Shown: in pieces, positions 1 through 49,912 of the stretch
How positions within the stretch are numbered: the stretch's first letter is position 1
Layout of the letters: each line of letters opens with the position of its first letter
NCBI GenBank assembly: GCA_001792115.1
Contig: MGFX01000001.1
Coordinates: 188,694-238,605 of the forward strand
Length of the DNA stretch: 49,912 nucleotides
Source: Candidatus Woesebacteria bacterium RBG_16_42_24
GTDB taxonomy: Bacteria; Patescibacteriota; Microgenomatia; UBA8517
Direction of reading: 5' to 3'
The notes under the pieces: generated by a model
The model's input: the letters and a program-made list of their open reading frames with translations, nothing else
Told to the model about the DNA's origin: nothing
Database searches by the model: none
Made by a program: the position numbers and the translations under genes

Positions 1-1
1 G

Positions 2-337
2 CACTTACCCCTCAGGGAAGACCGAAGAACTGGAATCTCATATATTGACATATTCACTAGCACAAGAAAGTTGAAGGAAATTTCAGCCGAAATGCGCGAA
101 GCCCTGGGCATTAATGGTAGGAATAAGGAAGTGACAATCACATTTGCTTACGACAACATGGGAATTGCAAGAAAAATTTCTGTCCAAGGAAGGTCTAAGG
201 CGGCGTCGTTTGTTATAGCGGCAGACCCCGCCCGCCCGGAATCACCCCTCCAAGAAGTGAGGAGGGAGGAGGGTGTACTCACACCAGCGGATGCATTACT
301 GATTGCGAAGTTTGGAAGGAGGATGGCTAGGGCGTAG
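2..337 (+). CDS. 3' part of a hypothetical protein entering from upstream of the window
   Basis: The frame of ORF 71..337 is open back to position 2 with no stop; it overlaps the convergent VanW-family stop by 11 bp. Confidence 0.5.
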   Translation, partial: HLPLREDRRTGISYIDIFTSTRKLKEISAEMREALGINGRNKEVTITFAYDNMGIARKISVQGRSKAASFVIAADPARPESPLQEVRREEGVLTPADALLIAKFGRRMARA

Positions 338-2102
338 GGCCGACTCCTCTTAGAAACACGGCCTGCCAGGGGCGAAAGTTTGAGAGGAAAGTCTTTTCGT
401 AAATTACCTCTCCGCCCCGCTCAACAGTATAGTCAAAAGTTACCTTTGCACCCCAGGCCTTGAAATCTATTTGTTTAATTTGTCCAGCCGGGAGCGTCGG
501 ATCATCGACATATAAATCCTCGGGCGGAGGAGTAACGCCGGTAACAACAGGTTTGGTAGTTTTGGCAACCCTCCCGTCGCTTGTTCCGTAAAATTCAAAA
601 TTTAGGGTCATGGCCTTTGGGTCAAAGATGGGCTGAATCAATATATGTCCGGGTGTATCGTTTAGAACCTTTAAGTCTGTGGTGGGTGCATAAACAGTTG
701 CGTCAAGACCGGGAGGATACCCTTGTTCATAGTAACTTACCCGGTAAGAGTGGGCACGCCTTTCTACTATTGGAAGTCCAGCCGCAAGGGCTGCTCTAAA
801 GAACGTACTCGAGACTTGGCAAACGCCACCTCCGTCACCGAGAACGGTTTTTCCATCTTTTATAACAAAGGCCTGCTTATAGCCTGTAAGTGAAGACACA
901 TCGCCCAAAGCTTCATTAAACGAAAAAACTTGACCTGGGGGAATTAGGATACCTTTAAATTTAGAAGATGCGTGGCCGATATTATAGACTCTATTTGCGA
1001 TAGAACCCCGGAAATTTGAAGAGCCTTTGCCGATAAGTTCCTTAATTCCAAGGTTATTAACGTCACCAGTACTAATCTTTGGTGGAGTTCTCTCAAGAGG
1101 AATTTCAAGAGTTAGTTCGCTTTCCTCCTGTCTTTCAAGATTCAAAAGTGCTTCTAAAATTTCCTCTACTAATTTTTCTTGCCTCACTTTTAGGCCGTCT
1201 TCGGCAGGGGCAAATTCCTTAACCCTACCTTCTTCAAAAATAAATGTCGGATTTTGGGGTTCACGGTTTAAGCTCGAGGCTATTTTTGAAACTTCCGAAG
1301 CGATAGCCTCTTTTTTATAGCCCCCCAGTGGGTCGAGTGTCTCAAATATCTTAACTTCCTTCCACTCAAAAACTTCCTGGGGAGACGTAAGGATGAGCTT
1401 TTTGCCTAATAAGCTTTCAGCCCGCGTTTTTAGATTTTCGGCTTCAGCTTCATTGATGGTTGGATCTATATTTTTAACCGTGAGATAAATAGTTTCTTTC
1501 TTGCTGAAACTTAGATTTTCCTTAATGGTATCTTTCGCTGCTTTACTATCTAGTATGCTTCCGGGAGTACCCCTATCCACCATCACCTCGCCCTGAACCA
1601 GCTTTGCTGACGGATAAACCGGGTCTTGCGATATTTCCTCCGCGATTACCCCAAGGGTGTTATCTAGGAATTCCTCGTCGAGATTTATTACTAAGCCTAG
1701 ATATACTTTTCTTACGGGCGCCAGCGCCCTTTGATAGAGGCTGGAAATTAAATTTCCTTGACGGTCGAAGTTATAAGCCCCCTCTACTGATTCCTGATAA
1801 TCGGTTACTACACCCAAATCTTGTGTAGGGATATTAAAAACTTGGTCTTGGTAGGTAAGGCTGATTTCCTTCGGAGGCAAAGTCGCCTGCGAAAGAATGG
1901 TTTCTGCCTCTTTGAGAGTTTTGCCTCCGATAGAAACCCCAGCTACATAAATTCCCGGGAAGATTTTGTTCCAAAAAAAGAAATTATAGGCAGAAAATAT
2001 CAGGAAAATAAATATGGGCAATAGGAACCAATGTGCCCACTTTGGTGTTGAAAACCAAAGCATTTTTAAGTTTTTTATCTGGTATATTTTCTTCTTCACC
2101 AT
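327..2102 (-). CDS. VanW-family protein with N-terminal TM anchor and peptidoglycan-binding repeats
   Basis: GGGVCQVSSTFFRAAL, ERRAHSYRVSYY, PGLDATVY and C-terminal G5-like F.SN.RPWQAV motifs. Confidence 0.9.
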   Translation of the reverse strand: MVKKKIYQIKNLKMLWFSTPKWAHWFLLPIFIFLIFSAYNFFFWNKIFPGIYVAGVSIGGKTLKEAETILSQATLPPKEISLTYQDQVFNIPTQDLGVVTDYQESVEGAYNFDRQGNLISSLYQRALAPVRKVYLGLVINLDEEFLDNTLGVIAEEISQDPVYPSAKLVQGEVMVDRGTPGSILDSKAAKDTIKENLSFSKKETIYLTVKNIDPTINEAEAENLKTRAESLLGKKLILTSPQEVFEWKEVKIFETLDPLGGYKKEAIASEVSKIASSLNREPQNPTFIFEEGRVKEFAPAEDGLKVRQEKLVEEILEALLNLERQEESELTLEIPLERTPPKISTGDVNNLGIKELIGKGSSNFRGSIANRVYNIGHASSKFKGILIPPGQVFSFNEALGDVSSLTGYKQAFVIKDGKTVLGDGGGVCQVSSTFFRAALAAGLPIVERRAHSYRVSYYEQGYPPGLDATVYAPTTDLKVLNDTPGHILIQPIFDPKAMTLNFEFYGTSDGRVAKTTKPVVTGVTPPPEDLYVDDPTLPAGQIKQIDFKAWGAKVTFDYTVERGGEVIYEKTFLSNFRPWQAVFLRGVGPTP

Positions 2103-2132
2103 CTCACAAGTTGTATGATAACATTATTAATA

Positions 2133-3716
2133 ATGCCCGACCAAAACCCAAGTTTCCCGACGGAAGAAGCTCCAGCGGCCCCATATGGAGAGATGAAACA
2201 ACCCAAGGAGATTGCACCACAGCCAGAGCCCCTTCAAGGCCCGTCCCAATCCCAACCTTGGACTGGAACAGCCACGCCTCCCAAGGAAGCTGGGGGGGTA
2301 AGCCCCGAGACTCCGAGTCCGGCGCCAGTAAGTCCCGCCGGACCCGTTAGTCAACCGCCGGTACCAGTAATTGCTGAAGGACCAACCGTTACTACAACGG
2401 GGCGAAGATTTCCAATAAAAATTATTCTCGGAATACTTCTCGCCTTAATACTTGCGGCCCTGGCTTACTTCGGGTTCAAGTTTTTGAGGAGCAGAACGGG
2501 GGCTCCATTAACTACCAACACGATTACCTGGTGGGGCCTTTGGGAAGACTCGGGAGTTGTCGCGCCCCTAATCGAGGAGTACCAAACCCAGAACCCTACT
2601 ATAAAAATCGAGTACGTAAGACAATCCCCCAAAGATTACCGTGAACGGCTTGAGAGTTCCCTTTCCGGGGGCGAAGGCCCTGACATTTTTTTCTTCCACA
2701 ACAGCTGGGTGCCCATGTTTAGGGATAAGCTCGACAAAATTCCTGCAGAAGTAATGGGTGCCGGGGAATTTGCCCAGACATTTTACCCGATTGTCTCTTC
2801 GGACGTCACTAGCGGAACCGGGTTAACTGGAATTCCCTTGGGGTATGACGCGCTAACTCTTTACATAAACCAGGATATGTTTGACGCTGCTGGTAAGACA
2901 GCACCAGAAACGTGGGACGATTTAAGGAAAGTAGCAAGCGAGTTGACGATTAAAGACGAAGACGGCCTAATTTCGCAATCGGGCGTTGCTTTGGGGTTAA
3001 CATCAAACATAGACCATTGGCCGGAGATTTTGGCTTTAATGATGCTTCAAAACGGCGCAAATCTGGCCGAGCCGACGGGTGAGTTGGCCGAGAAAGCTCT
3101 TGAGTTTTATACCTTTTTTTACAAGACAGATAAAGTTTGGGATGAAAACCTTCCCAACTCGACGGTCGCCTTTGCTGCAGGAAAAGTAGCCATGATTTTT
3201 GGTCCTAGCTGGCGAGCCTTTGAGATAAAAGAGCAGAACCCGGAGCTAAGATTTAAGACAGTTGCCCCGCCCCACCTTCCTAAAGAAGATACTAATGAAC
3301 CAGACGTCGCATATGCGACATATTGGATACAAGGGGTCTGGGAGGGGAGTTCTCAAAAAGAAGCGGCTTGGAGTTTTCTTAAATTCATGAGTCAAAAGAC
3401 AAGTTTGGAGAAGCTTTTCGCAAACGCCAGTAAAACCAGGCTTTTTGGTGAGCCATACCCGAGGGTGGATATGACCGAACTTCTTAATACGCACCCAATG
3501 CTTGGAGCAATAATTACCCAAGCCCCTAATGCGACCAGTTGGTATTTAGCTAGTCGAACTTTCGATGGACCGACGGGAATAAATTCACAAATAAATAAAT
3601 ATTTTGAGGATGCGGTGAATGCAGTTAATGAAGGAACGAGCGCCGAAGGTGCGCTTGCGACAACCGCGGAGGGAGTTGCCCAAATTCTTGCCCAATTCGG
3701 AATTTCTTCTCCATGA
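2133..3716 (+). CDS. Extracellular solute-binding protein family 1 (sugar-type) with Pro-rich N-terminus and TM anchor
   Basis: ITWWGLWE, GPDIFFFHNSW, GIPLGYDALTLYIN, TWDDL and FAAGKVAMIFGPSW motifs; start moved to ATG 2133. Confidence 0.88.
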   Translation: MPDQNPSFPTEEAPAAPYGEMKQPKEIAPQPEPLQGPSQSQPWTGTATPPKEAGGVSPETPSPAPVSPAGPVSQPPVPVIAEGPTVTTTGRRFPIKIILGILLALILAALAYFGFKFLRSRTGAPLTTNTITWWGLWEDSGVVAPLIEEYQTQNPTIKIEYVRQSPKDYRERLESSLSGGEGPDIFFFHNSWVPMFRDKLDKIPAEVMGAGEFAQTFYPIVSSDVTSGTGLTGIPLGYDALTLYINQDMFDAAGKTAPETWDDLRKVASELTIKDEDGLISQSGVALGLTSNIDHWPEILALMMLQNGANLAEPTGELAEKALEFYTFFYKTDKVWDENLPNSTVAFAAGKVAMIFGPSWRAFEIKEQNPELRFKTVAPPHLPKEDTNEPDVAYATYWIQGVWEGSSQKEAAWSFLKFMSQKTSLEKLFANASKTRLFGEPYPRVDMTELLNTHPMLGAIITQAPNATSWYLASRTFDGPTGINSQINKYFEDAVNAVNEGTSAEGALATTAEGVAQILAQFGISSP

Positions 3717-3954
3717 CATCCTCCCCGCCCTAAAGAGCGGGGGTATCCCTCCAAAGGAGGATGATATATCAGGTGAATAACCAACGCCCAGCGTTGTCAA
3801 TTCCTCCACGGATTGAAATCCGTGGTATCCTTGAAACTGTTATGACATTCTCCATGGACTAAGAGCCCACAGTTTCACTTTTGAAAGAGAATGACATATC
3901 AAGTTCAATTCCTCCGTGAGCTGAAAGCTCACGGTTTCCTTGAAATTGTTATGA
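3713..3954. mobile_element. Two tandem non-autonomous hairpin mini-elements (IS200/IS605-end or REP-like) bounded by ATGA
   Basis: ATGA at 3713, 3842 and 3951 bound units of 125 and 105 bp that share TCAATTCCTCC-stem-GGTWTCCTTGAAAYTGTT; the stems covary. Confidence 0.65.
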
Positions 3955-4808
3955 GGCAAGAGACTAAAAGAGATTTTACACTCTATTACCACGACATTTT
4001 TGAATACCCGCTAACGGACGAGGAGGTTACTGTCTGGCAGCCTGGCAAAAAACTTGGGGGAGAATTGAAAAAACGAGTTGAGACTGAGAAAAAGGGAGGG
4101 TATTCATTTTTAAAAGGTAAAGGGAGACTCGTGGAGGAGAGGCGGGAAAGAGAGAGCATCAGCAAAAGAAAAATTGAAATGGCAAAAAGGGGTGTTGGGT
4201 TTATCTCGACAATTCCCACGGTTAAGATGGTCGCCCTTACAGGGGCCCTGGCAATGAGTAATGCCAAGGTGGATTCCGATATAGACATTTTCATTATTTG
4301 TAAGGGGGGAACACTTTGGGCGACGAGGATGTTTACGATTTTTCTACTGGATATTTTTGGAATTCCCAGAAACGCTGGAGGCAAGGTCGATAAAGATAAA
4401 CTCTGCTTGAATATGTGGTTGGATGAGCGCGATTTAATCTGGGGCAGGACAGATAGAAATTTTTATACAGCTCACGAAATCGCCCAGATTATTCCTCTTG
4501 TAAACAAAAGAGGGACCTACGAGAGGTTTATCTTTGTTAATAGGTGGATTAAGGATTATTGGCCCAATGCAGTCAAGATACTAAGTGAAGAAGATACTAA
4601 GATACTTGTGGGGAAGAGCAAAAAAAATCACTTAATATCTAAGTATCTTAGTATCCTAGTATCTTTGCTATTCGAGCCGATTGCCTTTCGGTTGCAGTAT
4701 TTCTATATGAAGTCGAAGATCACCCGTGAGGTCGTAACTCCCACCCGGGCAATTTTTCATCCCCGAGACTGGGGAAAAATCGTGATGAAACGACTAACCC
4801 AGGTTTAG
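3951..4808 (+). CDS. Nucleotidyltransferase-fold (Pol beta-like) protein
   Basis: VALTGALA...SDIDIFII motif (G-x...D-x-D); the upstream 60 nt of the tracked ORF are repeat sequence, so the start is placed at 3951. Confidence 0.72.
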   Translation: MRQETKRDFTLYYHDIFEYPLTDEEVTVWQPGKKLGGELKKRVETEKKGGYSFLKGKGRLVEERRERESISKRKIEMAKRGVGFISTIPTVKMVALTGALAMSNAKVDSDIDIFIICKGGTLWATRMFTIFLLDIFGIPRNAGGKVDKDKLCLNMWLDERDLIWGRTDRNFYTAHEIAQIIPLVNKRGTYERFIFVNRWIKDYWPNAVKILSEEDTKILVGKSKKNHLISKYLSILVSLLFEPIAFRLQYFYMKSKITREVVTPTRAIFHPRDWGKIVMKRLTQV

Positions 4809-4811
4809 GTA

Positions 4812-4841
4812 TTGACAAAGTAGATTACGTTTTACTAAAAT
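4812..4841 (+). promoter_or_regulatory. Sigma70-type promoter of groES-groEL
   Basis: TTGACA 4812-4817, 18-nt spacer, TAAAAT 4836-4841. Confidence 0.7.
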
Positions 4842-4866
4842 AGCACTCGCTGTTAGATATTGCTAA
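4840..4866 (+). promoter_or_regulatory. CIRCE-like HrcA operator (variant right arm)
   Basis: ATAGCACTC-N9-TATTGCTAA versus consensus TTAGCACTC-N9-GAGTGCTAA; lies upstream of groES and hrcA is in the window. Confidence 0.8.
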
Positions 4867-4891
4867 CCCTTCGACCCTGCTCAGGGTAAAC
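4867..4891. repeat. REP-like half element (TTCGAC..GCTCAGG family)
   Basis: CCCTTCGACCCTGCTCAGGG resembles 46156-46177 and the 48041-48088 hairpin arms. Confidence 0.55.
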
Positions 4892-4912
4892 TTCTAATAG
4901 TTTTTTATTTGT

Positions 4913-5227
4913 ATGCCAGCTAAAAAGTCGAGATCTAAATTAAACCTAACTCCTGCGCCCGGATATCTTCTTATTGAACCACTTGAAGCCGAAACTAAAA
5001 CCACTTCTGGAATATACTTGCCAGACACAGCTGGAGAAAAACCCCAAAAAGGAAAGGTTTTGGCGGTTGGTGGAGATGAAATTACCGATTCTGGTGCCAA
5101 GAGAAGTGCACCAGCCAAAGTGGGAGACGTTGTAGTTTATAAAAAGTGGGGCGGAAACGAAGTCAAAATCGAAAACAAGGAATATTTATTCTCAAAATTT
5201 GAGGATGTTTTAGCCGTTGAAGGCTAA
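4913..5227 (+). CDS. groES: Co-chaperonin GroES
   Basis: TTSGIYLPDTAGEKPQKGKVLAVG, KVGDVVVYKKWGG. Confidence 0.98.
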   Translation: MPAKKSRSKLNLTPAPGYLLIEPLEAETKTTSGIYLPDTAGEKPQKGKVLAVGGDEITDSGAKRSAPAKVGDVVVYKKWGGNEVKIENKEYLFSKFEDVLAVEG

Positions 5228-5252
5228 AACATGGTGAGCAAAGCGACAAACA

Positions 5253-6878
5253 ATGGCTAAACAACTTAAATTTTCAGACGAAGCAAGGCAATCCCTAATG
5301 AAGGGAATAGACATTGTTGCCAAGGCTGTTGTTACCACTCTTGGCCCCAAGGGGAGAAACATTGCTTTAGATAAAAAATGGGGAGCCCCGAATATAGTCC
5401 ACGACGGAGTTTCCGTTGCCAAGGAAATTGAACTTCCGGACCCATTTGAGAATATGGGCGCGCAGCTTGTAAAAGAGGCGGCTGACAAAACCAATGACGA
5501 TTCTGGGGACGGAACCACCACGGCAACACTTCTGGCCCAGGTAATGACGGGAAAGGGAATGAAGAATGTGACGGCCGGGGCCAATCCAATGGTTGTCAAA
5601 AAGGGAATGGAAAAAGCGGTTTCCGCGGTTGTTGAGGAGCTAAAGAAAATTTCAAAACCGATTAAAAACAAAGAGGAAATAACCCAAGTTGCCACGGTTT
5701 CTGCGGGGGATTCTGAAATCGGAGCAAAAATAGCCGAAGCTCTTGATAAAGTCGGAAAAGACGGAGTCGTATCGGTTGAGGAGGGTAAAGGACTCACCAT
5801 CGATATCGAATACAAAGAAGGGATGGAGTTTGATAAGGGTTATGCTTCCCCCTATTTTGTTACAAATCCGGAAAAAATGGAGGCAGAGATTGAAGGGGCT
5901 TACATTTTAATGACGGATAAGAAAATTTCGGCAATTGCAGACCTGCTTCCCTTTTTGGAAAAATTCGTCAAGGTTTCCAAGAATTTGGTAATTATTGCCG
6001 ACGAAATCGAAGGAGAGGCTCTTGCCACTCTGGTTGTCAACAAGCTTCGCGGTACTTTCAACGTCTTAGCGGTTAAAGCTCCAGGTTTTGGAGACAGGAG
6101 AAAAGAGATGCTTGAAGACATTGCGGTACTTACCGGGGGAACCGTAATAAGTGAGGACACCGGTAGGAATTTTGAAGCTATAGAGGTTACCGACCTTGGT
6201 CAAGCCGACAAGATTTGGTCCGATAAAGATAACTGCCGAATCATTGGAGGAAAAGGAGAAAAAGGCGCAATTAACGCTCGAATCGCTTCAGTAAGGAAAC
6301 AGATTGAAGCTACGGACTCGGATTTTGACAGAGAAAAATTTGAGGAAAGATTGGCCAAAATGAGCGGGGGAGTCGCACAAATAAATGTAGGCGCCGCAAC
6401 CGAGATTGAACTTAATGAGAGGAAGGAGCGGGTAAAAGACGCAGTGGGGGCTACCAAAGCGGCCGTAGAGGAGGGAATTGTTCCCGGTGGGGGAGTTGCA
6501 CTTCTTCGGGCAAGGAAAGCCCTTGATAAGGTGGTCGCCGAGGGAGAAGACGAAAAAGTAGGAGTAGAGATCGTTAGAGAAGCCCTCGAGCAGCCAATCC
6601 GCTGGCTAGCCAAGAATGCAGGTGAGGACGACGGATATGTCCTCAAAAAAATCGAGGCGGCGAATGATTCCGACTACGGATTTAATGCTCTAACGGGTGA
6701 GTTTGGTTCAATGACCAAGCTTGGTATTCTTGACCCCCTTAAGGTAACCCGAACAGCCCTTCAAAATGCGGCTTCAGTTGCTATGATGGTTCTTACTACC
6801 GAAGGTCTCGTCACCGACATCCCCGAAGAAAAGAGTCCTCCAGCCGGTATGCCCCCAGGCGGGGGAATGGATTATTAA
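5253..6878 (+). CDS. groEL: Chaperonin GroEL
   Basis: [33 protein letters not shown] and GGM-type tail. Confidence 0.99.
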
Positions 6879-6922
6879 ATAACTTCGCCAATTTTTCCTT
6901 TTGCTGTATAATCTTTTGCTCT

Positions 6923-7318
6923 ATGGGAGAAAGGATTCTTACATCTACTGGGCAATTTTCTTCCCTGGAAGAAATTTTAGGACTTCAACAAGTTGGAGGC
7001 AGGGTGGCTAGTGTGTGGATAAGGGAAAAATTACTTAAGTATGGCGAGGAGTATGAACTGCAGCTTTTCGAGATACAAACCGGAAAATTTGAGATATTTG
7101 AAATTAGTGCTGATTCTGAGAGAAAAACCATAGTGGCCGAAAGAGCAATTGGCGAAGAAGCAGTTAGATTTATGGCGAATTTTGTAAGAGGTGAACTTAA
7201 TTTTGTCGCTGTTATCTTGGACCTTGAAGGAGTCTTAGATTGGGTAAGAAGGGGGAAAAGAGGGGAAAAAAGACAAAAAAAGGGTTTGCGGAAACTGACA
7301 GTAAAAAGCTATTGTTAG
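6923..7318 (+). CDS. Hypothetical protein
   Basis: 131-aa ORF filling the gap between groEL and alkA; TATAAT lies 10 nt upstream of the ATG. Confidence 0.55.
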   Translation: MGERILTSTGQFSSLEEILGLQQVGGRVASVWIREKLLKYGEEYELQLFEIQTGKFEIFEISADSERKTIVAERAIGEEAVRFMANFVRGELNFVAVILDLEGVLDWVRRGKRGEKRQKKGLRKLTVKSYC

Positions 7319-7327
7319 GAGAACTAC

Positions 7328-7936
7328 ATGATGGCGAGTAATATTTGGAAAGATGCTCAAAAATTTCTCTTCAAGGATAAATATATAGGGAGTTTGATTA
7401 AAAAGTATGGTTCTTGCAAAATAAGACCCAGGGCCAAAAAGTATTACTTCGAAGACCTTATTGATGCAATAGTCGGCCAGCAGCTTTCCGGCAAGGCCGC
7501 AAAGACGATTTTTGAAAGAGTAAAGGCAAGGTGTGAAGGAAATATTACTCCAGATAAACTTATTAAACTAAGAACCGAGGAACTAAGAAAATGCGGGCTA
7601 TCTTATGCAAAGTGCTCTTATGTAAAAGATTTGGCGGAAAAAGTTAAAAGTTCAAAGTTAAAAGTTAGAATTTTGGATAAACTTTCGGACGAAGAAATAC
7701 TTAACGAGTTAATTGCGGTCAAAGGAATAGGGAAGTGGACGGCAGAAATGTTTCTGATGTTCACACTTGCCCGTCCGGACGTGTTTCCGGTGGACGATTT
7801 GGGGATCGGAAAGGGAATGCAAAAATTACTCAGAAGGAAGATTAAATCCCTAAATATGGCTAAATACGCGGAACGTTGGAAACCCTATCGTACAGCCGCC
7901 GCATGGTATATTTGGAAGGTTGTCGATAGCAAGTAA
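7328..7936 (+). CDS. alkA: DNA-3-methyladenine glycosylase II (HhH-GPD)
   Basis: AIVGQQLSGKAA, VKGIGKWTAEMFLMF, DVFPVDDLG, WKPYRTAAAWYIW. Confidence 0.92.
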   Translation: MMASNIWKDAQKFLFKDKYIGSLIKKYGSCKIRPRAKKYYFEDLIDAIVGQQLSGKAAKTIFERVKARCEGNITPDKLIKLRTEELRKCGLSYAKCSYVKDLAEKVKSSKLKVRILDKLSDEEILNELIAVKGIGKWTAEMFLMFTLARPDVFPVDDLGIGKGMQKLLRRKIKSLNMAKYAERWKPYRTAAAWYIWKVVDSK

Positions 7937-7958
7937 TCAAAAAACCCAAAACTCTAAT

Positions 7959-8552
7959 TTACCGTGGCAACACGGTATACGGGCTAACAGGGATTCCGTT
8001 TTTGCGAACTTCTAGGTGCAAATGATCGCCCGAAGAACGGCCACTTGAACCCATTTCTCCAATTACAGTATTTGTGTCAACGACCTCACCCTCGAAAACA
8101 TCAATTTTTGAGAGATGGGCGTATAAGGAGGAAATTCCCTCTCCGTGGTTAATAAGTATTGCGTTACCGTAAGCATATCTCGAGGTCGAAATAAGCTCAA
8201 TTATCCCATCTTTTATGGGATGGATCTCATCTCCAGTACTCCCGTCAAAATCGATTCCAGGGTGAAAAGTTCGATAACCTTGCGTAATTTTTATCTTTTT
8301 AATCGGGTACTGGACAACCACCTTGGTTGTTAAGTTAATTTTATTTTCAACGACGATTTCGACATTAGCCGTTTCTTCTTCAAAAGCGTTTGTCGGAATA
8401 AATGAAGCTGCAACTAGCATTAAAGCCAAATTTCCACCCATAAGAACTTTAAGTTTTTTATGTCCAAAGACGGCTCTTCCCAATAGGACCACCTGCCTTG
8501 AAAACTTGGAAAGAAGGCGAGCAAAGGAAAGATTTAATAATTTTTCTAACAT
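7959..8552 (-). CDS. M23 family peptidase
   Basis: HPGIDF (HxxxD), SSLYAHL, GSSGRSSGDHLHLEV (HxH). Confidence 0.93.
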   Translation of the reverse strand: MLEKLLNLSFARLLSKFSRQVVLLGRAVFGHKKLKVLMGGNLALMLVAASFIPTNAFEEETANVEIVVENKINLTTKVVVQYPIKKIKITQGYRTFHPGIDFDGSTGDEIHPIKDGIIELISTSRYAYGNAILINHGEGISSLYAHLSKIDVFEGEVVDTNTVIGEMGSSGRSSGDHLHLEVRKNGIPVSPYTVLPR

Positions 8553-8556
8553 AAGA

Positions 8557-8653
8557 CCCCGTCACAAAGGCTGACGGGGCAAACCCCCACACCATCTTGC
8601 CTCTCGCCTTTTTGGTACTATTCGTACACGGCTCGAGGTGCGATTGGGTGGGG
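8557..8653 (-). other. Structured 5' region of the M23 gene (candidate cis-regulatory RNA/repeat)
   Basis: 8-bp stem 8557-8579 four nt from the ATG, plus a long irregular hairpin 8584-8653 whose arm recurs at 48095-48134. Confidence 0.45.
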
Positions 8654-8654
8654 T

Positions 8655-8682
8655 AAATAAAAAATCCCGACTGAGTCGGGAT
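8655..8682 (-). terminator. Intrinsic terminator downstream of tRNA-Cys and the hypothetical gene
   Basis: ATCCCGAC-TCA-GTCGGGAT followed by TTTTTATTT on the minus strand. Confidence 0.75.
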
Positions 8683-8721
8683 GAGTCGCAAGTATAGCTT
8701 GTGAAAGTCAAAAAAGCAAAT

Positions 8722-9174
8722 TCAGGGGATTAGAAGAGGACTCTGCCCCATCATGGCTTTTTCAAAAAGACCGACAAAAGTTCTTGTGTCCGAGACCTCT
8801 CTTGCACTAATACTTCCTTGCTCTTGTCCAGAAGCAACAGAGAATAAATGTCTGGCACTTTCTAAAACCCGGGCTTTTTCTAAGGGGCTCACACTTGTCA
8901 GGATTTCATCAGCAAGGAGAAAGGAATCAATGGCTTCCGAGGCTTCCGAATCAGGATTTAGAACTCCCTCCGAAACAATTGCTCTTCCCTTATACGCCTG
9001 GTCGCAGAAATTCTTCCACTCGACTATTGTCTCTCGAACAATTTCGTGATCTTTTAGGTACCAATCTTGGGGGTAATGTGAGATTAAGTCTGCGGTATCA
9101 AGTACGGGAAGTATTTTGGCAGCAGGATAGCGGTCTTTTATGTGTAACCAGTTTAAAATGACTTCGGCGTTCAT
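8722..9174 (-). CDS. Hypothetical protein
   Basis: 150-aa ORF between tRNA-Cys and a terminator; GATTAT-N6-ATG upstream. Confidence 0.6.
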   Translation of the reverse strand: MNAEVILNWLHIKDRYPAAKILPVLDTADLISHYPQDWYLKDHEIVRETIVEWKNFCDQAYKGRAIVSEGVLNPDSEASEAIDSFLLADEILTSVSPLEKARVLESARHLFSVASGQEQGSISAREVSDTRTFVGLFEKAMMGQSPLLIP

Positions 9175-9229
9175 GCGGCGATAATCTCATAATATTTGGG
9201 GGAAGTCAAGAAGTTTGGAAAATCTTATT

Positions 9230-9304
9230 TGGAGGCCGGAGCGGGAATTGAACCCGCGCATAGGTGTTTTGCAGACACCCGTGTTTCCACTTCACCATCC
9301 GGCC
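9230..9304 (-). tRNA. trnC: tRNA-Cys (GCA), CCA encoded
   Basis: Acceptor GGCCGGA/TCCGGCC, anticodon arm GGTGT-CT GCA AA-ACACC, T-loop GGTTCAATTCC, ends TCCA. Confidence 0.97.
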
Positions 9305-9413
9305 GACTAGTGTATTTTACTTTATTTAATCCTAGTTACAAAATTTCCGGTTAAGTGTTTAATTTGCTTGGGGGCACTTTATCTGGTTACAATTACACAT
9401 CTAAAATTTTTCA

Positions 9414-10307
9414 ATGTCTATTGAGCTTGCAAAAACTTTTAAATTCCTGCGCCACGCCGCCGGTATGGAAGATGAAAGGTGGTTTTATAGTGAGGTTTAT
9501 TGGCCTGAAAGAGCGTTTTCCTCTGCCGTTTTCGTAGCCTACCCTTTAAGAAGATTTTATGGTTTGGGCCAACCTGAAATTATCGGAAGCGGCACAATTA
9601 GGGTTCTTAGTGCGTATTCCTCTTTAATTCAGGCATACGATAGATATTCGGATACCGCGACTATTTTACCTTCTCTTACAGAGATTAAGGAAAACCTTCT
9701 GCTCGATCAAATGGCGCAAGAAGTTATTAGGCAAGTGGATGGTACTGGACTAGACAGGGGGCAGAAGAGAGATTTAATCAGGATGGTAAATAGAAGTAGA
9801 TATACTTTATATCAAATAGAGCAGCAATATAGTGGGCGCCAGCTTTCTTCGTCGGAGGCCTTCGAGTGGAAGAAAGCTACTGGAGGAACACTTCTTTCTT
9901 CATGTGTCGCGATATTCAATAGGTGCCTATCTATTGGAGTTGAAGGAGCAAGTGTCGAGCAATCAGCTTTTTGGTACGGAGCAAATATTCAGCTATTAGA
10001 CGATACGGTAGATGTTGGTTCCGACATTTTAGCAGGAAGACAAACTCCGGTTATTTCGCTATTAAAAGAAAAAGGAGAGTATCGGGGAGTTGTCGATTAT
10101 ACTAGCAATGGTAGAAGATATTCTTTTGGGGCATTGCGTAATTTAGCTCCCCAGACAGTTTCATTGGTTGAACAAAAGAGACGGGAGTATCTAGATCAAG
10201 TTCCGCCTCTATTTACACTGGATGGATACCAGGAAATCTGTGACCCTTCCCTTACGCCTATTATTTTCAGGCTTTATTCGGCTGCGTCGAGGCGGGTTTC
10301 ACATTGA
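9414..10307 (+). CDS. Class I isoprenoid-synthase-fold (polyprenyl synthetase-like) protein
   Basis: First Asp-rich motif AYDRYSD, KKATG, second motif QLLDDTVD followed by D-ILAGRQT. Confidence 0.6.
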   Translation: MSIELAKTFKFLRHAAGMEDERWFYSEVYWPERAFSSAVFVAYPLRRFYGLGQPEIIGSGTIRVLSAYSSLIQAYDRYSDTATILPSLTEIKENLLLDQMAQEVIRQVDGTGLDRGQKRDLIRMVNRSRYTLYQIEQQYSGRQLSSSEAFEWKKATGGTLLSSCVAIFNRCLSIGVEGASVEQSAFWYGANIQLLDDTVDVGSDILAGRQTPVISLLKEKGEYRGVVDYTSNGRRYSFGALRNLAPQTVSLVEQKRREYLDQVPPLFTLDGYQEICDPSLTPIIFRLYSAASRRVSH

Positions 10308-10367
10308 TTAAAAGTTCGAGCTTCGGCTTGTCAAGCTAACGCCTTTTTGTTAAACTTTCCCACACTC

Positions 10368-11306
10368 ATGAGGAAGATAAGAACGATAATCTTAATCCTT
10401 TTAGGATTTGGAATTTTGACCGGCGCTGGATTGGCTCTATTGGGTTATCTTAGAAGCGGAAATGCGGGGCTTCTCGTTGAGTCAATACCTTCCTCTTCAG
10501 TTTATATCGCCGGCGAACAGGTAGGCCGTACTCCGTATGAGGCAAATCTCGATCCGGGTGAAGTAGTTGTGAAGTTGATCCCCGACGCAACCGATCGGGC
10601 ATTAGCCCCATTTGAGACAAAGGTAACATTGAGTTCTGGAATAAAAACCAATATCAGAAGGGAATTTGGGGAGACGGAAGAAACCTCTGTCGGCGAGATT
10701 GTTTCTTTTGAGAAAATTGGAGGTAAAGAGGTGAGCATTTCGGTAGTAACAACTCCAAATTCAGCCCAAATATCAGTCGATGGAACCGTCCGAGGTTTTG
10801 CCCCTTATAAAACCACCTCTATTACCCCAGGAGAGCATTCGTTGGTTATTTCTTCCCAGGGATATATCGATAGAACGATTACAGTTAAAGCGACAATTGG
10901 ATACAGATTAACGATTGTTGTTAAGCTTAAACCCAGTGAGGAGGCAGAGCCTCCTGAAGAAATAGAAGGGGAGGCGGTTGAAAAGAAGGTAATGGTTGAA
11001 ATATTATCCACTCCGACCGGGTTTCTGAGGGTTAGGGAAGCAGCCTCAACCGCGGCTAAAGAATTGACACAAGTAAAGCCGGGCCAGAGATTTCCATTTG
11101 TTGAAGAAGATACCGAGAATAACTGGTTTAAAATTGAATACCTGCCTGCGCAGGCAGGCGAAGAAGGAAAAGAAGGTTGGGTAACCGGCCAATATGCTAA
11201 AAAGGTTGAAGTTGAGCCGACAAAGGCGGCAAGTCCGTCAGCTACCCTCACCCCAACCAAAAAGCCTACGCCAACCCCGACACTAGTCCCTTCAGTTACT
11301 CCTTAG
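10368..11306 (+). CDS. Secreted/anchored PEGA-domain plus SH3b-domain protein with Thr-Pro tail
   Basis: N-terminal TM, two PEGA-like repeats (VYIAGEQVGRTPY; ISVDGTVRGFAPY), TGFLRVRE...WFKIEY...EGWV SH3b motif. Confidence 0.82.
   Translation: MRKIRTIILILLGFGILTGAGLALLGYLRSGNAGLLVESIPSSSVYIAGEQVGRTPYEANLDPGEVVVKLIPDATDRALAPFETKVTLSSGIKTNIRREFGETEETSVGEIVSFEKIGGKEVSISVVTTPNSAQISVDGTVRGFAPYKTTSITPGEHSLVISSQGYIDRTITVKATIGYRLTIVVKLKPSEEAEPPEEIEGEAVEKKVMVEILSTPTGFLRVREAASTAAKELTQVKPGQRFPFVEEDTENNWFKIEYLPAQAGEEGKEGWVTGQYAKKVEVEPTKAASPSATLTPTKKPTPTPTLVPSVTP
11141..11158. repeat. 18-bp perfect palindrome in frame inside the SH3b domain
   Basis: CCTGCCTGCGCAGGCAGG encodes LPAQAG. Confidence 0.85.
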
Positions 11307-12235
11307 ACAAAAGAGGAAATACCTCCATAAAGTATGAAGACGACCATGGCGATCCAGACGCCAACTGCCACAAGTAGTGCAACATCCGTTAGAAGAATTT
11401 TCTCCGGGGATTCGCTTCTATCTTCAAAAATCAGACTTTCGTAGCGCATTATCCCGAAAATTACAACGGGAATGGTAACCATTAGAAGTTTATTGACAGT
11501 AGTTGCTTTTGAAATCTCGGCAAGGAATAGCCAAATCGGAAGGGTTGCAGGTGGGGATTCAAAAAATGTAAAAAGGGACCAACTCATCCAAGAAGCATTT
11601 CCAAACATTGTAACGTAGGAGTTAAGGAGTTCACTTTTGTAATGAGTTAGGCTTTCTCGCGTTGTTCCACTCTCGGGAAGGATGCTAAGTTCCGCCCTTC
11701 TTTTACCAGAAGCCAAAAAAAGCGCAACCGATATAACGCAAAGCAGGAACCAAACGGACAAGTGTGCGTTAATTACAACGGCACCGGCATACACTCTTAT
11801 TACAAAACCCGATGCAATAATGAGAATGTCTATAGTTGCAAGCCTTTTTAGGCCTAGGCTATATACAACTTGAACGACAAGGTAGACAAGAACCAGGAGA
11901 AAAAAAAGAGGGTGAAGTAGGCGTGCAATATAAAGAGATGAAAGGGAAAAAAGAAGAGACATGAGGAGCGCAAAAGGAACTGAAAGCGTGCCTTTAGCAA
12001 TAGGTCGATACCTTTTTATCGGATGTAACCTGTCGTGTTTAGCATCCATAATGTCGTTTAAGATGTAAGTTCCCGAAGTTACAAGGCAAAAAGAGACAAA
12101 AGCCCAGACAACCTGAATGAAATACGATTTGATAAAAAAGGTTCCGGAAAAAATTAAAGCGGCAAAAAGCGCGAGGTTTTTAACCCAGTGAAGGGGCCGA
12201 GCTATTTTGACGATTTCGAGCGGTAAGTTAACCAT
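11303..12235 (-). CDS. UbiA-family prenyltransferase (decaprenyl-phosphate phosphoribosyltransferase-like)
   Basis: ARPLHWVKN, YILNDIMDAKHDRLHPIKRYRPIA, GKRRAEL; start moved to ATG 12235. Confidence 0.88.
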   Translation of the reverse strand: MVNLPLEIVKIARPLHWVKNLALFAALIFSGTFFIKSYFIQVVWAFVSFCLVTSGTYILNDIMDAKHDRLHPIKRYRPIAKGTLSVPFALLMSLLFSLSSLYIARLLHPLFFLLVLVYLVVQVVYSLGLKRLATIDILIIASGFVIRVYAGAVVINAHLSVWFLLCVISVALFLASGKRRAELSILPESGTTRESLTHYKSELLNSYVTMFGNASWMSWSLFTFFESPPATLPIWLFLAEISKATTVNKLLMVTIPVVIFGIMRYESLIFEDRSESPEKILLTDVALLVAVGVWIAMVVFILYGGISSFV

Positions 12236-13278
12236 AAAGTAAGTCCTCCAAGAAGCGCGGCAATACCGACCATTGTATATAACTTTGAGGCAGTCTTCAA
12301 ATTTAAGGCCAAGATTCCCAGGATGAAAGTTATCAACCAATAAAAAACTGCCACTTTAGGCTTCCCCCAGCCGATATCAAGGAGTCTATGGTGAAGGTGC
12401 CCCCGATCTCCCCAGACAGGAGATTTTCCCGCTGCAACTCTTCTAATAATTGTATAACCGGTATCAATGAGTGGGACTCCTAAAACTACCATCAGGGTTC
12501 CAACCTTAGTTGTCGAAAGGATGGAAAGAACAGCAAGCAGGTATCCTGCGAGAGTAGCCCCTCCGTAAGAAGGCATTATTTTTTGAGGGTAAATATGCCA
12601 AGGAAGAAAACCAAGATATGCACCAGCTGTAATTACCGCAAGGATAATTACCGGCCATTGGGCAATATCCGCTGAAAATCCGAGAGAAAGAGCGGCGATT
12701 GTCAGGGCAGCGATAACGACGACTCCGGTTAGTTGCCCATCCACACCTTTAGCCCCCATATTGAGCATATTCATCATGAGTACTATCCAAATCAAGGCGA
12801 AGGAGTCAGAAAGGACCCAAATATTCCTTGCCTCTCCCAGTAGATTCAGACTAATCTGCGGGTGTGAAAGGTCGATAATCCCGCCCGATGGGTTTGAGAT
12901 GAATGAAATCCCAATGCCAGCGATGATTGGAGCGGCAGCTGCGGCAAATCCGGCGAGCAACCTCAAGTAGGGGTTCAAGTCGTATTTATCATCGGCAAGG
13001 CCCATAACAATGATGATAGTTGCCCCGGCCAAGATGCCGACGAGATGTTTATCAAGGGGTAGGAAAATTAAGGCCGAGATAAGGACCCCAAAATAAATTG
13101 CGAGTCCCCCGCCTCTGGGAGTAGGATATGTGTGGATTACTTTTGGATGGACGTGCTTGGCCGGGTCGTCGATCATCCCCCAAGCTTTGGCGAGCTTGAT
13201 TACAAGGGGCGTGGCCAGGAAGGAAACTATCGCCGCAAGTGCAAGTGGTAAAAGTACAAATTCGAATAAATTCGGCAT
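12202..13278 (-). CDS. MraY/WecA-like glycosyltransferase family 4 (polyprenyl-phosphate hexose-1-P transferase)
   Basis: PTPRGGGLAI, GLADDKY, GVDGQL, KIMPSYGG, DRGHLHHRL. Confidence 0.92.
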   Translation of the reverse strand: MPNLFEFVLLPLALAAIVSFLATPLVIKLAKAWGMIDDPAKHVHPKVIHTYPTPRGGGLAIYFGVLISALIFLPLDKHLVGILAGATIIIVMGLADDKYDLNPYLRLLAGFAAAAAPIIAGIGISFISNPSGGIIDLSHPQISLNLLGEARNIWVLSDSFALIWIVLMMNMLNMGAKGVDGQLTGVVVIAALTIAALSLGFSADIAQWPVIILAVITAGAYLGFLPWHIYPQKIMPSYGGATLAGYLLAVLSILSTTKVGTLMVVLGVPLIDTGYTIIRRVAAGKSPVWGDRGHLHHRLLDIGWGKPKVAVFYWLITFILGILALNLKTASKLYTMVGIAALLGGLTLWLTYRSKSSK

Positions 13279-13650
13279 TTATATGTTTCCGACAAGAAAA
13301 ACGATTTTTAGAGTCGCAATGGTTGAAAAAAAAGAAGAAGCAACCCCCGCCAGTATCAGGGTTTTTTTAAGAAATTCATCCTCAACCACCAATCCGAGTA
13401 AAAAATTGATACCTAAAATTCCTGAGGAGGTAAGCGAAGGCAGGATTAGTGCCCAAGACGGAGCAACCACTTTTTCAGCCTCGGCCATACCGTAATATAA
13501 AGGTATTTGGGGAGGTAGAATAGGTTGGATAATAAAGGCGATCACCCCTACCGCAAAATTTAGAATAAATGCAATGATAATAAATTTCATTAAGGGATAG
13601 CCCGCAACTTGTGACTCGGTAAGAGCATTTACCTCCCAAAACGTTTTCAT
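13279..13650 (-). CDS. Small membrane protein (start uncertain)
   Basis: Three hydrophobic segments and LPPQIPLYYG motif; lies within the glycosylation operon. Confidence 0.65.
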   Translation of the reverse strand: MKTFWEVNALTESQVAGYPLMKFIIIAFILNFAVGVIAFIIQPILPPQIPLYYGMAEAEKVVAPSWALILPSLTSSGILGINFLLGLVVEDEFLKKTLILAGVASSFFSTIATLKIVFLVGNI

Positions 13651-13678
13651 GGATTGTCCGATTGTATTAAAAAGGGTG

Positions 13679-15175
13679 TCAGCGAGCAAGGAGAGCCCGG
13701 ATAGTGGGATTTGCTAGGTAGTAGATTTGGGCTCCATCTACCTCGTCGATCAAAATGTAATTTTTCCTAGTAAATAACGAAAGCTCCTTAAATCCCGGAG
13801 CATTTGGGAGAATTACAATAATGGCGGGGTTGTCGAATCCTAATATCCTAATAGTTTCCTCTTGCGAGAAAAAGTCGTTAATGTGATAAGTCGCGACGTA
13901 TTTTAGGGGCGGGAACCTCCGGGTAAGTGCGTAAATTGGCGGGCTATCACCCCAGACGAAAATTTTATCCTTTTTACTGGTTGACTTTAGTACTACGTCG
14001 GCAATTTTGTAGTTCCTGTTTACATTTCCATCGAACTTTGCGAAATACGCTTCCTTACCTATCCTGCCGACTGCGAACTCTAAGAATCGGCCGTAGTAAC
14101 TAGTTGTTGGGTAATAGTAGAACTTGTAGTAAACAGGAACAAGAAATGTGAGAGTTAGAGGAATTATTACCAAGACCTGCTCAAGAGTCTTGTCGGCTAG
14201 TAGTATTGCCAAAAGGAAAGATAAGGGGGGAACCGATTGAATCAGGTAGTGAGTGTATGGACGCTCAGAGAGAGTTGCCGCAAAAAGTGAAAAAAGTACC
14301 CAAAGACTTAGAAGCACAAAGGTTTTTGAAAGCTTTGCACGCTTAAGATAAAGAATTAGAGTTCCCAACCCGACTACCCCGGCCCGGATAAGAAGTGGGG
14401 CATTTTTGACCAGGAAAGGTTGGGAAGAGACTACCGGTCTCCAGGAAGACAAATATCCGACGTTTTGTAAGAAAGCGGCAACGACATACTCGGCTAGCGC
14501 TCCCTTTAGGAAGTACCAGAGGAGACTTAGAGCGATTGGTGAGAAGAGTCCAAGTAAAAGAAAGAAGGTTTTTCGGACAAAAGCCTTGATTTCTTCTTTC
14601 CCGCCTTTCAGATAGATTAGCCAGAAGGCAAGTATCACAGGTATATCGAAGGCAGCAGGAACCTTAAAAAGTGTAGCCGCGGAAAAAAATAGTCCTGCAA
14701 GAAATAAGTTTTTGAAATCAAGCTTGCGGGTCAGAAGAATCAAAAAAGCGACAAGAGTGGGCCCTATCATAAAAACTTCGGCATTGGCAATCTGACCTTC
14801 GAGAAGAGGAAGGGTTGTAAGGAGGGCGAATATTACCGTGGCTACTTTCTGAACTTTTTCTCTTTTAGGAAGGATTACTTGGGCTAGCTTCCAGAAAATA
14901 TAAATAGTCGCCAGATTCCAAAAAGCCAAGATCGCTCTTAACCAAAATACGTTTCCGGCAATTGCCGCAATGATATAAAGAAGCGGAGGTTTATTGTCGT
15001 GGATGTCCCTATAAAGGGTCATTCCCTGCCTCATCGCCTCACCGAGGGTTAGATAAATCATTTCATCCCCATAAGAGAAAGGTTCAAAAAACGAAGGAAT
15101 CCTTAGGATGATGACAACTGCGAAAAGGATTATTAACCAATTAGGGGCGTGAATTTTATCGAGAATATTTCTCAT
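13679..15175 (-). CDS. GT-C fold glycosyltransferase (ArnT/PMT-like)
   Basis: Polytopic; GDEMIY, LYRDIHDNKPP, ANAEVF, C-terminal periplasmic FVWGDSP domain. Confidence 0.8.
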   Translation of the reverse strand: MRNILDKIHAPNWLIILFAVVIILRIPSFFEPFSYGDEMIYLTLGEAMRQGMTLYRDIHDNKPPLLYIIAAIAGNVFWLRAILAFWNLATIYIFWKLAQVILPKREKVQKVATVIFALLTTLPLLEGQIANAEVFMIGPTLVAFLILLTRKLDFKNLFLAGLFFSAATLFKVPAAFDIPVILAFWLIYLKGGKEEIKAFVRKTFFLLLGLFSPIALSLLWYFLKGALAEYVVAAFLQNVGYLSSWRPVVSSQPFLVKNAPLLIRAGVVGLGTLILYLKRAKLSKTFVLLSLWVLFSLFAATLSERPYTHYLIQSVPPLSFLLAILLADKTLEQVLVIIPLTLTFLVPVYYKFYYYPTTSYYGRFLEFAVGRIGKEAYFAKFDGNVNRNYKIADVVLKSTSKKDKIFVWGDSPPIYALTRRFPPLKYVATYHINDFFSQEETIRILGFDNPAIIVILPNAPGFKELSLFTRKNYILIDEVDGAQIYYLANPTIRALLAR

Positions 15176-16461
15176 AATTTTTCATTCCCCACACCATTTA
15201 GTGTGGGGGTGTACCAGACGAATTTCAGCGTTCCAAAAACCCTCTCGCTTTCTTTAGTATAACCAGGCAAGCTAATTTCCTCAATGGGGCCGCTCGTAAC
15301 TACCCCTACTCGTCCAGAGACCGAAGGAAGGGTTGTGATAATATCGTCTTCCTCCATAAGAGCGGTACCTACAAAAAATGGAAGTTCACCTCCTCCTGGC
15401 ACATAAATAGGCCCTCCTATGCCGTAATATTTAGTTTCCCAGATATGGTGCGTTCCGTTTGAATACCAGTTCACGATAAAATCGCCGTCATCCAGGGTAG
15501 CTTTGACGTAAGTTGCGAGGTCCCTAAAGGGTCTTTTAATGGGATGGGTGAAATAGTAAAAGGTGGCTATTAAGAAAAAAATTAGAGTAATTGCGATAAA
15601 ATACTTTGAGAACTTTTGCATTTGAGATCCCGCAAGGAGCATGGCTCCGGGGATTGTGTATAGAAGGTACCTGTCAAAAAATATTGACGAGAATTTTTGC
15701 GAAATTAACCAAGCGAAAGCTATGGGGCCGGCAAACCATAATAGAAGAAATACACTTTTTTCCAAGTTTTTCTTCCAGTCTCTGAGAATTAGGGCAATGA
15801 GGCTAATATTGAGGTAGGTAAGAATTAATTTTCCCAGGTCTGGGACGCTCGGGGTTCCCAACCAAAAACCCCCGCCGACCATTCTGGTTTGGTTATATAG
15901 CGGGATTAGCCAAGGAGTATATAAAATTCCTATCGCTACGAAAGATTTAAGAATAGAATACGCGACCTTTTTTTCCCCCCAAAAGAACTCTTTTAGGAAC
16001 CAAAGGCCTTGAATAAAAACCGCAAATATTGAGAAATGGTGTGAATATAGTGCCGCGGAAGTAGCCAAAACGTATCCGACCCACTTTTGGGTGAGAAAGA
16101 AATACATCGAAGCAGTTACAGCCGCAGCGAGGATCGAATACATCCTCCCTTCAAAGGCATAGATAAAGAAGAATGGGTTAAGAAAGGTCAAAACCGAAGC
16201 AAGAATTGCCGTTTTTTTATCCCAGAGATGGTTGGCAATTTTATAAACAAAAAAGACCGCAATTAGATAGTAGAGGAAGGAAAGACTTCTTACTGCAATT
16301 TCGCTTGTCCCAAAAATCTGAAACCAGATGTGTTCAGTGAGGTTATATAGTGGAGGGGAAGTATCGCGGGCGATGATACTAATGATTTCGGGGATAGGCT
16401 TCATAGAAAGAATTGCAGAGAAAGCTTCGTCTCCCCATAAACTGGCAGTAAATTGATTCAC
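15172..16461 (-). CDS. GT-C fold glycosyltransferase (GT39-like)
   Basis: SLWGDEAFS, DTSPPLY, EGRMYS, FFDRYL; GTG start. Confidence 0.82.
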   Translation of the reverse strand: MNQFTASLWGDEAFSAILSMKPIPEIISIIARDTSPPLYNLTEHIWFQIFGTSEIAVRSLSFLYYLIAVFFVYKIANHLWDKKTAILASVLTFLNPFFFIYAFEGRMYSILAAAVTASMYFFLTQKWVGYVLATSAALYSHHFSIFAVFIQGLWFLKEFFWGEKKVAYSILKSFVAIGILYTPWLIPLYNQTRMVGGGFWLGTPSVPDLGKLILTYLNISLIALILRDWKKNLEKSVFLLLWFAGPIAFAWLISQKFSSIFFDRYLLYTIPGAMLLAGSQMQKFSKYFIAITLIFFLIATFYYFTHPIKRPFRDLATYVKATLDDGDFIVNWYSNGTHHIWETKYYGIGGPIYVPGGGELPFFVGTALMEEDDIITTLPSVSGRVGVVTSGPIEEISLPGYTKESERVFGTLKFVWYTPTLNGVGNEKL

Positions 16462-16514
16462 AAATTCAGTTTAGCATATGGAAATTAAACGAAGGACTGA
16501 TATACAATTATTTG

Positions 16515-17159
16515 ATGGACCCCGTACCTCCGTCAGTCCCCATGCCCCAACAGCCGCCTGCGTCACCTTCAGAGCCTACTCCTAACCAAATGCCCGCCAC
16601 CCCCCAAAGTAATATTTCGGGAGGAACAAATAAGGGAGGATTTATCGCCAGAGCAGCAGCATCAATTGCAGACGGATTTGTAATAGGATTTGCTACGACC
16701 CTACTATCCATGCTTCTAAAAGCCGTAGGACTTGGTTCCTCAATTTCACAAATAGTTAATGGGCTTATCTATATTGTTTATGTAGTTTTGGCAATTGGGC
16801 TTTACGGTAAAACCCTGGGTAAGGCCGCATTCGGCTTAAGGGTGGTAAATTACGAAAACGTAAGCCCCGGAATTCCAATGGCAATTTTACGCGAAGTAGT
16901 TGGTAAGTTTATTTCTTCCTTAGTATTAAATCTAGGATTCCTCTGGATTATTTGGGATAAAAATAAGCAAGGGTGGCACGACAAGATTGCCAAAACTTAT
17001 GTCCTCCAGGAAGTGCCATTTAAAGGATTTAAAAAGGTTCTGGCTTATATCCTGGTATTGGGTCTGCCGGTCTTAGCCATTCTAGGGATAATAGCCGTTG
17101 TCGGTGTAGTTACCCTTCTTCCTGGTCCCAGTGGTTGTGGTTTCCGTGGTTGTTTATAA
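16515..17159 (+). CDS. RDD family membrane protein
   Basis: ARAAASIAD, GKTLGKAAFGLRVV, KQGWHDKIAKT; TACAAT-N6-ATG. Confidence 0.88.
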   Translation: MDPVPPSVPMPQQPPASPSEPTPNQMPATPQSNISGGTNKGGFIARAAASIADGFVIGFATTLLSMLLKAVGLGSSISQIVNGLIYIVYVVLAIGLYGKTLGKAAFGLRVVNYENVSPGIPMAILREVVGKFISSLVLNLGFLWIIWDKNKQGWHDKIAKTYVLQEVPFKGFKKVLAYILVLGLPVLAILGIIAVVGVVTLLPGPSGCGFRGCL

Positions 17160-17170
17160 CCTACTTGCCA

Positions 17171-18661
17171 TTAGACCTTCTCTGTAACTCTATATTCCAA
17201 ATATTTCCCAAGCATAAGGCGCGTGTGGGCGTCAAGGCCGGGAAGGGCCGAGAAAAAGAATCCCGCAATGGGCATTAAGACAAATTCAAGGGGGGTAAGA
17301 AGAGCCCTCCAAGCGGGGATTTCTTTGGGCCTTTTGGGTTTATAGATATTGTCGATAATAAACATCACAACCAAAAAACCAAGTGCCAGTGTCAGAATTA
17401 GAGAGGAGAGTTTGGGAACCATATAGCCGAGAGAAGTCCTCCCGAAAGCCGGATTTAAAATAGTTGGAAGGGTAACTCCGATGGTTATGATAAACCAGTT
17501 AACCGGCCAGAAGAAGTGGGCCTGTATAAAATATAAAACCCTCATGGTTTTTTCAAAAAAGGGGACGTCTTTACTTAAAAGATAATTTTTGAGTATCCAA
17601 GGAGTATCCGAGACTCCCCAAGCCCAGCGTACCTGTTGTTGATAATAGCTTTTGAGTGTTTGAAAAAGAGTTTGTCCTTGGGCCGCGTCGGAATAAACGG
17701 GTAAATAGAGAGGCTCGACTTCAATGCCCCCTTTCTTTGCAAAAAACGCCTTAAAAAATATTCCCCAATCCTCTGGAATTTTATCCGGGTCCCAATAGCC
17801 GACTTCGTCAAGTAGTTTAAATGAAAGCGAATAATTTTGTTGTGATAGGAGTCTATCGCGTCTAGGAAGTTGGGAAAAATTCCAAATGGTAGAAAGGGTG
17901 TTGGGAACGCGGGTAATTGCGGGAAGTGCCCAAATATTGTTATAAAACATTACAGCCGGTTGCCAAAAAAGCTGGTACCTTTTGGGATTATCTAAGAATT
18001 TATAGGCGAGGACCGCAAAGTGTTTTGGATGAAATATGTGGTCCGCGTCACTACTGGTTATTGTCATGTAGCCGATATCTAAATTTCGTTTATCTATAAG
18101 TTCCTTCTTAGTCCAAATTGCCGCATGGCGCTCATTTGAGGATTTTCCGGTGACCTCGCCGATCTCAAGTTCATGAACCGTTACAAAAAGGTTGGCAAAA
18201 TACCTCTCAAATTTCTTTTTGAGCGTATTCACCTTGGCTTCTCTATCTTGTCTGGGTTCTTTTCCTTCCATAGCCAAGACAAGGGTCATTTGTTTTGTGG
18301 GAAATTCTTGGGCGACTAATGAATTGAAAGTCCGCTCAAGGATATGAAGGGGTTCTTTATAGGTAGGAATTATTACAACATGATGAACTCTTTGGGCATC
18401 TGGGAAGCCATTGACGTCCGCCATCCAGTTATACGCCATCGCAGCTTGGATTTTTAGGTGGGAAATAGTCGAAGTAACTGCGATTTGAAGGGACTGATAA
18501 AACCAATAGATGTTAAAACCTAAAACAAAGTAAGCAACTAATGTTGGAACTAGGAAAATCCCCCAATAAGGGAAAAGAATAATATTCCAGGAAAAAAATC
18601 CGGGAAGAATTTCAAGAATTCTATAAACTAACCGTTCGTTTTTAGTAATAAATCCCCGCAT
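17171..18661 (-). CDS. Membrane-bound GT2 glycosyltransferase
   Basis: IIPTYKE, SSDAD (DxD), IPEDW and QQVRW (QxxRW). Confidence 0.88.
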   Translation of the reverse strand: MRGFITKNERLVYRILEILPGFFSWNIILFPYWGIFLVPTLVAYFVLGFNIYWFYQSLQIAVTSTISHLKIQAAMAYNWMADVNGFPDAQRVHHVVIIPTYKEPLHILERTFNSLVAQEFPTKQMTLVLAMEGKEPRQDREAKVNTLKKKFERYFANLFVTVHELEIGEVTGKSSNERHAAIWTKKELIDKRNLDIGYMTITSSDADHIFHPKHFAVLAYKFLDNPKRYQLFWQPAVMFYNNIWALPAITRVPNTLSTIWNFSQLPRRDRLLSQQNYSLSFKLLDEVGYWDPDKIPEDWGIFFKAFFAKKGGIEVEPLYLPVYSDAAQGQTLFQTLKSYYQQQVRWAWGVSDTPWILKNYLLSKDVPFFEKTMRVLYFIQAHFFWPVNWFIITIGVTLPTILNPAFGRTSLGYMVPKLSSLILTLALGFLVVMFIIDNIYKPKRPKEIPAWRALLTPLEFVLMPIAGFFFSALPGLDAHTRLMLGKYLEYRVTEKV

Positions 18662-18663
18662 GA

Positions 18664-20076
18664 CTAAAGCCTCGGAAAAAGTGCTGGCCCAGATTTTATT
18701 TTAGGTCCGAGAAATTGTTTTTCAATTTTTTCGGAAGTTTCCGGTAAGAAGGGCTTGAGGTTATAGCTCAAGTTTCTAATGATTGAGACTGCGCCGGTTA
18801 AGAATTTTTTAAGAGGGTTTCCTTCAAGCCTCCAAGGTTCTTCTTTGTTAATTGAAGAATCAAGTCCTGAGATGAATCTGTCAAAAAGATATTTGAGGGC
18901 TTCGTCAAAGCGATAATTTTTAATGTTTTCCTCAACCAAATCGTCAAATTTAAGAACCTTTTCTTGGGGAAATTCAAAGCCTGAATTTTCGCAGAGCTTA
19001 GCTATACGAGAAACTAAATTCCCGATACCATTTGCCAAGTGGGCGTTATATTCTTCTTTAAATTTCTCTAGCGAGATGTCTCCGTCTGAACCAAAGGGAT
19101 ATGCAGAAACTACGAGATATCTTGCCCCGTCTACTCCATATTTTTCTACCAACTTTTGTGGAGAAATGACGTTTCCCAAAGATTTTGACATCTTAGCCCC
19201 ATCAATTGTAAAGAACCCATGGGCAAATATTGTTTTTGGAAGGGGAATACCGGCTGCAATAAGAATGGCCTGCCAAATAACAGTATGAAACCAAAGGATA
19301 TCTTTTCCGACTAAATGTAAGTTGGCCGGCCAGAAGTCTTCTTTTCCCTTAAGAAATCTTGTTGCTGAGTAATAGTTGATTAGGGCGTCTACCCAGACAT
19401 AAATTGTTTGAGATTTATCCCAGGGAATAGGAATCCCCCAAGAAACTCCGGCCCTTGATATTGAAATGTCTTCCACACCTTGTTTTATTCGTGATACAAC
19501 CTCCTTTTTCTTCTCTTCCGGCAAAATTTGATATTCACCGTTTTCGATCTTTTCAAGAACTTTATGAGACAACTCTTTGAGTTTTAAGAAATAATTTTTC
19601 TCTTCCTGGTGGATAGGTTCTTTATTCGGATGAAGTGGGCATTTGCCATCTACTAACTCACTTTCGGTGAGGAATTTCTCACAGCCAACACAATACAAAC
19701 CCTTATAAGTTCCAGGGTAGACGTAGCCTGCGTCATAGATTTTTTGGATGAGATCGGTAACCACACTTTCGTGCTTGGGATCGGTTGTTCTTATAAAATA
19801 ATCGTAGTCAATATTGAGCAGTTTCCACGCTTCTTCAAATCTTGGAGCTACGGAATCAACAAATTCTTTGGGGGATAAGCCCCTTTCTTTAGCGGCTTGG
19901 GCGACTTTTTGTCCATGCTCGTCCGTTCCAGTAAGGAAAAATACATTTTCTTTCCCATTTTTTTGTCGCCAATATCTAGCTACCACGTCGGCCGCAATAG
20001 TCGTATAGGCGTGCCCTATATGGGGAACGTCGTTGACGTAATAAATTGGCGTAGTCAAGAAAAATTTGCTGGTCAT
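18664..20076 (-). CDS. metG: Methionyl-tRNA synthetase (short form)
   Basis: TTPIYYVNDVPHIGH, LTGTDEHG, YVWVDALINY, KMSKS. Confidence 0.98.
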   Translation of the reverse strand: MTSKFFLTTPIYYVNDVPHIGHAYTTIAADVVARYWRQKNGKENVFFLTGTDEHGQKVAQAAKERGLSPKEFVDSVAPRFEEAWKLLNIDYDYFIRTTDPKHESVVTDLIQKIYDAGYVYPGTYKGLYCVGCEKFLTESELVDGKCPLHPNKEPIHQEEKNYFLKLKELSHKVLEKIENGEYQILPEEKKKEVVSRIKQGVEDISISRAGVSWGIPIPWDKSQTIYVWVDALINYYSATRFLKGKEDFWPANLHLVGKDILWFHTVIWQAILIAAGIPLPKTIFAHGFFTIDGAKMSKSLGNVISPQKLVEKYGVDGARYLVVSAYPFGSDGDISLEKFKEEYNAHLANGIGNLVSRIAKLCENSGFEFPQEKVLKFDDLVEENIKNYRFDEALKYLFDRFISGLDSSINKEEPWRLEGNPLKKFLTGAVSIIRNLSYNLKPFLPETSEKIEKQFLGPKIKSGPALFPRL

Positions 20077-20101
20077 GGTTAAAGTATAGCCTCTCTTAAA
20101 T

Positions 20102-20186
20102 TAAAAAACCTCCTTACGGAGGTTAATTTCTCACTAAAAACCCTCCGCTAGGCAGTCAGCCTTTCCTTCATCGTGGAGGTTTTAGT
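20102..20186 (-). terminator. Two tandem hairpins with U-tracts after the hydrolase gene
   Basis: AACCTCC-GTAA-GGAGGTT-TTTT and CCTCC...GGAGG-GTTTTT on the minus strand. Confidence 0.6.
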
Positions 20187-20201
20187 TATCATCCGGCTAT
20201 T

Positions 20202-21092
20202 TTACCACATTGAAAGCCAGGATTTAATAAGCTTGGCCGCTTCCTTTTCTTTCTCGGAGAAGCCATGATCGGCGTCGTCTACTATTTTTATTGTTGCAAT
20301 TTTACGTCTTAGGTGTTTATCGAACCATTTAGCAATTTTAACCATAGATCTATCACGAAACTCGTCTTTCTCTGCAAGTACGACGAGAGTTGGGACTTTG
20401 ATTTTCCTAAGAGCATGGGGGCTTTTGGTTGGTTCTACATAAGTAAAAATTTCCTCTTCACTATTTGGAGTATTTAGACTTAAAAACCTTTGTGCGCTAT
20501 TTAGATCAGGCCAGACTGAGAGTGGGAGTAGTTCGTTTCCCCCACCTTTCTTTACAAGTTTGGTTGCAAAGTTTTCGGCAAGATTAATTTTTTCTTGACC
20601 ATTTGCTCTTAAGGAATCAGCGTAATCACTCATTGGAGAAAGCAAAATGACTCCTTTAACCTGCCTCTGTTTGCCCCTTTTACTTAAATAAAAAATGGAC
20701 TTCTGACTTCCAGTTGAATGCCCCATTAGAAATATCTCTTTTGCACCTTGAGTTTTAGCAAATTTGACAGCTCCCTCTATGTCAAAAACACAGTCGGAGA
20801 ATTTTTCGAGGGCCGCGCCCAGAGTTTGGGAGGAATATCCTTTCTTTTTTCTTTTATCAACTCTTTTTGTTTTCGCAACTATATCGTGTCCCCGATTATT
20901 AAACGATAAGAGCGATGTAGCACTATTTATTAAAAGAGGCGCAAGGCGGATACCCGTACCGGATAAAAAGCTGCCAGTTAGGCCGTGGATAAAAACGATT
21001 ACTCTTTTTGGTTTTTCCGGGCCGAACCAAAGTCCGTCTAGAAGAAATCTGTCAGGTGTTAATAGTTTTACTATTCTAGCTACGGGCTCCAT
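20202..21092 (-). CDS. Alpha/beta hydrolase (DUF1749-like)
   Basis: VFIHGL, GHSTGSQK nucleophile elbow, EKDE, ADHGF. Confidence 0.88.
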   Translation of the reverse strand: MEPVARIVKLLTPDRFLLDGLWFGPEKPKRVIVFIHGLTGSFLSGTGIRLAPLLINSATSLLSFNNRGHDIVAKTKRVDKRKKKGYSSQTLGAALEKFSDCVFDIEGAVKFAKTQGAKEIFLMGHSTGSQKSIFYLSKRGKQRQVKGVILLSPMSDYADSLRANGQEKINLAENFATKLVKKGGGNELLPLSVWPDLNSAQRFLSLNTPNSEEEIFTYVEPTKSPHALRKIKVPTLVVLAEKDEFRDRSMVKIAKWFDKHLRRKIATIKIVDDADHGFSEKEKEAAKLIKSWLSMW

Positions 21093-21138
21093 ACTTAATT
21101 ATCTAATAAATTTCTTTACGACGCAGACGCAAAGAGGT

Positions 21139-21489
21139 TTATTTTATAAATTTCTTTATCTTTTCCGCCCAAACACTGGCCCATTCTTCTGCCTCTAATT
21201 TTTTGAGGGCGAGGGCAAAACCGGACCTTTCCATCTGGGACTGAACTACCGCGATAGTTGCGCTTGAAACCTTAAGATTCTGCTTTATATTTTCCCAACT
21301 TCTTTCTTTTTTCAGCCAGTAGGCAATGGCTAGCCTTTTGGCAAAAGTAGTAAGTTCGGTTTGATTAAAGAAATGACCCAGGAAAGCTGTCATTTCTCCC
21401 TCGTCTTTTAAGTCAGAGATAGTTTGGGCGAGGGCTCGGACTATTTGATTCTCTAAAGAAGGATTTAGTTTTTGTCCAGATACTCTCAT
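21139..21489 (-). CDS. TrpR-like (YerC/YecD) regulator
   Basis: ELTTFAKRLAIA...SWENIKQNLKVSSATIA helix-turn-helix. Confidence 0.82.
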   Translation of the reverse strand: MRVSGQKLNPSLENQIVRALAQTISDLKDEGEMTAFLGHFFNQTELTTFAKRLAIAYWLKKERSWENIKQNLKVSSATIAVVQSQMERSGFALALKKLEAEEWASVWAEKIKKFIK

Positions 21490-21547
21490 AGTTTATTGGT
21501 TTAAATTAGTCGCAGTATAACACTTGTTATGGGCTGCGCAATAGATT

Positions 21548-21649
21548 TCGGGTTCTCGGTTATCAGAGCTCGGTTCATCGGTTTTTCGGTTTTATGATCC
21601 GATTAACTGATTATCTGATATCTGACAGCTGAACAACTGATAAGCTGAT
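21548..21649. repeat. Intergenic array of degenerate 7-8 nt units in two inverted halves
   Basis: TCGG/TCAG-core units 21548-21592 followed by CCGA/CTGA-core units 21597-21649. Confidence 0.75.
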
Positions 21650-21984
21650 TATTTTCTCAGAAAATATATCTCTAAAGCAATTAAGACTCCAATGATTAAC
21701 AAAAGATTTAGGACATTACCGACACCGAAATAACGAAGAATAAGAAATATTGTAATCGCAACCGCGAAAATTACCCCGCGTCGGGTACTAACAAAGAGGA
21801 AAGAAAAGGTAAAAAGAAGGGCCAGAAAAACCAAAATAAAAAATGCCGGAATTGCACCGAGGGCAAATGGGTCGACAAAATATATAAGGCCGGCCAAAAG
21901 CGTCCACAGAACGATTGTTATTAAGAGAGTAGGAAAGAAATTTTTTCTTAGTTTTACTTCCTTCTGGCGGGCATCCTTGCGCAT
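21649..21984 (-). CDS. Small polytopic membrane protein
   Basis: Four hydrophobic helices; start moved to ATG 21984 (TATCAT-N6-ATG), which removes the overlap with rmuC. Confidence 0.72.
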   Translation of the reverse strand: MRKDARQKEVKLRKNFFPTLLITIVLWTLLAGLIYFVDPFALGAIPAFFILVFLALLFTFSFLFVSTRRGVIFAVAITIFLILRYFGVGNVLNLLLIIGVLIALEIYFLRK

Positions 21985-22009
21985 ACTTTCATGATACAAT
22001 GTTTTACCT

Positions 22010-23008
22010 ATGGACCCGACGGCTTTATTGGTAATTGTTATCGGAGCTCTTGTTATTATCGCCATTTTTATCAATAAAAAACTTTCCGATTTGGCCGAGA
22101 AGCAAAAACCCCCAGAGGAGTTAATGGAAATTATCAAAATGCTTCAGTCCGGTTCCAAAGAGGATAGAAAGGTGCTTCTTGATTCCCTTCAAAAAAATAC
22201 ACAAAGCCTTAATGAAAGATTAGATAATGCAGCCAGGGTTATCGGACAGGTACAAAAAAATTTGGGGGAAATGAGTGAGGTAGGAAGAGGAATTAGATCT
22301 CTCCAGGAATTTTTACAATCTCCGAAATTAAGAGGAGGGTTAGGGGAGGAAGTTTTAAAAGAAATGATAGGTCAAACTTTTCCCAAAAATGCTTTTCATC
22401 TGCAGTATCCTTTTAAGTCAGGCGCAAAGGTTGACGCAGTTTTAAAGACCGAGGCGGGACTTCTTTGTATCGATTCAAAGTTTCCCATGGAGAATTTTAA
22501 CCTGATGCTTAAGGGAGAGACCGAAGCCCAAAGGAATGCCGGCAAAAAACAATTTGCCGCCGACGTTAAAAAACACATAGAAGATATCTCTAGAAAATAT
22601 ATCTTACCCGAAGAAGGAACCATGGATTTTGCTTTGATGTATATTCCGTCGGAGGCGGTTTATTATGAGGTTGTAAATATCCAGGAGCTTAGTAATTTTG
22701 CCAGAAGACTTCGTGTCTATCCTGTATCTCCAAACACTCTCTATGCGCATTTGCAGGTTTTACTTTTATCTTTTGAAGGAAAAGATTTAGAAGCAAAATC
22801 CAGAGAAGTTTTCAGAATATTAAGGGCCGTTCAAAAAGATTATTCCAAGGTTGACGAAAATCTAGGAGTTTTACAAAAGCACTTAAATAATGCCTACAAT
22901 ATAATGTCCTCTGTTATTACCTCATTCACCCAGCTCGGGCAGAAAATATCTTCGACTCAAACTCTCGGATCGGGGGTAAAAAAAGAAGCAAAGGAAATAG
23001 AAGAATGA
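22010..23008 (+). CDS. rmuC: DNA recombination protein RmuC
   Basis: KLRGGLGEEVL, IDSKFP, MDFALMYIPSEAVY, VSPNTL. Confidence 0.93.
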   Translation: MDPTALLVIVIGALVIIAIFINKKLSDLAEKQKPPEELMEIIKMLQSGSKEDRKVLLDSLQKNTQSLNERLDNAARVIGQVQKNLGEMSEVGRGIRSLQEFLQSPKLRGGLGEEVLKEMIGQTFPKNAFHLQYPFKSGAKVDAVLKTEAGLLCIDSKFPMENFNLMLKGETEAQRNAGKKQFAADVKKHIEDISRKYILPEEGTMDFALMYIPSEAVYYEVVNIQELSNFARRLRVYPVSPNTLYAHLQVLLLSFEGKDLEAKSREVFRILRAVQKDYSKVDENLGVLQKHLNNAYNIMSSVITSFTQLGQKISSTQTLGSGVKKEAKEIEE

Positions 23009-23131
23009 AGCTCTTTCGTCCTTTTGGACTCTTCAGTAAGGGCACACACCCTTAAAGAACGTGTGGAATGCATTTCATCTCGTCGGCAAGAAGATGAAAG
23101 AGGCCGGCTCCACACGGGCCGTTGGGCAAGA

Positions 23132-23587
23132 TCAGGTACGATGGAGGGCGCCGAAATCCCGCATGGTGGTGTCCCAAAACGCCTTGTTCTCCGCGAAGGC
23201 TCGAAGAATTGCCTTGTTGGAGATTACGAACAGGACTTCTCCACCATCGACTACCGGCATGTGCCGGATGTCCTTCTCCGCCATGAGTTGGAGTACCTCG
23301 GCCACGATCGAGTCGGGGATCTTAGTGTGCACCTCCCGGGTCATGACTTCGGTGATGGGCGTTCGCGCGGCACTTCGTCCGACCCGCTCACCCTTCCGGG
23401 CGTAGTCGCGCTCGGTGTAGATACCCAGAACTTGCTTGTCCTCAACAACGAGAACCGAGCCGATGTCGTGGTCGGCCATGGTGTCAAGCGCATCCAAGAC
23501 CATTGCCCGGGAATCTACGACAACCGGCGTAATCGGACCCAGCTCCTCGATCAGGTCCTTGACCCGAAACGGTGGTCTGTAATCCAT
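23132..23587 (-). CDS. Tandem CBS-domain protein (GC-rich)
   Basis: IGSVLVV, GIYTERDYARK, IRHMPVVD; AGGAGGAG SD before ATG 23587. Confidence 0.88.
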   Translation of the reverse strand: MDYRPPFRVKDLIEELGPITPVVVDSRAMVLDALDTMADHDIGSVLVVEDKQVLGIYTERDYARKGERVGRSAARTPITEVMTREVHTKIPDSIVAEVLQLMAEKDIRHMPVVDGGEVLFVISNKAILRAFAENKAFWDTTMRDFGALHRT

Positions 23588-23773
23588 CGCCACTCCTCCT
23601 TTTGCCGACAAGGTGCGATGCGTGCGCTAAGCAAATTCTAGCGTGCATCTCGTGTGGGTATTATACATTAAAAGAAATGGAATTTTTGTTAGAATTGGAC
23701 GCATATGGGCGAAAGGGTTGTGGAAGAAAAAAGATTAAACAAGGAGCATAAAAGTTTTTTACTTGAACTTTTA

Positions 23774-24091
23774 TTATAAAACCGCCAAAAGTGTATTGGT
23801 GGCAAATTCACCAATAGTTAATCCAACTTCATTGGCTTTTTCTTCTAATCTCACCTCTTCTTCTTTGGTTAATCCAACAGATATTTTTCGGTTTGTGTTA
23901 ACAAGTACCTCCCCCCTCCACTGAAAATACCCCAATCTTAAGTTGGCGTCTACGAAACCCCGGACACTGCTATGACCTATCGGGTAATCCATAATTGACT
24001 CGAGCTCCCCTCTTGAAAGCCCACCCGAGGCCAATTTGCTGCTAATATACTCATAGAGAACTATTTGGCTTCCGTTCTCGATCTCGTTCAT
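23774..24091 (-). CDS. Hypothetical DNA-binding protein (possible wHTH plus ribbon-helix-helix)
   Basis: C-terminal ISVGLTKEEEVRLEEKANEVGLTIGEF has a CopG-like pattern. Confidence 0.55.
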   Translation of the reverse strand: MNEIENGSQIVLYEYISSKLASGGLSRGELESIMDYPIGHSSVRGFVDANLRLGYFQWRGEVLVNTNRKISVGLTKEEEVRLEEKANEVGLTIGEFATNTLLAVL

Positions 24092-24423
24092 TATTCTGTC
24101 CTCACCCCCTTTCCCTTAATAAGATATTTCCTTATCGACCCACAAATAAGCTCTGAAGGTAGGAGTCCTGTCTTAAGAACAATTCTTTTTAGAATCTTTT
24201 GTTCTTCGGGATTTAGAAAGATCTTTAATTGACCGTAATTAAACGATAGTTTTTGGTCTATCCATTTAATGTCTCCAGACTTGAGTCCAGTTTCAATAAG
24301 GTCGCCCAGGGTTTTATTTGGGGAGATTTTGAGATTCCGCTTTGATATGAATTCAAAACTAGTTAGCCCATCTAAAAATATCTTTCGATTTAATTGGTTT
24401 CTTAAATTCGAAAAGATATTCAT
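24091..24423 (-). CDS. Hypothetical DNA-binding protein (possible wHTH plus ribbon-helix-helix)
   Basis: C-terminal LKIFLNPEEQKILKRIVLKTGLLPSELI has a CopG-like pattern; TAATG overlap with the next gene. Confidence 0.55.
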   Translation of the reverse strand: MNIFSNLRNQLNRKIFLDGLTSFEFISKRNLKISPNKTLGDLIETGLKSGDIKWIDQKLSFNYGQLKIFLNPEEQKILKRIVLKTGLLPSELICGSIRKYLIKGKGVRTE

Positions 24424-24547
24424 TTAATAGGATGGTACCGGTTATACTCATATGTTGATATAACACGATGGTGATAGTAATTAGCCTTTATTTGACTCTC
24501 TCCGAATAGGAAAGTTGAAAAAAACACTTGACGAAACTTAAAATTAA

Positions 24548-24563
24548 TGACAATATCTAGTCA
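24548..24563. promoter_or_regulatory. NrdR-box-like palindrome over the nrdR promoter
   Basis: TGACAATATCTAGTCA; core CAATATCTAG fits CwAtATaTwG; TTGACG at 24528. Confidence 0.6.
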
Positions 24564-25021
24564 TGTATTGCCCATTTTGCAATAGTACTCAAGTTGCTGT
24601 CGTTAACTCCAGGGCTACAAAGAAAGACTCGCAAATTTGGAGAAGGAGAAAGTGCCTTATCTGCAATGAGGTTTTTACCACATACGAAAAGATAGATTTA
24701 TCACACTTAATAATAATTAAGAAATCAGGGAGAAAAGAGAGATTTATTAGGGCAAAACTCTATGCTGGAATTTACGGCTCAACAATTGATAAGAAAAACG
24801 CAGACAAAGGAGAAATGAGTGAGCTCGCTGAAGAAGTTACTAATAAAGTAGAGCAGGATATAGTTGCCCTCAAAAGAAAAAAAATTCAATCAGTTGAAAT
24901 TACAGAAATGGTTTTAAAAATTTTAGGGAAGAGAGCCCCCGATGCACTTTTGAGATTTTTAGCCTACCGAGAGGGGGAAAATAAGAAGAGGTTAGGTAAT
25001 TTACTTGATAAATACTTCTAG
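24563..25021 (+). CDS. nrdR: Transcriptional repressor NrdR
   Basis: CPFC...NSR...RRRKCLIC..FTTYE zinc ribbon followed by ATP-cone (IIKKSGRKERF). Confidence 0.92.
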   Translation: MYCPFCNSTQVAVVNSRATKKDSQIWRRRKCLICNEVFTTYEKIDLSHLIIIKKSGRKERFIRAKLYAGIYGSTIDKKNADKGEMSELAEEVTNKVEQDIVALKRKKIQSVEITEMVLKILGKRAPDALLRFLAYREGENKKRLGNLLDKYF

Positions 25022-25056
25022 ATAAAACAGCCTTAATTATTTGTTACAATTGCTAC

Positions 25057-27987
25057 GTGGTAAAGAAAAAAATTGAGGACAAGAAATTTAATAAAGAGCA
25101 AATTGAGGCAATTAAGTATGGAAATGGTCCACTTCTTATTATTGCAGGGGCGGGGACGGGCAAAACCACAGTTATCACCGAGAGAATTAAATACCTCATT
25201 CTTTCCAAGAAAACCAAACCCGAAGAAGTTCTCGCTTTAACCTTTACAGAAAAAGCAGCTAAAGAAATGGAGGAAAGAGTGGATGTGGCAATGCCTTATG
25301 GTTATACACAAATGTGGATAAGTACCTTCCACTCCTTTTGCGATCGGGTGCTAAGGCGGGAGGCGCTCCACATTGGCCTTGACCCCAAATATCACCTGGC
25401 GACCGAGGCAGAGACGGTTCAGTTTATTAGAAATAATCTTTTTAAATTTGATCTCGAATACTTTAGACCCTTAGGCAATCCCACGAAGTTTGTTGGAGGA
25501 ATGTTGCAACACTTTTCAAGGCTTCAGGACGAAGATGTGACACCCAATCAATATATTGATTGGGTGAACTTAAAACCCAAAACTCAAAACTCAAAAGTTT
25601 CGCAAGAAGAGAAGACAGAACTTAAAAAATGGAAAGAACTAGCCCGAGCATACAAGACCTACGACGAACTAAAAACAAAGGAGGGTGTGATGGATTTTGG
25701 GGACCTGATAGTTAAAGCCCTGAAACTTTTTAAAAGTAGGCCAAATATTTTGGGACAGTATCAGAAACAATTTAAGTATGTTTTGGTCGATGAATTCCAG
25801 GACACTAACTACGCGCAAAACGAATTGGCAATTTTACTTGCAGGGAAAGGTAACCTGCCTGCCGGCAGGCAAGGAAATATTACTGTCTGTGGGGACGATG
25901 ACCAGTCAATATATAGATTCCGTGGCGCCGCAGTTTCAAACATTATTCAATTTAGAAAGAATTTTCCAAAATCAAAGATTGTTGTTCTTACCAAGAATTA
26001 TCGATCCACACAAGAGATTTTGGATAGGGCATATCAGCTTATTCAACATAATAATCCGGATAGACTCGAGGCGGTCGAAAAAATAGACAAGAAGTTAGTA
26101 TCCCAAGTTGAAAAAGAGGGCAAAGAAATAAGTTTTATTCATGCGGATAGGGTAGAGAATGAAGCGGATGTGGTTGCCAAAGAAATTAAAAAACTCAAAG
26201 AAGATGGGGGCTACGAGTGGAAAGATTTCGCAATTTTGGTAAGGGCCAATAATCATGCGGAACCTTTCGGCAGAGCTCTCGCGCGGCACGCAGTTCCGTA
26301 CCAATTTCTTGGGCCAGGGAGACTTTTTAAGCAATCCGAAGTGGTCGACCTTATTTCTTATCTCAGGGTTCTTTATAACCTGGAAGATTCTGTTTCATTT
26401 TATAGGCTACTAGCAATTGATTATTTTGATATTAACGCACGCGATCTTGCGACAATCGGAAATAGCTCAAGAAAATTAAATAAAACTTTTTTCGAGGTAT
26501 GCGAGAATATCGACAATCTTTTTGTATCGAAAGAGACAAAAGAAAAAGTCAAAAAGATTTTAGAAATAATTGGAAGGCACTTAAAACTTGTTAGACGCGA
26601 AACAGCGGGGCAGCTCCTTTATTATTTTCTCTCCGACACGGGACTTATGCAAAAAATGCTTTCGCCCGACTCCGCCGAGGCGGAAAAAAAAGCGACAAAT
26701 ATTTCCAAATTTTTCGACAAACTGAAAACCTATGAGGTGGACCACGAGGACGCGACCGTTCCTGCGGTAGTTGATTGGCTGGAATTATCTTCCGAGCTAG
26801 GGGAGTCACCCTTGGCGGCAGATGTCGATTGGGTTAATGTAAATGCGGTTAACATTCTGACTGCTCACTCCGCAAAAGGCTTAGAATTTCCGGTCGTATT
26901 TTTAGTGAACTTGGTTGGCCAAAGATTTCCAACAATTGAAAGAAGGGAACAAATTCCAATCCCAGACGCACTCATAAAGGAGGTTCTGCCGGTCGGCGAT
27001 TACCATTTGGAGGAAGAAAGGCGGCTTTTTTATGTGGGGATGACGAGAGCTCGGGATATTCTTGTCTTTAGTGCGGCCGATTATTACGGGGAGGGTAAAA
27101 GAGAAAAAAGGCTGTCCCCTTTTATTTTTGAGTCGCTTGGAGATTCGGCTGTTTCAGCCGAACAAACACCCGAAAGCGGTCAACAGTTAAGCTTTCTGGA
27201 TTACCGACCGATTGCCGCCGAATTAACGAATCAACGAATTAACAAATCACGATTACATATCGACTACTTGTCCTACTCCCAAATCGAAACCTTTAGGATT
27301 TGTCCCTTACATTACAAATTAAAATATATTTACAAAATTCCCACTCCACCTTCTTCCTCACAAAGCTTTGGGAACAGTTTCCATGCGACAATGAAAGCTT
27401 TTTACGAGGCCTTAGTGAGAAAAGAAAAACCTTCGGAGAAACTAATGTATAGGGTTCTAAAGGAAAACTGGATAAGCGAGGGTTATCTAAATGCTAGACA
27501 CGAGGAGGGGTCGTTTGAAAAAGCCAAAAGATTTTTAAAATATTATTTGAAAAATACTTTTGACCCGAAAATTTCACCCATTTCTATGGAGCAGCCTTTT
27601 GTTGTTCGGCTCGACGGCCTTCGGGTCGGTGGAAAGATGGATAGGGTGGATGTGCATAAAGATGTGCTAGAGATAATCGACTACAAAACCGGTGCAAATC
27701 CGCTCCCCCAAAAAGAAGCAGATAAGGATTTGCAACTTTCCATTTACGCCCTTGCGGCAACCTCTATCCCGGAATTTCCTTTTGCCAGGGTTCCGGAAAA
27801 GGTGAAACTCTCGCTATATTATTTTGACACTCCGCAAATTGTTTCGACAACTAGGACGAAAGAGCAATTGAAAGAAGCAATAAAAATTATCGAGGATTAT
27901 AAAAGGCAAATTGAACACTCGGACTTTAGATGTTCACGCGGATTCCTTTGCGAAAACTGCGAATACTCATTTTTGTGTAGGACCTGA
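25057..27987 (+). CDS. UvrD/Rep-family helicase fused to a C-terminal PD-(D/E)XK nuclease with four Cys
   Basis: AGAGTGKT, DEFQD, GDDDQSIY, HSAKGLEF, EERRLFYVGMTRA; nuclease GKMDRVD...IIDYKTG, QLSIY; CPLHY...CSRGFLCENCEYSFLC. Confidence 0.92.
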   Translation: MVKKKIEDKKFNKEQIEAIKYGNGPLLIIAGAGTGKTTVITERIKYLILSKKTKPEEVLALTFTEKAAKEMEERVDVAMPYGYTQMWISTFHSFCDRVLRREALHIGLDPKYHLATEAETVQFIRNNLFKFDLEYFRPLGNPTKFVGGMLQHFSRLQDEDVTPNQYIDWVNLKPKTQNSKVSQEEKTELKKWKELARAYKTYDELKTKEGVMDFGDLIVKALKLFKSRPNILGQYQKQFKYVLVDEFQDTNYAQNELAILLAGKGNLPAGRQGNITVCGDDDQSIYRFRGAAVSNIIQFRKNFPKSKIVVLTKNYRSTQEILDRAYQLIQHNNPDRLEAVEKIDKKLVSQVEKEGKEISFIHADRVENEADVVAKEIKKLKEDGGYEWKDFAILVRANNHAEPFGRALARHAVPYQFLGPGRLFKQSEVVDLISYLRVLYNLEDSVSFYRLLAIDYFDINARDLATIGNSSRKLNKTFFEVCENIDNLFVSKETKEKVKKILEIIGRHLKLVRRETAGQLLYYFLSDTGLMQKMLSPDSAEAEKKATNISKFFDKLKTYEVDHEDATVPAVVDWLELSSELGESPLAADVDWVNVNAVNILTAHSAKGLEFPVVFLVNLVGQRFPTIERREQIPIPDALIKEVLPVGDYHLEEERRLFYVGMTRARDILVFSAADYYGEGKREKRLSPFIFESLGDSAVSAEQTPESGQQLSFLDYRPIAAELTNQRINKSRLHIDYLSYSQIETFRICPLHYKLKYIYKIPTPPSSSQSFGNSFHATMKAFYEALVRKEKPSEKLMYRVLKENWISEGYLNARHEEGSFEKAKRFLKYYLKNTFDPKISPISMEQPFVVRLDGLRVGGKMDRVDVHKDVLEIIDYKTGANPLPQKEADKDLQLSIYALAATSIPEFPFARVPEKVKLSLYYFDTPQIVSTTRTKEQLKEAIKIIEDYKRQIEHSDFRCSRGFLCENCEYSFLCRT
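25854..25874. repeat. 21-bp palindromic element in frame in the helicase
   Basis: CCTGCCTGCCGGCAGGCAAGG encodes N-LPAGRQ-G. Confidence 0.85.
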
Positions 27988-27990
27988 AAA

Positions 27991-28024
27991 TAGGTCTTGA
28001 CAAAAGACCTAAATATAGTACTAT
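27991..28024 (+). promoter_or_regulatory. TA promoter with palindromic operator
   Basis: TAGGTCTT-N5-AAGACCTA overlaps TTGACA (27997); TACTAT at 28019, ATG 6 nt later. Confidence 0.75.
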
Positions 28025-28030
28025 TTACAT

Positions 28031-28270
28031 ATGACAAGCGTATCCATTACTGACCTGAAGACAAAACCAGCCTCGGTTATTTTAGCTTCGGAGGATTATC
28101 CTGTTGCAATTAAAAGTAGAGAGAAGACCAAAGCCTACCTTGTAGGCAGAAGCCTTTTTGAGAAGATGATTGCGTACATTGAGGATGTTGAGGACGTTAA
28201 AGCTGTTGAGAAAGCAGATTTAAGCAAGGCTACAGATTTTGAAGAATTTGCCAAAGAGCTGGGGATATGA
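28031..28270 (+). CDS. Phd/YefM-family antitoxin
   Basis: VSITDLKTKPASVI...PVAIKSREKTKAYLV N-terminus, acidic C-terminus, ATGA overlap with the toxin. Confidence 0.8.
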   Translation: MTSVSITDLKTKPASVILASEDYPVAIKSREKTKAYLVGRSLFEKMIAYIEDVEDVKAVEKADLSKATDFEEFAKELGI

Positions 28271-28539
28271 ATCTTAAGATTATTCCTCAGGCGAAAAAGC
28301 AAATCAGAAAACTTTCTAAAACTACCCAAATTATAGTTGGCAACAAGATAAGACAACTGGGAACAGGAAACTTTAGCAATTCCAAAAAACTGGCTTCCTA
28401 TAAGGATGTTTTTAGGATTAGATTGGGTGATTATCGGATTGTTTATATCCTTAGATCAGATAGTGTTTATATAATCCTAGTTACACACAGAAGAGAAGCT
28501 TACAAAAAGCTTGCTATTTATTACAAACATTTTAAATAG
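28267..28539 (+). CDS. relE: RelE/ParE-family toxin
   Basis: AKKQIRKL, FRIRLGDYRIVY, HRREAY. Confidence 0.88.
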   Translation: MNLKIIPQAKKQIRKLSKTTQIIVGNKIRQLGTGNFSNSKKLASYKDVFRIRLGDYRIVYILRSDSVYIILVTHRREAYKKLAIYYKHFK

Positions 28540-28540
28540 A

Positions 28541-28801
28541 CTACCTAAACCCTATTATTTGATATCCGTATTTTCCGATGTCTTTTTTTGAAAAGAATTT
28601 TAGACCTTTCGTTTTGAGAACATAAGTTACTTTTTTCCCGATTTTTCTCCCTGTATATTTCTCTGTTTTCGGATCCCATTCGCGGAGAATTAATAAGTCT
28701 CCAGGTTTGCACTTCCAGTCTGCAAGTCTAACTTCGAAATTTTTCTTGCCATCTTTTATCTCTTTGAAAAATTTCGGCCAAGTTTTCTTTTTTAAAATCA
28801 T
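28541..28801 (-). CDS. DUF3850/ASCH-like protein
   Basis: KTWPKFF..I.DGKKNFEVR, GDLLILREWD, YTGR; ATGA overlap with the upstream gene sets the start at 28801. Confidence 0.78.
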   Translation of the reverse strand: MILKKKTWPKFFKEIKDGKKNFEVRLADWKCKPGDLLILREWDPKTEKYTGRKIGKKVTYVLKTKGLKFFSKKDIGKYGYQIIGFR

Positions 28802-29043
28802 CGAGGATATTCTGTTAATAATTTCTGGAGGTATGCCAATAGGGGGGCTCGCCAATCATCCTCGAGTTGAGTTTTGGCCATCTCAACTACTTTTCTATCC
28901 GAGATTGAAAGATTAAGTTTTTCTAATTTTCTGCAAAGGTCGAGGATTTGAAAATCGCCTAATTCGTCAAATATATATCTTCTTTTTTCTTCTTCTGTTA
29001 CATCAAAATCTTTGAATAGTTTATTTTTCTCTTCGTCTGTCAT
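28798..29043 (-). CDS. Small hypothetical protein
   Basis: 81 aa, translationally coupled at both ends within the operon. Confidence 0.65.
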   Translation of the reverse strand: MTDEEKNKLFKDFDVTEEEKRRYIFDELGDFQILDLCRKLEKLNLSISDRKVVEMAKTQLEDDWRAPLLAYLQKLLTEYPR

Positions 29044-29864
29044 TGGCTAAATGGTAGCAGATTTTTTACAAAAGTTCCCGGATAGGAAACTTCGTACCCC
29101 CCAGAGGATTTTTTGAAATGGGTAAAACCCTGCCAGCTTTTATTGGGAAATCGTTCATCAAAAATTCCTTCAAAATCAAACATTTTGGCCCCTTTAGTTT
29201 TTGCCCAGAGGATTCCATCCCAAACAATTTTATACTGAGCCAATTCCTTTCTGCCCTCTTTGTTAGTAAATGCCTGCCAATAATATGCCAACCCATCTCC
29301 AATCAAGAAAATCGCTCCGGCGGAGGAATTATTGGTTGTTAAAAATAGAGCCTTGTCCTTAAAAGAATTCTTAAGGGCAAGAAGGTGGGTCAGCGGGGGG
29401 ACATAGCGTTTCATCCCAACGGATTTTTTCCAACTTTCCCGAAACTTTTTTAAATCTTTGAGCTCTTTTGTCTCTAGGTTCTCTGTTTTTTTAATTGCAG
29501 TACGGGCATCTTTTTTCATCCCCATAATAAGTTGTTTCGCTGATTTTGTCAGGTCCAAAAGGAGTGTTTTTGTGGGAAGATAGGGAGACTTACTTAATTT
29601 AAAACCAACAGAGGTTAAGAATTTTGCGTCCAACTGGGTCCTCGGTTCTACAATTATTTGGAAAGCATGATATTTTGTACTTAATTTCTTAATATCGTTA
29701 TATCGTATCTCCTCCGGCCTCTGAACTTTTAAGACAGATCCAAGTAAGGGAATTTTTTTGATGAAGTAATTAATCTCGGCTATCCTTTCAACTTCCCAGC
29801 CGATTTTTGATAAATATTTTGCATACTGGAGTGCTTGTCTTATATCTATCATTTTCAGTTTCAC
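29040..29864 (-). CDS. FemAB/FemX-like peptidoglycan bridge formation protein (GNAT)
   Basis: QALQYAKYL...GW, MKKDARTAIKK, MFDFEGI, GFTHFKKSSGG. Confidence 0.8.
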   Translation of the reverse strand: MKLKMIDIRQALQYAKYLSKIGWEVERIAEINYFIKKIPLLGSVLKVQRPEEIRYNDIKKLSTKYHAFQIIVEPRTQLDAKFLTSVGFKLSKSPYLPTKTLLLDLTKSAKQLIMGMKKDARTAIKKTENLETKELKDLKKFRESWKKSVGMKRYVPPLTHLLALKNSFKDKALFLTTNNSSAGAIFLIGDGLAYYWQAFTNKEGRKELAQYKIVWDGILWAKTKGAKMFDFEGIFDERFPNKSWQGFTHFKKSSGGYEVSYPGTFVKNLLPFSQ

Positions 29865-29919
29865 TTTCTGACAAACTGGCTATCTGAAGTCAGCCACCCG
29901 ACCAACGGATAAACCGAAC

Positions 29920-30954
29920 CTAGAAACTTGGTTTGACGAATTTACTTTTGGCGCGAAGAACTATCCAACGAATGGATTCGACGACTCGATAAGCATAATA
30001 AAGAGGTTTATTTATAACCAAGTCCCAGGTTCCCAAGAATTCTACAACCTTAGGGCTATACCCTTCTTTAAACCGGGTAAAGCCTTTTCCTTCCTCGCGA
30101 CCCCAGAGGTCAAAAGTTTTAAGTCCCAAAGATTTCCCAAAACGTATTGCCTCCCACATAATTAGATTGTTTGCCATGACGTTTTTGTATTTTTCGGTTG
30201 ATGCACCGTAAGGATAGTAAAGGAAATCTTTCCAAACAAAAACAATCCAAGTGGTAATTATTTGGCCTCCTCGCCCGCCATCGCTACGCTCAGGCGTTGC
30301 GGGCGGGTTATATCTTGCGACAAGAAGTCGGGCTATTGGAGTTTTTGAGTTTTTGAGTTTTTGAGTTTTATGTAAATACTTCCACATCAGCCGGTGGTAT
30401 TTTTCGGAATGGGCGTAAAAACCTTGACGGATAACTGTTTCGCGGGTAAGTTTGATATATTTTTCAAATGCTTTCTCGGAATTATCCTCCACAACTTCGA
30501 CTCCATTTTTCTGGGCGAGTCGGATGTTATAACGGGTCTTGGGATTAAAGCTTTTTAAAAGTTCTTCTTCTGGTTTGGTTAAATCAATCCAAAAAGTAGT
30601 TGGGGTAAATAGGGTTTTGCCAGGAACGCAGCCATTTTCGCGGAGAAGTTTAGTTAATTTATTCTTCGTTAATTCGTTCGGAGCTACATGGTTGGGTTCA
30701 AGTTTTATAAAAATCAAATTTTCGTCTTTTGCGAGTTTTTTTAATTCGTTAAGCGCCTCTTTTGTAGGAGCAGGCCCCTTTTCAAAAGCGGCTATCTTAT
30801 AAGGAAGAAATGGAATTTTATGAAGAGTTAGTTGTCCGAAGGGAAGCCTTACCACTTCGTTTCCCCAGGCTTTTCTAAACTCTCCCCATTCCCAAGTTTG
30901 AAGTGGGTGGGACGCGACATTATTTAAGACCTCTGGTGATATTTGGTCAGCCAT
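29920..30954 (-). CDS. FemX/FemAB-family lipid II:amino acid ligase
   Basis: HPLQTWEWGEFR, KTRYNIRLAQKNGV, YYPYGAS, MWEAI, FDLWG, GFTRFKEGY; start moved to 30954. Confidence 0.92.
   Translation of the reverse strand: MADQISPEVLNNVASHPLQTWEWGEFRKAWGNEVVRLPFGQLTLHKIPFLPYKIAAFEKGPAPTKEALNELKKLAKDENLIFIKLEPNHVAPNELTKNKLTKLLRENGCVPGKTLFTPTTFWIDLTKPEEELLKSFNPKTRYNIRLAQKNGVEVVEDNSEKAFEKYIKLTRETVIRQGFYAHSEKYHRLMWKYLHKTQKLKNSKTPIARLLVARYNPPATPERSDGGRGGQIITTWIVFVWKDFLYYPYGASTEKYKNVMANNLIMWEAIRFGKSLGLKTFDLWGREEGKGFTRFKEGYSPKVVEFLGTWDLVINKPLYYAYRVVESIRWIVLRAKSKFVKPSF
30269..30307. repeat. 39-bp hairpin element in frame in the FemX-like gene
   Basis: Minus strand CCCGCCCGCAACGCCTGAGCGTAGCGATGGCGGGCGAGG; related copy at 48137-48174. 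Confidence 0.85.
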
Positions 30955-30977
30955 GTCTATATGATACACTGGAAGGG

Positions 30978-31604
30978 ATGAAACGAAAAAATAAAGGCTT
31001 TTCGGCTATTCTGGTTCTTATTTTGGTTTTACTGGTCGCAGCAGCTGGCGGAGTATTTTATTTAAATTCAAAAAAGGAATCGACTGGTGTCCCATCACCT
31101 TCACCAACTCAAACGTTGTCGCCGACTCCGACGTCCAAACCCAGTACTAGTTGGAAGACATATACAAATAGTGAATTGGGTATAAGCATAAGTTACCCTC
31201 CCAAATGGACAATATCTAAGGTCGAGAAAGTAGAAGGTGTTTCGACCTTCTGGCTAACTAGTGATTCGCCAAGTAAAACCTATACAGGGGGGAATTTGCA
31301 GATAGTAATTGGAAGTGCTCTTGTTTATTCCACATCGGGTGCGTTATTTGGAAACGCATTAAGTTGCGAAGGAGAAGGACAGTTTACAGATAAACCCTTC
31401 TCGGTAGAAATTGAAGGCGAGGTTTATACCACTCAGATCAATGGGAAGTCTTGCATCAAAACGGGAGATGATTTGAAGTTGGAGCATTACCGTTTTCAAT
31501 TCTATGAAGAGGGAAAGCTTCCATATGTAACAGGAACTTATTTTACCATGGAGGAACGGGAGGAGATTGTTAGTATGCTCTCGACTATCAAATTTTTAGA
31601 TTAG
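30978..31604 (+). CDS. Membrane-anchored exported protein (Ser/Pro/Thr linker; WKTYTNSELGISISYP, PsbP-like start)
   Basis: KGFS-hydrophobic N-terminus; TACACT-N7-ATG. Confidence 0.7.
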   Translation: MKRKNKGFSAILVLILVLLVAAAGGVFYLNSKKESTGVPSPSPTQTLSPTPTSKPSTSWKTYTNSELGISISYPPKWTISKVEKVEGVSTFWLTSDSPSKTYTGGNLQIVIGSALVYSTSGALFGNALSCEGEGQFTDKPFSVEIEGEVYTTQINGKSCIKTGDDLKLEHYRFQFYEEGKLPYVTGTYFTMEEREEIVSMLSTIKFLD

Positions 31605-31606
31605 TT

Positions 31607-33466
31607 TCAAAAGTTTATATCGTCGAACTCTCCCAAACTTTTTAATAATCTATCTGTTCCTGTTCCTTGAAGAAGAGTTTCCGGAATATCAATTATAAAC
31701 CGACTAGGGGGATTTGAAATCTTTTCCCCGAAGTAAAGTCTACGGGTGGCGTAGGAAAGATACAAAAGATTTTTGGCCCGGGTTATTCCTACATAAGCCA
31801 AACGCCTTTCTTCTTCGAGTTGGCTTGAGTCCCAAAGAGAACGGGAATGGGGGAAAAGCCCTTCTTCCATTCCGACGATGAATACAACGGGAAATTCGAG
31901 ACCCTTGGCCGCATGTAGAGTCATCAAGGTGACCGCGTCACGTCGTGATACGTGATTCGTATTTTGTGATTTGAATTGTTCCGTCTCGACAAGTGCAACA
32001 TTTTCCAGAAATTCGTTGATATTTGGAAACTCCGTTGCGACCGAGCGGAGTTCTTTAATGTTTTCGAGTCTCGCCAAGTTTTCCTCGGTTTCTTTTTGAT
32101 AAAGGTCCAAGTACCCAGTTTTCTCTAAAACTATGTCCAATAAATCGAGGGTTGTGAAGCTTTCCAGGTTTTCTATTTCTTCTTTCAGGCTTTTAAACTT
32201 CTCGATCCTTCTCACTCCCAATTTTTCAATTCTTCTTTTGGCTACAGTGTCTTTAGGGTTAATCAGGAGTCTTAGAAAAGAAAGAACGTCTTTAATTTCT
32301 TTGCGGCCGTAAAATCTGACGCCACCAACCAAAAGGTAAGGGATTCCAGAGTGAAGCAGCGCTTCCTCCAAAACACGAGATTGGGCATTAGTTCTATAAA
32401 GAACAGCAATATCTTGAAAAGTGATTGGTGATTGGCGACTGGTGATTAGTGATTGAATTTCGCCCACGACAAAACTTGCTTCATCCAAGCCATTACGAGC
32501 TGTATAGAGTTTTATTTTTTCTCCTGCACCTTTTAACGTCCAAAGTTTTAGAATCGGGTGGGTTTTGTTTTTGGAAATAACCGAATTTGCTGCACTTAGA
32601 ATGTTTTGGGTGGAGCGGTAATTTTGCTCAAGATTAATAATTTTAATGTCGGGGAAGTCTCGAACTAAATAGTTTATATTTCGGTAGTCCGCTCCTCGCC
32701 AGGAATAAATTGATTGTGAAGCATCCCCCACGGCAGTTATATTTTTTCCTCTCCCAACAAGTAATTTTGTCAGAGCATATTGGATTTTGTTTGTGTCCTG
32801 CCATTCGTCGACGAAAATATGAGTTAGCTTTTCCTGCCATTTATTAAGTACTTCGGGAACTTCCTTGAAAAGCTCGACAGTCTTAATAAGAAGGTCGTCA
32901 AAGTCCAGAGCCCCCACTTCTTTTAGGGCTTTTTCGTAAGCGACGTAGACCTTAAAGACCGTTTCACCCCAATCACCGGGGGCAAGTTCTGCGTATTGGG
33001 TCGGTGAAAGCATTTGATTTTTGGCATCAGAGATTTCCCCTAAAATTGCAGCGGGATTATATGAGTCGGTGGACAGGTTAAATTCGCTAAGAATCTGTTT
33101 TACCATCTCCTTTGAGTCATCCTCGTCATAGATTAAAAAACTTGGGTAAATTCCGATATGCTTCCCGTCGATTCTTAAAATTTTTGCGCAGAAAGAGTGG
33201 AAGGTTCCAGAATAGGGCGGGGTAGAGCCGGTCAGGGACGCAATTCTTTCCTTCATTTCTCCGGAAGCTTTATTGGTAAACGTTAACAGAAGCGCATTTT
33301 CTGGTTTAAGAGTCTTTTCGGCAATAAAATATGCAACCCGGTGGGTTAAAACTTTAGTTTTGCCGCTACCCGCTCCCGCCAAGACTAGAAGTGGTCCCCC
33401 GATATAAGTTACGGCTTTAACCTGCTCTTTATTTAAGCTGGAAAGTAGCTTGTTTCCCTTTTGCAT
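31607..33466 (-). CDS. pcrA: ATP-dependent DNA helicase PcrA/UvrD
   Basis: AGAGSGKT, DEWQD, GDASQSIYSWRGA, LEQNYRST, YRTNAQSR, HAAKGLEF, EERRLAYVGITRA. Confidence 0.96.
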   Translation of the reverse strand: MQKGNKLLSSLNKEQVKAVTYIGGPLLVLAGAGSGKTKVLTHRVAYFIAEKTLKPENALLLTFTNKASGEMKERIASLTGSTPPYSGTFHSFCAKILRIDGKHIGIYPSFLIYDEDDSKEMVKQILSEFNLSTDSYNPAAILGEISDAKNQMLSPTQYAELAPGDWGETVFKVYVAYEKALKEVGALDFDDLLIKTVELFKEVPEVLNKWQEKLTHIFVDEWQDTNKIQYALTKLLVGRGKNITAVGDASQSIYSWRGADYRNINYLVRDFPDIKIINLEQNYRSTQNILSAANSVISKNKTHPILKLWTLKGAGEKIKLYTARNGLDEASFVVGEIQSLITSRQSPITFQDIAVLYRTNAQSRVLEEALLHSGIPYLLVGGVRFYGRKEIKDVLSFLRLLINPKDTVAKRRIEKLGVRRIEKFKSLKEEIENLESFTTLDLLDIVLEKTGYLDLYQKETEENLARLENIKELRSVATEFPNINEFLENVALVETEQFKSQNTNHVSRRDAVTLMTLHAAKGLEFPVVFIVGMEEGLFPHSRSLWDSSQLEEERRLAYVGITRAKNLLYLSYATRRLYFGEKISNPPSRFIIDIPETLLQGTGTDRLLKSLGEFDDINF

Positions 33467-33502
33467 CTAAAATACAATAGTCTCTACGAGCATAATTCTA
33501 GC

Positions 33503-34609
33503 ATGGAAGACCCGACCGTTCCCCAACCCAAGCCCATAAGTAAGGCTAAAGTGACTTTTTCTAGGCTCAAAAGGAGAATTTTGAAACATACGTGGGCGGT
33601 AAGAGCAGGAATTCTTGGACTAATTTTCGTAAGTATCTATTTAATTTTTACTTTAATCGGATTTATATTGGGCCACACCCCATTAGGCAACTTTGTAAAG
33701 CTGTCTGGAGACTTTTTATTCACCCCAGAAGGGAAAATAGAAATTTTAGACGGAAGAACGAACATTTTGATTTTGGGAAAAGGCGGTGTGGGACACGAGG
33801 CGCCAGACTTGACCGATACAATTATTCTTGCCTCAGTCTCTTACAAAAATCCCGAAATAAAATTGGTTTCGCTTCCTAGAGACATCTGGATACCCGATCT
33901 TAGGACAAAATTAAATAGTGTCTATTACTGGGGAAATCAAAAACAAACTGGGGGCGGAATAATTTTGGCAAAGTCGACAGTTGAAGAAATTAGCGGACAA
34001 AAGGTGCAGTACGGAGTTGTGATTGATTTCTCTGCCTTCAAGGAGATAATTGATACCCTCGGTGGCGTCGAAGTGGACGTAGAAAGAGAATTTACCGATA
34101 CAAGATATCCAATCGTCGGGAAGGAAAATGACGAGTGCGGAGGGGATAAAGAATTTAAATGTCGTTATGAAACTATACATTTTGAGAAGGGCCTTCAGGC
34201 TATGGATGGGGCGAGAGCCCTGAAGTTTGCCAGGAGTCGAAATGCCCAAGGAGACGAAGGGACGGATTTTGCCCGCTCTCAACGCCAACAAAAAATAATA
34301 TCGGCAATTTCCAAAAAAGTTATTTCGACCAAAATTCTTCTTTCTCCTAAGACCCTCTTAAAATTATGGGAAATTGTTAGAATTTCCATCGAGACCGATA
34401 TACCCGATTCTTCTGGGGCGATTTTGGCTAGGCGCTTACTTGCAGCTAAAAATAGCCTGAATTCCCAGGTTTTACCTCAAAACCTTTTAGTGAATCCCCC
34501 TGAATCTCCCAGATATGATAGCCTCTATGTATTTATTCCGAGAAGCGGGGACTGGAGCGAAGTTCATTCGTGGGTTGAGTGTGTCATCTCGGGAGGGATT
34601 TGTAATTAA
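33503..34609 (+). CDS. LytR-CpsA-Psr (LCP) family protein
   Basis: NILILG, LTDTIIL, VSLPRDIW, FARSR...TDFARSQRQQ; CATAAT-N6-ATG. Confidence 0.92.
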   Translation: MEDPTVPQPKPISKAKVTFSRLKRRILKHTWAVRAGILGLIFVSIYLIFTLIGFILGHTPLGNFVKLSGDFLFTPEGKIEILDGRTNILILGKGGVGHEAPDLTDTIILASVSYKNPEIKLVSLPRDIWIPDLRTKLNSVYYWGNQKQTGGGIILAKSTVEEISGQKVQYGVVIDFSAFKEIIDTLGGVEVDVEREFTDTRYPIVGKENDECGGDKEFKCRYETIHFEKGLQAMDGARALKFARSRNAQGDEGTDFARSQRQQKIISAISKKVISTKILLSPKTLLKLWEIVRISIETDIPDSSGAILARRLLAAKNSLNSQVLPQNLLVNPPESPRYDSLYVFIPRSGDWSEVHSWVECVISGGICN

Positions 34610-34727
34610 TTTTATTCTAAATTTTATTTAAGACGAGAGATATTATACTGTTGAAAATTATAGACTTGGCTGAGTGGAATGAATGAAATTTTCTCTATCA
34701 GACTCACCGCGGCGCGATGTAAAGTAC

Positions 34728-44419: not shown

Positions 44420-46147
44420 ATGGTTGGGAAAATTATTTCAAAAGGGAAAAAGCTTATCTTTTCGGCCCAAACTTCGGTCCTTTCTGCCGCCACGATAATA
44501 ATGCTTATGGTTGTTGCCTCAAGGGTCTTGGGGTTAGTTCGCCAGAGGGTCTTGGCACACTTTTTTGGTGCAGGGGAGCTTTCTTTATTCTTCGCGGCCT
44601 TTAGACTTCCCGATCTGGTTTTTGAAGTTTTGGTTTTTGGAACATTTTCTTCCGCATTTATTCCTGTATTCACAAAAGCCTTAAGAAAAGGGAGGAAAAA
44701 TGCATGGAACACTGCAACTTCTGTTACAAATATTGGGGTTCTAGTCTTTCTTTTTGTAGGGATTATTCTAGCTGCCTTTGCAAATCCTTTATATAGCCTT
44801 TTTGCACCGGGTTATGATCTCGCCCAAAGAGCCCAAGTAGTCAAAATTGCCAGAATTCTTTTTGCTGCGCAGGGTTTTTTCGTTGTGAGCTACGTGTTAA
44901 CCAGTGTTCTTGAGTCTCTGAGGCGCTTTTTAGTACCAGCCCTAGCGCCCCTTTTTTACAATTTGGGAATAATCCTTGGCACCATACTTTTGGTAGGCAA
45001 ATATGGACTTCTTGCCCCCGCCTTGGGAGTACTTTTAGGAGCTTTCCTTCACTTCTTAATTCAACTGCCGCTCGCGATAAAGCTTGGTTTCAGATTTTTT
45101 CCGAAAATTGTAGTTACTAAAGACGTAAGAACCATCGGGAAACTCGCCCTACCTAGAATTATAGAGGTTAGTTTCCTGCAAGTCTCGAAATTGGTCGAGC
45201 TTTCTTTAGCTTCAATTATTTCAACGGCTTCTTATACATACTTCACATTCGCAAGCACTCTTCAATTTCTTCCCGTTGGTCTTTTTGGAGCTTCGGTGGC
45301 CAAAGCGGCCCTACCTACTTTAGCCAGGCAGGAAAATGATCCTTCGGAATTTCGAAAGACTCTTTTTGGAGCACTCTACCAGATAATATTTTTTGTTGCC
45401 CCCATGGCAGGCGTTCTAATTATTTTGAGAATTCCTTTGGTGAGGCTTATTTTCGGTACAGACATCTTTAGTTGGGAGTCAACGGTACAAACCGGACTCG
45501 TTGTTTCGGCATTTGCGTTGGGGGTGGTTTTTCAATCCGCAGTTTCAATCCTGGCCCGGGGTTTCTATGCCCTTCATGACACAAAAACCCCAGTTGTCGT
45601 TTCAATCTCCTCAATATTGGTCATAATCGTCATGGATTTTGTTTTTATCAAAGGTTTCTCCCTTCCGGTTTGGGGACTAGCGTTTTCTTTTTCAATAGGA
45701 GCCGCTATACAAGCAACAATCCTCCTTTATCTCATCAATAAAAAGACTTCAGGGAAATCATTCTTGGCCTTGCTTGTTTCTCCTTTCAAAATTTTGTTAG
45801 CTTCTCTCGGTTCAGGAACGACGATGTTTTTTCTACTTAAAATATTCGATAGAAGCGTTTGGGTGAAGAGGCTTTCGTTCTTAGGGCAGATAGAGGCGAC
45901 CAGAATAATTCCCTTCGAAAGATTTGTTCTTGATACACGCTACACCGCGAATCTTATTGCACTCACGTTTTTGGTTACTAGCGTTGGAGTATTTATTTAT
46001 CTTGCCATAAGTATGCTGCTTGGTTTGAAAGAGGTCTGGGGTTTCTTTGGGCTGGCCAAAGGGATTTTAATAAGACATAAAGTTCTTGCAATTCCCAAGA
46101 AGGAAACAGAACCCGTTTCACCCCCACCGACGGATACTCAGACCTAG
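44420..46147 (+). CDS. murJ: Lipid II flippase MurJ (MviN)
   Basis: SRVLGLVRQ, AAFRLPD, FSSAFIPVF, LARGFYALHDTKTPV. Confidence 0.95.
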   Translation: MVGKIISKGKKLIFSAQTSVLSAATIIMLMVVASRVLGLVRQRVLAHFFGAGELSLFFAAFRLPDLVFEVLVFGTFSSAFIPVFTKALRKGRKNAWNTATSVTNIGVLVFLFVGIILAAFANPLYSLFAPGYDLAQRAQVVKIARILFAAQGFFVVSYVLTSVLESLRRFLVPALAPLFYNLGIILGTILLVGKYGLLAPALGVLLGAFLHFLIQLPLAIKLGFRFFPKIVVTKDVRTIGKLALPRIIEVSFLQVSKLVELSLASIISTASYTYFTFASTLQFLPVGLFGASVAKAALPTLARQENDPSEFRKTLFGALYQIIFFVAPMAGVLIILRIPLVRLIFGTDIFSWESTVQTGLVVSAFALGVVFQSAVSILARGFYALHDTKTPVVVSISSILVIIVMDFVFIKGFSLPVWGLAFSFSIGAAIQATILLYLINKKTSGKSFLALLVSPFKILLASLGSGTTMFFLLKIFDRSVWVKRLSFLGQIEATRIIPFERFVLDTRYTANLIALTFLVTSVGVFIYLAISMLLGLKEVWGFFGLAKGILIRHKVLAIPKKETEPVSPPPTDTQT

Positions 46148-46155
46148 GTTGCTAA

Positions 46156-46220
46156 CCCATTCGACTTCGCTCAGGACAAGTCGGCCTCGCTTCCGCCGGT
46201 GTCCTGAGTGTAATCGAAGG
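46156..46220. repeat. REP-like long hairpin directly after murJ
   Basis: TTCGACTTCGCTCAGGAC (46160-77) versus GTCCTGAGTGTAATCGAA (46201-18), 15/18 complementary. Confidence 0.75.
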
Positions 46221-46278
46221 ATTTCTTGCGCGCACTTCTTATTCCCCTTATGGCGTAATGTTGAATATAAATATTTAA

Positions 46279-47424
46279 ATGCTAAAGTCATGTTACATGT
46301 TTAAGCTTAAAGACAAAGATATTATTAAATGCTGTTTGCCAGTCCTGGAAAATCTGTTCAAGAAGCACAAAGAGACATATATAAATCTTTTCTTTTGGGA
46401 AAGAGATGTGGACATTAACAATCTAAATCTGAGACCACTTTTAGATACTGGACTTATTAAAAAAGTGGGTAATAAATTTAGGGCAAATGTTTTTATCTTC
46501 CCTTTATCGGGAAAATTTATTGTCTGCGATTTCTTGATTTCTCACCACAGAGTTAAAGATGGTCGCTATCTTAGAAGAAAAGATGACGTATGGCCTATTT
46601 TTGCATACGAATCGCCATATATTGCCAAAAAAGCAATTGTCAAAAAAGGCGACTATGTTCTGGATTTGGCGACTGGCTCAGGAATAATTGCTCTTTTTTG
46701 TGCTGAGAAAGCTAAAAAAGTGGTAGGGATCGATATAAATCCAAAGGCTATAAATTACGCTCAATTTAATGCGATATTAAATAATTTGGAGGATAAGGTT
46801 GAATTTAGATTGGGAGATTTATTTGAACCCGTCAGCGCTGAAAAATTTGACTTGATTGTGTGGAACGGCCCAACAATTGCTACACCGGATTTACCCAATA
46901 AATACCCAATATATTGTTTTGGAGGAGCAGACGGCTTAAATTTTACAAGAAAATTTATTGATAGAGCTCCTAATTATTTAAGTCCCAAAGGAAGAATGCA
47001 GTGGCTAGATCCATGTTTGGGAAATGAGACCAGCCCTAAATCTCTGAAAATAATTAAAGAGATTTGGGGAAATAGCAGTCTTAGTGTGACTTACGAACAA
47101 AGAGTCAAACCCAATCCTCTTTACAGTCTTTACGAAAATGTCGGTAAGTTTCTTCTTAAACCGACAAAAGGGTTACCTAGACCTTTGTGGATTGAGCCTT
47201 TGACAGGCAAAGAACTTTCCGACTGGCTAGATTTTCTCAAAAGAAATAATTTCACCCATATCCACGCCGGAATGTATAGAGTTTATCCTTCAGAAAGCTT
47301 TAGAATTACCAAAACTAGGCCAAAGAAGATTTTGTTCCCTAGAATGAATTATTTACCTCAAGAGTGGCACTTTTTAAGCTTTTCAAGGATCAAACAGTTA
47401 TTGAGAATCTGTGAGGGATATTGA
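46279..47424 (+). CDS. Class I SAM-dependent methyltransferase (HemK/MTS-like)
   Basis: VLDLATGSG, GIDINPKA, GDLFEPV, FDLIVWNGP, GGADGL; start may be 46297. Confidence 0.82.
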   Translation: MLKSCYMFKLKDKDIIKCCLPVLENLFKKHKETYINLFFWERDVDINNLNLRPLLDTGLIKKVGNKFRANVFIFPLSGKFIVCDFLISHHRVKDGRYLRRKDDVWPIFAYESPYIAKKAIVKKGDYVLDLATGSGIIALFCAEKAKKVVGIDINPKAINYAQFNAILNNLEDKVEFRLGDLFEPVSAEKFDLIVWNGPTIATPDLPNKYPIYCFGGADGLNFTRKFIDRAPNYLSPKGRMQWLDPCLGNETSPKSLKIIKEIWGNSSLSVTYEQRVKPNPLYSLYENVGKFLLKPTKGLPRPLWIEPLTGKELSDWLDFLKRNNFTHIHAGMYRVYPSESFRITKTRPKKILFPRMNYLPQEWHFLSFSRIKQLLRICEGY

Positions 47425-47523
47425 CCCCAAAAAAACTCTGTCAAATTCTAATTTCTCCCGTATTTTCGGCATTAGAAATTATATAAATATATATATAAAT
47501 ATGGGGTATATAATTCCGCCGAT

Positions 47524-47973
47524 ATGGAAAGAAAGATTAGAAGAACATTTAGTCGGGAAGCCAAAGCCAAAAAGGAGAGGGAAATGGAATATGGAAGCTT
47601 GGCACGGGATATTATCGATGCTATTGAAGCCAAAATCCTGGAATCTGGCAAGCATGAATTTAAAATTCCTTTCGACTCTTATTTGGTTATGGGTGGAATA
47701 GCTAAATGTGGTGTATGGACGTCCGGAGTCGGCACACGAAGGGTAGTGATAATCGAGGAACCCGAGTTTGCTGATATAAGGGCCGAAAGAGGTGTAACAA
47801 TTATAAGTGAGGATTCTGACACTTTTTTCCCCTTTGTCCGGTTTAAAGAGGAAATTTATGAAGGCAGTAACTTAACAAAAAGTATTTACTCTGACAAAGA
47901 TGCTACGTTCGATCTCCGACCAAGAATGTTGCGTTTTTTGGAGGACATAAAAAGGTGGGAAATAGTTGCTTAA
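47524..47973 (+). CDS. Hypothetical protein
   Basis: 149-aa ORF with TATAAT 9 nt upstream of the ATG. Confidence 0.55.
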   Translation: MERKIRRTFSREAKAKKEREMEYGSLARDIIDAIEAKILESGKHEFKIPFDSYLVMGGIAKCGVWTSGVGTRRVVIIEEPEFADIRAERGVTIISEDSDTFFPFVRFKEEIYEGSNLTKSIYSDKDATFDLRPRMLRFLEDIKRWEIVA

Positions 47974-48040
47974 CAACCGACTGCAAAAAACGATCTATTC
48001 CGCTGGCGCCAGCAAACCCGAGCGAATATCCTTTTGGGCA

Positions 48041-48174
48041 GTGCTGAGCGGAGTCGAAGTACTTGACCCATTCGACTAAAGCTCGGGGTCGACGCCCCAC
48101 CCATTCGCTCTTCGAGCCGTTTACGGATAGTACTGACCACGTCCGCATCGCGTACGCGAAGCGTTTCGGGCGGG
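48041..48174. repeat. Composite intergenic repeat cluster (REP-like hairpin, 40-bp dispersed element and CCCGCC-family element)
   Basis: 48041-88 resembles 46156-220; 48095-134 matches the reverse complement of 8614-53 at 34/40; 48137-74 resembles 30269-307. Confidence 0.75.
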
Positions 48175-48202
48175 AAAGGTAAGAAGTATGAATGTGTGGG
48201 GC

Positions 48203-48239
48203 TTGACATCTTTTAGCACTCGTGATAAGTTACTGCTAA
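48203..48239 (+). promoter_or_regulatory. hrcA promoter overlapped by CIRCE
   Basis: TTGACA 48203, 17-nt spacer, extended -10 TGaTAAGTT; TTAGCACTC-N9-TACTGCTAA at 48213-48239. Confidence 0.88.
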
Positions 48240-48329
48240 AGTAGCAGGGTATAGTGCAGAGCGCATAGTACATAGATTTTCTCTATGCACTATCAACTAA
48301 TTACTAACCACTGCGAGAGAAACGAGCTT

Positions 48330-49058
48330 ATGACTGACGGACTTACAGCTAGGCAAACTCAAATTCTTAAGGCTTTGATTGATGAGTATATAGAAACGGC
48401 GGAGCCCGTTGGCTCATTCGCCCTGGAAAAGAAATATAATCTTGGAGTTTCTCCGGCAACTATCCGAAACGAGATGGCGGAACTAACCACTTCAGGATTT
48501 TTGCGCCAACCCCATACTTCTTCCGGTCGCGTTCCAACCCCAAGGGCAATGAAATTTTACGTTTCGCAGCTCATGGAGGAAAAACAGATGAGTTTGGCTG
48601 ACGAGGTTAAGGCCAAAGAGGAAGTTTGGGATGTACGATCCGACGTAGACAAACTTTTGGAAGAGGCTGTGAGAGTTCTGGCGGAGCGGACCAGAAACGT
48701 TGCAGTTGCAGCAATGGACGAAGGAAAGACTTGGCATGCGGGCTACGCCAATATTTTTGCAAACCCAGAATTCTCCGACTTGAGAGCCTGTGCCAATCTT
48801 TTTTCCTTTTTAGACGAAACCCAGAGACTTCATGAGCTTTTCTTTGAAAGAGCAATCTCCGGAAGCCCAATAGACATCCTTTTTGGCGAAGAGCTCGGCT
48901 GGCCAGGACTTTCTCCTGTTGGAGTTGTGGCGACTCACTTTAGCATCAGGGGAAAAAACGGGGCCCTAGGTGTAATCGGGCCGATTAGGCTTTCCTACCC
49001 GACAGTTGTCCCAATGTTAAGATATTTTGGTAATCTCATTGAGGAGGTTTCAAGGTAA
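48330..49058 (+). CDS. hrcA: Heat-inducible transcription repressor HrcA (short, 242 aa)
   Basis: LTARQTQIL..LIDEYI.TAEPVGS, SPATIRNEM, QPHTSSGRVPT, GALGVIGPIRLSY; start moved to 48330. Confidence 0.95.
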   Translation: MTDGLTARQTQILKALIDEYIETAEPVGSFALEKKYNLGVSPATIRNEMAELTTSGFLRQPHTSSGRVPTPRAMKFYVSQLMEEKQMSLADEVKAKEEVWDVRSDVDKLLEEAVRVLAERTRNVAVAAMDEGKTWHAGYANIFANPEFSDLRACANLFSFLDETQRLHELFFERAISGSPIDILFGEELGWPGLSPVGVVATHFSIRGKNGALGVIGPIRLSYPTVVPMLRYFGNLIEEVSR

Positions 49059-49492
49059 TGAGAGTCGTTAAAAAGGATAACGAAGCCGCAGTTCTTAAAA
49101 ATCAACTTGCCAGGTGTCTTGCCGACTACGATAATTTAAGAAAGAGGACAGAGGCGGAAAAGGCTCTTTGGGGCCAGTTTTCGACGGAGAGGGTTTTGAT
49201 TAAACTTATTCCCATTCTTGATTCTCTTGAATCAGCCCAAAAACACTTGAAAGATAGCGGATTGGCAATTGCATCTGGCGAGTTTAGAAAAGTTTTTAAG
49301 GAAGAGGGTATTGTTGAAATTCGTCCGCAAAAAAACGAGGTTTTCAATCCGGAATTACATGAAGCGATTGAGTTGGTTCAAGGAGGCAATAAAGGAAAAA
49401 TTTCGGAGCTAGTTTTAGTAGGTTGGAAATTTGAAGATGGTAATATTATTAGACCGGCAAAAGTTAAAGTTTTTAGTGACGCAAGTAATTAG
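49058..49492 (+). CDS. grpE: Nucleotide exchange factor GrpE
   Basis: ADYDNLRKR, FNPELHEAI, IIRPAKVKV. Confidence 0.95.
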   Translation: MRVVKKDNEAAVLKNQLARCLADYDNLRKRTEAEKALWGQFSTERVLIKLIPILDSLESAQKHLKDSGLAIASGEFRKVFKEEGIVEIRPQKNEVFNPELHEAIELVQGGNKGKISELVLVGWKFEDGNIIRPAKVKVFSDASN

Positions 49493-49504
49493 GAGAAATA
49501 AAAA

Positions 49505-49912
49505 ATGAGCAAAATTGTAGGTATCGATTTAGGAACGACAAATAGCGTAGTAGCCGTAATGGAAGGGGGACACCCCAAAGTCATCCCCGCGGCCGATACC
49601 GGCAGGAACATTACCCCTTCGGTAGTTGAGCCGGTGAAAAATCTTGTAGGGGATGTTGCCAAGCGTCAAGTGATACTAAATCCCAAAAATACGATTTATT
49701 CCATAAAGCGCCTTATGGGTCGAAGATTCCAAGACAAAGAGGTCAAAAGGACCCAAGAAATGGTGCCATATGAAGTGAAAAGCGGTAAAGACGGTATGGC
49801 GGACGTTGAAATAGAGAATAAAAATTATACGCCCCAGGAAATCTCTGCAAGGATTTTGATGAAGCTTAAAAAAGACGCCGAAGCATACCTTGGCGAAAAA
49901 GTGGAAAGTGCC
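49505..49912 (+). CDS. dnaK: Chaperone DnaK (5' part, truncated by the window end)
   Basis: [48 protein letters not shown]; AGGAGA SD; absent from the ORF track because it has no stop. Confidence 0.98.

What the first reader, a model, noticed from the sequence alone, without database searches (positions are those of the whole stretch)
3713..3954. Two tandem covarying hairpin mini-elements at an ancestral ATGA stop/start overlap
ATGA occurs at 3713, 3842 and 3951. The first contains the upstream stop and the last is the downstream start, so deleting everything between them gives a clean translational coupling (tct ccA TGA ggc). The 125- and 105-bp units are diverged copies. Flanks TCAATTCCTCC and GGTWTCCTTGAAAYTGTT are conserved, while the enclosed stem changes from ACGGAT/ATCCGT to GTGAGC/GCTCAC (5 of 6 pairs covary). 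Hairpins such as CCCCGCCCTAAAGAGCGGGG resemble IS200/IS605 or REP subterminal hairpins. Inference: a non-autonomous element that targets ATGA gene junctions, or a structured RNA. No transposase is in the window.
Basis: partly seen in the sequence, partly recalled or inferred. Interest (0 to 1): 0.75.

Follow-up and report, generated by a model that had tools for sequence, protein, structure and literature searches.

The report
Two mini-transposons at ATGA junction
The 234-bp spacer between two genes is two head-to-tail copies of a small, gene-less mobile DNA element of the IS200/IS605 type; it inserts next to TCAT, the reverse complement of an ATGA stop/start overlap, and has well over a hundred copies in Woesebacteria-like bacteria.

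Summary
Window 3713-3841 (U1) and 3842-3950 (U2) are two copies of a ~110-nt element. Orthologous loci with the same gene order have no insert and read ...tcttctccATGAggcaag..., which is exactly the predicted empty site. The family has more than 100 copies in Woesebacteria and other Patescibacteria genomes and metagenomes.

Read on the window's minus strand, each copy has the end anatomy of an IS608-type IS200/IS605 transposon:
- a target motif, TCAT or TTAT;
- a left-end hairpin 16 nt inside the boundary;
- a right-end hairpin followed by exactly 10 nt (AGGATGTYAT) that end in a target-like motif;
- no terminal inverted repeats and no target duplication.

An internal "guide" base covaries with the host target base in 98 of 105 copies. 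Rfam HgcC, an RNA family linked in the literature to IS1341/TnpB right ends, gives repeated sub-threshold matches on that strand.

TCAT is the reverse complement of ATGA, so these elements land exactly at start codons and ATGA overlaps without changing either protein. No transposase was found, so the copies are non-autonomous (PATE-like). This is a new family of a known kind. Still open are the partner enzyme, a possible RNA role, and why the same dimer occupies the same site in two non-sister lineages.

The parts
2115..3716 (+). Upstream gene for an extracellular solute-binding protein (533 aa). Its TGA stop (3714-3716) now lies in the terminal motif of U1.
   Evidence: ORF list. Pfam SBP_bac_1 and SBP_bac_8, E about 1e-28. 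In the empty orthologs the C-terminus ...QFGISSP* is conserved and the stop lies in the shared ATGA.
3713..3841 (-). U1: one PATE-like element, 129 nt, type A core. Top strand is the minus strand. Its left end is at 3841 and its right end at 3713.
   Evidence: Aligns over its full length with U2 and with 29 genome copies. It is part of the covariance-model seed. An HgcC sub-threshold match lies on the minus strand at 3700-3798.
3713..3722 (-). U1 right-end spacer: 10 nt, AGGATGTCAT on the minus strand, ending in the TEM (transposon-encoded end motif) TCAT. Its complement ATGA supplies the stop codon of the SBP gene.
   Evidence: Sequence. The 10-nt distance and the leading AG match the IS608 right end (PMC3201880). 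AG is present in 96 of 105 family copies.
3723..3742 (-). U1 right-end subterminal hairpin (IP_R, my P1a): CCCCGC/GCGGGG stem.
   Evidence: Folding. All 7 pairs of this helix show compensatory changes across the family.
3775..3796 (-). Optional 22-nt hairpin module (GAATAACC + CAACGC-CCA-GCGTTG), absent from U2.
   Evidence: This is the indel in the U1/U2 alignment. The same module, with compensatory stem changes, is in L010, L025 and L045.
3806..3825 (-). U1 left-end subterminal hairpin (IP_L, my P3): CCACGGAT-TGAA-ATCCGTGG. The loop reads UUCA on the top strand.
   Evidence: The helix covaries (5 of 7 and 6 of 7 pairs with compensatory changes).
3826..3841 (-). U1 left-end spacer: 16 nt, AACAGTTTCAAGGATA on the top strand. 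The last four, GATA, form the predicted guide G_L next to the hairpin foot.
   Evidence: Sequence. The first base of G_L covaries with the second base of the host target.
3842..3950 (-). U2: second PATE-like element, 109 nt, type B. Its right-end motif (3842-3845, TCAT on the top strand) doubles as the target for U1.
   Evidence: cmsearch 117.6 bits, E = 1e-23. Alignment.
3852..3872 (-). U2 right-end hairpin (IP_R), imperfect in the window. It is preceded on the plus strand by the 10-nt spacer 3842-3851 (AGAATGTCAT on the top strand).
   Evidence: The L045 copy has the repaired stem CCATGG...CCATGG.
3914..3934 (-). U2 left-end hairpin (IP_L): CCGTGAGC-TGAAA-GCTCACGG. It is followed by the 16-nt spacer 3935-3950, with guide GAAA on the top strand.
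3951..3955 (-). Host target motif (TAM, transposon-adjacent motif): CTCAT on the top strand, which is ATGAG on the plus strand. It contains the start codon of the downstream gene.
   Evidence: The empty orthologous sites read ccATGAgg. The TAM second base is C in 55 of 58 copies whose guide starts with G.
3951..4808 (+). Downstream gene for a nucleotidyltransferase-like protein (285 aa). Its true start is 3951.
   Evidence: Weak Pfam NTP_transf_2 and Polbeta hits. 567 homologs, most covering about 90% of the 305-aa call. Orthologs in empty loci start MRQE/MRQD.

Best explanation
U1 and U2 are two tandem copies of a non-autonomous, gene-less derivative of an IS200/IS605-family transposon, that is, a PATE-like fusion of a left end and a right end.

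The active strand is the window's minus strand. On that strand the layout is: host target TCAT | LE (left end): AACAGTTTCAAG, a 4-nt guide, then hairpin IP_L | a short core | RE (right end): a small hairpin, AAA, hairpin IP_R, then the 10-nt tail AGGATGTCAT, which ends in a target-like motif.

By analogy with IS608, a Y1 (HUH) TnpA supplied in trans would:
1. bind the two hairpins on single-stranded DNA;
2. find the cleavage sites through base pairing with the guide tetranucleotides;
3. excise the element seamlessly;
4. paste it 3' of another TCAT.
These steps are inferred, not shown.

TCAT is the reverse complement of ATGA. An insertion therefore lands immediately upstream of an ATG(A) start codon. 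At an ATGA stop/start overlap, the host ATGA keeps the downstream start, and the complement of the element's own end (ATGA or ATAA) gives the upstream gene a stop codon in the same frame. Neither protein changes, and only translational coupling is lost.

The right end of U2 is itself TCAT, so a second copy could insert there and produce the tandem pair.

The extra covarying helices and the HgcC-like matches suggest that the minus-strand transcript is an omega-RNA-like scaffold. This is inferred and about 40% likely.
For: Mobility:
- Three orthologous loci with identical synteny (VanW-SBP-NTase-GroES-GroEL) are empty and read ccATGAgg. The window and L045/L046 carry the insert at exactly that point.
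- Four genes give the tree ((window, L047 empty), (L045, L049 empty)). The inserts are 95.7% identical while the flanking genes are 64-76% identical in nucleotides.
- The L116 contig holds an occupied and an empty allele whose flanks are 96-98% identical. Empty: TTC ATAA TTT. Occupied: TTC ATGACATCC...TTGTT ATAA TTT. This means insertion 3' of TTAT on the top strand with no duplication.

Family size: 37 genome loci and at least 118 metagenome loci, with up to 10 copies sampled from one genome.

End anatomy, compared with IS608 (PMC3201880):
- The right-end cleavage motif lies 10 nt 3' of the hairpin foot, and those 10 nt start with AG in 96 of 105 copies.
- Hairpins at both ends covary strongly: 96-97% of cells are paired and 22-23 of 35 pairs have compensatory changes, against 31-51% paired in slid controls.

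Guide rule: the first base of the 4 nt 5' of the left hairpin, the second base 3' of that hairpin, and the second base of the host target form G/G/C in 55 copies and A/T/T in 43, with 7 exceptions. Fisher p = 3e-25 for guide versus target. This mirrors the C-3:G-35*G-9 triplet logic of IS608.

Targets: TTCAT and TTTAT are known TAMs of ISGst5 and ISGst2, and PATE-like minimal copies of those elements are known (PMC10055086).

RNA family: Rfam HgcC (RF00062) matches the minus strand of U1 and of four other copies over its whole model at 22-28 bits, and sot0042 also matches U1's minus strand. HgcC shares a right-end-like motif with RNAs from the 3' ends of IS1341-type tnpB genes and with a PATE-derived RNA (PMC4615843).

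Genes downstream of copies are unrelated in function: L31, L10, S18, PheS, GatB, MreB, DNA ligase, YceG, ParE and a family-4 glycosyltransferase. That argues against a dedicated regulon.
Against: - No tnpA or tnpB was found, either in the window (Pfam on 45 of 47 ORFs) or by motif regex in 1.17 Mb of sampled loci (a weak test).
- The left-end spacer is 16-17 nt, against 19 nt in IS608.
- HgcC scores are far below Rfam's gathering score of 50.
- Helices P1, P1b and P2 covary but are not needed in the IS608 TnpA model.
- About 85% of subtype A/B copies sit at real start codons. Start codons make up only about 30% of the ATGA sites outside genes in the window, so target motif plus purifying selection may not be the whole story.
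- Some orthologous copies differ by compensatory stem changes (L023 vs L039, L077 vs L081), which hints at selection on structure at the locus.
- The same dimer at the same site in two non-sister lineages is not explained by simple random transposition.
Confidence: 0.85

Rival explanations
1. The element is mainly a cis-acting structured mRNA leader on the plus strand, such as a riboswitch, a translational operator or a processing signal. It controls the gene whose AUG it ends with, and it spread by duplication.
For: - Strong covariation in six helices.
- In subtypes A and B the 3' end is the start codon of a real gene. Pfam alignments of L31 and L10 begin at residue 1.
- 10 of 23 type A copies without an adjacent upstream stop have a -10-like box 6-11 nt upstream, so the element would form the whole 5' UTR.
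- The genome is poor in Shine-Dalgarno sequences and looks rich in leaderless mRNAs.
- Orthologous copies keep their stems through compensatory changes.
Against: - Downstream genes share no function.
- Subtype C, about half of all copies, does not precede ORFs and lies in either orientation relative to its neighbours.
- Insertion/empty polymorphisms and a 95.7% identical insert in diverged genomes show mobility.
- Wobble (G-U) and A-C mismatch counts are about equal (19 vs 20), so pairing does not favour the sense strand.
- The purine run GGAGG becomes GAGAA in subtype B, so it is not a conserved SD.
- No Rfam family matches the plus strand.
Confidence: 0.08
2. It is a conventional MITE moved by a DDE transposase, with short terminal inverted repeats and a 4-bp target-site duplication ATGA.
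For: ATGA stands at all three junctions in the window. The ends share a short inverted match, ATAACA...TGTTAT.
Against: - In the L116 pair the left junction is ATGA, the right junction is ATAA, and the empty site is ATAA. The left copy is therefore not a duplicate of the target.
- Subtype A has ATAA on the left and ATGA on the right in most copies, and subtype C has the reverse.
- Orientation relative to the non-palindromic target is fixed.
- The left tetranucleotide covaries with an internal base (A-U 18 / G-C 45).
- The host target covaries with an internal guide base. DDE elements do not show this.
Confidence: 0.03
3. It is a local, non-mobile tandem duplication of an intergenic regulatory hairpin region specific to this locus.
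For: The two units are adjacent and similar.
Against: More than 100 dispersed copies exist in many genomes. Sister lineages have empty sites. U1 and U2 belong to different subfamilies, each closer to copies elsewhere than to the other.
Confidence: 0.01

Closest known systems
IS608 (ISHp608) and the IS200/IS605 'peel-and-paste' single-strand transposons
   Same: - Asymmetric ends with one subterminal hairpin each.
- Insertion 3' of a tetra- or pentanucleotide, with no duplication and no inverted repeats.
- Right-end cleavage motif exactly 10 nt from the hairpin foot, with AG as the first two bases.
- A 4-nt guide 5' of each hairpin whose first base matches the second base of the cleavage motif.
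- A right-end motif that resembles the target (PMC3201880).
   Different: - No tnpA or tnpB inside; the whole element is about 110 nt.
- The left spacer is 16-17 nt rather than 19.
- The target is TCAT or TTAT rather than TTAC.
- There is an extra small hairpin and two long-range helices.
- In subtypes B and C the right-end motif equals a usable target, which allows head-to-tail arrays.
PATE-like minimal elements and ISGst2/ISGst5 of Geobacillus stearothermophilus (Meers et al., PMC10055086); haloarchaeal PATEs
   Same: Fused left and right ends without genes. TAMs TTCAT (ISGst5) and TTTAT (ISGst2) are the same pentamers as the commonest targets here. The TAM/TEM pair differs at one or two positions. 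The guide-TAM pairing is demonstrated experimentally for those elements.
   Different: The host group is different (Patescibacteria/Woesebacteria). No sequence similarity was tested. Here the TAM coincides systematically with start codons and ATGA overlaps, and no cognate TnpA, TnpB or IscB is known.
Rfam HgcC (RF00062) and sotRNAs such as sot0042 (RF02656), which are RNAs from the 3' ends of IS1341-type tnpB genes
   Same: Same order of three hairpins. Shared GAUGA motif and shared tail hairpin-AGGAGGUCA (here AGGAUGUCAU). The match is on the strand predicted to be the transposon's top strand, and it recurs in five copies (PMC4615843).
   Different: Scores of 22-28 bits against a gathering score of 50, so this is not a member by Rfam's criterion. 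HgcC comes from hyperthermophilic archaea and its function is unknown.
REP/REPIN elements mobilised by RAYT (Y1) transposases
   Same: Short hairpin repeats without genes, presumed to be moved in trans by a Y1 HUH enzyme.
   Different: REPINs are inverted pairs of one REP hairpin carrying a conserved GTAG. Here the two ends differ, there is a defined flanking target motif, and the 10-nt right-end spacer is present.
Classical bacterial MITEs (Correia, ERIC, RUP)
   Same: About 100-150 nt, multicopy, intergenic, co-transcribed with genes and able to fold.
   Different: Those have terminal inverted repeats and TA or similar duplications, and they insert in either orientation. None of this applies here.

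Membership tests
IS200/IS605-family transposon ends (non-autonomous, PATE-like) | Insertion 3' of a conserved tetra- or pentanucleotide target (TAM) on one strand, with no target-site duplication, and empty sites that keep the TAM | tested here: met
   Empty sites ccATGAgg (top strand ccTCATgg) in L047, L049 and L050, against the occupied window and L045. In the L116 pair the empty site is TTAT|GAA on the top strand. The target is TCAT in 55 of 58 and TTAT in 44 of 48 copies of the two guide classes.
IS200/IS605-family transposon ends (non-autonomous, PATE-like) | Subterminal imperfect palindromes at both ends, and no terminal inverted repeats | tested here: met
   Hairpins P3 (left) and P1a (right) are present in all copies. 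12-13 of their 14 pairs show compensatory changes. The ends share only about 6 nt.
IS200/IS605-family transposon ends (non-autonomous, PATE-like) | Right-end cleavage motif 10 nt 3' of the hairpin foot, resembling the target; left cleavage site some 16-19 nt 5' of the left hairpin | tested here: met
   The right end is hairpin + AGGATGTYAT (10 nt) in U1, U2 and the family, with AG first in 96 of 105 copies and TEM TCAT (59) or TTAT (35). The left spacer is 16-17 nt, against 19 nt in IS608 (PMC3201880).
IS200/IS605-family transposon ends (non-autonomous, PATE-like) | Cleavage and target motif recognised by pairing with a guide tetranucleotide 5' of the hairpin, so guide and target covary | tested here: met
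   The combinations guide base 1 / base 3' of foot / target base 2 are G/G/C (55) and A/T/T (43), with 7 exceptions; Fisher p = 3e-25. The two guide classes are two clades, but each target is an independent host site.
IS200/IS605-family transposon ends (non-autonomous, PATE-like) | A Y1 HUH transposase (TnpA) in the same genome that binds these ends | tested here: inconclusive
   None in the window (Pfam) and none by regex in 1.17 Mb of loci. Complete genomes could not be scanned.
IS200/IS605-family transposon ends (non-autonomous, PATE-like) | Strand bias of insertions relative to replication (lagging-strand template) | not testable with these tools
   Only contig fragments are available, and no origin or terminus is known.
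TnpB/IscB omega-RNA (HgcC/sotRNA-like) | Match to a curated RNA family above its gathering score | tested here: not met
   HgcC scores 22-28 bits against a gathering score of 50. The matches recur and are on the predicted strand. No IS605-orfB or HEARO match was found.
TnpB/IscB omega-RNA (HgcC/sotRNA-like) | Transcribed from the top strand, ends at the right-end boundary with a flanking guide, and is used by a TnpB or IscB nuclease | not testable with these tools
   No transcript data and no nuclease gene found.
Riboswitch / cis-regulatory leader | Conserved position upstream of functionally related genes, sense strand only | tested here: not met
   Downstream genes are unrelated. Subtype C is not upstream of ORFs.
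DDE-type MITE | Terminal inverted repeats and a true target-site duplication | tested here: not met
   In L116 the left junction is ATGA while the right junction and the empty site are ATAA. Subtype-specific left/right motifs are shown.

The most novel reading that the evidence does not exclude
Subtypes A and B may be more than tolerated parasites. Their target is the reverse complement of ATGA(A), and their end regenerates a stop codon, so they are protein-silent cassettes that sit at start codons. In an organism with few Shine-Dalgarno sites and many apparently leaderless mRNAs, two things could follow. The sense transcript, a ~110-nt structured leader ending in the AUG, may have been co-opted to control or restore translation of the downstream gene. 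The antisense, omega-RNA-like transcript, together with an unidentified TnpB-like nuclease, may drive homing to the same junction in other lineages. Homing of that kind would explain the identical dimer at the same site in non-sister species.
Probability: 0.2. Interest if true: 0.75.

Novelty: new member of a known kind. Interest (0 to 1): 0.55.

Why it matters
- It adds a large, previously undescribed family of IS200/IS605-derived mini-elements in Candidate Phyla Radiation bacteria. These genomes are about 1 Mb and are usually thought poor in mobile DNA, yet up to ten copies were sampled from one genome.
- It gives a clean natural example of how the target and end motifs of such transposons can mimic start and stop codons. 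Insertions at gene starts and ATGA overlaps then leave both proteins intact. This explains a class of odd "intergenic spacers" and the mis-called N-terminal extensions in CPR annotations.
- The guide/target covariation across about 100 independent sites is natural-history support for the IS608 guide rule.
- If the extra helices prove to be an omega-RNA, these elements point to an RNA-guided nuclease in CPR bacteria that has not been found.
- If the sense-strand leader proves functional, it would be a mobile translation-control module.

Tried and rejected
- Riboswitch or regulon reading: dropped because the downstream genes are unrelated and subtype C is not next to ORFs.
- "Split Shine-Dalgarno" (GGAGG brought next to the AUG by the P2/P3 hairpin): dropped because GGAGG becomes GAGAA in subtype B, subtype C also has it, and the genome hardly uses SD sequences.
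- Coding uORF or N-terminal extension (ATG at 3761 and 3891): the reading frame is not conserved between copies because hairpin lengths vary by non-multiples of 3.
- The 6-codon mini-ORF at 3842-3862: a by-product of conserved nucleotides, present in only some subtype B copies.
- tRNA T-arm mimic (GGTTCAATTCC): conflicts with the covarying P2 helix.
- Hammerhead and other self-cleaving ribozymes, and integron attC sites: the core motifs are absent by inspection, and there are no Rfam hits.
- Intrinsic terminator or promoter inside the insert: nothing above chance.
- Viral contigs: no copy found.
- Search for tnpA/tnpB by sequence motifs in 169 loci: nothing found.
- L018, which carries only a left-end-like half: the adjacent 65-aa ORF has no meaningful Pfam match (one weak, unrelated hit, E = 0.053) and no NCBIfam match.
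- Extended target duplication beyond the shared AT/ATRA: none seen.
- Homologous-recombination tract as the source of the shared dimer: the flanks follow the species tree right up to the junction.
- Literature searches for a described CPR repeat or MITE of this kind found nothing.
Full report
THE OBSERVATION

The window is a Woesebacteria-like (CPR) contig from aquifer metagenomes. The solute-binding-protein gene (2115-3716) ends with TGA inside ATGA at 3713. A second ATGA lies at 3842, and a third at 3951 is the start of a nucleotidyltransferase-like gene.

The two intervening units are 3713-3841 (129 nt) and 3842-3950 (109 nt). They align over their full length apart from a 22-nt hairpin found only in the first. 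Both strands fold much better than shuffled sequence. The window contains no further copy.

IT IS A LARGE DISPERSED FAMILY

A pattern made from the conserved flanks of the second hairpin hit 37 loci in the reference-genome collection, where I estimate about 0.5 by chance. About 32 of these are full homologs, nearly all in Woesebacteria or Patescibacteria MAGs, with several copies per genome. A covariance model built from 31 copies recovered 89 matches there.

The secondary structure is strongly supported:
- In the 31-copy alignment, 96.2% of cells pair and 23 of 35 pairs show compensatory changes. With the partners slid by 1-3 columns, only 31-42% of cells pair.
- RNAalifold finds the same helices on its own.
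- An independent set of 64 metagenome copies gives 97.3% paired and 22 of 35 pairs with compensatory changes.

G-U and A-C mismatches are about equally common (19 vs 20), so pairing alone does not identify the strand.

THREE SUBTYPES (plus-strand coordinates)

- Type A has ATAA at its left end and ATGA at its right end.
- Type B has ATGA at both ends.
- Type C has ATGA at the left and ATAA at the right, and differs at two internal loop bases (TTCATCC...GGTTTTC instead of TTCCTCC...GGTWTCC).

In types A and B the terminal ATG is the start codon of a real gene in roughly 85% of copies. Examples are L31, L10, S18, PheS, GatB, MreB, ATP-dependent DNA ligase, YceG, ParE and a family-4 glycosyltransferase. 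For L31 and L10 the Pfam alignments begin at residue 1. These genes share no function.

Type C does not precede ORFs and lies in either orientation relative to its neighbours. Three type C copies lie 11-17 nt upstream of tRNA genes.

EMPTY SITES

Homologs of the downstream protein led to orthologous loci with the same gene order, VanW-SBP-NTase-GroES-GroEL. In L047, L049 and L050 the SBP stop and the NTase start overlap as tcttctccATGAggcaag, with nothing between them. In the window and in L045/L046 the two units sit exactly there.

All four flanking genes give the tree ((window, L047), (L045, L049)). Occupied and empty states therefore occur in both clades. The two inserts are 95.7% identical, whereas the flanking genes are 64-76% identical at the nucleotide level, and even GroEL is only 75.5%. 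The flanks follow the species tree right up to the junction.

A second, recent polymorphism lies inside contig L116, whose two inverted arms are 96-98% identical. One arm reads TTC ATAA TTTAGG. The other reads TTC ATGACATCC...TTGTT ATAA TTTAGG. The host's ATAA stays on the right, and the left ATGA is brought in by the element. The left tetranucleotide is therefore not a target-site duplication.

Two window genes that are orthologous to element-bearing genes elsewhere also lack the insert, the ParE-type toxin gene at 28267 and the glycosyltransferase gene at 13278. At the ParE site the antitoxin stop and the toxin start overlap as ATGA.

READING THE OTHER STRAND

Rfam gave nothing above threshold. 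A permissive scan matched HgcC (RF00062) and sot0042 on the minus strand of U1. HgcC matched the antisense strand of four more copies, each time across the whole model at 22-28 bits, against a gathering score of 50.

Gomes-Filho et al. (PMC4615843) report that HgcC shares a right-end-like hairpin motif with the sense-overlapping RNAs at the 3' ends of IS1341-type tnpB genes. [quoted passage not shown]

I therefore re-read the element on the minus strand. The layout is: host TCAT | AACAGTTTCAAG-GATA-[CCACGGAT UUCA ATCCGTGG]-AG-GAATTGA...-[small hairpin]-AAA-[CCCCGC...GCGGGG]-AGGATGTCAT | flank.

COMPARISON WITH IS608

He et al. (PMC3201880) state the following for IS608:
- It inserts 3' of TTAC without gain or loss of DNA.
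- The left cleavage site lies 19 nt 5' of the foot of the left hairpin.
- The right cleavage site lies 10 nt 3' of the foot of the right hairpin, and the first two of those 10 nt are A-10 and G-9.
- Each cleavage site is read by pairing with the four bases 5' of the hairpin foot (T-4:A-34, C-3:G-35, with triplets to A-10 and G-9).
- At the left end the equivalent two bases are A and T.

In this family:
- The right hairpin is followed by exactly 10 nt, AGGATGTYAT. AG comes first in 96 of 105 copies, and the last four bases are TCAT (59 copies) or TTAT (35 copies).
- The four bases 5' of the right hairpin are GAAA.
- The left spacer is 16-17 nt.
- At the left end, three positions co-vary: the first base of the guide, the second base 3' of the hairpin foot, and the second base of the host target. 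They read G/G/C in 55 copies and A/T/T in 43, with 7 exceptions, all at the host position. Fisher p is 3e-25 for guide versus target.

The A/T/T state reproduces the logic of the IS608 left end, and G/G/C that of its right end. The two guide states are two clades, but every target is an independent host site. This is target choice tracking an internal base, as the guide model predicts.

Meers et al. (PMC10055086) show the same rule experimentally for Geobacillus elements. They report TAMs TTCAT and TTTAT and describe PATE-like minimal copies. Here the base after ATGA is A in 40 of 58 type A/B copies, giving TTCAT. The base after ATAA is A in 19 of 48 type C copies, giving TTTAT.

WHAT THIS EXPLAINS

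- TCAT is the reverse complement of ATGA, so an element that pastes itself 3' of TCAT always ends up immediately upstream of an ATG(A), in the sense orientation.
- Most ATGA sites lie inside genes (248 of 301 in the window), where insertion would be disruptive. Start codons are the main safe class.
- At an ATGA overlap, the host ATGA continues to supply the downstream start. The complement of the element's right-end motif (ATGA or ATAA) supplies a stop for the upstream gene in the same frame.
- The right-end motif of type B is itself TCAT, so it can serve as a target for another copy. This accounts for the head-to-tail pair that shares one ATGA.
- The same logic explains a 46-nt mini-hairpin, flanked by ATGA on both sides, nested at the internal GGATGA of three copies.
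- It also explains why gene callers extend the NTase ORF from an ATG inside U2.

WHAT IS SHOWN AND WHAT IS INFERRED

Shown: family membership of U1 and U2; insertion polymorphism with exact boundaries; absence of a target duplication; the end anatomy; the guide/target covariation.

Inferred: a Y1 TnpA acts on these ends. None was found in the window or, by a crude motif search, in 1.17 Mb of loci.

Inferred more weakly: the minus-strand transcript is an omega-RNA. The basis is the sub-threshold HgcC matches and three helices (P1, P1b, P2) that covary but are not part of the IS608 DNA substrate.

UNRESOLVED

1. The same dimer, 95.7% identical, occupies the same junction in two non-sister lineages, and no other dimer occurs among 169 loci. 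Two precise excisions would explain the empty sisters but not the identity of the inserts. Lateral spread to the same site would need a hot spot or a homing process.
2. Type A/B copies sit at start codons about three times more often than the share of start codons among ATGA sites outside genes would predict. This is a rough estimate.
3. The genome uses few SD sequences, and many genes have a -10-like box 5-9 nt before the ATG. In addition, 10 of 23 type A copies without an upstream stop have such a box 6-11 nt before the element, against 3 of 41 for type C. Insertion seems to turn leaderless mRNAs into mRNAs with a ~110-nt structured leader, yet essential genes tolerate this. How they are translated is unknown. 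Some orthologous copies keep their stems by compensatory change (L023/L039, L077/L081), so a secondary sense-strand role cannot be ruled out.

VERDICT

It is a new family of a known kind: an IS200/IS605-derived, PATE-like element. I found no description of it in the searchable literature.

Noticed in passing
window, whole (e.g. starts at 20076, 21092, 22010, 30954, 30978, 33503, 40570): Few genes have a Shine-Dalgarno-like run. Many have a -10-like box (TGnTAnAAT) only 5-9 nt upstream of the ATG, which suggests widespread leaderless mRNAs in this organism.
   Followed up: partly
L017 4360-4473(-), L057 855-967(+), L060 15-128(+): Type C copies lie 11-17 nt upstream of tRNA genes on the same strand: tRNA-Arg(cct)/tRNA-Pro in L017, and tRNA-Leu(cag)+tRNA-Leu(gag) in L057 and L060.
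   Followed up: partly
L033 4708-4864(-), L104 9878-10033(-), L059 4257-4413(+): A 46-nt double-hairpin mini-element (TACTTCGGCAAGCTCAGTATCATACTGAGTACCATCGAAGT), flanked by ATGA on both sides, is nested at the internal GGATGA of three copies from two subtypes. It may be an even smaller element using the same TCAT target.
   Followed up: no
window 3775-3796; L010, L025, L045: The optional 22-nt hairpin GAATAACC-CAAYGC-NNN-GCRTTG is present or absent at one fixed position. Stem changes between copies are compensatory. The near-identical rplJ-associated copies L009 and L025 differ by exactly this indel.
   Followed up: partly
window 3891-4808; L045 3001-3924: Public gene calls start the nucleotidyltransferase-like ORF at an ATG inside U2 (305 and 307 aa). 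The orthologs in empty loci show that the true start is the ATG at 3951, giving 285 aa.
   Followed up: yes
window 3713-3950 vs L045 2828-3060: The U1+U2 dimer is 95.7% identical between two lineages whose flanking genes are 64-76% identical and whose sister lineages are empty. No other dimer occurs in 169 loci.
   Followed up: partly
L116 (PVMS01144897.1) 1654-2663: The contig is an inverted duplication, probably an assembly join of two strains. One arm carries a type C copy and the other is the empty allele.
   Followed up: yes
L009, L014, L020, L023, L029, L039: MAGs titled 'uncultured Gammaproteobacteria' carry loci near-identical to Woesebacteria loci (for example L009 vs L025). The taxonomic labels look wrong.
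   Followed up: no
L018 6780-7232: A MAG labelled Nanohaloarchaeota has only the left-end-like half (hairpin with flanks), followed by a 65-aa ORF with no meaningful family match (one weak, unrelated Pfam hit, E = 0.053) and a second hairpin with a UUCA loop. It may be a related longer element.
   Followed up: partly
window 28000-28536: A ParE-type toxin gene (28267-28536) overlaps the stop of its upstream partner by ATGA. The orthologous junction in L020 carries a type B copy.
   Followed up: partly
window 9233-9304 (-): The only Rfam match in the window above a gathering score is one tRNA gene.
   Followed up: no

What the first reader, a model, noticed from the sequence alone, without database searches (positions are those of the whole stretch)
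11141..11158. 18-bp perfect palindrome inserted in frame in an SH3b domain
CCTGCCTGCGCAGGCAGG adds LPAQAG. Deleting exactly these 18 nt gives WFKIEYEEGKEGWV, a clean SH3b-like motif. The insertion is after codon position 2, like the other two coding copies.
Basis: partly seen in the sequence, partly recalled or inferred. Interest (0 to 1): 0.7.

Follow-up and report, generated by a model that had tools for sequence, protein, structure and literature searches.

The report
Tiny palindromic mobile-element remnant in a gene
The 18-base palindrome is a real in-frame insertion in a loop of a bacterial SH3 domain. It belongs to a widespread family of identical mini-palindromes that match the two fused ends of a small, apparently undescribed nuclease-encoding mobile cassette that inserts into genes without breaking their reading frame.

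Summary
Confirmed. CCTGCCTGCGCAGGCAGG (11141-11158) lies in a PEGA+SH3_3 gene of a Woesebacteria-like (CPR/Patescibacteria) genome and adds LPAQAG at the tip of the SH3 distal beta-hairpin.

- **Insertion:** 91 of 120 orthologues have no insert at this site or at a second site five codons downstream. Removing the 18 nt restores the consensus WFKIEYEEGKEGWV.
- **DNA-level identity:** orthologues only 51-74% identical carry the same codons (CTG CCT GCG CAG GCA GG), while flanking codons vary synonymously. Other lineages hold decayed copies.
- **Dispersed family:** Of those loci, 71 are CPR-labelled. It has no stop codon in any frame, no target duplication, and a purine^pyrimidine insertion point. 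It is read as LPAQAG in 56 of 78 coding copies.
- **New lead:** the two 9-nt halves are the outer ends of a 282-291-nt in-frame cassette. This cassette encodes a UPF0213/SLX1-like GIY-YIG nuclease bounded by LPAPRPG...RQAG. It sits inside many unrelated host proteins; 63 of the 100 long carriers scanned are HsdS. Shortened forms of 23, 13, 12 and 11 aa lie between it and the 6-aa form.

I read the palindrome as the cargo-less remnant or miniature of that cassette, probably neutral here. The way it spreads is inferred, not shown.

The parts
11141..11158 (.). PAL1: perfect 18-bp palindrome CCTGCCTGC|GCAGGCAGG. It is an in-frame insertion read as LPAQAG (codons 11142-11159) and equals the outer 9 nt of each end of the GIY-YIG cassette.
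   Evidence: sequence, uniqueness. (empty and filled orthologous sites). (dispersed family). (cassette termini). RNA hairpin energy -11 kcal/mol.
10347..11306 (+). Host gene: membrane-anchored PEGA + SH3_3 (bacterial SH3) protein, 319 aa.
   Evidence: ORF. (PEGA E 2e-14; SH3_3 E 2e-9, 38 bits against a cut-off of 27). (663 homologues, Woesebacteria/Patescibacteria names). (AlphaFold model, mean pLDDT 87).
11022..11195 (+). SH3_3 domain (residues 226-283). The insert (residues 266-271) sits at the tip of the hairpin between strands 260-266 and 275-280 (distal loop).
   Evidence: domain limits. (secondary structure of the model; pLDDT 86-90 in these blocks).
11159..11176 (+). Purine-rich turn-coding stretch (C)GAAGAAGGAAAAGAAGG (EEGKEG). 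Family members have inserted at both of its borders in different lineages: site 1 = TA^Y, site 2 = GG^Y.
   Evidence: No general link to purine tracts was found.
25854..25874 (.). Related 21-nt quasi-palindrome CCTGCCTGCCGGCAGGCAAGG. It equals the 20-mer family member CCTGCCTGCC|GGCAGGCAGG (left 9 + right 11 nt of the cassette ends) plus one A. It adds 7 aa to the helicase (GK[GNLPAGRQG]NITV where relatives read GK[AK]NITV).
   Evidence: (7-residue gap against solved UvrD/PcrA). (unique to the window's protein among 84 parsed orthologues). (the 20-mer is dispersed: 35 viral loci).
25057..27987 (+). Host of the second copy: UvrD/PcrA-type helicase fused to a PD-(D/E)XK nuclease (AddA-like), 976 aa.
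42472..42487 (.). PAL2: a different 16-bp perfect palindrome, TCCGCCAG|CTGGCGGA, read on the minus strand as PPAGG in the 116-aa ORF 42415..42765. It recurs 6-8 times in the loci fetched for PAL1, often near PAL1. Its insertion status here was not tested.
   Evidence: No PAL2-bounded cassette was found locally.

Best explanation
The palindrome is a DNA-level insertion of an ultra-short dispersed element, PAL1.

**What PAL1 is.** It consists of the outer 9 nt of the left end plus the outer 9 nt of the right end of a ~285-nt mobile cassette. That cassette carries ~17-20-bp G+C-rich terminal inverted repeats (CCTGCCTGCGCCGCG... / ...CGCGGCAGGCAGG). It encodes only a UPF0213/SLX1-like GIY-YIG nuclease domain. 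It has no start or stop codon of its own. Its length is a multiple of three, so it inserts into host genes in frame and is translated as an internal domain flanked by LPAPRPG... and ...RQAG.

PAL1 (LPA|QAG) is the shortest member of a series of shortened forms. It is either an excision or deletion remnant, or a miniature copy still moved in trans.

**Properties.** It has no stop codon in any of the six frames and is 18 nt long. It enters at purine^pyrimidine steps without duplicating the target. It survives in coding DNA mainly where it reads LPAQAG in a surface loop.

**In this gene.** It entered codon TA^Y of the SH3b distal hairpin and lengthens the loop by six residues. It is most likely neutral.

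**Shown:**
- insertion relative to orthologues;
- nucleotide identity across diverged lineages, with decay in others;
- a dispersed family with subfamilies and nesting;
- identity of the PAL1 halves with the cassette termini;
- the intermediate shortened forms;
- the variety of host proteins.

**Inferred:**
- that the nuclease, acting on the hairpin or cruciform formed by the ends, drives insertion and excision;
- the direction of derivation (cassette to palindrome);
- neutrality in this gene.
For: **Insertion and DNA-level identity**
-.
- Loop position.

**Dispersed family**
- More than 120 loci hold the exact 18-mer, against roughly 9 expected by my own estimate from a uniform base composition (596e9 bases / 4^18); 71 of 120 are labelled as CPR lineages.
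- 25 viral loci.
- Frame bias LPAQAG 56: PACAGR 14: CLRRQ 8.
- Purine at -1 in 80% and pyrimidine at +1 in 77% of copies, also in non-coding copies and already present in empty sites. No target duplication.
- Subfamily CTTGCCTGCGCAAGCAGG at 5 or more places.
- A nested copy in L003.
- An 18-nt presence/absence difference between two copies of one repeat in a single MAG.

**Cassette link**
- L073 has CCTGCCTGC...[GIY-YIG, in frame in an HsdR-like ORF]...GCAGGCAGG. The same gene also holds an intact PAL1 and a 39-nt ends-only unit.
- Four further cassettes read at DNA level are 282-285 nt, and all begin CCTGCCTGCGCCGCG and end GGCAGGCAGG.
- 30 of 36 N-boundaries read LPA and 45 of 50 C-boundaries read QAG.
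- An exhaustive phmmer search found 324 representative clusters at E<=1e-10. Of 91 internal domains, 63 have both LPA.. and ..QAG. The modal length is 94 aa. D precedes LPA in 36 of 63, and D is also the commonest residue before PAL1 copies.
- Of the 100 longer carriers I picked from the best 150, 63 are HsdS. The rest include MGMT, HsdR, HsdM, trigger factor, RNR, ArgRS, TrmD, QueC and pseudouridine synthase.
- Intermediate forms of 23, 13, 12 and 11 aa.
- The nuclease is nearest to UPF0213 (1YWL, E 2e-10), with a weak match to SLX1.
Against: - No full cassette was found at the SH3 site in 120 orthologues, nor in 120 helicase orthologues.
- No GIY-YIG gene is present anywhere in the 50-kb window.
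- Viral contigs hold many solo palindromes (25 and 35 loci) but none of the cassettes searched for. Palindromes therefore occur far from any cis-encoded nuclease.
- The data equally allow the reverse order: PAL1 as an older independent element whose centre is the cassette's landing site. Centre-nested insertions are seen in L003 and L151.
- The query included the flanks, and that search is word-based, which biases it toward LPAPR/RQAG. One search has no word index, but its query also carried the flanks.
- Independent deletions should give varied junctions, yet the exact 18-mer and 20-mer dominate.
- No biochemical or population evidence for mobility: Logan contigs show only the filled site, and no RNA runs were available.
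- The repeated use of exactly two sites in this gene is unexplained.
Confidence: 0.6

Rival explanations
1. PAL1 is an autonomous-in-kind tiny dispersed repeat, comparable to cyanobacterial small dispersed repeats or REP-type hairpins. It is moved by some host or foreign enzyme unrelated to the GIY-YIG cassette. The cassette, and other palindromes, merely insert into the centre of pre-existing PAL1 copies and so acquire PAL1 halves as apparent ends.
For: - Centre-nested insertions of other short palindromes are seen: L003, with one copy inside another, and L151, with an unrelated palindrome between the halves.
- Solo palindromes are abundant where no cassette is found.
- Two further palindrome families (PAL2 and the 20-mer) co-occur with PAL1, and no cassette is known for PAL2.
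- The exact 18-mer junction is uniform.
Against: - The inner parts of the cassette inverted repeats (GCCGCG... / ...CGCGGC) continue the symmetry beyond the 9-nt halves.
- Shortened forms retain graded amounts of these inner repeats: 39, 36, 33 and 69 nt.
- 63 of 91 internal cassettes have both halves. Under this rival, nearly every cassette insertion would have had to hit a PAL1 centre.
- PAL1 and the cassette share the same preferred upstream codon, GA^C.
Confidence: 0.25
2. The palindrome is a functional nucleic-acid signal kept by selection. Candidates are a binding site for a dimeric DNA-binding protein, a DNA-uptake or chromosome-organisation signal, or an RNA hairpin that regulates translation or decay. 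Its position in the SH3 gene would then be incidental.
For: - The exact sequence is maintained across very distant CPR classes.
- It forms a stable hairpin (-11 kcal/mol).
- A subset of copies sits at the tip of longer inverted repeats (6 of 125 against 0.8 expected).
- CPR phyla have the highest perfect inverted-repeat density reported (PMC13155455).
Against: - Orthologous copies decay freely: LPAEEG, MPSVAG, QSKEAG and others, and at DNA level CTT CCG GCC GAA GAA GGA.
- Density is low, about 1-3 per 50 kb.
- New copies arise as whole 18-nt insertions, not by point mutation.
- Frame bias and loop location indicate tolerance, not function.
- No Rfam family matches.
Confidence: 0.08
3. LPAQAG is a selected peptide motif (for example a recognition or flexible-linker motif) that arose repeatedly or is conserved at protein level. 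On this view the palindrome is a by-product of codon choice.
For: - The subfamily CTTGCCTGCGCAAGCAGG differs from PAL1 by two changes, both synonymous in the LPAQAG frame.
- There is a strong bias to the LPAQAG frame.
Against: - Diverged lineages use identical codons, with p about 3e-4 per lineage.
- The same DNA occurs in the other frames (PACAGR, CLRRQ) and in non-coding DNA.
- The helicase copy reads LPAGRQ.
- The motif is absent from 91 of 120 orthologues.
Confidence: 0.02
4. The palindrome is a chance occurrence or a sequencing/assembly artefact.
For: None beyond the general risk that palindromes can arise in amplified libraries.
Against: - Shuffles expect 0.01 matches.
- The same site is filled in independent assemblies from Logan, ENA, JGI and NCBI.
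- Decayed versions exist.
Confidence: 0.01

Closest known systems
Rickettsia palindromic elements (RPE; Ogata et al. 2000, own knowledge; mentioned in PMC1166351, PMC1458961 listed)
   Same: Palindromic selfish repeats inserted in frame in protein-coding genes. They are translated as extra peptide segments at surface positions, and also occur in RNA genes and intergenic DNA.
   Different: RPEs are about 100-150 bp, restricted to Rickettsia, and have no known encoded enzyme. PAL1 is 18 bp, spread over many CPR classes plus some other phyla and phage contigs, and matches the ends of a nuclease cassette.
MITEs and other non-autonomous deletion derivatives of inverted-repeat transposons; P-element-type excision footprints that retain parts of both inverted repeats (own knowledge)
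   Same: It shares termini with a longer coding element, shows a graded series of shortened forms, and has many copies in genomes that lack the coding element.
   Different: No target-site duplication. At 18 bp it is far smaller than any MITE I know of. The presumed parent encodes a GIY-YIG nuclease domain rather than a DDE, HUH or serine/tyrosine enzyme, and it is translated as part of the host protein.
GIY-YIG homing endonuclease genes (free-standing, intron-borne or intein-associated; for example I-TevI and phage Seg proteins; own knowledge)
   Same: A small GIY-YIG nuclease gene behaving as selfish DNA. It recurs at particular sites (HsdS LVPQDPND|EPAS) and is kept harmless to the host gene.
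   Different: No intron or intein, so harmlessness comes from in-frame read-through. The nuclease belongs to the UPF0213/SLX1 branch, not the I-TevI branch. It has inverted-repeat ends and many unrelated host genes, which looks more like transposition than homing.
REP / REPIN elements moved by RAYT (PMC3116915)
   Same: Short G+C-rich hairpin-forming repeats dispersed in bacterial genomes.
   Different: REPs are extragenic, imperfect, carry a conserved 5' tetranucleotide, and work as inverted doublets. PAL1 is perfect, single, mostly inside ORFs, and has only a purine/pyrimidine flank preference.
Small dispersed repeats of heterocystous cyanobacteria (Elhai et al. 2008, Genome Res; own knowledge, paper not in the held library)
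   Same: They are 21-27-nt mobile repeats found inside genes and RNA genes, nest within one another, and have no known enzyme.
   Different: Different sequences and taxa. For PAL1 a candidate parent element and enzyme can be named.
Coding palindromes and G+C clusters in mitochondrial genes (Nematomorpha, PMC6649704; yeast GC clusters, own knowledge)
   Same: Hairpin-forming inverted repeats tolerated inside protein-coding sequence of A+T-rich genomes.
   Different: These are organellar, much longer or of variable sequence, and are not a fixed 18-mer shared across phyla.

Membership tests
Bacterial SH3 domain (Pfam SH3_3) - host domain | Match to PF08239 above the gathering score | tested here: met
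   38 bits against a cut-off of 27, E 2e-9, residues 226-283. The beta-strand pattern in the model agrees.
MITE-like non-autonomous derivative of an inverted-repeat element | Termini identical to those of a longer, coding element | tested here: met
   Five of five cassettes read at DNA level begin CCTGCCTGC and end GCAGGCAGG.
MITE-like non-autonomous derivative of an inverted-repeat element | Intermediate internal-deletion forms exist | tested here: met
   Units of 69, 39, 36 and 33 nt that keep both ends. The 20-mer equals left 9 + right 11 nt.
MITE-like non-autonomous derivative of an inverted-repeat element | Target-site duplication flanking each copy | tested here: not met
   No direct repeat beyond chance in 125 copies. 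Empty and filled sites differ by exactly 18 nt.
MITE-like non-autonomous derivative of an inverted-repeat element | Mobilised in trans by the parent's enzyme | not testable with these tools
   Needs a genome-wide co-occurrence census or an experiment. The window has no GIY-YIG gene.
Homing endonuclease gene (GIY-YIG) | Encodes a GIY-YIG nuclease domain | tested here: met
   This holds for the cassette, not for the 18-mer. PF01541 matched in 100 of 100 carriers. The nearest solved structures are UPF0213 proteins.
Homing endonuclease gene (GIY-YIG) | Carried in a self-splicing intron or intein, or free-standing with its own start and stop | tested here: not met
   The cassette is read through in frame with the host ORF and has no Hint/intein domain. 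RNA-level removal could not be tested.
Homing endonuclease gene (GIY-YIG) | One cognate homing site | tested here: inconclusive
   There is a strong recurrent site in HsdS (63 of 100 carriers), but also about 25 other host families.
Rickettsia palindromic elements | About 100-150-bp palindromic unit | tested here: not met
   The unit is 18 bp with no conserved flanks.
Rickettsia palindromic elements | In-frame insertion in ORFs, absent from orthologues | tested here: met
REP/REPIN-RAYT | Extragenic location | tested here: not met
   78 of 125 copies lie in stop-free spans of 150 codons or more.
REP/REPIN-RAYT | Conserved 5' tetranucleotide and inverted doublet organisation | tested here: not met
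   The flank profile shows only purine at -1 and pyrimidine at +1. Copies are single.
REP/REPIN-RAYT | RAYT (Y1 transposase) gene in the genome | not tested
   Only 50 kb of the genome is available. Not all window ORFs were scanned against Pfam, and none of those scanned matched a transposase family.
Intrinsic transcription terminator | G+C-rich hairpin followed by a T run, downstream of a gene | tested here: not met
   It lies inside the ORF and is followed by CGAAGAAGG.

The most novel reading that the evidence does not exclude
A large, undescribed class of 'read-through' mobile elements exists. These are ~285-nt cassettes that encode only an SLX1/UPF0213-type GIY-YIG nuclease between G+C-rich inverted repeats. 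They insert in frame into host genes, above all type I restriction specificity genes but also housekeeping genes, and are expressed as an internal domain of the host protein. The 18- and 20-bp perfect palindromes that pepper CPR genomes and their phages are the footprints or ultra-miniature derivatives of these cassettes, generated or moved by a structure-specific cut at the hairpin formed by the ends. This would also explain why CPR phyla top the ranking of perfect inverted-repeat density.
Probability: 0.45. Interest if true: 0.85.

Novelty: new variant of a known kind. Interest (0 to 1): 0.75.

Why it matters
If the link holds, several things follow.

- It names a source for the short perfect palindromes that are unusually dense in CPR genomes.
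- It adds a third way for a nuclease gene to live inside a host gene without killing it: in-frame read-through, beside introns and inteins.
- It shows that an element can shrink to 18 bp and still be recognisable across phyla.

Practical consequences:
- These 6-7-residue (LPAQAG-type) and ~94-residue inserts will confuse domain boundaries, alignments and phylogenies of CPR proteins. They should be masked.
- The frequent insertion in hsdS genes could alter restriction specificity.
- The cassette nuclease is a candidate hairpin/cruciform-specific enzyme.

Tried and rejected
- **Same short sequence added to both ends of a break.** Each half is (CCTG)2C, which suggested this origin. I dropped it because a non-palindromic subfamily recurs with a fixed sequence and because the halves continue into cassette inverted repeats.
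- **Targeting of purine tracts,** suggested by the EEGKE turn. There is no significant association over 125 copies (p 0.36-0.58), only a two-fold excess of runs of 10 nt or more.
- **Target-site duplication.** None.
- **Larger conserved element around PAL1.** None in general. Six of 125 copies sit at the tip of longer inverted repeats. In one Sphingobacteriales MAG, PAL1 is part of mosaics of other short repeats.
- **tRNA insertion.** The tRNA-Gln-like flanks of five copies are duplicated 5' fragments or a second degenerate tRNA-Gln, not the functional gene.
- **Rfam.** Nothing at the palindromes or in nine related loci.
- **Population polymorphism.** Only Logan contigs were available, and all show the filled site. 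No RNA runs.
- **GIY-YIG gene in the window.** None. The 297-aa ORF upstream of the host gene has no family match.
- **Cassette bounded by PAL2 halves.** None in 1.3 Mb of local DNA.
- **Full cassette in viral contigs.** None. The first scan used a wrong spacing and was repeated correctly.
- **Full cassette in SH3 or helicase orthologues.** None.
- **Literature.** The 18-mer, LPAQAG, and several keyword sets returned nothing relevant.
- **Metagenome scan.** It was run with the single protein instead of an alignment and returned only 16 loci.
Full report
**Observation.** CCTGCCTGCGCAGGCAGG occupies 11141-11158. It is a perfect 18-bp palindrome and the only match in the window even at three mismatches; shuffles expect 0.01. 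It is 78% G+C in a 44% G+C region. It lies in ORF 10347..11306 (+), a 319-aa protein with an N-terminal membrane helix, PEGA domains and a C-terminal SH3_3 domain. The reading is TA|C CTG CCT GCG CAG GCA GG|C, giving Y-LPAQAG-E. As RNA it would form a 7-bp stem with a GCGC loop, -11 kcal/mol.

**Position in the protein.** The SH3_3 match covers 58 residues against 51 profile positions. An AlphaFold model built on 49 orthologues has a mean pLDDT of 87. It places residues 266-271 at the tip of the hairpin between strands 260-266 (WFKIEYL) and 275-280. That is the distal loop, a place where extra residues are easily tolerated.

**Orthologues, protein level.** The best 120 of 663 homologues carry Woesebacteria or Patescibacteria names and are 48-78% identical. 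They align without ambiguity around the site.
- 91 have no insert and read ...KIEY-E(E/K/D)GKE-GW....
- 24 have an insert at the same point. Seven read exactly LPAQAG, one is nested (LPA-LPAQAG-QTG), and the rest form a graded series of decay (QPAQAG, PPAQAG, LPAEEG, MPSVAG, QSKEAG, SSAGTN and others).
- Six have GLPAQAG-like inserts at a second point five codons downstream (KE|GW). One protein has both.

Removing the window's 18 nt gives the exact sequence of P0003. On a neighbour-joining tree with the insert columns masked, the window's own clade mostly carries the insert, with P0002 and P0003/P0010 lacking it. At least seven other scattered lineages have an intact or nearly intact copy while their sisters have none. 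LPAQAG occurs nowhere else in these 120 proteins. It occurs nowhere in 120 helicase orthologues three times as long. The two borders of this turn are therefore a real hot spot, which I cannot explain. The turn is encoded by a purine run, but purine runs are not generally associated with copies.

**Orthologues, DNA level.** Carriers at 51-74% protein identity (window, L001, L125, L140, L141) all use CTG CCT GCG CAG GCA GG(C/T). L142 has one synonymous change and L132 one non-synonymous change. L124, a close relative, is decayed to CTT CCG GCC GAA GAA GGA. Flanking codons differ synonymously throughout. With the window's codon usage, the chance of those five codons given LPAQA is 3e-4. The identity is therefore at DNA level and the copies are young or repeatedly renewed. 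Empty sites read TA(C/T) GA. and GG(C/T) TGG, so exactly 18 nt are gained at a purine^pyrimidine step with no duplication.

**A dispersed family.** A scan of one genome per species (596 Gb) for the exact 18-mer stopped at its 120-locus limit. By my own estimate, a uniform base composition predicts about nine matches (596e9 bases / 4^18).
- By their titles, 71 of the 120 loci are CPR lineages of many classes (WWE3, Microgenomates, Paceibacterota/Parcubacteria, Saccharibacteria, Dojkabacteria). The rest are Bacteroidota, Terriglobia, unnamed MAGs and others.
- Flanks of 125 copies share nothing except purine at -1 (80%) and pyrimidine at +1 (77%). No target duplication is present. The same preference holds for non-coding copies.
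- 78 copies lie in stop-free spans of 150 codons or more. Of these, 56 read LPAQAG, 14 PACAGR and 8 CLRRQ. The element has no stop in any frame.
- Twenty-five viral contigs carry it.
- A published survey found CPR phyla to have the highest density of perfect inverted repeats of all phyla (PMC13155455).

**Other members in the window.**
- At 25854-25874 the helicase-nuclease gene carries CCTGCCTGCCGGCAGGCAAGG. Solved UvrD/PcrA structures and 84 parsed orthologues show a 7-residue insert unique to this lineage. Relatives read LAGK(A/T/S)KNITV. The window reads LAGKGNLPAGRQGNITV, and removing the 21 nt restores LAGKGKNITV.
- The perfect 20-mer CCTGCCTGCCGGCAGGCAGG is itself dispersed, in 35 viral loci. 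The window's copy has one extra A that restores the frame.
- At 42472-42487 a different palindrome, TCCGCCAGCTGGCGGA, lies in a small ORF. It recurs 6-8 times in the loci fetched for PAL1, sometimes 40-70 nt from PAL1.

**Signs of copy-like behaviour.**
- A non-palindromic variant, CTTGCCTGCGCAAGCAGG, recurs unchanged at site 2 of two orthologues, as the inner copy of the nested L003 insert, and in viral contigs.
- One copy sits exactly in the centre of another in L003.
- Two copies of a ~330-nt repeat in one Bacteroidota MAG differ by a precise 18-nt unit, CCTGCTTGATCAGGCAAG.

**The cassette.** I looked for the two 9-nt halves apart from each other. In L073, a WOR-3 MAG, this found CCTGCCTGC-cgcgccgcggac...about 260 nt...gtccggggcgcggc-GCAGGCAGG. 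The interior encodes a complete GIY-YIG domain in frame with a 1170-aa HsdR-like ORF. The same gene also holds an intact PAL1 and a 39-nt unit made of the two ends only (LPAPQSEAARQAG).
- A protein search with this segment returned 54 relatives bounded by ...D-LPAPRPG... and ...RQAG-G.... They sit inside MGMT, HsdR, HsdS, HsdM, MsrB and others. In MGMT the Ogt profile is interrupted right after PCHRVIRAD.
- Four carriers read at DNA level have cassettes of 282-285 nt. Each begins GA|C CTG CCT GCG CCG CG and ends CGG CAG GCA GG|N. These are imperfect 17-20-bp inverted repeats whose outer 9 nt are the PAL1 halves. Left 9 + right 11 nt gives the 20-mer.
- An exhaustive phmmer search of 1.84 billion representatives found 324 clusters at E<=1e-10. 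The domain is almost always internal, in proteins of 100-1100 aa.
- Of 91 internal cases, 63 have both LPA.. and ..QAG and 21 have one of them. The modal length is 94 aa. D precedes LPA in 36 of 63. D is also the commonest residue before PAL1 copies.
- I scanned 100 of the longer carriers picked from the best 150. Of these, 63 are type I specificity subunits with a recurrent site LVPQDPND|...|EPASVLLE. The rest include trigger factor, ribonucleotide reductase, ArgRS, TrmD, QueC, pseudouridine synthase and several methyltransferases.
- Shortened forms of 23, 13, 12 and 11 aa that keep both ends occur in the same protein set.
- The domain is nearest to UPF0213 proteins (1YWL, 1ZG2) and weakly resembles SLX1, a structure-specific endonuclease.

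**Other small GIY-YIG genes nearby.** Small free-standing GIY-YIG genes of another branch sit next to tRNA genes in CPR loci. In three of them PAL1 lies within about 20-130 nt, splitting a duplicated tRNA-Gln fragment. In two Woesebacteria relatives a GIY-YIG + tRNA-Cys unit lies just upstream of the PEGA-SH3 gene. The window has the tRNA-Cys (9230-9304) but no GIY-YIG gene.

**Inference.**
- What is shown: the 18 nt are an insertion, part of a dispersed DNA family, and identical to the fused tips of a widespread in-frame GIY-YIG cassette for which intermediate shortened forms exist.
- What is inferred: that the palindrome derives from the cassette as a footprint or miniature, that the nuclease acts on the hairpin or cruciform formed by the ends, and that the copy in this SH3 loop is neutral.
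- The main alternative is that PAL1 is older and independent and the cassette lands in its centre. Centre-nested insertions make this possible. The graded retention of inner repeat sequence in the short forms argues against it.
- No cassette was found at the SH3 site, in the window, or in viral contigs. The enzyme, if needed, acts in trans or acted in the past.

**Comparison and novelty.** The behaviour resembles Rickettsia palindromic elements (in-frame palindromic inserts), MITEs (shortened derivatives sharing ends), cyanobacterial small dispersed repeats (tiny, nested), and homing endonuclease genes (selfish nuclease kept harmless to its host gene). It fails defining features of each, namely size, target duplication, extragenic location, and an intron or intein. 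Nine full-text searches found no description of the 18-mer, of LPAQAG, or of in-frame GIY-YIG cassettes. The held library is incomplete, so prior description cannot be excluded.

**Limits.**
- The taxonomic tally rests on record titles.
- The tree is a simple neighbour-joining tree.
- The cassette searches used queries that included the flanking peptides.
- The 100 hosts scanned were chosen by me from the best 150, so the HsdS share describes that selection rather than all carriers.
- No reads, transcripts or experiments bear on mobility or translation.

Noticed in passing
L030 1725-2105; L113 389-745; L041 6792-7200; L040 ~3530-4013; L045 362-487: In five Parcubacteria-type loci PAL1 splits a duplicated 5' fragment of tRNA-Gln (..GCCGG(G/A)TCG^TCTAATGGTAGGA..) next to the intact tRNA-Gln. 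In three of them a small free-standing GIY-YIG gene (a pseudogene in L113) lies between or beside them. This looks like a tRNA-targeting GIY-YIG unit with PAL1 at its edge.
   Followed up: partly
L141 9440-9990; L003 100-450; window 9230-10347: In two Woesebacteria relatives a GIY-YIG gene plus tRNA-Cys sits just upstream of the PEGA-SH3 gene. In L141 it is flanked by ~37-nt direct repeats (gtctgtctggcaaagccagatc..). The window keeps the tRNA-Cys (9230-9304, -) but has an unassigned 297-aa ORF (9414-10307) in place of the nuclease gene.
   Followed up: partly
L108 4850-5180 and L115 5370-5700 (two contigs of one Bacteroidota MAG): A ~330-nt repeat is shared at about 95% identity in otherwise unrelated contexts. 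It contains PAL1 and PAL2, and one copy has an extra 18-nt family member. No Rfam match. It could be an unknown RNA gene or a composite repeat.
   Followed up: partly
window 25541-25566: A 26-bp perfect palindrome, CACCCAATCAATATATTGATTGGGTG, lies inside the helicase ORF about 290 nt upstream of the 21-nt insert. It is the longest perfect palindrome in the window, is A+T-rich in the centre, and is unrelated in sequence to PAL1.
   Followed up: no
P0123, P0138, P0139, P0143, P0205, P0233 (helicase orthologues, ~1330 aa): Several orthologues of the window's helicase-nuclease carry an intein (PF14890, some with PF01079). The window's copy does not. This gene family is invaded by both inteins and palindromes.
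   Followed up: no
P0311, P0313, P0324, P0328, P0333 and about 60 other representatives: The GIY-YIG cassette recurs at one conserved point of type I restriction specificity subunits (LVPQDPND|cassette|EPASVLLE). Whether such HsdS proteins still work, or whether this changes restriction specificity, is open.
   Followed up: partly
L003 1412; L143 1035; L144 6230; L153 2175 and 2612; L209; L210: The subfamily CTTGCCTGCGCAAGCAGG is not a true palindrome. Its tetramers are ordered A-B|a-b instead of A-B|b-a, and it folds as a 5-bp stem with a GCAA loop. It recurs unchanged, and both differences from PAL1 are synonymous in the LPAQAG frame.
   Followed up: partly
L015, L036, L074, L080, L086, L105 (one Sphingobacteriales MAG): Seven of the 120 genome loci come from a single Bacteroidota MAG. 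There PAL1 is embedded in mosaics of other short repeats (..GCGTTAACGATGGTAGCGG.., ..AAACCCGACAG..TAGCGGATACC..), which suggests local amplification of composite units.
   Followed up: no
P0241, P0242, P0246: In three cassette carriers the ends are read in another frame (..ACL(L/P)RR.. and ..RRRQVE..) while the GIY-YIG domain stays in frame. The cassette can therefore sit in a different phase relative to its own ends.
   Followed up: no
window 3806-3825 and 3914-3934: Two G+C-rich hairpins with GAAA-type loops (CCACGGATTGAAATCCGTGG, CCGTGAGCTGAAAGCTCACGG) lie about 110 nt apart. The first is between the solute-binding-protein gene and the next ORF; the second is just inside that ORF as listed (start 3891).
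   Followed up: no

What the first reader, a model, noticed from the sequence alone, without database searches (positions are those of the whole stretch)
11141..48174. Candidate family of ultra-short CCYGCC...GGCR(R)GG elements that colonise protein-coding genes
Three coding copies (18, 21, 39 bp) are all multiples of 3, all follow an A at codon position 2, share termini and differ only in the central hairpin. Precise removal restores family-like motifs in three unrelated proteins. An intergenic relative (48137-48174) is 38 bp, not a multiple of 3, as expected if selection filters coding insertions. This is reminiscent of Rickettsia palindromic elements but far smaller. No mobilising enzyme is in the window, so the mechanism (RAYT/HUH-type, retro-insertion or recombination) is unknown. 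I am not aware of a described system for this, but cannot check the literature.
Basis: partly seen in the sequence, partly recalled or inferred. Interest (0 to 1): 0.85.

Follow-up and report, generated by a model that had tools for sequence, protein, structure and literature searches.

The report
Tiny palindromic inserts in CPR genes
Two related families of 18-39 bp GC-rich palindromes have been inserted, in frame, into surface loops of housekeeping genes of this Woesebacteria-like (candidate phyla radiation) bacterium and its relatives; I found no published description of them, and they are smaller than any gene-colonising repeat element I know of.

Summary

**What is in the window**
- Four copies belong to two related palindromic repeat families.
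- F1 has a 20-bp perfect palindrome as its core: CCTGCCTGCC|GGCAGGCAGG. Its copies are the 18-mer at 11141-11158 and the 21-mer at 25854-25874.
- F2 is about 39 bp. Its copies are 30269-30307 in the femAB-like gene and a degenerate intergenic copy at 48137-48174.

**Evidence that they are insertions**
- About 100 orthologues per gene, plus three syntenic genomes, give empty sites.
- Removing the element exactly restores the orthologue sequence.

**Evidence that they form a dispersed family**
- The same elements recur in other genes: GroEL, RecR, RNase J, UvrA, TsaD.
- They occur in at least 120 metagenome stretches and 76 viral-contig stretches.
- They recur at the very same codon in scattered lineages.
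- Insert DNA stays 92-100% identical where the host genes are only 54-72% identical.

**Evidence for a selection filter**
- 18-mers lie in long ORFs, whereas 19- and 20-mers mostly do not.
- One reading phase dominates.

**What is missing**
- No target duplication longer than 1 nt, no target consensus, and no linked or in-window mobilising enzyme.
- No literature match.

The copies are best read as non-autonomous, RPE/REP-like selfish elements filtered by selection. The mechanism is unresolved.

The parts
11141..11158 (.). F1 element, 18-bp perfect palindrome CCTGCCTGCGCAGGCAGG. This is the 20-bp core minus the central CG. It is inserted after codon position 2 (TA|C) and reads LPAQAG.
   Evidence: The empty orthologous site GAATAC|GAAGAAGG is seen in L006 and many others. 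In the AF2 model it lies in the loop between strands 253-259 and 268-273.
25854..25874 (.). F1 element, 21 bp, CCTGCCTGCCGGCAGGCAAGG. This is the 20-bp core plus G, with one G>A change. It splits an AAA Lys codon and reads (N)LPAGRQG.
   Evidence: L004, L002 and L005 and about 118 orthologues lack it. All 8 members of the 90% cluster that cover the site carry it.
30269..30307 (-). F2 element, 39 bp. The gene strand is CCCGCCCGCAACGCCTGAGCGTAGCGATGGCGGGCGAGG. It splits an AAA Lys codon and reads (N)PPATPERSDGGRG.
   Evidence: DNA hairpin -14.2 kcal/mol, z -3.65. The same element sits at the same codon in 5 other FemAB lineages, with 4 more variants there. A related copy lies in tsaD of L022.
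48137..48174 (.). Degenerate F2-like copy in the spacer upstream of hrcA. Its boundaries are uncertain.
   Evidence: It aligns with window copy 3 and with the L022 and L051 copies. It does not fold better than shuffles. No long ORF covers it. hrcA starts at 48285.
10347..11306 (+). Host gene 1: membrane-anchored PEGA + SH3_3 protein.
   Evidence: Pfam; model.
25057..27987 (+). Host gene 2: UvrD/PcrA-type helicase fused to a PD-(D/E)XK nuclease. The insert lies between helicase motifs II (DEFQD) and III (GDDDQSIY).
29920..30969 (-). Host gene 3: FemAB-family peptidoglycan bridge-forming transferase.
42472..42487 (.). Possible third family: the 16-bp perfect palindrome TCCGCCAGCTGGCGGA, in the P/T/S-rich tail of a small membrane protein (reads TPPAGGS). 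Its insertion status was not tested.
   Evidence: TCCGCC-N0-4-GGCGGA occurs 27 times in the roughly 2.9 Mb held, and the identical 16-mer is in L163.

Best explanation
The window carries four copies of two related families of ultra-short, GC-rich, non-autonomous palindromic repeat elements.

The families:
- F1 has a 20-bp perfect palindrome as its core, (CCTG)2CC|GG(CAGG)2.
- F2 has similar CCYGCCYGC...GCRGGCRGG-type ends around an inner hairpin of about 20 nt.

How they behave:
- New copies are inserted at many genomic sites, by a factor that is not encoded in or next to the element.
- The insertions have sharp ends and no multi-base target duplication.
- In these gene-dense genomes most insertions hit genes. 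Selection then keeps only copies that add a multiple of 3 (F1: 18 = 20-2, or 21 = 20+1; F2: 39), that sit in a tolerant reading phase, and that land in surface loops.
- F1 has no stop triplet in any frame, and its preferred phase is the only one without cysteine. F2 is open only in the phase used.
- Retained copies are translated as short Gly/Pro/Ala-rich loop extensions and later decay like ordinary coding sequence.

Shown: insertion status, recurrence, dispersal, the length and phase filter, and the absence of an enzyme nearby.

Inferred: mobilisation in trans, most plausibly by an enzyme that recognises the hairpin/cruciform or the tandem CCYG terminal repeats, and translation of the inserts.
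For: Filled and empty sites with exact restoration for all three coding copies.

The inserts stand out among indels. Across 4 syntenic genomes there are 14 lineage-specific indels of at least 3 aa, and the window's two are the only GC-rich palindromic ones.

The same F1 sequence occurs in unrelated genes and lineages:
- SH3 site B in L077 and L067, GroEL in L056, and other genes in L072, L025, L058 and L039.
- RecR, RNase J, UvrA, PBP and PurH in metagenome contigs.

GC-rich perfect hairpins with stems of at least 8 bp number 29, against 3.6 expected.

Recurrence at identical codons on gene trees: at least 12 changes at SH3 site A, at least 5 at site B, and at least 8 at the FemAB site.

Insert DNA is far better conserved than the host gene:
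- F1: 18/18 identical between W, L045 and L282, where the genes are 54-69% identical.
- F2: 36-37/39 identical where the genes are 63-72% identical and third positions about 50% identical.
- Flanks differ right up to the junction.

Decayed copies at the same site in L283-L285 and L067 show no compensatory changes.

Length and phase filter: p = 0.008, 8e-10 and 9e-5.

The insert lies in a loop of the AF2 model.

The insert is fixed in 8 of 8 informative members of a 90% cluster drawn from four data sources, so it is not an assembly artefact.
Against: - No mobilising gene was found in the window.
- No gene family recurs next to copies.
- No longer element with the same termini was found.
- There is no target-site duplication beyond an excess of 1-nt flank identity (45% against about 27%), and no target consensus. 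This fits none of the classical DDE, Y1/HUH or site-specific recombinase signatures.
- Copy density in relatives is low. There are 9 copies within 2 substitutions of the 18- or 20-mer core in about 1.42 Mb of named Microgenomates loci, and none in the three syntenic relatives.
- Perfect conservation at SH3 site A could instead mean selection on the DNA motif.
- Trees come from single short proteins built by NJ, so the change counts are rough.
Confidence: 0.6

Rival explanations
1. Repair-mediated capture or templated synthesis. A self-complementary 20-nt (F1) or roughly 39-nt (F2) DNA species, or fold-back copying of a (CCYG)2 seed, is ligated or copied into breaks or nicks by host replication and repair enzymes. 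The element would then not be a transposon with its own recombinase.
For: - Ends are sharp, with no TSD above 1 nt and no target consensus.
- Size variants sit at the centre (18 = 20 minus the central CG) or add a single base at one end.
- One nested copy lies exactly at the centre of an older one, in L009.
- No linked enzyme was found.
- The element occurs in very different genomes, including GC-rich phages, as would fit a host-general process.
Against: - Nothing explains why the same 20-mer and 39-mer sequences would be made in many lineages, and no source template was found.
- The 18-mer recurs as the same symmetric variant in many sites, which looks like a propagating subfamily.
- Insertion at the apex of pre-existing hairpins is not enriched.
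Confidence: 0.2
2. Functional DNA (or RNA) motif. The palindromes are binding sites for a conserved protein (of chromosome-organisation, regulatory or phage-related type) or are hairpin signals. Selection maintains them, and insertion is merely how new sites arise.
For: - Sequence identity is perfect or near-perfect despite saturated synonymous divergence.
- Clusters occur in spacers: four copies in 1.5 kb upstream of ftsK in L176 and three within 1.1 kb in viral L217.
- The motif is present in phages.
Against: - Most copies are lineage-specific and sit in loops of unrelated housekeeping genes.
- Orthologous copies decay without compensatory changes.
- The window's helicase copy has already lost symmetry, and its intergenic F2 copy no longer folds.
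- The three syntenic relatives have none in the same 23 kb.
- No Rfam family matches.
Confidence: 0.12
3. A single ancient insertion per site, followed by lateral transfer of filled alleles through homologous recombination and by precise losses. On this view there is no repeated insertion.
For: - The distribution is patchy, with empty alleles nested among filled ones in the W clade of the SH3 tree.
- Decayed copies show that some insertions are old.
Against: - Flanking codons differ immediately next to the insert between filled alleles. The insert itself is 92-100% identical, so no conversion tract is visible.
- Host genes are 54-72% identical, which is too divergent for ordinary homologous exchange.
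- The same elements occur at many non-orthologous sites.
Confidence: 0.05
4. Chance palindromes or a sequencing/assembly artefact.
For: None beyond the small size of the elements.
Against: - Shuffles give 0.00-0.01 expected matches.
- The insert is in frame, and it is fixed in a cluster drawn from JGI, NCBI, ENA and Logan data.
- Decayed orthologous copies exist.
- The central dinucleotide is CG in nearly all 20-mers, although the search left it free.
Confidence: 0.01

Closest known systems
Rickettsia palindromic elements (RPE; Ogata et al. 2000, as summarised in PMC10969869)
   Same: - Palindromic selfish repeats inserted in frame into unrelated housekeeping genes.
- They encode a family-specific peptide.
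- Several families coexist.
- No linked transposase.
- The hosts have reduced genomes.
   Different: - RPEs are about 100-150 bp, whereas these are 18-39 bp.
- The host phylum differs (CPR/Microgenomates).
- F1 is a perfect palindrome with no loop.
- The same element recurs at the same codon in many lineages.
- Sequence relatedness to RPEs was not tested.
REP/REPIN elements mobilised by RAYT (TnpA_REP, Y1 HUH) transposases (from my own knowledge)
   Same: - Similar size class (about 20-40 nt).
- GC-rich hairpins.
- Non-autonomous and dispersed, with several families per genome.
   Different: - REPs are imperfect palindromes with a conserved GTAG-type head, are extragenic, and usually number in the hundreds per genome. 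A RAYT gene is flanked by them.
- Here there is no conserved head or flank, coding copies are common, density is low, and no Y1 gene lies in the window.
GC clusters of yeast mitochondrial DNA, and GC-rich palindromes of Neurospora mtDNA (PMC8811140 and references there)
   Same: - Short GC-rich palindromes spreading in a lower-GC genome.
- Multiple families.
- In-frame insertions that give protein length polymorphism (var1).
- The mechanism is still unknown.
   Different: - They occur in organelles.
- GC clusters are about 30-50 bp and are flanked by AG/TAG repeats taken as target duplications.
- Some are bypassed in translation (Magnusiomyces).
- Here there is no such duplication, and the strict multiple-of-3 rule argues for translation.
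MITEs (PMC10969869)
   Same: - Non-autonomous.
- Defined by terminal inverted repeats.
- Can sit in genes.
   Different: - MITEs are about 50-500 bp and have target-site duplications and an identifiable parent IS.
- F1 would be a MITE reduced to its two 10-bp ends.
- No TSD and no parent element were found.
HIP1-type over-represented short palindromes of cyanobacteria (from my own knowledge)
   Same: A short palindrome that is abundant inside coding regions and conserved across lineages.
   Different: HIP1 is 8 bp and is thought to arise by substitution within existing sequence. Here the orthologue comparison shows added DNA.

Membership tests
Rickettsia palindromic elements (RPE) | In-frame insertion into unrelated protein-coding genes, at sites tolerated by the fold | tested here: met
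Rickettsia palindromic elements (RPE) | Element length of about 100-150 bp, and sequence membership in RPE-1 to RPE-10 | tested here: not met
   The lengths are 18, 21, 39 and about 38 bp.
REP/REPIN-RAYT | Short GC-rich hairpin-forming repeat of 20-40 nt | tested here: met
REP/REPIN-RAYT | Conserved unpaired head (GTAG-like) or fixed flanking cleavage dinucleotide | tested here: not met
   The flank logo of 80 copies shows no conserved flank. Only T is depleted at position -1.
REP/REPIN-RAYT | Extragenic location | tested here: not met
   Three of the four window copies are coding, as are many copies elsewhere.
REP/REPIN-RAYT | A RAYT (Y1_Tnp) gene in the same genome, typically flanked by REPs | tested here: inconclusive
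   No such gene lies in the 50-kb window or recurs near copies. Whole genomes could not be scanned.
MITE | Target-site duplication of 2 bp or more flanking the element | tested here: not met
   Of 80 copies, 44 have no flank identity, 31 have 1 nt and 5 have 2-3 nt. The filled/empty pairs show none.
MITE | A parent autonomous element with the same terminal inverted repeats | tested here: inconclusive
   No pair of CCYGCCYGC ends enclosing a gene rose above chance in 2.17 Mb. The sample is small and biased.
IS200/IS605-derived palindromic elements (PATE) | Insertion 3' of a fixed tetra- or pentanucleotide target | tested here: not met
Yeast mitochondrial GC clusters | GC-rich palindrome in a lower-GC genome, with in-frame coding copies | tested here: met
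   The window is 42% GC and the inserts are 71-74% GC.
Yeast mitochondrial GC clusters | Terminal AG/TAG direct repeats (putative target duplication); mitochondrial host | tested here: not met
   The host is a CPR bacterium.
Structured RNA family (Rfam) | Match to a curated covariance model | tested here: not met
   The only hit in the window was tRNA-Cys.

The most novel reading that the evidence does not exclude
These would be the smallest mobile DNA elements known, consisting of little more than two 9-10-bp (CCYG)2 arms. They would be inserted again and again at the same permissive codons of essential genes across CPR lineages, and would also occur in phages. The mechanism would leave no target duplication and need no element-linked enzyme. 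It could be a new hairpin-directed insertion activity, or a host replication or repair process that selfish palindromes have hijacked.
Probability: 0.3. Interest if true: 0.9.

Novelty: new variant of a known kind. Interest (0 to 1): 0.78.

Why it matters
[quoted passage not shown] It also pushes the lower size limit of a dispersing element down to about 20 bp.

- **Protein evolution.** It would be a recurrent source of small loop insertions in essential proteins such as GroEL, RecR, UvrA, helicases and cell-wall enzymes. It may account for part of the unexplained short insertions that make CPR proteins hard to align.
- **Markers.** The elements give a ready-made marker for strain-level population genetics, through filled and empty alleles.
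- **Mechanism.** The elements have sharp ends, no target duplication and no linked gene, and they are re-inserted at identical codons. Their DNA is better conserved than the genes that host them. This poses a concrete question that comparative genomics and biochemistry can address.

Tried and rejected
- **Rfam and tRNA scans of the window.** Only tRNA-Cys was found.
- **Insertion at the apex of pre-existing hairpins.** A few striking cases exist (L112, L176, the nested copy in L009, the phage L248 repeats). Overall there is no enrichment: 2 of 81 against about 1% in controls.
- **A longer or autonomous element bounded by the same termini.** Only a few units of 24-69 bp were found, and solitary half-sites are at about chance level.
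- **A gene family recurring next to copies.**
  - At most 5 of 120 metagenome loci shared a family.
  - In the viral set the shared families include portal and capsid proteins, a ParB-methylase fusion and Mu F-like proteins, and several have no Pfam match. That reflects related phages, not a mobiliser.
- **F2 pattern in viral contigs.** No hit.
- **A multi-base target duplication or target consensus.** Absent.
- **Peptide-level convergence as the explanation.** Rejected, because non-coding copies carry the same DNA palindrome.
- **Literature searches.** I searched for the exact strings, the peptides, and CPR/Woesebacteria with palindromes. Nothing was found.
- **A first, over-strict coding classifier.** Requiring 60 open codons on both sides was replaced by the longest ORF through the element, with a random-position control.

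Full report
**The window.** It is 42% G+C. Its genes have their best matches in Candidatus Woesebacteria and other Microgenomates of the candidate phyla radiation. It encodes ordinary housekeeping functions:
- VanW, a solute-binding protein, GroES/GroEL, an HhH-GPD glycosylase, an M23 peptidase and tRNA-Cys;
- a PEGA/SH3 protein, UbiA, glycosyltransferases, RmuC and NrdR;
- a UvrD/PcrA helicase fused to a PD-(D/E)XK nuclease, ParE, two FemAB paralogues and a second UvrD helicase;
- LytR, PilN, MurJ, a methyltransferase, HrcA and GrpE.

No transposase, HUH/Y1 enzyme, integrase or TnpB-like protein was detected. Eleven ORFs have no Pfam match.

**The observation.**
- Copy 1 (11141-11158) is a perfect 18-bp palindrome.
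- Copy 2 (25854-25874) contains a perfect 16-bp palindrome inside a 21-bp unit.
- Copy 3 is 39 bp and is best placed at 30269-30307 on the minus-strand gene.
- Each follows codon position 2 of the interrupted codon.
- Matches to the 20-mer or 18-mer with up to three mismatches are expected 0.00 and 0.01 times in dinucleotide shuffles of the window.

**They are insertions.**
- Helicase:
  - The distance from motif II (DEFQD) to motif III (GDDDQSIY) is 27 residues in most of the 120 best orthologues, 29 in a subgroup, and 34 only in the window's protein.
  - Deleting the 21 bp turns GGT AA[C ... GG]A AAT into GGT AAA AAT, which reads GKGKNITV and matches the orthologue consensus.
- FemAB: three syntenic relatives read TAT AAA GGA/AGC, where the window reads TAT AA[39 bp]A GGC.
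- SH3 protein: 75 orthologues have an 11-residue loop (EYEEGKEGW) and 22 have 17 residues.
- Syntenic genomes: the 23-kb syntenic regions of the three relatives were compared with the window.
  - 14 lineage-specific indels of at least 3 residues were found.
  - The window's two are the only GC-rich (0.71 and 0.74) palindromic ones.
- Not an artefact: the helicase insert is present in all 8 informative members of its 90%-identity cluster, which draws on JGI, NCBI, ENA and Logan data.

**Two families.**

*F1.* DNA from 80 Microgenomates genome loci and from metagenomes shows that copies 1 and 2 derive from one 20-bp perfect palindrome, CCTGCCTGCC|GGCAGGCAGG, that is (CCTG)2CC|GG(CAGG)2.
- The 18-mer is this core without the central CG.
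- The 21-mer is the core plus one base, with one G>A change in the window.
- The same units occur at a second position of the SH3 loop (L077, with orthologous empty sites TCCGGCTGG in L078, L079 and L084; decayed in L067).
- They also occur in GroEL (L056), a second UvrD helicase (L039) and other genes.
- In metagenome contigs they occur in RecR, RNase J, UvrA, a PBP and PurH.

*F2.* Copy 3 and the intergenic sequence belong to a second family.
- They align with each other and with copies in tsaD of L022 (31/34 identical to copy 3, encoding AAPATLARSAGGR), in L051 and in L041.

**More than chance, and widely dispersed.**
- In the 1.49 Mb held at the time (the window plus loci L001-L085), GC-rich perfect hairpins with stems of at least 8 bp number 29, against 3.6 in shuffles.
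Nearly all 20-mers there have the palindromic CG centre.
- It also occurs in 76 stretches of viral contigs, many from GC-rich tailed phages and some with several copies.
- The window, at four copies in 50 kb, is far denser than its relatives. There are none in the syntenic 23 kb of L002, L004 and L005, and 9 copies within 2 substitutions of the core in about 1.42 Mb of the other named loci.

**A selection filter.** The test used loci of at most 52% G+C.
- 74% of random 20-bp windows lie in an ORF of at least 150 codons.
- The same holds for 7 of 8 18-mers, but only 22 of 61 perfect 20-mers and 2 of 11 19-mers.
- The statistics are Fisher p = 0.008 for 18-mers against 20-mers, and binomial p = 8e-10 for 20-mers against random positions.
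- Among copies inside long ORFs, 20 of 29 are in the phase xxC CTG CCT..., which reads LPA... (p = 9e-5).
- Read directly from the sequence, F1 has no stop triplet in any frame, and this phase is the only one without a cysteine codon.
- F2 has TGA and TAG in the phase one base downstream of the one used.
- The AlphaFold model of the SH3 protein (mean pLDDT 84.9) places LPAQAG in the loop between strands 253-259 and 268-273.

**Recurrent insertion at the same codon.**
- On NJ trees of the host proteins, with the insert masked, parsimony needs at least 12 changes of state for SH3 site A, at least 5 for site B, and at least 8 for the FemAB site. Some alleles carry two copies (P0181, and P0199/L009).
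- These counts are rough. The DNA evidence is clearer:
  - The F1 18-mer is 18/18 identical in W, L045 and L282, although the genes are 54-69% identical and third positions are 41-47% identical.
  - The F2 39-mer is 36-37/39 identical among four FemAB alleles whose genes are 63-72% identical.
  - Flanking codons differ right up to the junctions, so transfer of larger patches is unlikely.
- Sister alleles carry decayed versions at the same site, with no compensatory pairing: LPAEEG, QTAQAG and QSKEAG.
- The helicase loop of another lineage (P0083/L001) holds an unrelated 30-bp GC-rich palindromic insert.
- The simplest reading is a high rate of insertion, with few permissive sites that are therefore hit repeatedly. 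A real target preference cannot be excluded.

**Mechanism: what is excluded.**
- 80 F1 copies have sharply defined ends. The palindrome extends into the flanks no more often than chance.
- There is no duplication longer than 1 nt. One-base flank identity is 45% against about 27% expected (p = 4e-4).
- There is no target consensus, apart from depletion of T at position -1.
- This does not fit DDE transposition (which leaves a target duplication), IS200/IS605- or RAYT-type insertion (fixed target or head), or site-specific recombination (a conserved core).
- No gene family recurs beside the copies, and no longer element shares the ends.

**Mechanism: what I commit to.**
- I favour trans-mobilised, non-autonomous selfish elements, recognised through their hairpin or their tandem CCYG arms, at about 0.6.
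- Capture or templated synthesis by host repair functions comes second, at about 0.2.
- A functional binding-site motif comes third, at about 0.12.

**Comparison with known systems.**
- In behaviour these elements work like Rickettsia palindromic elements and like yeast mitochondrial GC clusters (PMC10969869, PMC8811140).
- In size they are nearest to REPs.
- They fail defining features of each:
  - RPE: length.
  - REP: conserved head, extragenic location, and high copy number.
  - MITEs and GC clusters: target duplication.
- Full-text searches for the sequences, the peptides, and CPR or Woesebacteria together with palindromes returned nothing.
- I therefore rate them a new variant of a known kind. 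There is a real chance that the mechanism is new.

Noticed in passing
window 48213-48239: A CIRCE-like inverted repeat, TTAGCACTC-N9-TACTGCTAA, lies about 45 bp upstream of hrcA (48285-49058), which is followed by grpE (49058-49492). This is the expected HrcA operator. Its right arm is imperfect.
   Followed up: partly
window 42472-42487: A perfect 16-bp palindrome, TCCGCCAGCTGGCGGA, lies in the P/T/S-rich tail of a small membrane protein. TCCGCC-N0-4-GGCGGA occurs 27 times in the DNA held, often in the same contigs as F1, and the identical 16-mer is in L163. It may be a third family. Its insertion status was not tested.
   Followed up: partly
L001 2740-2790 (protein P0083): Another Microgenomates lineage has an unrelated 30-bp GC-rich palindromic insert (containing GGCCCTCGAGGGCC, reading SGPRGPQARG). 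It sits in the same helicase loop as the window's copy 2.
   Followed up: partly
helicase orthologues P0003, P0018, P0019, P0023, P0085, P0113: These orthologues, about 1325-1350 aa long, carry an intein (PF14890) inserted right after GDDDQ of helicase motif III, a few residues downstream of the palindrome site. The window's gene has none.
   Followed up: no
window 30331-30370: An 8-bp tandem repeat, (GTTTTTGA)x4, lies inside the FemAB gene about 25 bp from the F2 insert and encodes KTQKLKNSKT. This region is length-variable among orthologues.
   Followed up: no
L176 980-2470: Four intact F1 20-mers lie within 1.5 kb of AT-rich spacer (32% GC contig) next to ftsK. One sits at the tip of a longer inverted repeat.
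   Followed up: partly
L248 8850-10750, L258, L261 (one 29.5-kb viral contig): At least six F1 copies are embedded in larger nested inverted repeats. The hairpin tips alternate between F1 and GTCCGCCGCGGCGGAC. An 80-nt inverted pair encloses about 1.35 kb.
   Followed up: partly
L115 11873 and 12436: Adjacent recR and RNase J genes each carry an F1 20-mer with the same immediate flanks (GCTC...TTGGCGAAGG). Both read FANLPAGRQGA.
   Followed up: no
window 28267-28539: A ParE-family toxin gene lies next to a DUF3850/ASCH gene. No antitoxin was recognised by Pfam, and the syntenic relatives lack the toxin.
   Followed up: no

What the first reader, a model, noticed from the sequence alone, without database searches (positions are those of the whole stretch)
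25854..25874. 21-bp palindromic insert in the helicase; excision restores the paralogue's motif
CCTGCCTGCCGGCAGGCAAGG converts LLAGKGKNITVCGD into LLAGKGN-LPAGRQ-GNITVCGD. The PcrA paralogue in this window reads LLVGRGKNITAVGD, giving internal evidence for a precise in-frame insertion just before helicase motif III.
Basis: seen in the sequence. Interest (0 to 1): 0.8.

Follow-up and report, generated by a model that had tools for sequence, protein, structure and literature searches.

The report
Tiny palindromic insert inside helicase gene
The 21 bases are a real, precise in-frame insertion in a DNA-repair helicase, and they are one copy of a family of 18-21-base GC-rich palindromes, found in no paper searched here, that sit inside housekeeping proteins, tRNA genes and spacers of many uncultured bacteria.

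Summary
Window 25854-25874 is CCTGCCTGCCGGCAGGCAAGG, with a 16-bp perfect palindrome at 25856-25871. It lies in a 976-aa UvrD/PcrA-type helicase-nuclease of a Candidatus Woesebacteria (CPR) bacterium.

None of 119 orthologues (66-82% identity) has it. A syntenic relative shows the exact empty site (GGTAA|AAATATT). Every independent assembly of the same species that covers the site has it.

It is not a one-off. It equals the perfect 20-mer CCTGCCTGCCGGCAGGCAGG plus one A.
It gave 44 viral sites against 0 for a reversed control.
- The exact 21-mer occurs at 121 or more different metagenome loci, mostly read as (N)LPAGRQG inside RecG, aminoacyl-tRNA synthetases and similar proteins.
- An 18-bp version (LPAQAG) sits at window 11141-11158, with a clean empty site in the relative and patchy, nested and two-site occurrences among orthologues.
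- 20-mers are mostly intergenic or in tRNA loops, inserted exactly and without target duplication. The 18- and 21-mers, which keep the reading frame, are mostly in genes.

Best reading: a non-autonomous palindromic mini-element, tolerated as a disordered loop before helicase motif III. How it moves is unknown. No paper containing the sequences was found.

The parts
25854..25874 (.). 21-bp palindromic unit CCTGCCTGCCGGCAGGCAAGG. It equals the common 20-mer (CCTG)2CC|GG(CAGG)2 plus one extra A at 25872. It is translated on the + strand as (N)LPAGRQ(G).
   Evidence: exact indel against L002; 1 mismatch to the 20-mer; identical 21-mer at 121 or more other loci
25856..25871 (.). 16-bp perfect palindrome core TGCCTGCC|GGCAGGCA. 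As RNA in its context it folds as a hairpin of -11.9 kcal/mol (z = -0.96, not better than shuffles).
25057..27987 (+). Host gene: 976-aa SF1 UvrD/PcrA-type helicase fused to a C-terminal PD-(D/E)XK nuclease with a Cys cluster. Motif II is DEFQD (residues 245-249). The insert is residues 266-272. Motif III is GDDDQ (279-283).
   Evidence: Pfam PF00580, PF13361, PF12705; PcrA/UvrD/AdnB structures; model
11141..11158 (.). Second family member in the window: 18-bp perfect palindrome CCTGCCTGC|GCAGGCAGG, the 20-mer without its central CG. It is translated as LPAQAG in the loop of an SH3b domain.
   Evidence: clean 18-bp empty site in L127; same unit in diverged orthologues
10347..11306 (+). Host gene of the second copy: PEGA + SH3_3 domain protein.
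   Evidence: PF08308, PF08239
31607..33466 (-).

Best explanation
The 21 bp are one copy of a family of very short GC-rich palindromic insertion units built on (CCTG)2CC|GG(CAGG)2.

Family structure:
- The commonest form among the hits recovered is a perfect 20-mer. It lies mostly between genes or in loops of tRNA genes.
- Two forms keep a reading frame and are the ones mostly found inside genes. The 18-mer has lost the central CG and reads LPAQAG. The 21-mer has one extra A and reads LPAGRQG.

This copy entered the helicase gene in the lineage of this Woesebacteria species, after it split from relatives of 80% identity or less, and it is now fixed. It is read through by the ribosome. It lengthens by 7 residues the loop between the helix after motif II and the strand leading to motif III, most likely with little effect on the enzyme.

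What is shown:
- the exact indel and its fixation in the species;
- that it belongs to a sequence family recurring at hundreds of unrelated sites;
- that the reading frame sorts the 18-, 20- and 21-bp forms;
- insertion without target duplication.

What is inferred:
- The units are non-autonomous mobile DNA copied from existing copies. I infer that an unidentified enzyme handles them as a hairpin, with a preference for A|T junctions. A few cases hint at loops or centres of other hairpins as targets.
- Selection then keeps only frame-preserving, cysteine-free readings in genes.
For: Insertion is real and recent:
- 119 orthologues lack it.
- Empty site in syntenic L002.
- Present in L001 (99.97% identical, JGI) and in all 7 other cluster members that cover the site, 0-5 differences in the full-length ones, from NCBI and ENA.

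Family:
The centre was CG in 79 sites against 1 each for CT and CA.
- Viral contigs: 20-mer 44 sites against 0 for the reversed control. 18-mer 29 sites against 2.
- The exact 21-mer is at 121 or more different metagenome loci; I estimate under 1 by chance.

Frame sorting, in loci with GC of 0.5 or less: open frame of 150 aa or more spans 12/60 20-mers, 8/11 18-mers (p = 0.001) and 65/105 21-mers (p = 1.6e-7). 52 of 77 coding 21-mers read LPAGRQ; 33% is expected. NLPAGRQG, as in the helicase, is the commonest reading.

Hosts are unrelated housekeeping proteins: RecG, PheT, AlaRS, HisRS, S6, FtsK, TopA, FtsW.

Exact insertion without duplication: tRNA variable loop AGG|20|TC and D-loop GGTA|20|GAGC, and both window sites.

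Repeated gain or loss: the SH3 loop has two insertion sites, a nested copy, and patchy presence on the tree.

Only these two of all indels of 9 bp or more against the relative are GC-rich palindromes.

Loop location: 7-residue gap against PcrA between A240 and E241. The model has pLDDT below 50 exactly at residues 266-271, between helix 252-262 and strand 275-280.
Against: - No mobilising enzyme was found. There is no transposase or HUH gene in the window, and no gene family is shared by the 120 genome loci.
- A unit of 18-21 bp with identical sequence across phyla is hard to reconcile with ordinary transposon evolution.
- No presence/absence polymorphism within one species was seen, so active movement is not demonstrated.
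- Copy number per genome is unknown (2 per 50 kb here).
- The model is only moderate overall (mean pLDDT 69.6), and no activity data exist for the helicase.
- Zero synonymous change inside the palindrome in five diverged SH3 alleles could mean selection on the DNA or RNA hairpin, that is, a function, rather than recent insertion.
Confidence: 0.65

Rival explanations
1. The palindrome is a functional nucleic-acid site: a binding site for a conserved DNA- or RNA-binding protein, or a selected RNA hairpin. On this view its sequence constancy across phyla reflects that function, and the coding copies are sites placed where the protein tolerates them.
For: - The sequence is identical across distant phyla.
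- No synonymous change occurs inside the 18-mer in five diverged SH3 alleles, while flanking synonymous sites vary.
- Two of 120 genome loci lie within 50 bp of a parB gene.
- Some copies look like bidirectional terminators with T-run and A-run flanks (L061, L112).
Against: - Copies arrive as clean 18/20/21-bp indels in unrelated genes, tRNA loops and spacers.
- Intergenic copies lie between genes in all orientations, divergent ones included: 11 divergent against 12 convergent.
- Decayed copies exist, such as QPAQAG, QTAQAG and MPSVAG.
- A binding site does not explain how the unit gets inserted. This reading can coexist with mobility rather than replace it.
Confidence: 0.15
2. The units are not copied from each other. 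They are made anew at DNA breaks by a repair or reverse-transcription activity that adds a fixed templated tail (…CCTGCCTGCC) to both 3' ends. The tails then pair through their self-complementary tips (CCGG or GC) and are filled in, giving a palindrome with constant arms and a variable centre.
For: - The arms are constant and the centre varies: CG 79, none 14, C 11, T 8, G 8, A 4.
- There is no target duplication.
- No flanking element or neighbouring gene is shared.
- The constant arm sequence across phyla would follow from one conserved template (inference only).
Against: - No such enzyme is known.
- The asymmetric +A 21-mer recurs unchanged at 121 or more loci. That fits copying of an existing variant better than independent synthesis.
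- A second arm variant (CTTGCCTGCGCAAGCAGG) recurs at different sites in different lineages.
Confidence: 0.12
3. The insert is a protein-level adaptation. A new LPAGRQ loop was selected for a function of this helicase, such as a partner contact.
For: - It is fixed in the species.
- It lies close to motif III.
- A different GC-rich insert occupies the same loop in orthologue P0083.
Against: - The same peptide, encoded by the same 21 nt, is in RecG, tRNA synthetases, SAH hydrolase and others, and 43 of 120 copies are not in long open frames.
- The loop is predicted to be disordered.
- 119 orthologues function without it.
Confidence: 0.04
4. The insert is a local, one-off mutation (template switching or hairpin-primed duplication), or an assembly or sequencing artefact.
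For: Palindromes can arise by template switching. A 26-bp perfect palindrome that is not an indel lies 290 bp upstream in the same gene.
Against: - Neither arm is present in the empty site.
- The identical 21-mer is at 121 or more other loci.
- It is present in independent assemblies from JGI, NCBI and ENA.
- The 20-mer is also in genomes of cultured isolates and in long-read chromosomes.
- Decayed versions in orthologues show real evolutionary history.
Confidence: 0.03

Closest known systems
Rickettsia palindromic elements (RPE; Ogata et al. 2000, as reviewed in PMC2229807)
   Same: Palindromic repeats that insert in frame into conserved protein-coding genes, are read through and apparently tolerated, also occur in RNA genes and between genes, and have no coding capacity of their own.
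   Different: RPEs are 105-146 bp and restricted to Rickettsia. These units are 18-21 bp, are perfect or nearly perfect palindromes, and the same sequence occurs across several phyla. There is no sequence similarity.
REP / BIME repeats and their RAYT (TnpA-REP) transposases (PMC3733652, PMC8266576; listed, abstracts only)
   Same: Short (20-40 bp) GC-rich hairpin-forming palindromes, mostly intergenic, thought to be non-autonomous and handled as single-stranded hairpins.
   Different: The GTAG/CGTC end tag is at chance level here. No RAYT gene was seen nearby. REPs are extragenic and species-specific, whereas these units are often in frame inside genes and shared across phyla.
GC clusters of yeast mitochondria and PstI palindromes of Neurospora mitochondria (from my own knowledge, not checked here)
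   Same: GC-rich palindromes scattered in AT-rich genomes, found in spacers, RNA genes and in frame in coding sequence, with an unknown mobilising mechanism.
   Different: Those are organellar, longer (about 18-50 bp cores with flanks) and lineage-specific. Here the hosts are free-living or episymbiotic bacteria of many phyla.
YPAL/RU-2 and other bacterial MITEs (PMC2229807)
   Same: Some copies are flanked by direct repeats of variable length (6-14 bp in 13% of 21-mer sites, control 0.7%). Some sit at centres of dyad symmetry, as reported for YPAL targets.
   Different: MITEs are 100-200 bp with terminal inverted repeats around an internal segment, and they regularly make target duplications. 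Here most sites have no duplication and the whole element is the palindrome.

Membership tests
Rickettsia palindromic elements (RPE) | Palindromic repeat inserted in frame in protein-coding genes and read through | tested here: met
   Helicase, the SH3 protein, and RecG, aminoacyl-tRNA synthetases, S6, FtsK and TopA.
Rickettsia palindromic elements (RPE) | Length 105-146 bp and a Rickettsia-specific sequence family | tested here: not met
   The units are 18-21 bp. Hosts are CPR, Bacteroidota, Planctomycetota and others. The RPE size is taken from PMC2229807.
REP elements (RAYT-associated) | 20-40 bp GC-rich palindrome able to form a hairpin | tested here: met
   The 20-mer folds as an 8-bp stem with a 4-nt loop at -13.9 kcal/mol.
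REP elements (RAYT-associated) | Conserved GTAG or CGTC tetranucleotide at one end | tested here: not met
   GTAG tag in 2/79, 2/42 and 2/121 sites. CGTC tag in 4/79, 1/42 and 2/121 sites. About 3% is expected by chance.
REP elements (RAYT-associated) | A RAYT / Y1 transposase gene in the genome, typically flanked by REPs | tested here: inconclusive
   None in the 50-kb window and no shared gene family near 120 loci. Whole genomes could not be scanned.
MITE (miniature inverted-repeat transposable element) | Terminal inverted repeats around an internal segment, with regular target-site duplication | tested here: not met
   There is no internal segment. Insertion in tRNA loops and at both window sites is exact and without duplication. 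Direct repeats of 6 bp or more flank only 13% of sites.
Template-switch (quasi-palindrome) mutation | One arm pre-exists at the site and serves as the template for the other | tested here: not met
   The empty sites GGTAA|AAATATT and GAATAC|GAAGAA contain neither arm.
Intein or intron (removed after transcription or translation) | Splicing signals or domains; length need not preserve the frame | tested here: inconclusive
   No Rfam family covers the unit. The unit is too short for an intein. The enrichment of 18- and 21-bp forms in genes against 20-bp forms outside genes argues that it is translated. No RNA or protein data were available.
SF1 UvrD/PcrA helicase (host gene) | Motifs II (DExQD) and III (GDxxQSIY), UvrD-helicase and UvrD_C domains | tested here: met
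   DEFQD and GDDDQSIY are present. Pfam PF00580/PF13361/PF12705. PcrA 1PJR matches at E = 4e-73.

The most novel reading that the evidence does not exclude
The units are a so far undescribed class of mobile DNA. They are 18-21-bp palindromes that consist of nothing but a hairpin and are the same in sequence across several bacterial phyla and their viruses. They are inserted exactly, without target duplication, into spacers, tRNA loops and protein loops. This implies an unknown hairpin-specific insertion machinery. The units would be a steady source of short peptide insertions (LPAGRQG, LPAQAG) in essential proteins of CPR bacteria, and would be far smaller than any mobile element known to me.
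Probability: 0.4. Interest if true: 0.9.

Novelty: new variant of a known kind. Interest (0 to 1): 0.8.

Why it matters
If the units are mobile, they are far smaller than any mobile element known to me, and they are shared across phyla. That asks for a new mechanism, either a hairpin-specific insertion enzyme or templated break repair.

They would explain many small unexplained insertions in conserved proteins and tRNA genes of uncultured bacteria. They would also serve as a marker for recent genome change in CPR lineages.

There are two practical consequences:
- Such 6-7-residue insertions in housekeeping proteins should be recognised as element-derived, not as lineage-specific functional motifs.
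- tRNA finders miss genes that carry the 20-mer.

For this helicase, the insert marks a permissive surface loop next to motif III.

Tried and rejected
- Neighbouring genes: ORFs of 100 aa or more around 120 genome loci were clustered. No family occurs in more than 5 loci, and the ones next to the palindrome are Rrf2 regulators and ParB, not transposases.
- Larger element: flanks of 250 bp on each side share no similarity except tRNA fragments and local duplicates. Flank composition is near background beyond position ±1.
- Terminator idea: intergenic copies lie between genes in every orientation.
- Known RNA families: none covers the unit.
- REP tags: at chance level.
- Cultured phages and plasmids: no exact 20-mer in INPHARED or PLSDB.
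- Literature: full-text searches for the 18-, 20- and 10-mers and for the peptides LPAGRQ, LPAQAG and PACRQAG found nothing relevant. Keyword searches found only RPE, REP and MITE papers.
- Third window palindrome, TCCGCCAGCTGGCGGA (42472-42487): only about 2.3-fold over its reversed control in viral contigs, so it was not counted as a family member.
- General target duplication: rejected, since 87% of 21-mer sites have none.
- tRNA rescue test: excising the 20-mer restored a callable tRNA only in L047. The L027 and L058 copies sit in tRNA fragments.
Full report
**1. The observation**

Window 25854-25874 reads CCTGCCTGCCGGCAGGCAAGG.
- The perfect palindrome is the 16-bp core at 25856-25871. 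The outer CC/GG also pair if the A at 25872 is left out.
- The stretch lies in ORF 25057..27987 (+). This ORF encodes a 976-aa protein with UvrD-helicase, UvrD_C and PD-(D/E)XK domains.
- The frame gives ...DEFQDTNYAQNELAILLAGKGN-LPAGRQ-GNITVCGDDDQSIY... . The insert therefore sits between motif II and motif III.
- Homologue names place the organism in Candidatus Woesebacteria / Microgenomates, a CPR lineage.

**2. It is a precise and fairly recent insertion**

- Of 120 database proteins, one is the window's own. The other 119 are 66-82% identical, and none carries the insert. They read LLAGKxKNITVCGDDDQ or close variants.
- A syntenic contig of a relative (L002, 75-89% DNA identity) gives the empty site. 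The window has GGG AAA GGT AA[21 bp]A AAT ATT, and L002 has GGA AAA GCC AA|A AAT ATC.
- A JGI contig 99.97% identical to the window has the insert. So do all seven other members of the protein's cluster that cover the site, from NCBI and ENA assemblies; the full-length ones differ from it at 0-5 residues.
- The insert is therefore fixed in this species and is not an assembly artefact.
- Against PcrA (1PJR) the alignment opens a 7-residue gap between A240 and E241. That position is the loop between the helix after DEYQD and the strand that leads to GDADQ with Q254.
- An AlphaFold model (mean pLDDT 69.6) has helix 252-262, loop 263-274 and strand 275-280. Its pLDDT is below 50 exactly at residues 266-271, NLPAGR.

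**3. A second copy in the window**

- A scan for perfect palindromes found CCTGCCTGC|GCAGGCAGG at 11141-11158, with the same 9-nt arm.
- It is read as LPAQAG in the loop of the SH3b domain of a PEGA-SH3 protein.
- The close relative L127 has a clean empty site. It reads ...ATT GAA TAC|GAA GAA GGA..., where the window has ...GAA TAC [CTG CCT GCG CAG GCA GGC] GAA GAA....
- Among 120 orthologues the loop is either empty (KIEY-EEGKE-GWV) or filled in one of several ways:
  - with LPAQAG;
  - with decayed forms such as QPAQAG, QTAQAG, MPSVAG and QSKEAG;
  - at a second site just before GWV (L124, with the arm variant CTTGCCTGCGCAAGCAGG);
  - at both sites (L126);
  - nested, with a new unit in the exact centre of an old one (L125: CCTGCCAGC-[CTTGCCTGCGCAAGCAGG]-GCAGACAGG).
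- On a neighbour-joining tree built without the loop, the filled alleles are scattered among empty ones.
- In five diverged filled alleles the unit C CTG CCT GCG CAG GCA GG has no synonymous change, while synonymous sites in the flanks vary.
- Of all indels of 9 bp or more between the window and L002/L127, only these two are GC-rich palindromes.

**4. The family outside the window**

Species genomes.
- The centre was CG in 79 sites, absent in 14, a single base in 31, and CT or CA once each.
- The perfect 20-mer CCTGCCTGCCGGCAGGCAGG is therefore the dominant form. Uniform chance would give about 0.5 copies in 596 Gb (my estimate).
- The helicase unit differs from this 20-mer only by one extra A.
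- My hand count of the hosts of the 20-mer:

| Host group | Loci |
|---|---|
| CPR | 23 |
| Bacteroidota | 21 |
| Planctomycetota/PVC | 7 |
| MAGs labelled Gammaproteobacteria | 7 |
| Omnitrophota | 6 |
| Delta-type lineages | 5 |
| Nitrospirota | 2 |
| Chloroflexi | 1 |
| Unplaced | 4 |

- The Bacteroidota include cultured Winogradskyella echinorum, Flagellimonas yonaguniensis, Longitalea luteola and Flavivirga sp.
- No hit came from Firmicutes, Actinobacteria, Cyanobacteria or Archaea.

Viral contigs.

| Pattern | Target sites | Reversed control sites |
|---|---|---|
| 20-mer | 44 | 0 |
| 18-mer | 29 | 2 |

Cultured-phage records and PLSDB plasmids hold no exact copy.

**5. The exact 21-mer is itself recurrent**

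- The single metagenome scan used the helicase's own 21-mer. Several lie on contigs of 0.74-1.02 Mb. I estimate fewer than one hit by chance.
- 77 of 120 sites lie in open frames of 150 aa or more. 52 of those read LPAGRQ in one orientation or the other, where a third is expected.
- The commonest reading is NLPAGRQG, the same as in the helicase.
- Host proteins include RecG, PheT, AlaRS, HisRS, S-adenosylhomocysteine hydrolase, a Wzy-type ligase and a thioredoxin-like protein.
- The 20- and 18-mers are found in ribosomal protein S6, FtsK, topoisomerase I, FtsW and a PMT-type glycosyltransferase.
- The flanks are near background except for position -1 (A in 58%) and position +1 (T in 57%, C in 29%).

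**6. Frame sorting**

In loci with GC of 0.5 or less, the share of sites spanned by an open frame of 150 aa or more is:

| Form | Sites in a long open frame | p against the 20-mer |
|---|---|---|
| 20-mer | 12 of 60 | - |
| 18-mer | 8 of 11 | 0.001 |
| 21-mer | 65 of 105 | 1.6e-7 |

The form that would shift the frame is largely confined to non-coding DNA. The two forms that preserve the frame are the ones seen in genes. The cysteine-free reading is favoured.

**7. How the unit is inserted**

- In tRNA genes the unit sits in the variable loop (L130, L153: ...CCACGAGG[20]TCGCCGGTTCGAATCCGGC). Rfam still scores L153 2239-2330 as a complete tRNA at 50 bits.
- It also sits in or beside the D-loop (L160 GGTAGCTCAGTTGGTA[20]GAGC; L058 and L027 ...TAGA[20]GC...).
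- In each case it is exactly 20 nt with no duplication. The two window sites also show none.
- Direct repeats of 6-14 bp flank 13% of 21-mer sites, against 0.7% in controls. Most of these are in 7-bp periodic tandem repeats, so this is not a general target duplication.
- Some copies sit in the centre of larger palindromes, for example L156 (TGTGTCGCCC[20]GGGCGGCACA) and the nested L125.
- A tandem array of ten 21-bp variant units exists in one viral contig (L162).
- No larger repeat surrounds the units, and no neighbouring gene family is shared.
- The window has no transposase.
- REP-type GTAG/CGTC tags are at chance level, and no Rfam family matches.
- Intergenic copies lie between genes in all orientations.

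**8. Interpretation**

- Shown: the helicase insert is a true 21-bp insertion of a member of a widespread family of mini-palindromes. It is fixed in one Woesebacteria species, and it sits in a loop that a model predicts to be disordered.
- Inferred: the units are non-autonomous mobile DNA copied from existing copies. The best argument is that the asymmetric +A variant, and a second arm variant, recur unchanged at many unrelated sites.
- Also inferred: they are inserted without duplication by an unidentified activity that probably recognises the hairpin, and selection filters them by frame and by encoded peptide.
- Two readings cannot be excluded. One is synthesis of the unit at breaks from a fixed template, which would explain constant arms with a variable centre and the lack of any partner gene. 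The other is a conserved function of the hairpin or duplex, which would explain the cross-phylum constancy and the lack of synonymous change.
- A protein-level adaptation, a one-off local mutation and an artefact are each contradicted by several results.

**9. Comparison with known systems and novelty**

- The closest analogues in behaviour are the Rickettsia palindromic elements. These are in frame in 19 conserved genes and also occur in tmRNA and RNase P RNA genes, but they are 105-146 bp and genus-specific (PMC2229807).
- Other analogues are REP elements (similar size and hairpin, but tagged, extragenic and species-specific) and, from my own knowledge, the GC-rich palindromes of fungal mitochondria.
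- The present family fails the defining tests of RPE, REP and MITE membership. It works like them only in the broad sense.
- Full-text searches for the sequences and the peptides found no paper.
- I rate it a new variant of a known kind, small palindromic repeats that colonise genes. There is a real chance that the mechanism is new.

Noticed in passing
window 25541-25566: A 26-bp perfect palindrome, CACCCAATCAATAT|ATATTGATTGGGTG, lies inside the same helicase gene (TPNQYIDWV). A palindrome of this length is expected about 7e-4 times per 50 kb. It is not an indel: against L002 the stretch is simply diverged (SPQDYLAYT). A template-switch conversion of a quasi-palindrome is one possible origin.
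   Followed up: partly
orthologues P0003, P0018, P0019, P0023, P0085, P0113 (aligned to window about 25905): Six orthologues of about 1325-1350 aa carry an intein (PF14890/PF01079). It sits directly after motif III, GDDDQ|CLP..., 10 residues downstream of the palindromic insert site. The window gene has none.
   Followed up: no
L128 1968-4988 (protein P0083): Another Microgenomates orthologue has a different GC-rich palindromic insert in the very same loop: ...GGCCCTCGAGGGCC..., read as AGSASGPRGPQARGGNITV. This loop has therefore accepted palindromic DNA more than once.
   Followed up: partly
window 42472-42487: A 16-bp perfect palindrome, TCCGCCAGCTGGCGGA, lies inside the small ORF 42415..42765 (-), read as TPPAGGS in a Pro/Thr-rich stretch. 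The same 16-mer recurred 3 times in unrelated fetched loci. In viral contigs it is only about 2.3 times as frequent as its reversed control (55 against 24 stretches), so family status is doubtful.
   Followed up: partly
L153 2239-2330; L130 about 8590-8660; L160 about 495-560; L058 about 2105-2160; L027 about 4020-4075; L047 about 3617-3680: tRNA genes or tRNA fragments carry the exact 20-mer in the variable loop or in/beside the D-loop. ARAGORN does not call them with the insert in place. Rfam still scores L153 as a full tRNA.
   Followed up: partly
L162 3915-4124 (IMGVR_UViG_3300025106_000007): A head-to-tail array of ten 21-bp variant units (CCATGCCTACCGGCAGGCAGG) lies at a contig end. Several other single variants occur in the same 4 kb.
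   Followed up: no
L003 2446-2465 and L076 7461-7480: In two distant phyla (Parcubacteria, Planctomycetales) the 20-mer lies within 50 bp of the start or the end of a parB gene. A third locus (L087) has a ParB-like ORF 1.4 kb away. This may be chance, or a hint of a link to partition sites.
   Followed up: no
window 28031-28539: A PhdYeFM antitoxin / ParE toxin pair lies directly downstream of the helicase. It is present in the window and in L001 but absent from the syntenic relative L002.
   Followed up: no
window 23010-25021: Between RmuC and the helicase the window has about 2 kb more DNA than L002: a CBS-domain gene, two small unknown ORFs and NrdR. In L002, RmuC is followed directly by the helicase.
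   Followed up: no
proteins P0242 (605 aa) and P0251 (352 aa), same 25,246-bp ENA contig: In one assembly of the same species the helicase gene is called as two ORFs. The N-terminal one ends after the insert region. This could be a frameshift or an assembly error in that sample.
   Followed up: no
L167/L202, L227 (two copies), L187, L191, L204, L254, L256, L266: Many 21-mer copies in very AT-rich contigs are embedded in 7-bp periodic repeats (for example TTGAGAA, TTCAAAA, ATATCAA), with the repeat continuing in phase on both sides. Some of these composite units recur within a contig or a sample.
   Followed up: partly

What the first reader, a model, noticed from the sequence alone, without database searches (positions are those of the whole stretch)
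30269..30369. FemX-like gene carries two different in-frame repeat elements 30 bp apart
A 39-bp hairpin element adds 13 aa, and its removal gives ARYKGQIITTW. An 8-nt x4 array (KTQKLKNSKT) lies just upstream in the protein. Two independent elements in one region suggest a permissive surface and a local insertion hotspot.
Basis: partly seen in the sequence, partly recalled or inferred. Interest (0 to 1): 0.7.

Follow-up and report, generated by a model that had tools for sequence, protein, structure and literature searches.

The report
Tiny hairpin element inside FemX gene
A cell-wall enzyme gene of a Woesebacteria-like bacterium carries, in two neighbouring surface loops, a translated 39-base GC-rich hairpin element and an 8-base tandem array; the hairpin belongs to a near-identical family found inside housekeeping genes, tRNA genes and promoter regions in many bacterial phyla, and I found no description of it.

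Summary
Both observations are real. A 39-nt GC-rich quasi-palindrome (30269-30307) is a seamless in-frame insertion: orthologues without it read ARYKGQIITTW. A perfect (AAAAACTC)x3.9 array (30339-30369) encodes KTQKLKNSKT.

The hairpin is not private to FemX. A near-identical 36-39-nt element occurs in Patescibacteria, Verrucomicrobiota (including Akkermansia MAGs), Bdellovibrionales and other phyla. It sits in-frame in aaRS, UvrB, Fpg, TsaD, RadA-like, ScpB, sulfatase and kinase genes, inside a tRNA-Val, and beside rRNA/tmRNA genes. Three filled/empty comparisons show no target duplication.

In FemX it is patchy: 10 of 120 orthologues, not clustered by relatedness. Its bases are 90-95% identical between orthologues, against about 40% identity at fourfold sites.

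The array adds nothing relative to most orthologues. It fills a hypervariable loop of 0, 7 or 8 extra residues, which in other orthologues holds different 7- or 8-nt arrays or another GC hairpin.

Hairpins lie next to 7/8-nt arrays more often than chance (11 observed, 2.9 expected within 50 nt), so the two features may not be independent.

Best reading: a non-autonomous palindromic mini-element plus a slippage array, both tolerated in loops. The mobilising enzyme is unknown. No description was found in the literature.

The parts
29920..30969 (-). FemX/FemAB-family gene (349 aa) that hosts both features
   Evidence: ORF. Pfam FemAB 2.6e-24 and Acetyltransf_6. 6176 homologues, the closest named Woesebacteria/Patescibacteria FemA/FemB/FemX. 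AlphaFold pLDDT 81.9 and Foldseek matches to 6SNR, 1NE9 and 1LRZ.
30269..30307 (-). 39-nt GC-rich quasi-palindromic element. Sense strand: CCCGCCCGCAACGCCTGAGCGTAGCGATGGCGGGCGAGG. It is translated as (N)PPATPERSDGGRG, residues 221-234.
   Evidence: Exact 39-nt gap against the orthologues in L003, L005, L006 and L007. DNA fold z = -3.7 to -4.5. Covariance model hit of 56 bits, E = 7e-11. Word depth of 364-790 against about 7 for the flanks in community contigs.
30339..30369 (-). Octamer tandem array (AAAAACTC)x3.9 on the sense strand, with an imperfect extension from 30336. It encodes KTQKLKNSKT, residues 201-210.
   Evidence: Tandem Repeats Finder: period 8, 100% matches, score 62. Codons. Word depth 207-223 against about 6, and contigs break here. 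The antisense strand can never be read, because it carries TGA in every frame.
30308..30338 (-). 31-nt spacer encoding the conserved strand PIARLLVARY between the two variable loops
   Evidence: A213, A218 and Y220 are invariant, and I212, L215 and L216 nearly invariant, in 35 orthologues. Strand 213-220 in the model.
48138..48174 (-). Second, intergenic copy of the hairpin family, of the 36-nt TTC-loop type and slightly decayed. It lies about 30 nt upstream of a TTGACA/TAAGTT promoter-like pair and a CIRCE-like operator in front of hrcA.
   Evidence: Pattern hit. Sequence. Covariance model 50.9 bits, E = 1e-9. HrcA confirmed by Pfam. The promoter and CIRCE motifs were read by eye.
29040..29864 (-). 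Downstream FemAB paralogue (context; carries neither feature)
   Evidence: Pfam FemAB 1.5e-5. The same gene pair is present in L003, L006 and L007.

Best explanation
The 39-nt segment is a copy of a very small, non-autonomous, GC-rich quasi-palindromic dispersed element of 36-39 nt. It entered the FemX gene seamlessly, between the second and third base of a Lys codon. That codon lies in the turn of a beta-hairpin.

The element's length is a multiple of three and the reading frame it occupies has no stop codon. It is therefore simply translated as a 13-residue Pro/Gly/Ser/Arg-rich surface loop, and the enzyme tolerates it.

The element family spreads or persists at the DNA level. Copies survive only where they do little harm: protein loops, linkers and tails, tRNA variable or T-arm regions, leaders, and DNA next to promoters.

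The neighbouring octamer array is a microsatellite-like product of strand slippage in a second, hypervariable loop. Only gains or losses of three units (24 nt, 8 aa) keep the frame. This explains the array of about 4 units and the 0/+7/+8-residue length classes among orthologues.

Shown: the insertion and its exact borders, family membership, loop location, patchy distribution, base-level conservation, and the association with arrays.

Inferred: mobility as a single-stranded hairpin handled in trans by an HUH/Y1-type (RAYT or IS200/IS605-like) or comparable enzyme that inserts and excises without a footprint; translation of the insert; neutrality for FemX.
For: Seamless 39-nt filled/empty pair in FemX. 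Two further seamless pairs in tRNA-Val genes, GTCACA|GGTTCG and GGTAGA|GCGCT.

The same element (24 copies share the identical 36-mer; 31 variants in total) occurs on large contigs of many phyla, in both orientations.

In-frame copies lie inside IleS/ValS-like aaRS, UvrB, Fpg, TsaD, RadA-like, ScpB, sulfatase, radical-SAM and Ser/Thr-kinase genes. For Fpg and TsaD the insert falls in gaps relative to solved homologues.

Frame use fits stop avoidance. The 36-nt type is read as PARNASRSDAGG, and its frame 2 has TAG. The 39-nt type is read as PPATPERSDGGRG, and its frame 0 has TGA.

No shared neighbouring gene was found among 63 loci, so the element is non-autonomous.

In FemX, 10 of 120 orthologues carry it and they are not clustered: mean distance 0.317 against 0.299 for random sets, and nearest relatives usually lack it.

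The element is 35-37/39 identical between orthologues, against 0.37-0.45 identity at fourfold sites elsewhere in the gene.

The model places both features in loops.

Orthologues carry other 7/8-nt arrays at site 1: AAAACTCC x4.5 (L006) and AAATCCC x4.1 (L004). A CCAATCA-type heptamer is inferred only from the PITNHQSP peptides, without DNA. L246 carries a different GC hairpin there.

Arrays of period 7 and 8 outnumber periods 6 and 9 in these genomes.
Against: No transposase or other mobilising enzyme was identified, and no conserved target motif was seen.

About 13% of copies have flanking direct repeats of variable length, 4-8 nt, against 2.3% expected. This does not fit a footprint-free Y1 mechanism, unless those copies sit inside tandem arrays, as L123 and L074 do.

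All 10 FemX copies share subtype, orientation and exact site. That needs either site-specific insertion or one old insertion followed by many seamless losses, and neither was demonstrated.

Near-identity across phyla is hard to explain for a purely selfish element. It hints at a constraint that I have not identified.

The genome scan selected copies by a pattern, so the apparent conservation is partly due to ascertainment.

No RNA or protein data show that the insert is translated.
Confidence: 0.65

Rival explanations
1. The hairpin is a functional cis-acting DNA or RNA site: a palindromic binding site for a protein conserved across phyla, or a structural signal such as a terminator, insulator or replication/segregation site. 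Selection on its base sequence keeps it, and the coding copies are compromises.
For: 24 copies from different phyla share the identical 36-mer. Orthologous copies keep their bases and even subtype-specific variants while the flanks diverge: L018/L116, L053/L121 and FemX. Copies abut the -35 box of an rRNA promoter in L054, the 5' end of tmRNA in L122, tRNA genes, and the hrcA upstream region in the window. Compensatory changes keep the inner stem in L004 and L247.
Against: Copies occur in both orientations, in unrelated proteins, and inside a tRNA T-stem. Within FemX the element is present in under 10% of orthologues and is visibly decaying in some, such as P0024 and P0072. Compensatory changes in quasi-palindromes can also arise from template-switch correction without selection (established knowledge). 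No consistent spacing to genes was seen.
Confidence: 0.2
2. The hairpin and the 7/8-nt arrays are two products of one process. For example, a single trans-acting enzyme (a polymerase, reverse transcriptase or nuclease) makes short tandem copies at the same lesions or sites where hairpins are inserted. On this view the two FemX features are mechanistically linked, not independent.
For: Hairpins have an array within 50 nt in 11 cases against 2.9 expected, with a maximum of 8 in 500 randomisations. Hairpins sit inside heptamer arrays in L123 and L074, and arrays form inverted pairs around or beside hairpins in L064 and L060. Fpg (L126) and TsaD (L112) carry hairpin plus arrays in one inserted loop. 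Arrays of period 7/8, not 6/9, dominate in hairpin-bearing genomes.
Against: A shared restriction to permissive DNA (intergenic regions and loops, roughly 10-20% of a compact genome) could by itself give a 3-5-fold enrichment. FemX orthologues have an array without a hairpin (L005, L006) and a hairpin without an array (L001, L002). (AAAAACTC)n arrays occur in every kind of metagenome.
Confidence: 0.25
3. The octamer array is a contingency (phase-variation) locus. Gain or loss of one 8-nt unit shifts the frame and switches FemX off or on.
For: The unit length is not a multiple of 3, the array is perfect, and a FemAB paralogue lies directly downstream and could back up the function.
Against: There are only about 4 units. 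No length variant appears in contigs of four metagenomes that hold this genome, although contigs drop rare variants. Similar arrays sit in helicase and glycosylase genes of the window and in essential genes elsewhere. Orthologues show in-frame length classes of 0/+7/+8 aa and no truncated genes.
Confidence: 0.07
4. The 13-residue segment is an ordinary lineage-specific protein loop selected at the protein level, or it is an assembly artefact.
For: It is in-frame, and the peptide is conserved in several orthologues.
Against: Third codon positions are conserved at 12-13 of 14, while the rest of the gene is saturated. The same bases occur in unrelated genes, in other frames and orientations, in tRNA and in intergenic DNA of other phyla. 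The insert is seen in independent assemblies from ENA, JGI, Logan and NCBI.
Confidence: 0.03

Closest known systems
Rickettsia palindromic elements (RPE; Ogata et al. 2000, from my own knowledge; mentioned in PMC1779305)
   Same: Palindromic selfish DNA inserted in-frame into housekeeping protein genes. It is translated as an extra surface segment, is also found in RNA genes and intergenic DNA, and has no transposase of its own.
   Different: RPEs are about 100-150 bp and confined to Rickettsia. This element is 36-39 nt, and the same sequence is found in many phyla.
REP/REPIN elements mobilised by RAYT (Y1/HUH) transposases (PMC3116915)
   Same: A GC-rich imperfect palindrome of 20-40 nt, many copies per genome, non-autonomous, with a footprint-free mechanism expected. 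The element contains a GTAG tetranucleotide.
   Different: REPs are extragenic and species-specific, and their GTAG lies at the foot of the hairpin. Here copies are intragenic as well, the sequence is shared across phyla, GTAG is internal, and no RAYT was looked for or found.
Cyanobacterial small dispersed repeats (SDR, 21-27 nt; Elhai et al. 2008, cited in PMC3116915 and PMC4390886) together with STRR heptamer arrays (PMC2670836)
   Same: Very small dispersed hairpin-forming modules inserted precisely (SDR5 inserts within HIP1, PMC4390886). They coexist with tandem 7-bp repeats that can form hairpins and whose origin is unknown (PMC2670836). This is the same pairing of tiny hairpins and heptamer arrays seen here.
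   Different: A different sequence, different phyla, and a different length (36-39 against 21-27 nt). I could not read the 2008 paper, so details of the SDR-STRR association rest on my memory.
GC clusters and 'byp' elements of yeast mitochondrial genomes (PMC8811140, PMC7194472; details from my own knowledge)
   Same: Short GC-rich palindromic mobile elements in AT-rich genomes that land inside protein-coding genes.
   Different: They are organellar. Byps are skipped by the ribosome, whereas this element is in-frame and stop-free, so skipping is not required. Whether it is translated was not tested.
Coiled-coil arm of S. aureus FemA/FemX (1LRZ, 6SNR)
   Same: A large lineage-specific insertion in the same segment between the conserved blocks. 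Query residues 201-249 correspond to chain residues 222-315. This shows that this part of the Fem fold accepts extra structure.
   Different: It is a roughly 60-aa helical arm evolved as protein, not a repeat element. Exact equivalence of the insertion point is inferred, not shown.

Membership tests
FemAB / FemX aminoacyl-tRNA-dependent peptidyltransferases (host gene) | Pfam FemAB (PF02388) match above the curated threshold | tested here: met
   86.2 bits against a cut-off of 24.
FemAB / FemX aminoacyl-tRNA-dependent peptidyltransferases (host gene) | Tandem GNAT-like fold similar to solved FemX/FemA structures | tested here: met
   Foldseek: 6SNR E = 3.7e-20, 1NE9 E = 4.4e-15, 1LRZ E = 6.3e-14. 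phmmer against 6SNR gives 2.1e-17.
FemAB / FemX aminoacyl-tRNA-dependent peptidyltransferases (host gene) | Transfer of an amino acid from aminoacyl-tRNA to a peptidoglycan precursor | not testable with these tools
   Needs a biochemical assay.
REP/REPIN (RAYT-mobilised) | Imperfect palindrome of 20-40 nt present in many copies | tested here: met
   The 36-nt quasi-palindrome folds at -18.5 kcal/mol. There are 2 copies in the 50-kb window, several genomes have multiple hits, and word depth in community contigs is about 50-100 times that of the flanks.
REP/REPIN (RAYT-mobilised) | Extragenic location | tested here: not met
   There are in-frame copies in at least 10 different protein families and in tRNA.
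REP/REPIN (RAYT-mobilised) | Sequence specific to a species or genus and co-inherited with a RAYT gene | tested here: not met
   The same 36-mer occurs in several phyla. Presence of a RAYT gene could not be tested, because whole genomes were not available. None of the 63 loci shares a neighbouring gene family.
Rickettsia palindromic elements | In-frame insertion in protein genes with the host protein still functional | tested here: inconclusive
   In-frame insertion was shown. Retained function is only implied by intact ORFs in essential genes.
Rickettsia palindromic elements | Element of about 100-150 bp with RPE consensus sequences, in Rickettsia | tested here: not met
   The element is 36-39 nt and occurs in other phyla.
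MITE (transposase-derived miniature inverted-repeat element) | Terminal inverted repeats plus a target-site duplication of fixed length | tested here: not met
   Three filled/empty pairs have no duplication. Elsewhere the flanking repeats are absent or of variable length, 3-8 nt.
IS200/IS605-type (Y1) hairpin elements | Insertion without duplication, 3' of a fixed tetra- or pentanucleotide | tested here: inconclusive
   No duplication was found, which fits. The three empty sites are TATAA|AGG, GTCACA|GGT and GGTAGA|GCG. They share only A|(A)G, and no fixed motif appears across 69 copies.
Self-splicing or bypassed intervening sequence | Removal from the RNA, or a ribosomal hop, so that the insert is not in the protein | not testable with these tools
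   No RNA runs hold the gene. Rfam finds nothing at the element. The insert is in-frame and stop-free, so removal is not needed.
Simple-sequence contingency locus | Unit-number polymorphism within populations that switches the reading frame | tested here: inconclusive
   No length variant appears in contigs of four metagenomes, but contigs hide rare alleles.
STRR-like short tandem repeats | Tandem arrays of 7-bp (here 7-8-bp) units dispersed in the genome, often able to pair as inverted arrays | tested here: met
   Ten arrays of period 7/8 in the 50-kb window. Inverted pairs at 4575/4631 in the window and in L060 and L064. The STRR family was defined in cyanobacteria (PMC2670836), so this is a likeness, not shared descent.

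The most novel reading that the evidence does not exclude
The 36-39-nt quasi-palindrome is an undescribed, cross-phylum family of ultra-small elements. It colonises housekeeping proteins in-frame, tRNA genes and promoter-proximal DNA in Patescibacteria, Verrucomicrobiota (including Akkermansia), Bdellovibrionota and others. It is mechanistically coupled to the heptamer/octamer arrays that litter the same genomes. On this reading it is a bacteria-wide counterpart of the cyanobacterial SDR/STRR pairing. Its near-invariant sequence would then reflect recognition by one conserved trans-acting enzyme that inserts and excises it without a footprint.
Probability: 0.4. Interest if true: 0.85.

Novelty: new variant of a known kind. 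Interest (0 to 1): 0.72.

Why it matters
Selfish palindromes translated inside proteins are known essentially from Rickettsia. Tiny dispersed hairpins paired with heptamer arrays are known from heterocystous cyanobacteria.

Here one 36-nt sequence shows both behaviours across distant phyla. This includes the reduced genomes of the Candidate Phyla Radiation, where every inserted residue sits in an essential gene, and Akkermansia-like gut bacteria. Whether any cultured Akkermansia strain carries it is untested: every carrier found was a MAG.

Three things follow if the family is real.
- It marks permissive sites in conserved enzymes such as FemX, Fpg, TsaD, UvrB and aaRS.
- It breaks assemblies of these genomes, because contigs end at both features.
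- It poses a sharp question: which enzyme can move or maintain a 36-nt hairpin seamlessly in such different hosts?

It also warns annotators that 'lineage-specific loops' in CPR proteins may be repeat-derived.

Tried and rejected
- My first hairpin pattern used a 19-nt loop and missed the FemX copy itself, whose loop is 20 nt. It did reveal the second copy at 48140.
- The repeat finder on the whole window did not list either feature.
- Rfam found nothing at the hairpin or in the GC-rich hrcA upstream region.
- I considered whether the element derives from rRNA or tmRNA. Only 7-11-nt chance matches were found.
- I looked for a neighbouring transposase. All-against-all BLAST of ORFs from 63 loci gave no shared family.
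- Carriers: no match in PLSDB plasmids, GenBank phages or E. coli genomes, and one IMG/VR contig.
- Literature: searches for the DNA or RNA sequence, for the encoded peptides and for descriptive terms gave nothing relevant. Elhai 2008 is not held in the library.
- No RNA runs hold the gene.
- The metagenome scan for (GAGTTTTT)3.4 showed that this array is a generic microsatellite found in all environments. Its length distribution is uninformative because the pattern sets the minimum length.
- The RNAalifold and minimum-free-energy structures disagree on the register. I did not settle which helix matters.
- Flanking direct repeats looked like target duplications at first. They are variable in length, and at least some reflect insertion into tandem arrays.
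Full report
**The observation**

The finding lies in a 349-aa gene on the minus strand, 29920-30969. The gene matches Pfam FemAB at 2.6e-24. Its AlphaFold model (pLDDT 81.9) matches solved FemX and FemA structures: 6SNR at 3.7e-20, 1NE9 and 1LRZ. Its closest relatives are named Woesebacteria, Microgenomates or Patescibacteria FemA/FemB/FemX. A second FemAB paralogue follows at 29040-29864.

Other neighbours were confirmed by Pfam:
- a PcrA/UvrD helicase
- an AddA-like helicase-nuclease
- a Phd/YefM-ParE pair

Both described features are present at the stated coordinates.
- The hairpin is + strand 30269-30307, 39 nt and 76% GC in a region of about 40% GC. Its DNA fold has z = -3.7 to -4.5.
- The array is 30339-30369, period 8, 3.9 copies and 100% matches. 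It encodes KTQKLKNSKT.

**The hairpin is a seamless insertion**

I took the DNA of eight orthologues and aligned it by codon. The empty site is TAT AAA GGC CAA. In the window it reads TAT AA[CCCGCCCGCAACGCCTGAGCGTAGCGATGGCGGGCGAGG]A GGC CAA.

This is exactly 39 nt with no target duplication. It turns K into N221 and adds P222-G234.

In the structural model the peptide is the turn (221-235) between strands 213-220 and 236-246. The array covers the end of helix 189-205 and loop 206-212.

S. aureus FemX aligns as query 31-201 to chain 41-222, and query 249-343 to chain 315-413. It therefore has about 45 extra residues in this same segment. From the FemA literature (my own knowledge) I infer that these are the coiled-coil arm.

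**Distribution in FemX**

Ten of the 120 closest orthologues carry the insert or a decayed form of it. Examples are NPPATPERSDGGRGG, NPPSHKASEGQGR and NPGRNPPALPEQSDGG.

These ten are not clustered by relatedness.
- With both variable sites masked, their mean pairwise distance is 0.317, against 0.299 +/- 0.011 for random sets.
- Apart from one trio and one pair, each has insert-free nearest relatives.
- All ten share the same site, orientation and 39-nt subtype.

Between orthologues the element is 35-37/39 identical, and 12-13 of 14 at third codon positions. Fourfold-degenerate sites elsewhere in the gene are only 37-45% identical. L004 and L247 show compensatory changes in the inner stem.

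This leaves two readings that I cannot separate:
- the element enters this site repeatedly from a conserved pool
- one old copy is kept similar to the family and is lost seamlessly many times

**The family**

I scanned one genome per GTDB species with a degenerate pattern.

About half of the hits are chance matches in high-GC genomes that lack the 3' arm. About 65 are true copies, in which the bases outside the pattern are also conserved. Twenty-four copies share the identical 36-mer CCCGCCCGCAACGCTTCGCGTAGCGATGCGGGCGGG.

Hosts, many on contigs of 0.1-1.3 Mb, include:
- Patescibacteria: Moran-, Davies-, Giovannoni-, Gribaldo-, Komeili-, Falkow-, Doudna- and Saccharibacteria, and Paceibacterota
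- Verrucomicrobiota, including MAGs labelled Akkermansia muciniphila
- Bdellovibrionales
- Margulisiibacteriota
- Chloroflexota
- Kiritimatiellia
- Terriglobales

The 36-mer is an almost perfect palindrome with A.A and T.T mismatches. It folds at -18.5 kcal/mol, z about -5, on either strand. One strand contains GCGAAGC, known as an unusually stable DNA mini-hairpin (my own knowledge).

The FemX copy belongs to a 38-39-nt subtype (CTGA loop, one extra G, one bulge). The same subtype is seen in L027, L052, L082 and L112. The window holds one further copy, of the 36-nt type, at 48138-48174 upstream of hrcA.

In groundwater and sediment metagenomes that contain this genome, word depth over the hairpin is 364-790 against about 7 for the flanks. 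Contigs end there. The subtype is therefore highly multi-copy in the community.

**Where copies sit**

In-frame copies lie in real housekeeping genes:
- a class-I aaRS (L039, with a decayed tandem copy)
- UvrB (L080, antisense, read as PARIATRSVAGG)
- Fpg (L126)
- TsaD (L112)
- a RadA-like ATPase (L013)
- ScpB (L027)
- a radical-SAM enzyme (L078)
- a sulfatase, just after the signal peptide, in two Akkermansia-like genomes (L018, L116)
- a Ser/Thr kinase linker (L053, L121)

Against solved homologues, the Fpg and TsaD copies fall in insertions of about 44 and 56 residues.

Frame use follows stop avoidance. The 36-nt type is nearly always read as PARNASRSDAGG, and its third frame has TAG. The 39-nt type is read as PPATPERSDGGRG, and its first frame has TGA.

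In Verrucomicrobia the element sits in the T-stem/variable region of a tRNA-Val. An intact copy in the same locus gives a second seamless pair, GTCACA|GGTTCG. The loop has opposite orientation in two genomes. A third seamless pair comes from L094, GGTAGA|GCGCT.

Other copies abut a TTGACA -35 box of an rRNA operon (L054) and the 5' end of tmRNA (L122).

- No gene family is shared by the neighbourhoods.
- There is no match in plasmids, cultured phages or E. coli.
- One IMG/VR contig holds a copy.

**The array**

Site 1 is a hypervariable loop.
- About a quarter of orthologues have a short form (LKPAGIA).
- Most have 7-9 extra residues of unrelated sequence.
- Several have repeat-derived versions: (AAAACTCC)x4.5 in L006, a (TCCCAAA)-type heptamer in L004, and PITNHQSP-type heptamers (the last inferred from peptides only, without DNA).
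- P0091 carries a different GC-rich hairpin of about 57 nt there.

The +7 and +8 residue classes fit gains of three 7- or 8-nt units, the only changes that keep the frame. This is an inference.

The array therefore does not lengthen the protein relative to most orthologues. (AAAAACTC)n is a generic microsatellite found in all kinds of metagenomes. It is never readable on the opposite strand.

What is unusual is the genome. The window has ten arrays of period 7 or 8 with at least 2.9 copies. They include arrays in the AddA-like, PcrA/UvrD and HhH-GPD genes. In hairpin-bearing low-GC loci, periods 7 and 8 (25 and 9 arrays in 176 kb) far outnumber periods 6 and 9.

**Are the two features independent?**

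Across 65 loci, 11 of 70 hairpins have an array within 50 nt. The expected number is 2.9, and the maximum was 8 in 500 randomisations.
- Hairpins sit inside heptamer arrays in L123 and L074.
- Arrays form inverted pairs beside or around hairpins in L060 and L064.
- The window has an inverted octamer pair at 4575/4631.

Shared confinement to permissive DNA could explain part of this. A common mechanism cannot be excluded.

The pairing resembles cyanobacterial SDR modules and STRR heptamers (PMC4390886, PMC2670836; Elhai 2008 is cited in PMC3116915 but I could not read it).

**Mechanism and limits**

The anatomy is a single hairpin, inserted without a footprint, in both orientations, with no nearby gene. 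It fits a non-autonomous element handled as single-stranded DNA by an enzyme acting in trans, of the RAYT or IS200/IS605 kind.

Three points stand against this:
- No such enzyme and no fixed target motif were found.
- Variable flanking repeats occur in about 13% of copies.
- Identity across phyla suggests an added constraint, such as recognition by a conserved protein.

No RNA data exist for the gene, so translation of the insert is inferred from frame and length. Searches of the literature for the sequence, the peptides and descriptive terms found no description.

**Verdict**

The 'permissive loops' reading is supported. The 'two independent insertions' reading is only partly supported.

The hairpin is a member of a widespread family that appears to be undescribed. 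I file it as a new variant of the known kind 'selfish palindromic elements tolerated inside genes'.

Noticed in passing
window 47974-48284: The 310-nt GC-rich intergenic region upstream of hrcA holds the second hairpin copy and several further GC-rich inverted repeats, for example around 48040-48120. It also has a TTGACA-17 nt-TAAGTT promoter-like pair and a CIRCE-like TTAGCACTC-N9-TACTGCTAA. There is no Rfam match.
   Followed up: partly
window 4575-4606 and 4631-4665: Two octamer arrays, (AAGATACT)n and its reverse complement, lie 24 nt apart and form a long potential hairpin. They sit inside or at the end of ORF 3891-4808, which has no Pfam match.
   Followed up: partly
window 7639-7667, 25567-25596, 27219-27249, 32421-32455: Heptamer and octamer arrays lie in-frame in an HhH-GPD glycosylase, twice in the AddA-like helicase-nuclease, and in the PcrA/UvrD helicase (QSLITSRQSPIT). 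The AddA array encodes PKTQNSK, the same peptide type as at FemX site 1 in other orthologues.
   Followed up: partly
window 21570-21651: Arrays (TCGGTTTT)x3 and (GATTAACT)x6.6 lie in a stretch where no frame is open, so they are intergenic.
   Followed up: no
window 28031-28539: A Phd/YefM antitoxin and ParE toxin pair lies between the AddA-like gene and the Fem genes (Pfam). It is absent from the syntenic loci L006 and L007.
   Followed up: partly
window 11141-11158 and 25854-25869: Short palindromes CCTGCC-N1-3-GCAGGCAGG resemble the two arms of the hairpin element without its centre. They could be collapsed remnants, but they score at chance level (E about 1).
   Followed up: no
L246 about 940-1010 (FemX orthologue P0091): A different GC-rich hairpin of about 57 nt (CCCTCCGGGCCAGTCTCC...GGAGAGGCCCGTCCGGGCCGGCGG) is inserted in-frame at FemX site 1. 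P0085 has a shorter version. P0073 and P0080 keep only 'SPSGP', possibly a remnant.
   Followed up: partly
L006 10285-10322: A third variable site in FemX, alignment columns 104-141 just after the PN motif, holds an (ATTCAAG)x5.4 heptamer array in orthologue P0037. Other orthologues have insertions of up to about 30 aa there.
   Followed up: no
L014 1280-1700: An intact tRNA-Val(GAC) is followed about 300 nt downstream by a duplicate of only its 3' half, carrying the hairpin. It looks like an attachment-site duplication left by an integrated element.
   Followed up: no
L094 4440-5010: There are three repeated units. Each contains the first 22 nt or so of a tRNA-Val, the hairpin inserted after GGTAGA, and a common tail. 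They lie next to the intact tRNA-Val(CAC).
   Followed up: no
L054 2013-2075: The hairpin directly abuts the -35 box of a consensus TTGACA-17-TACTAT promoter upstream of the 23S rRNA gene. TGACA is repeated on both sides of the element.
   Followed up: partly
L126 4211-4322 and L112 3290-3360: The Fpg and TsaD genes of Patescibacteria carry hairpin plus heptamer arrays together in one inserted loop of 44-56 aa. This is the same architecture as in FemX.
   Followed up: partly
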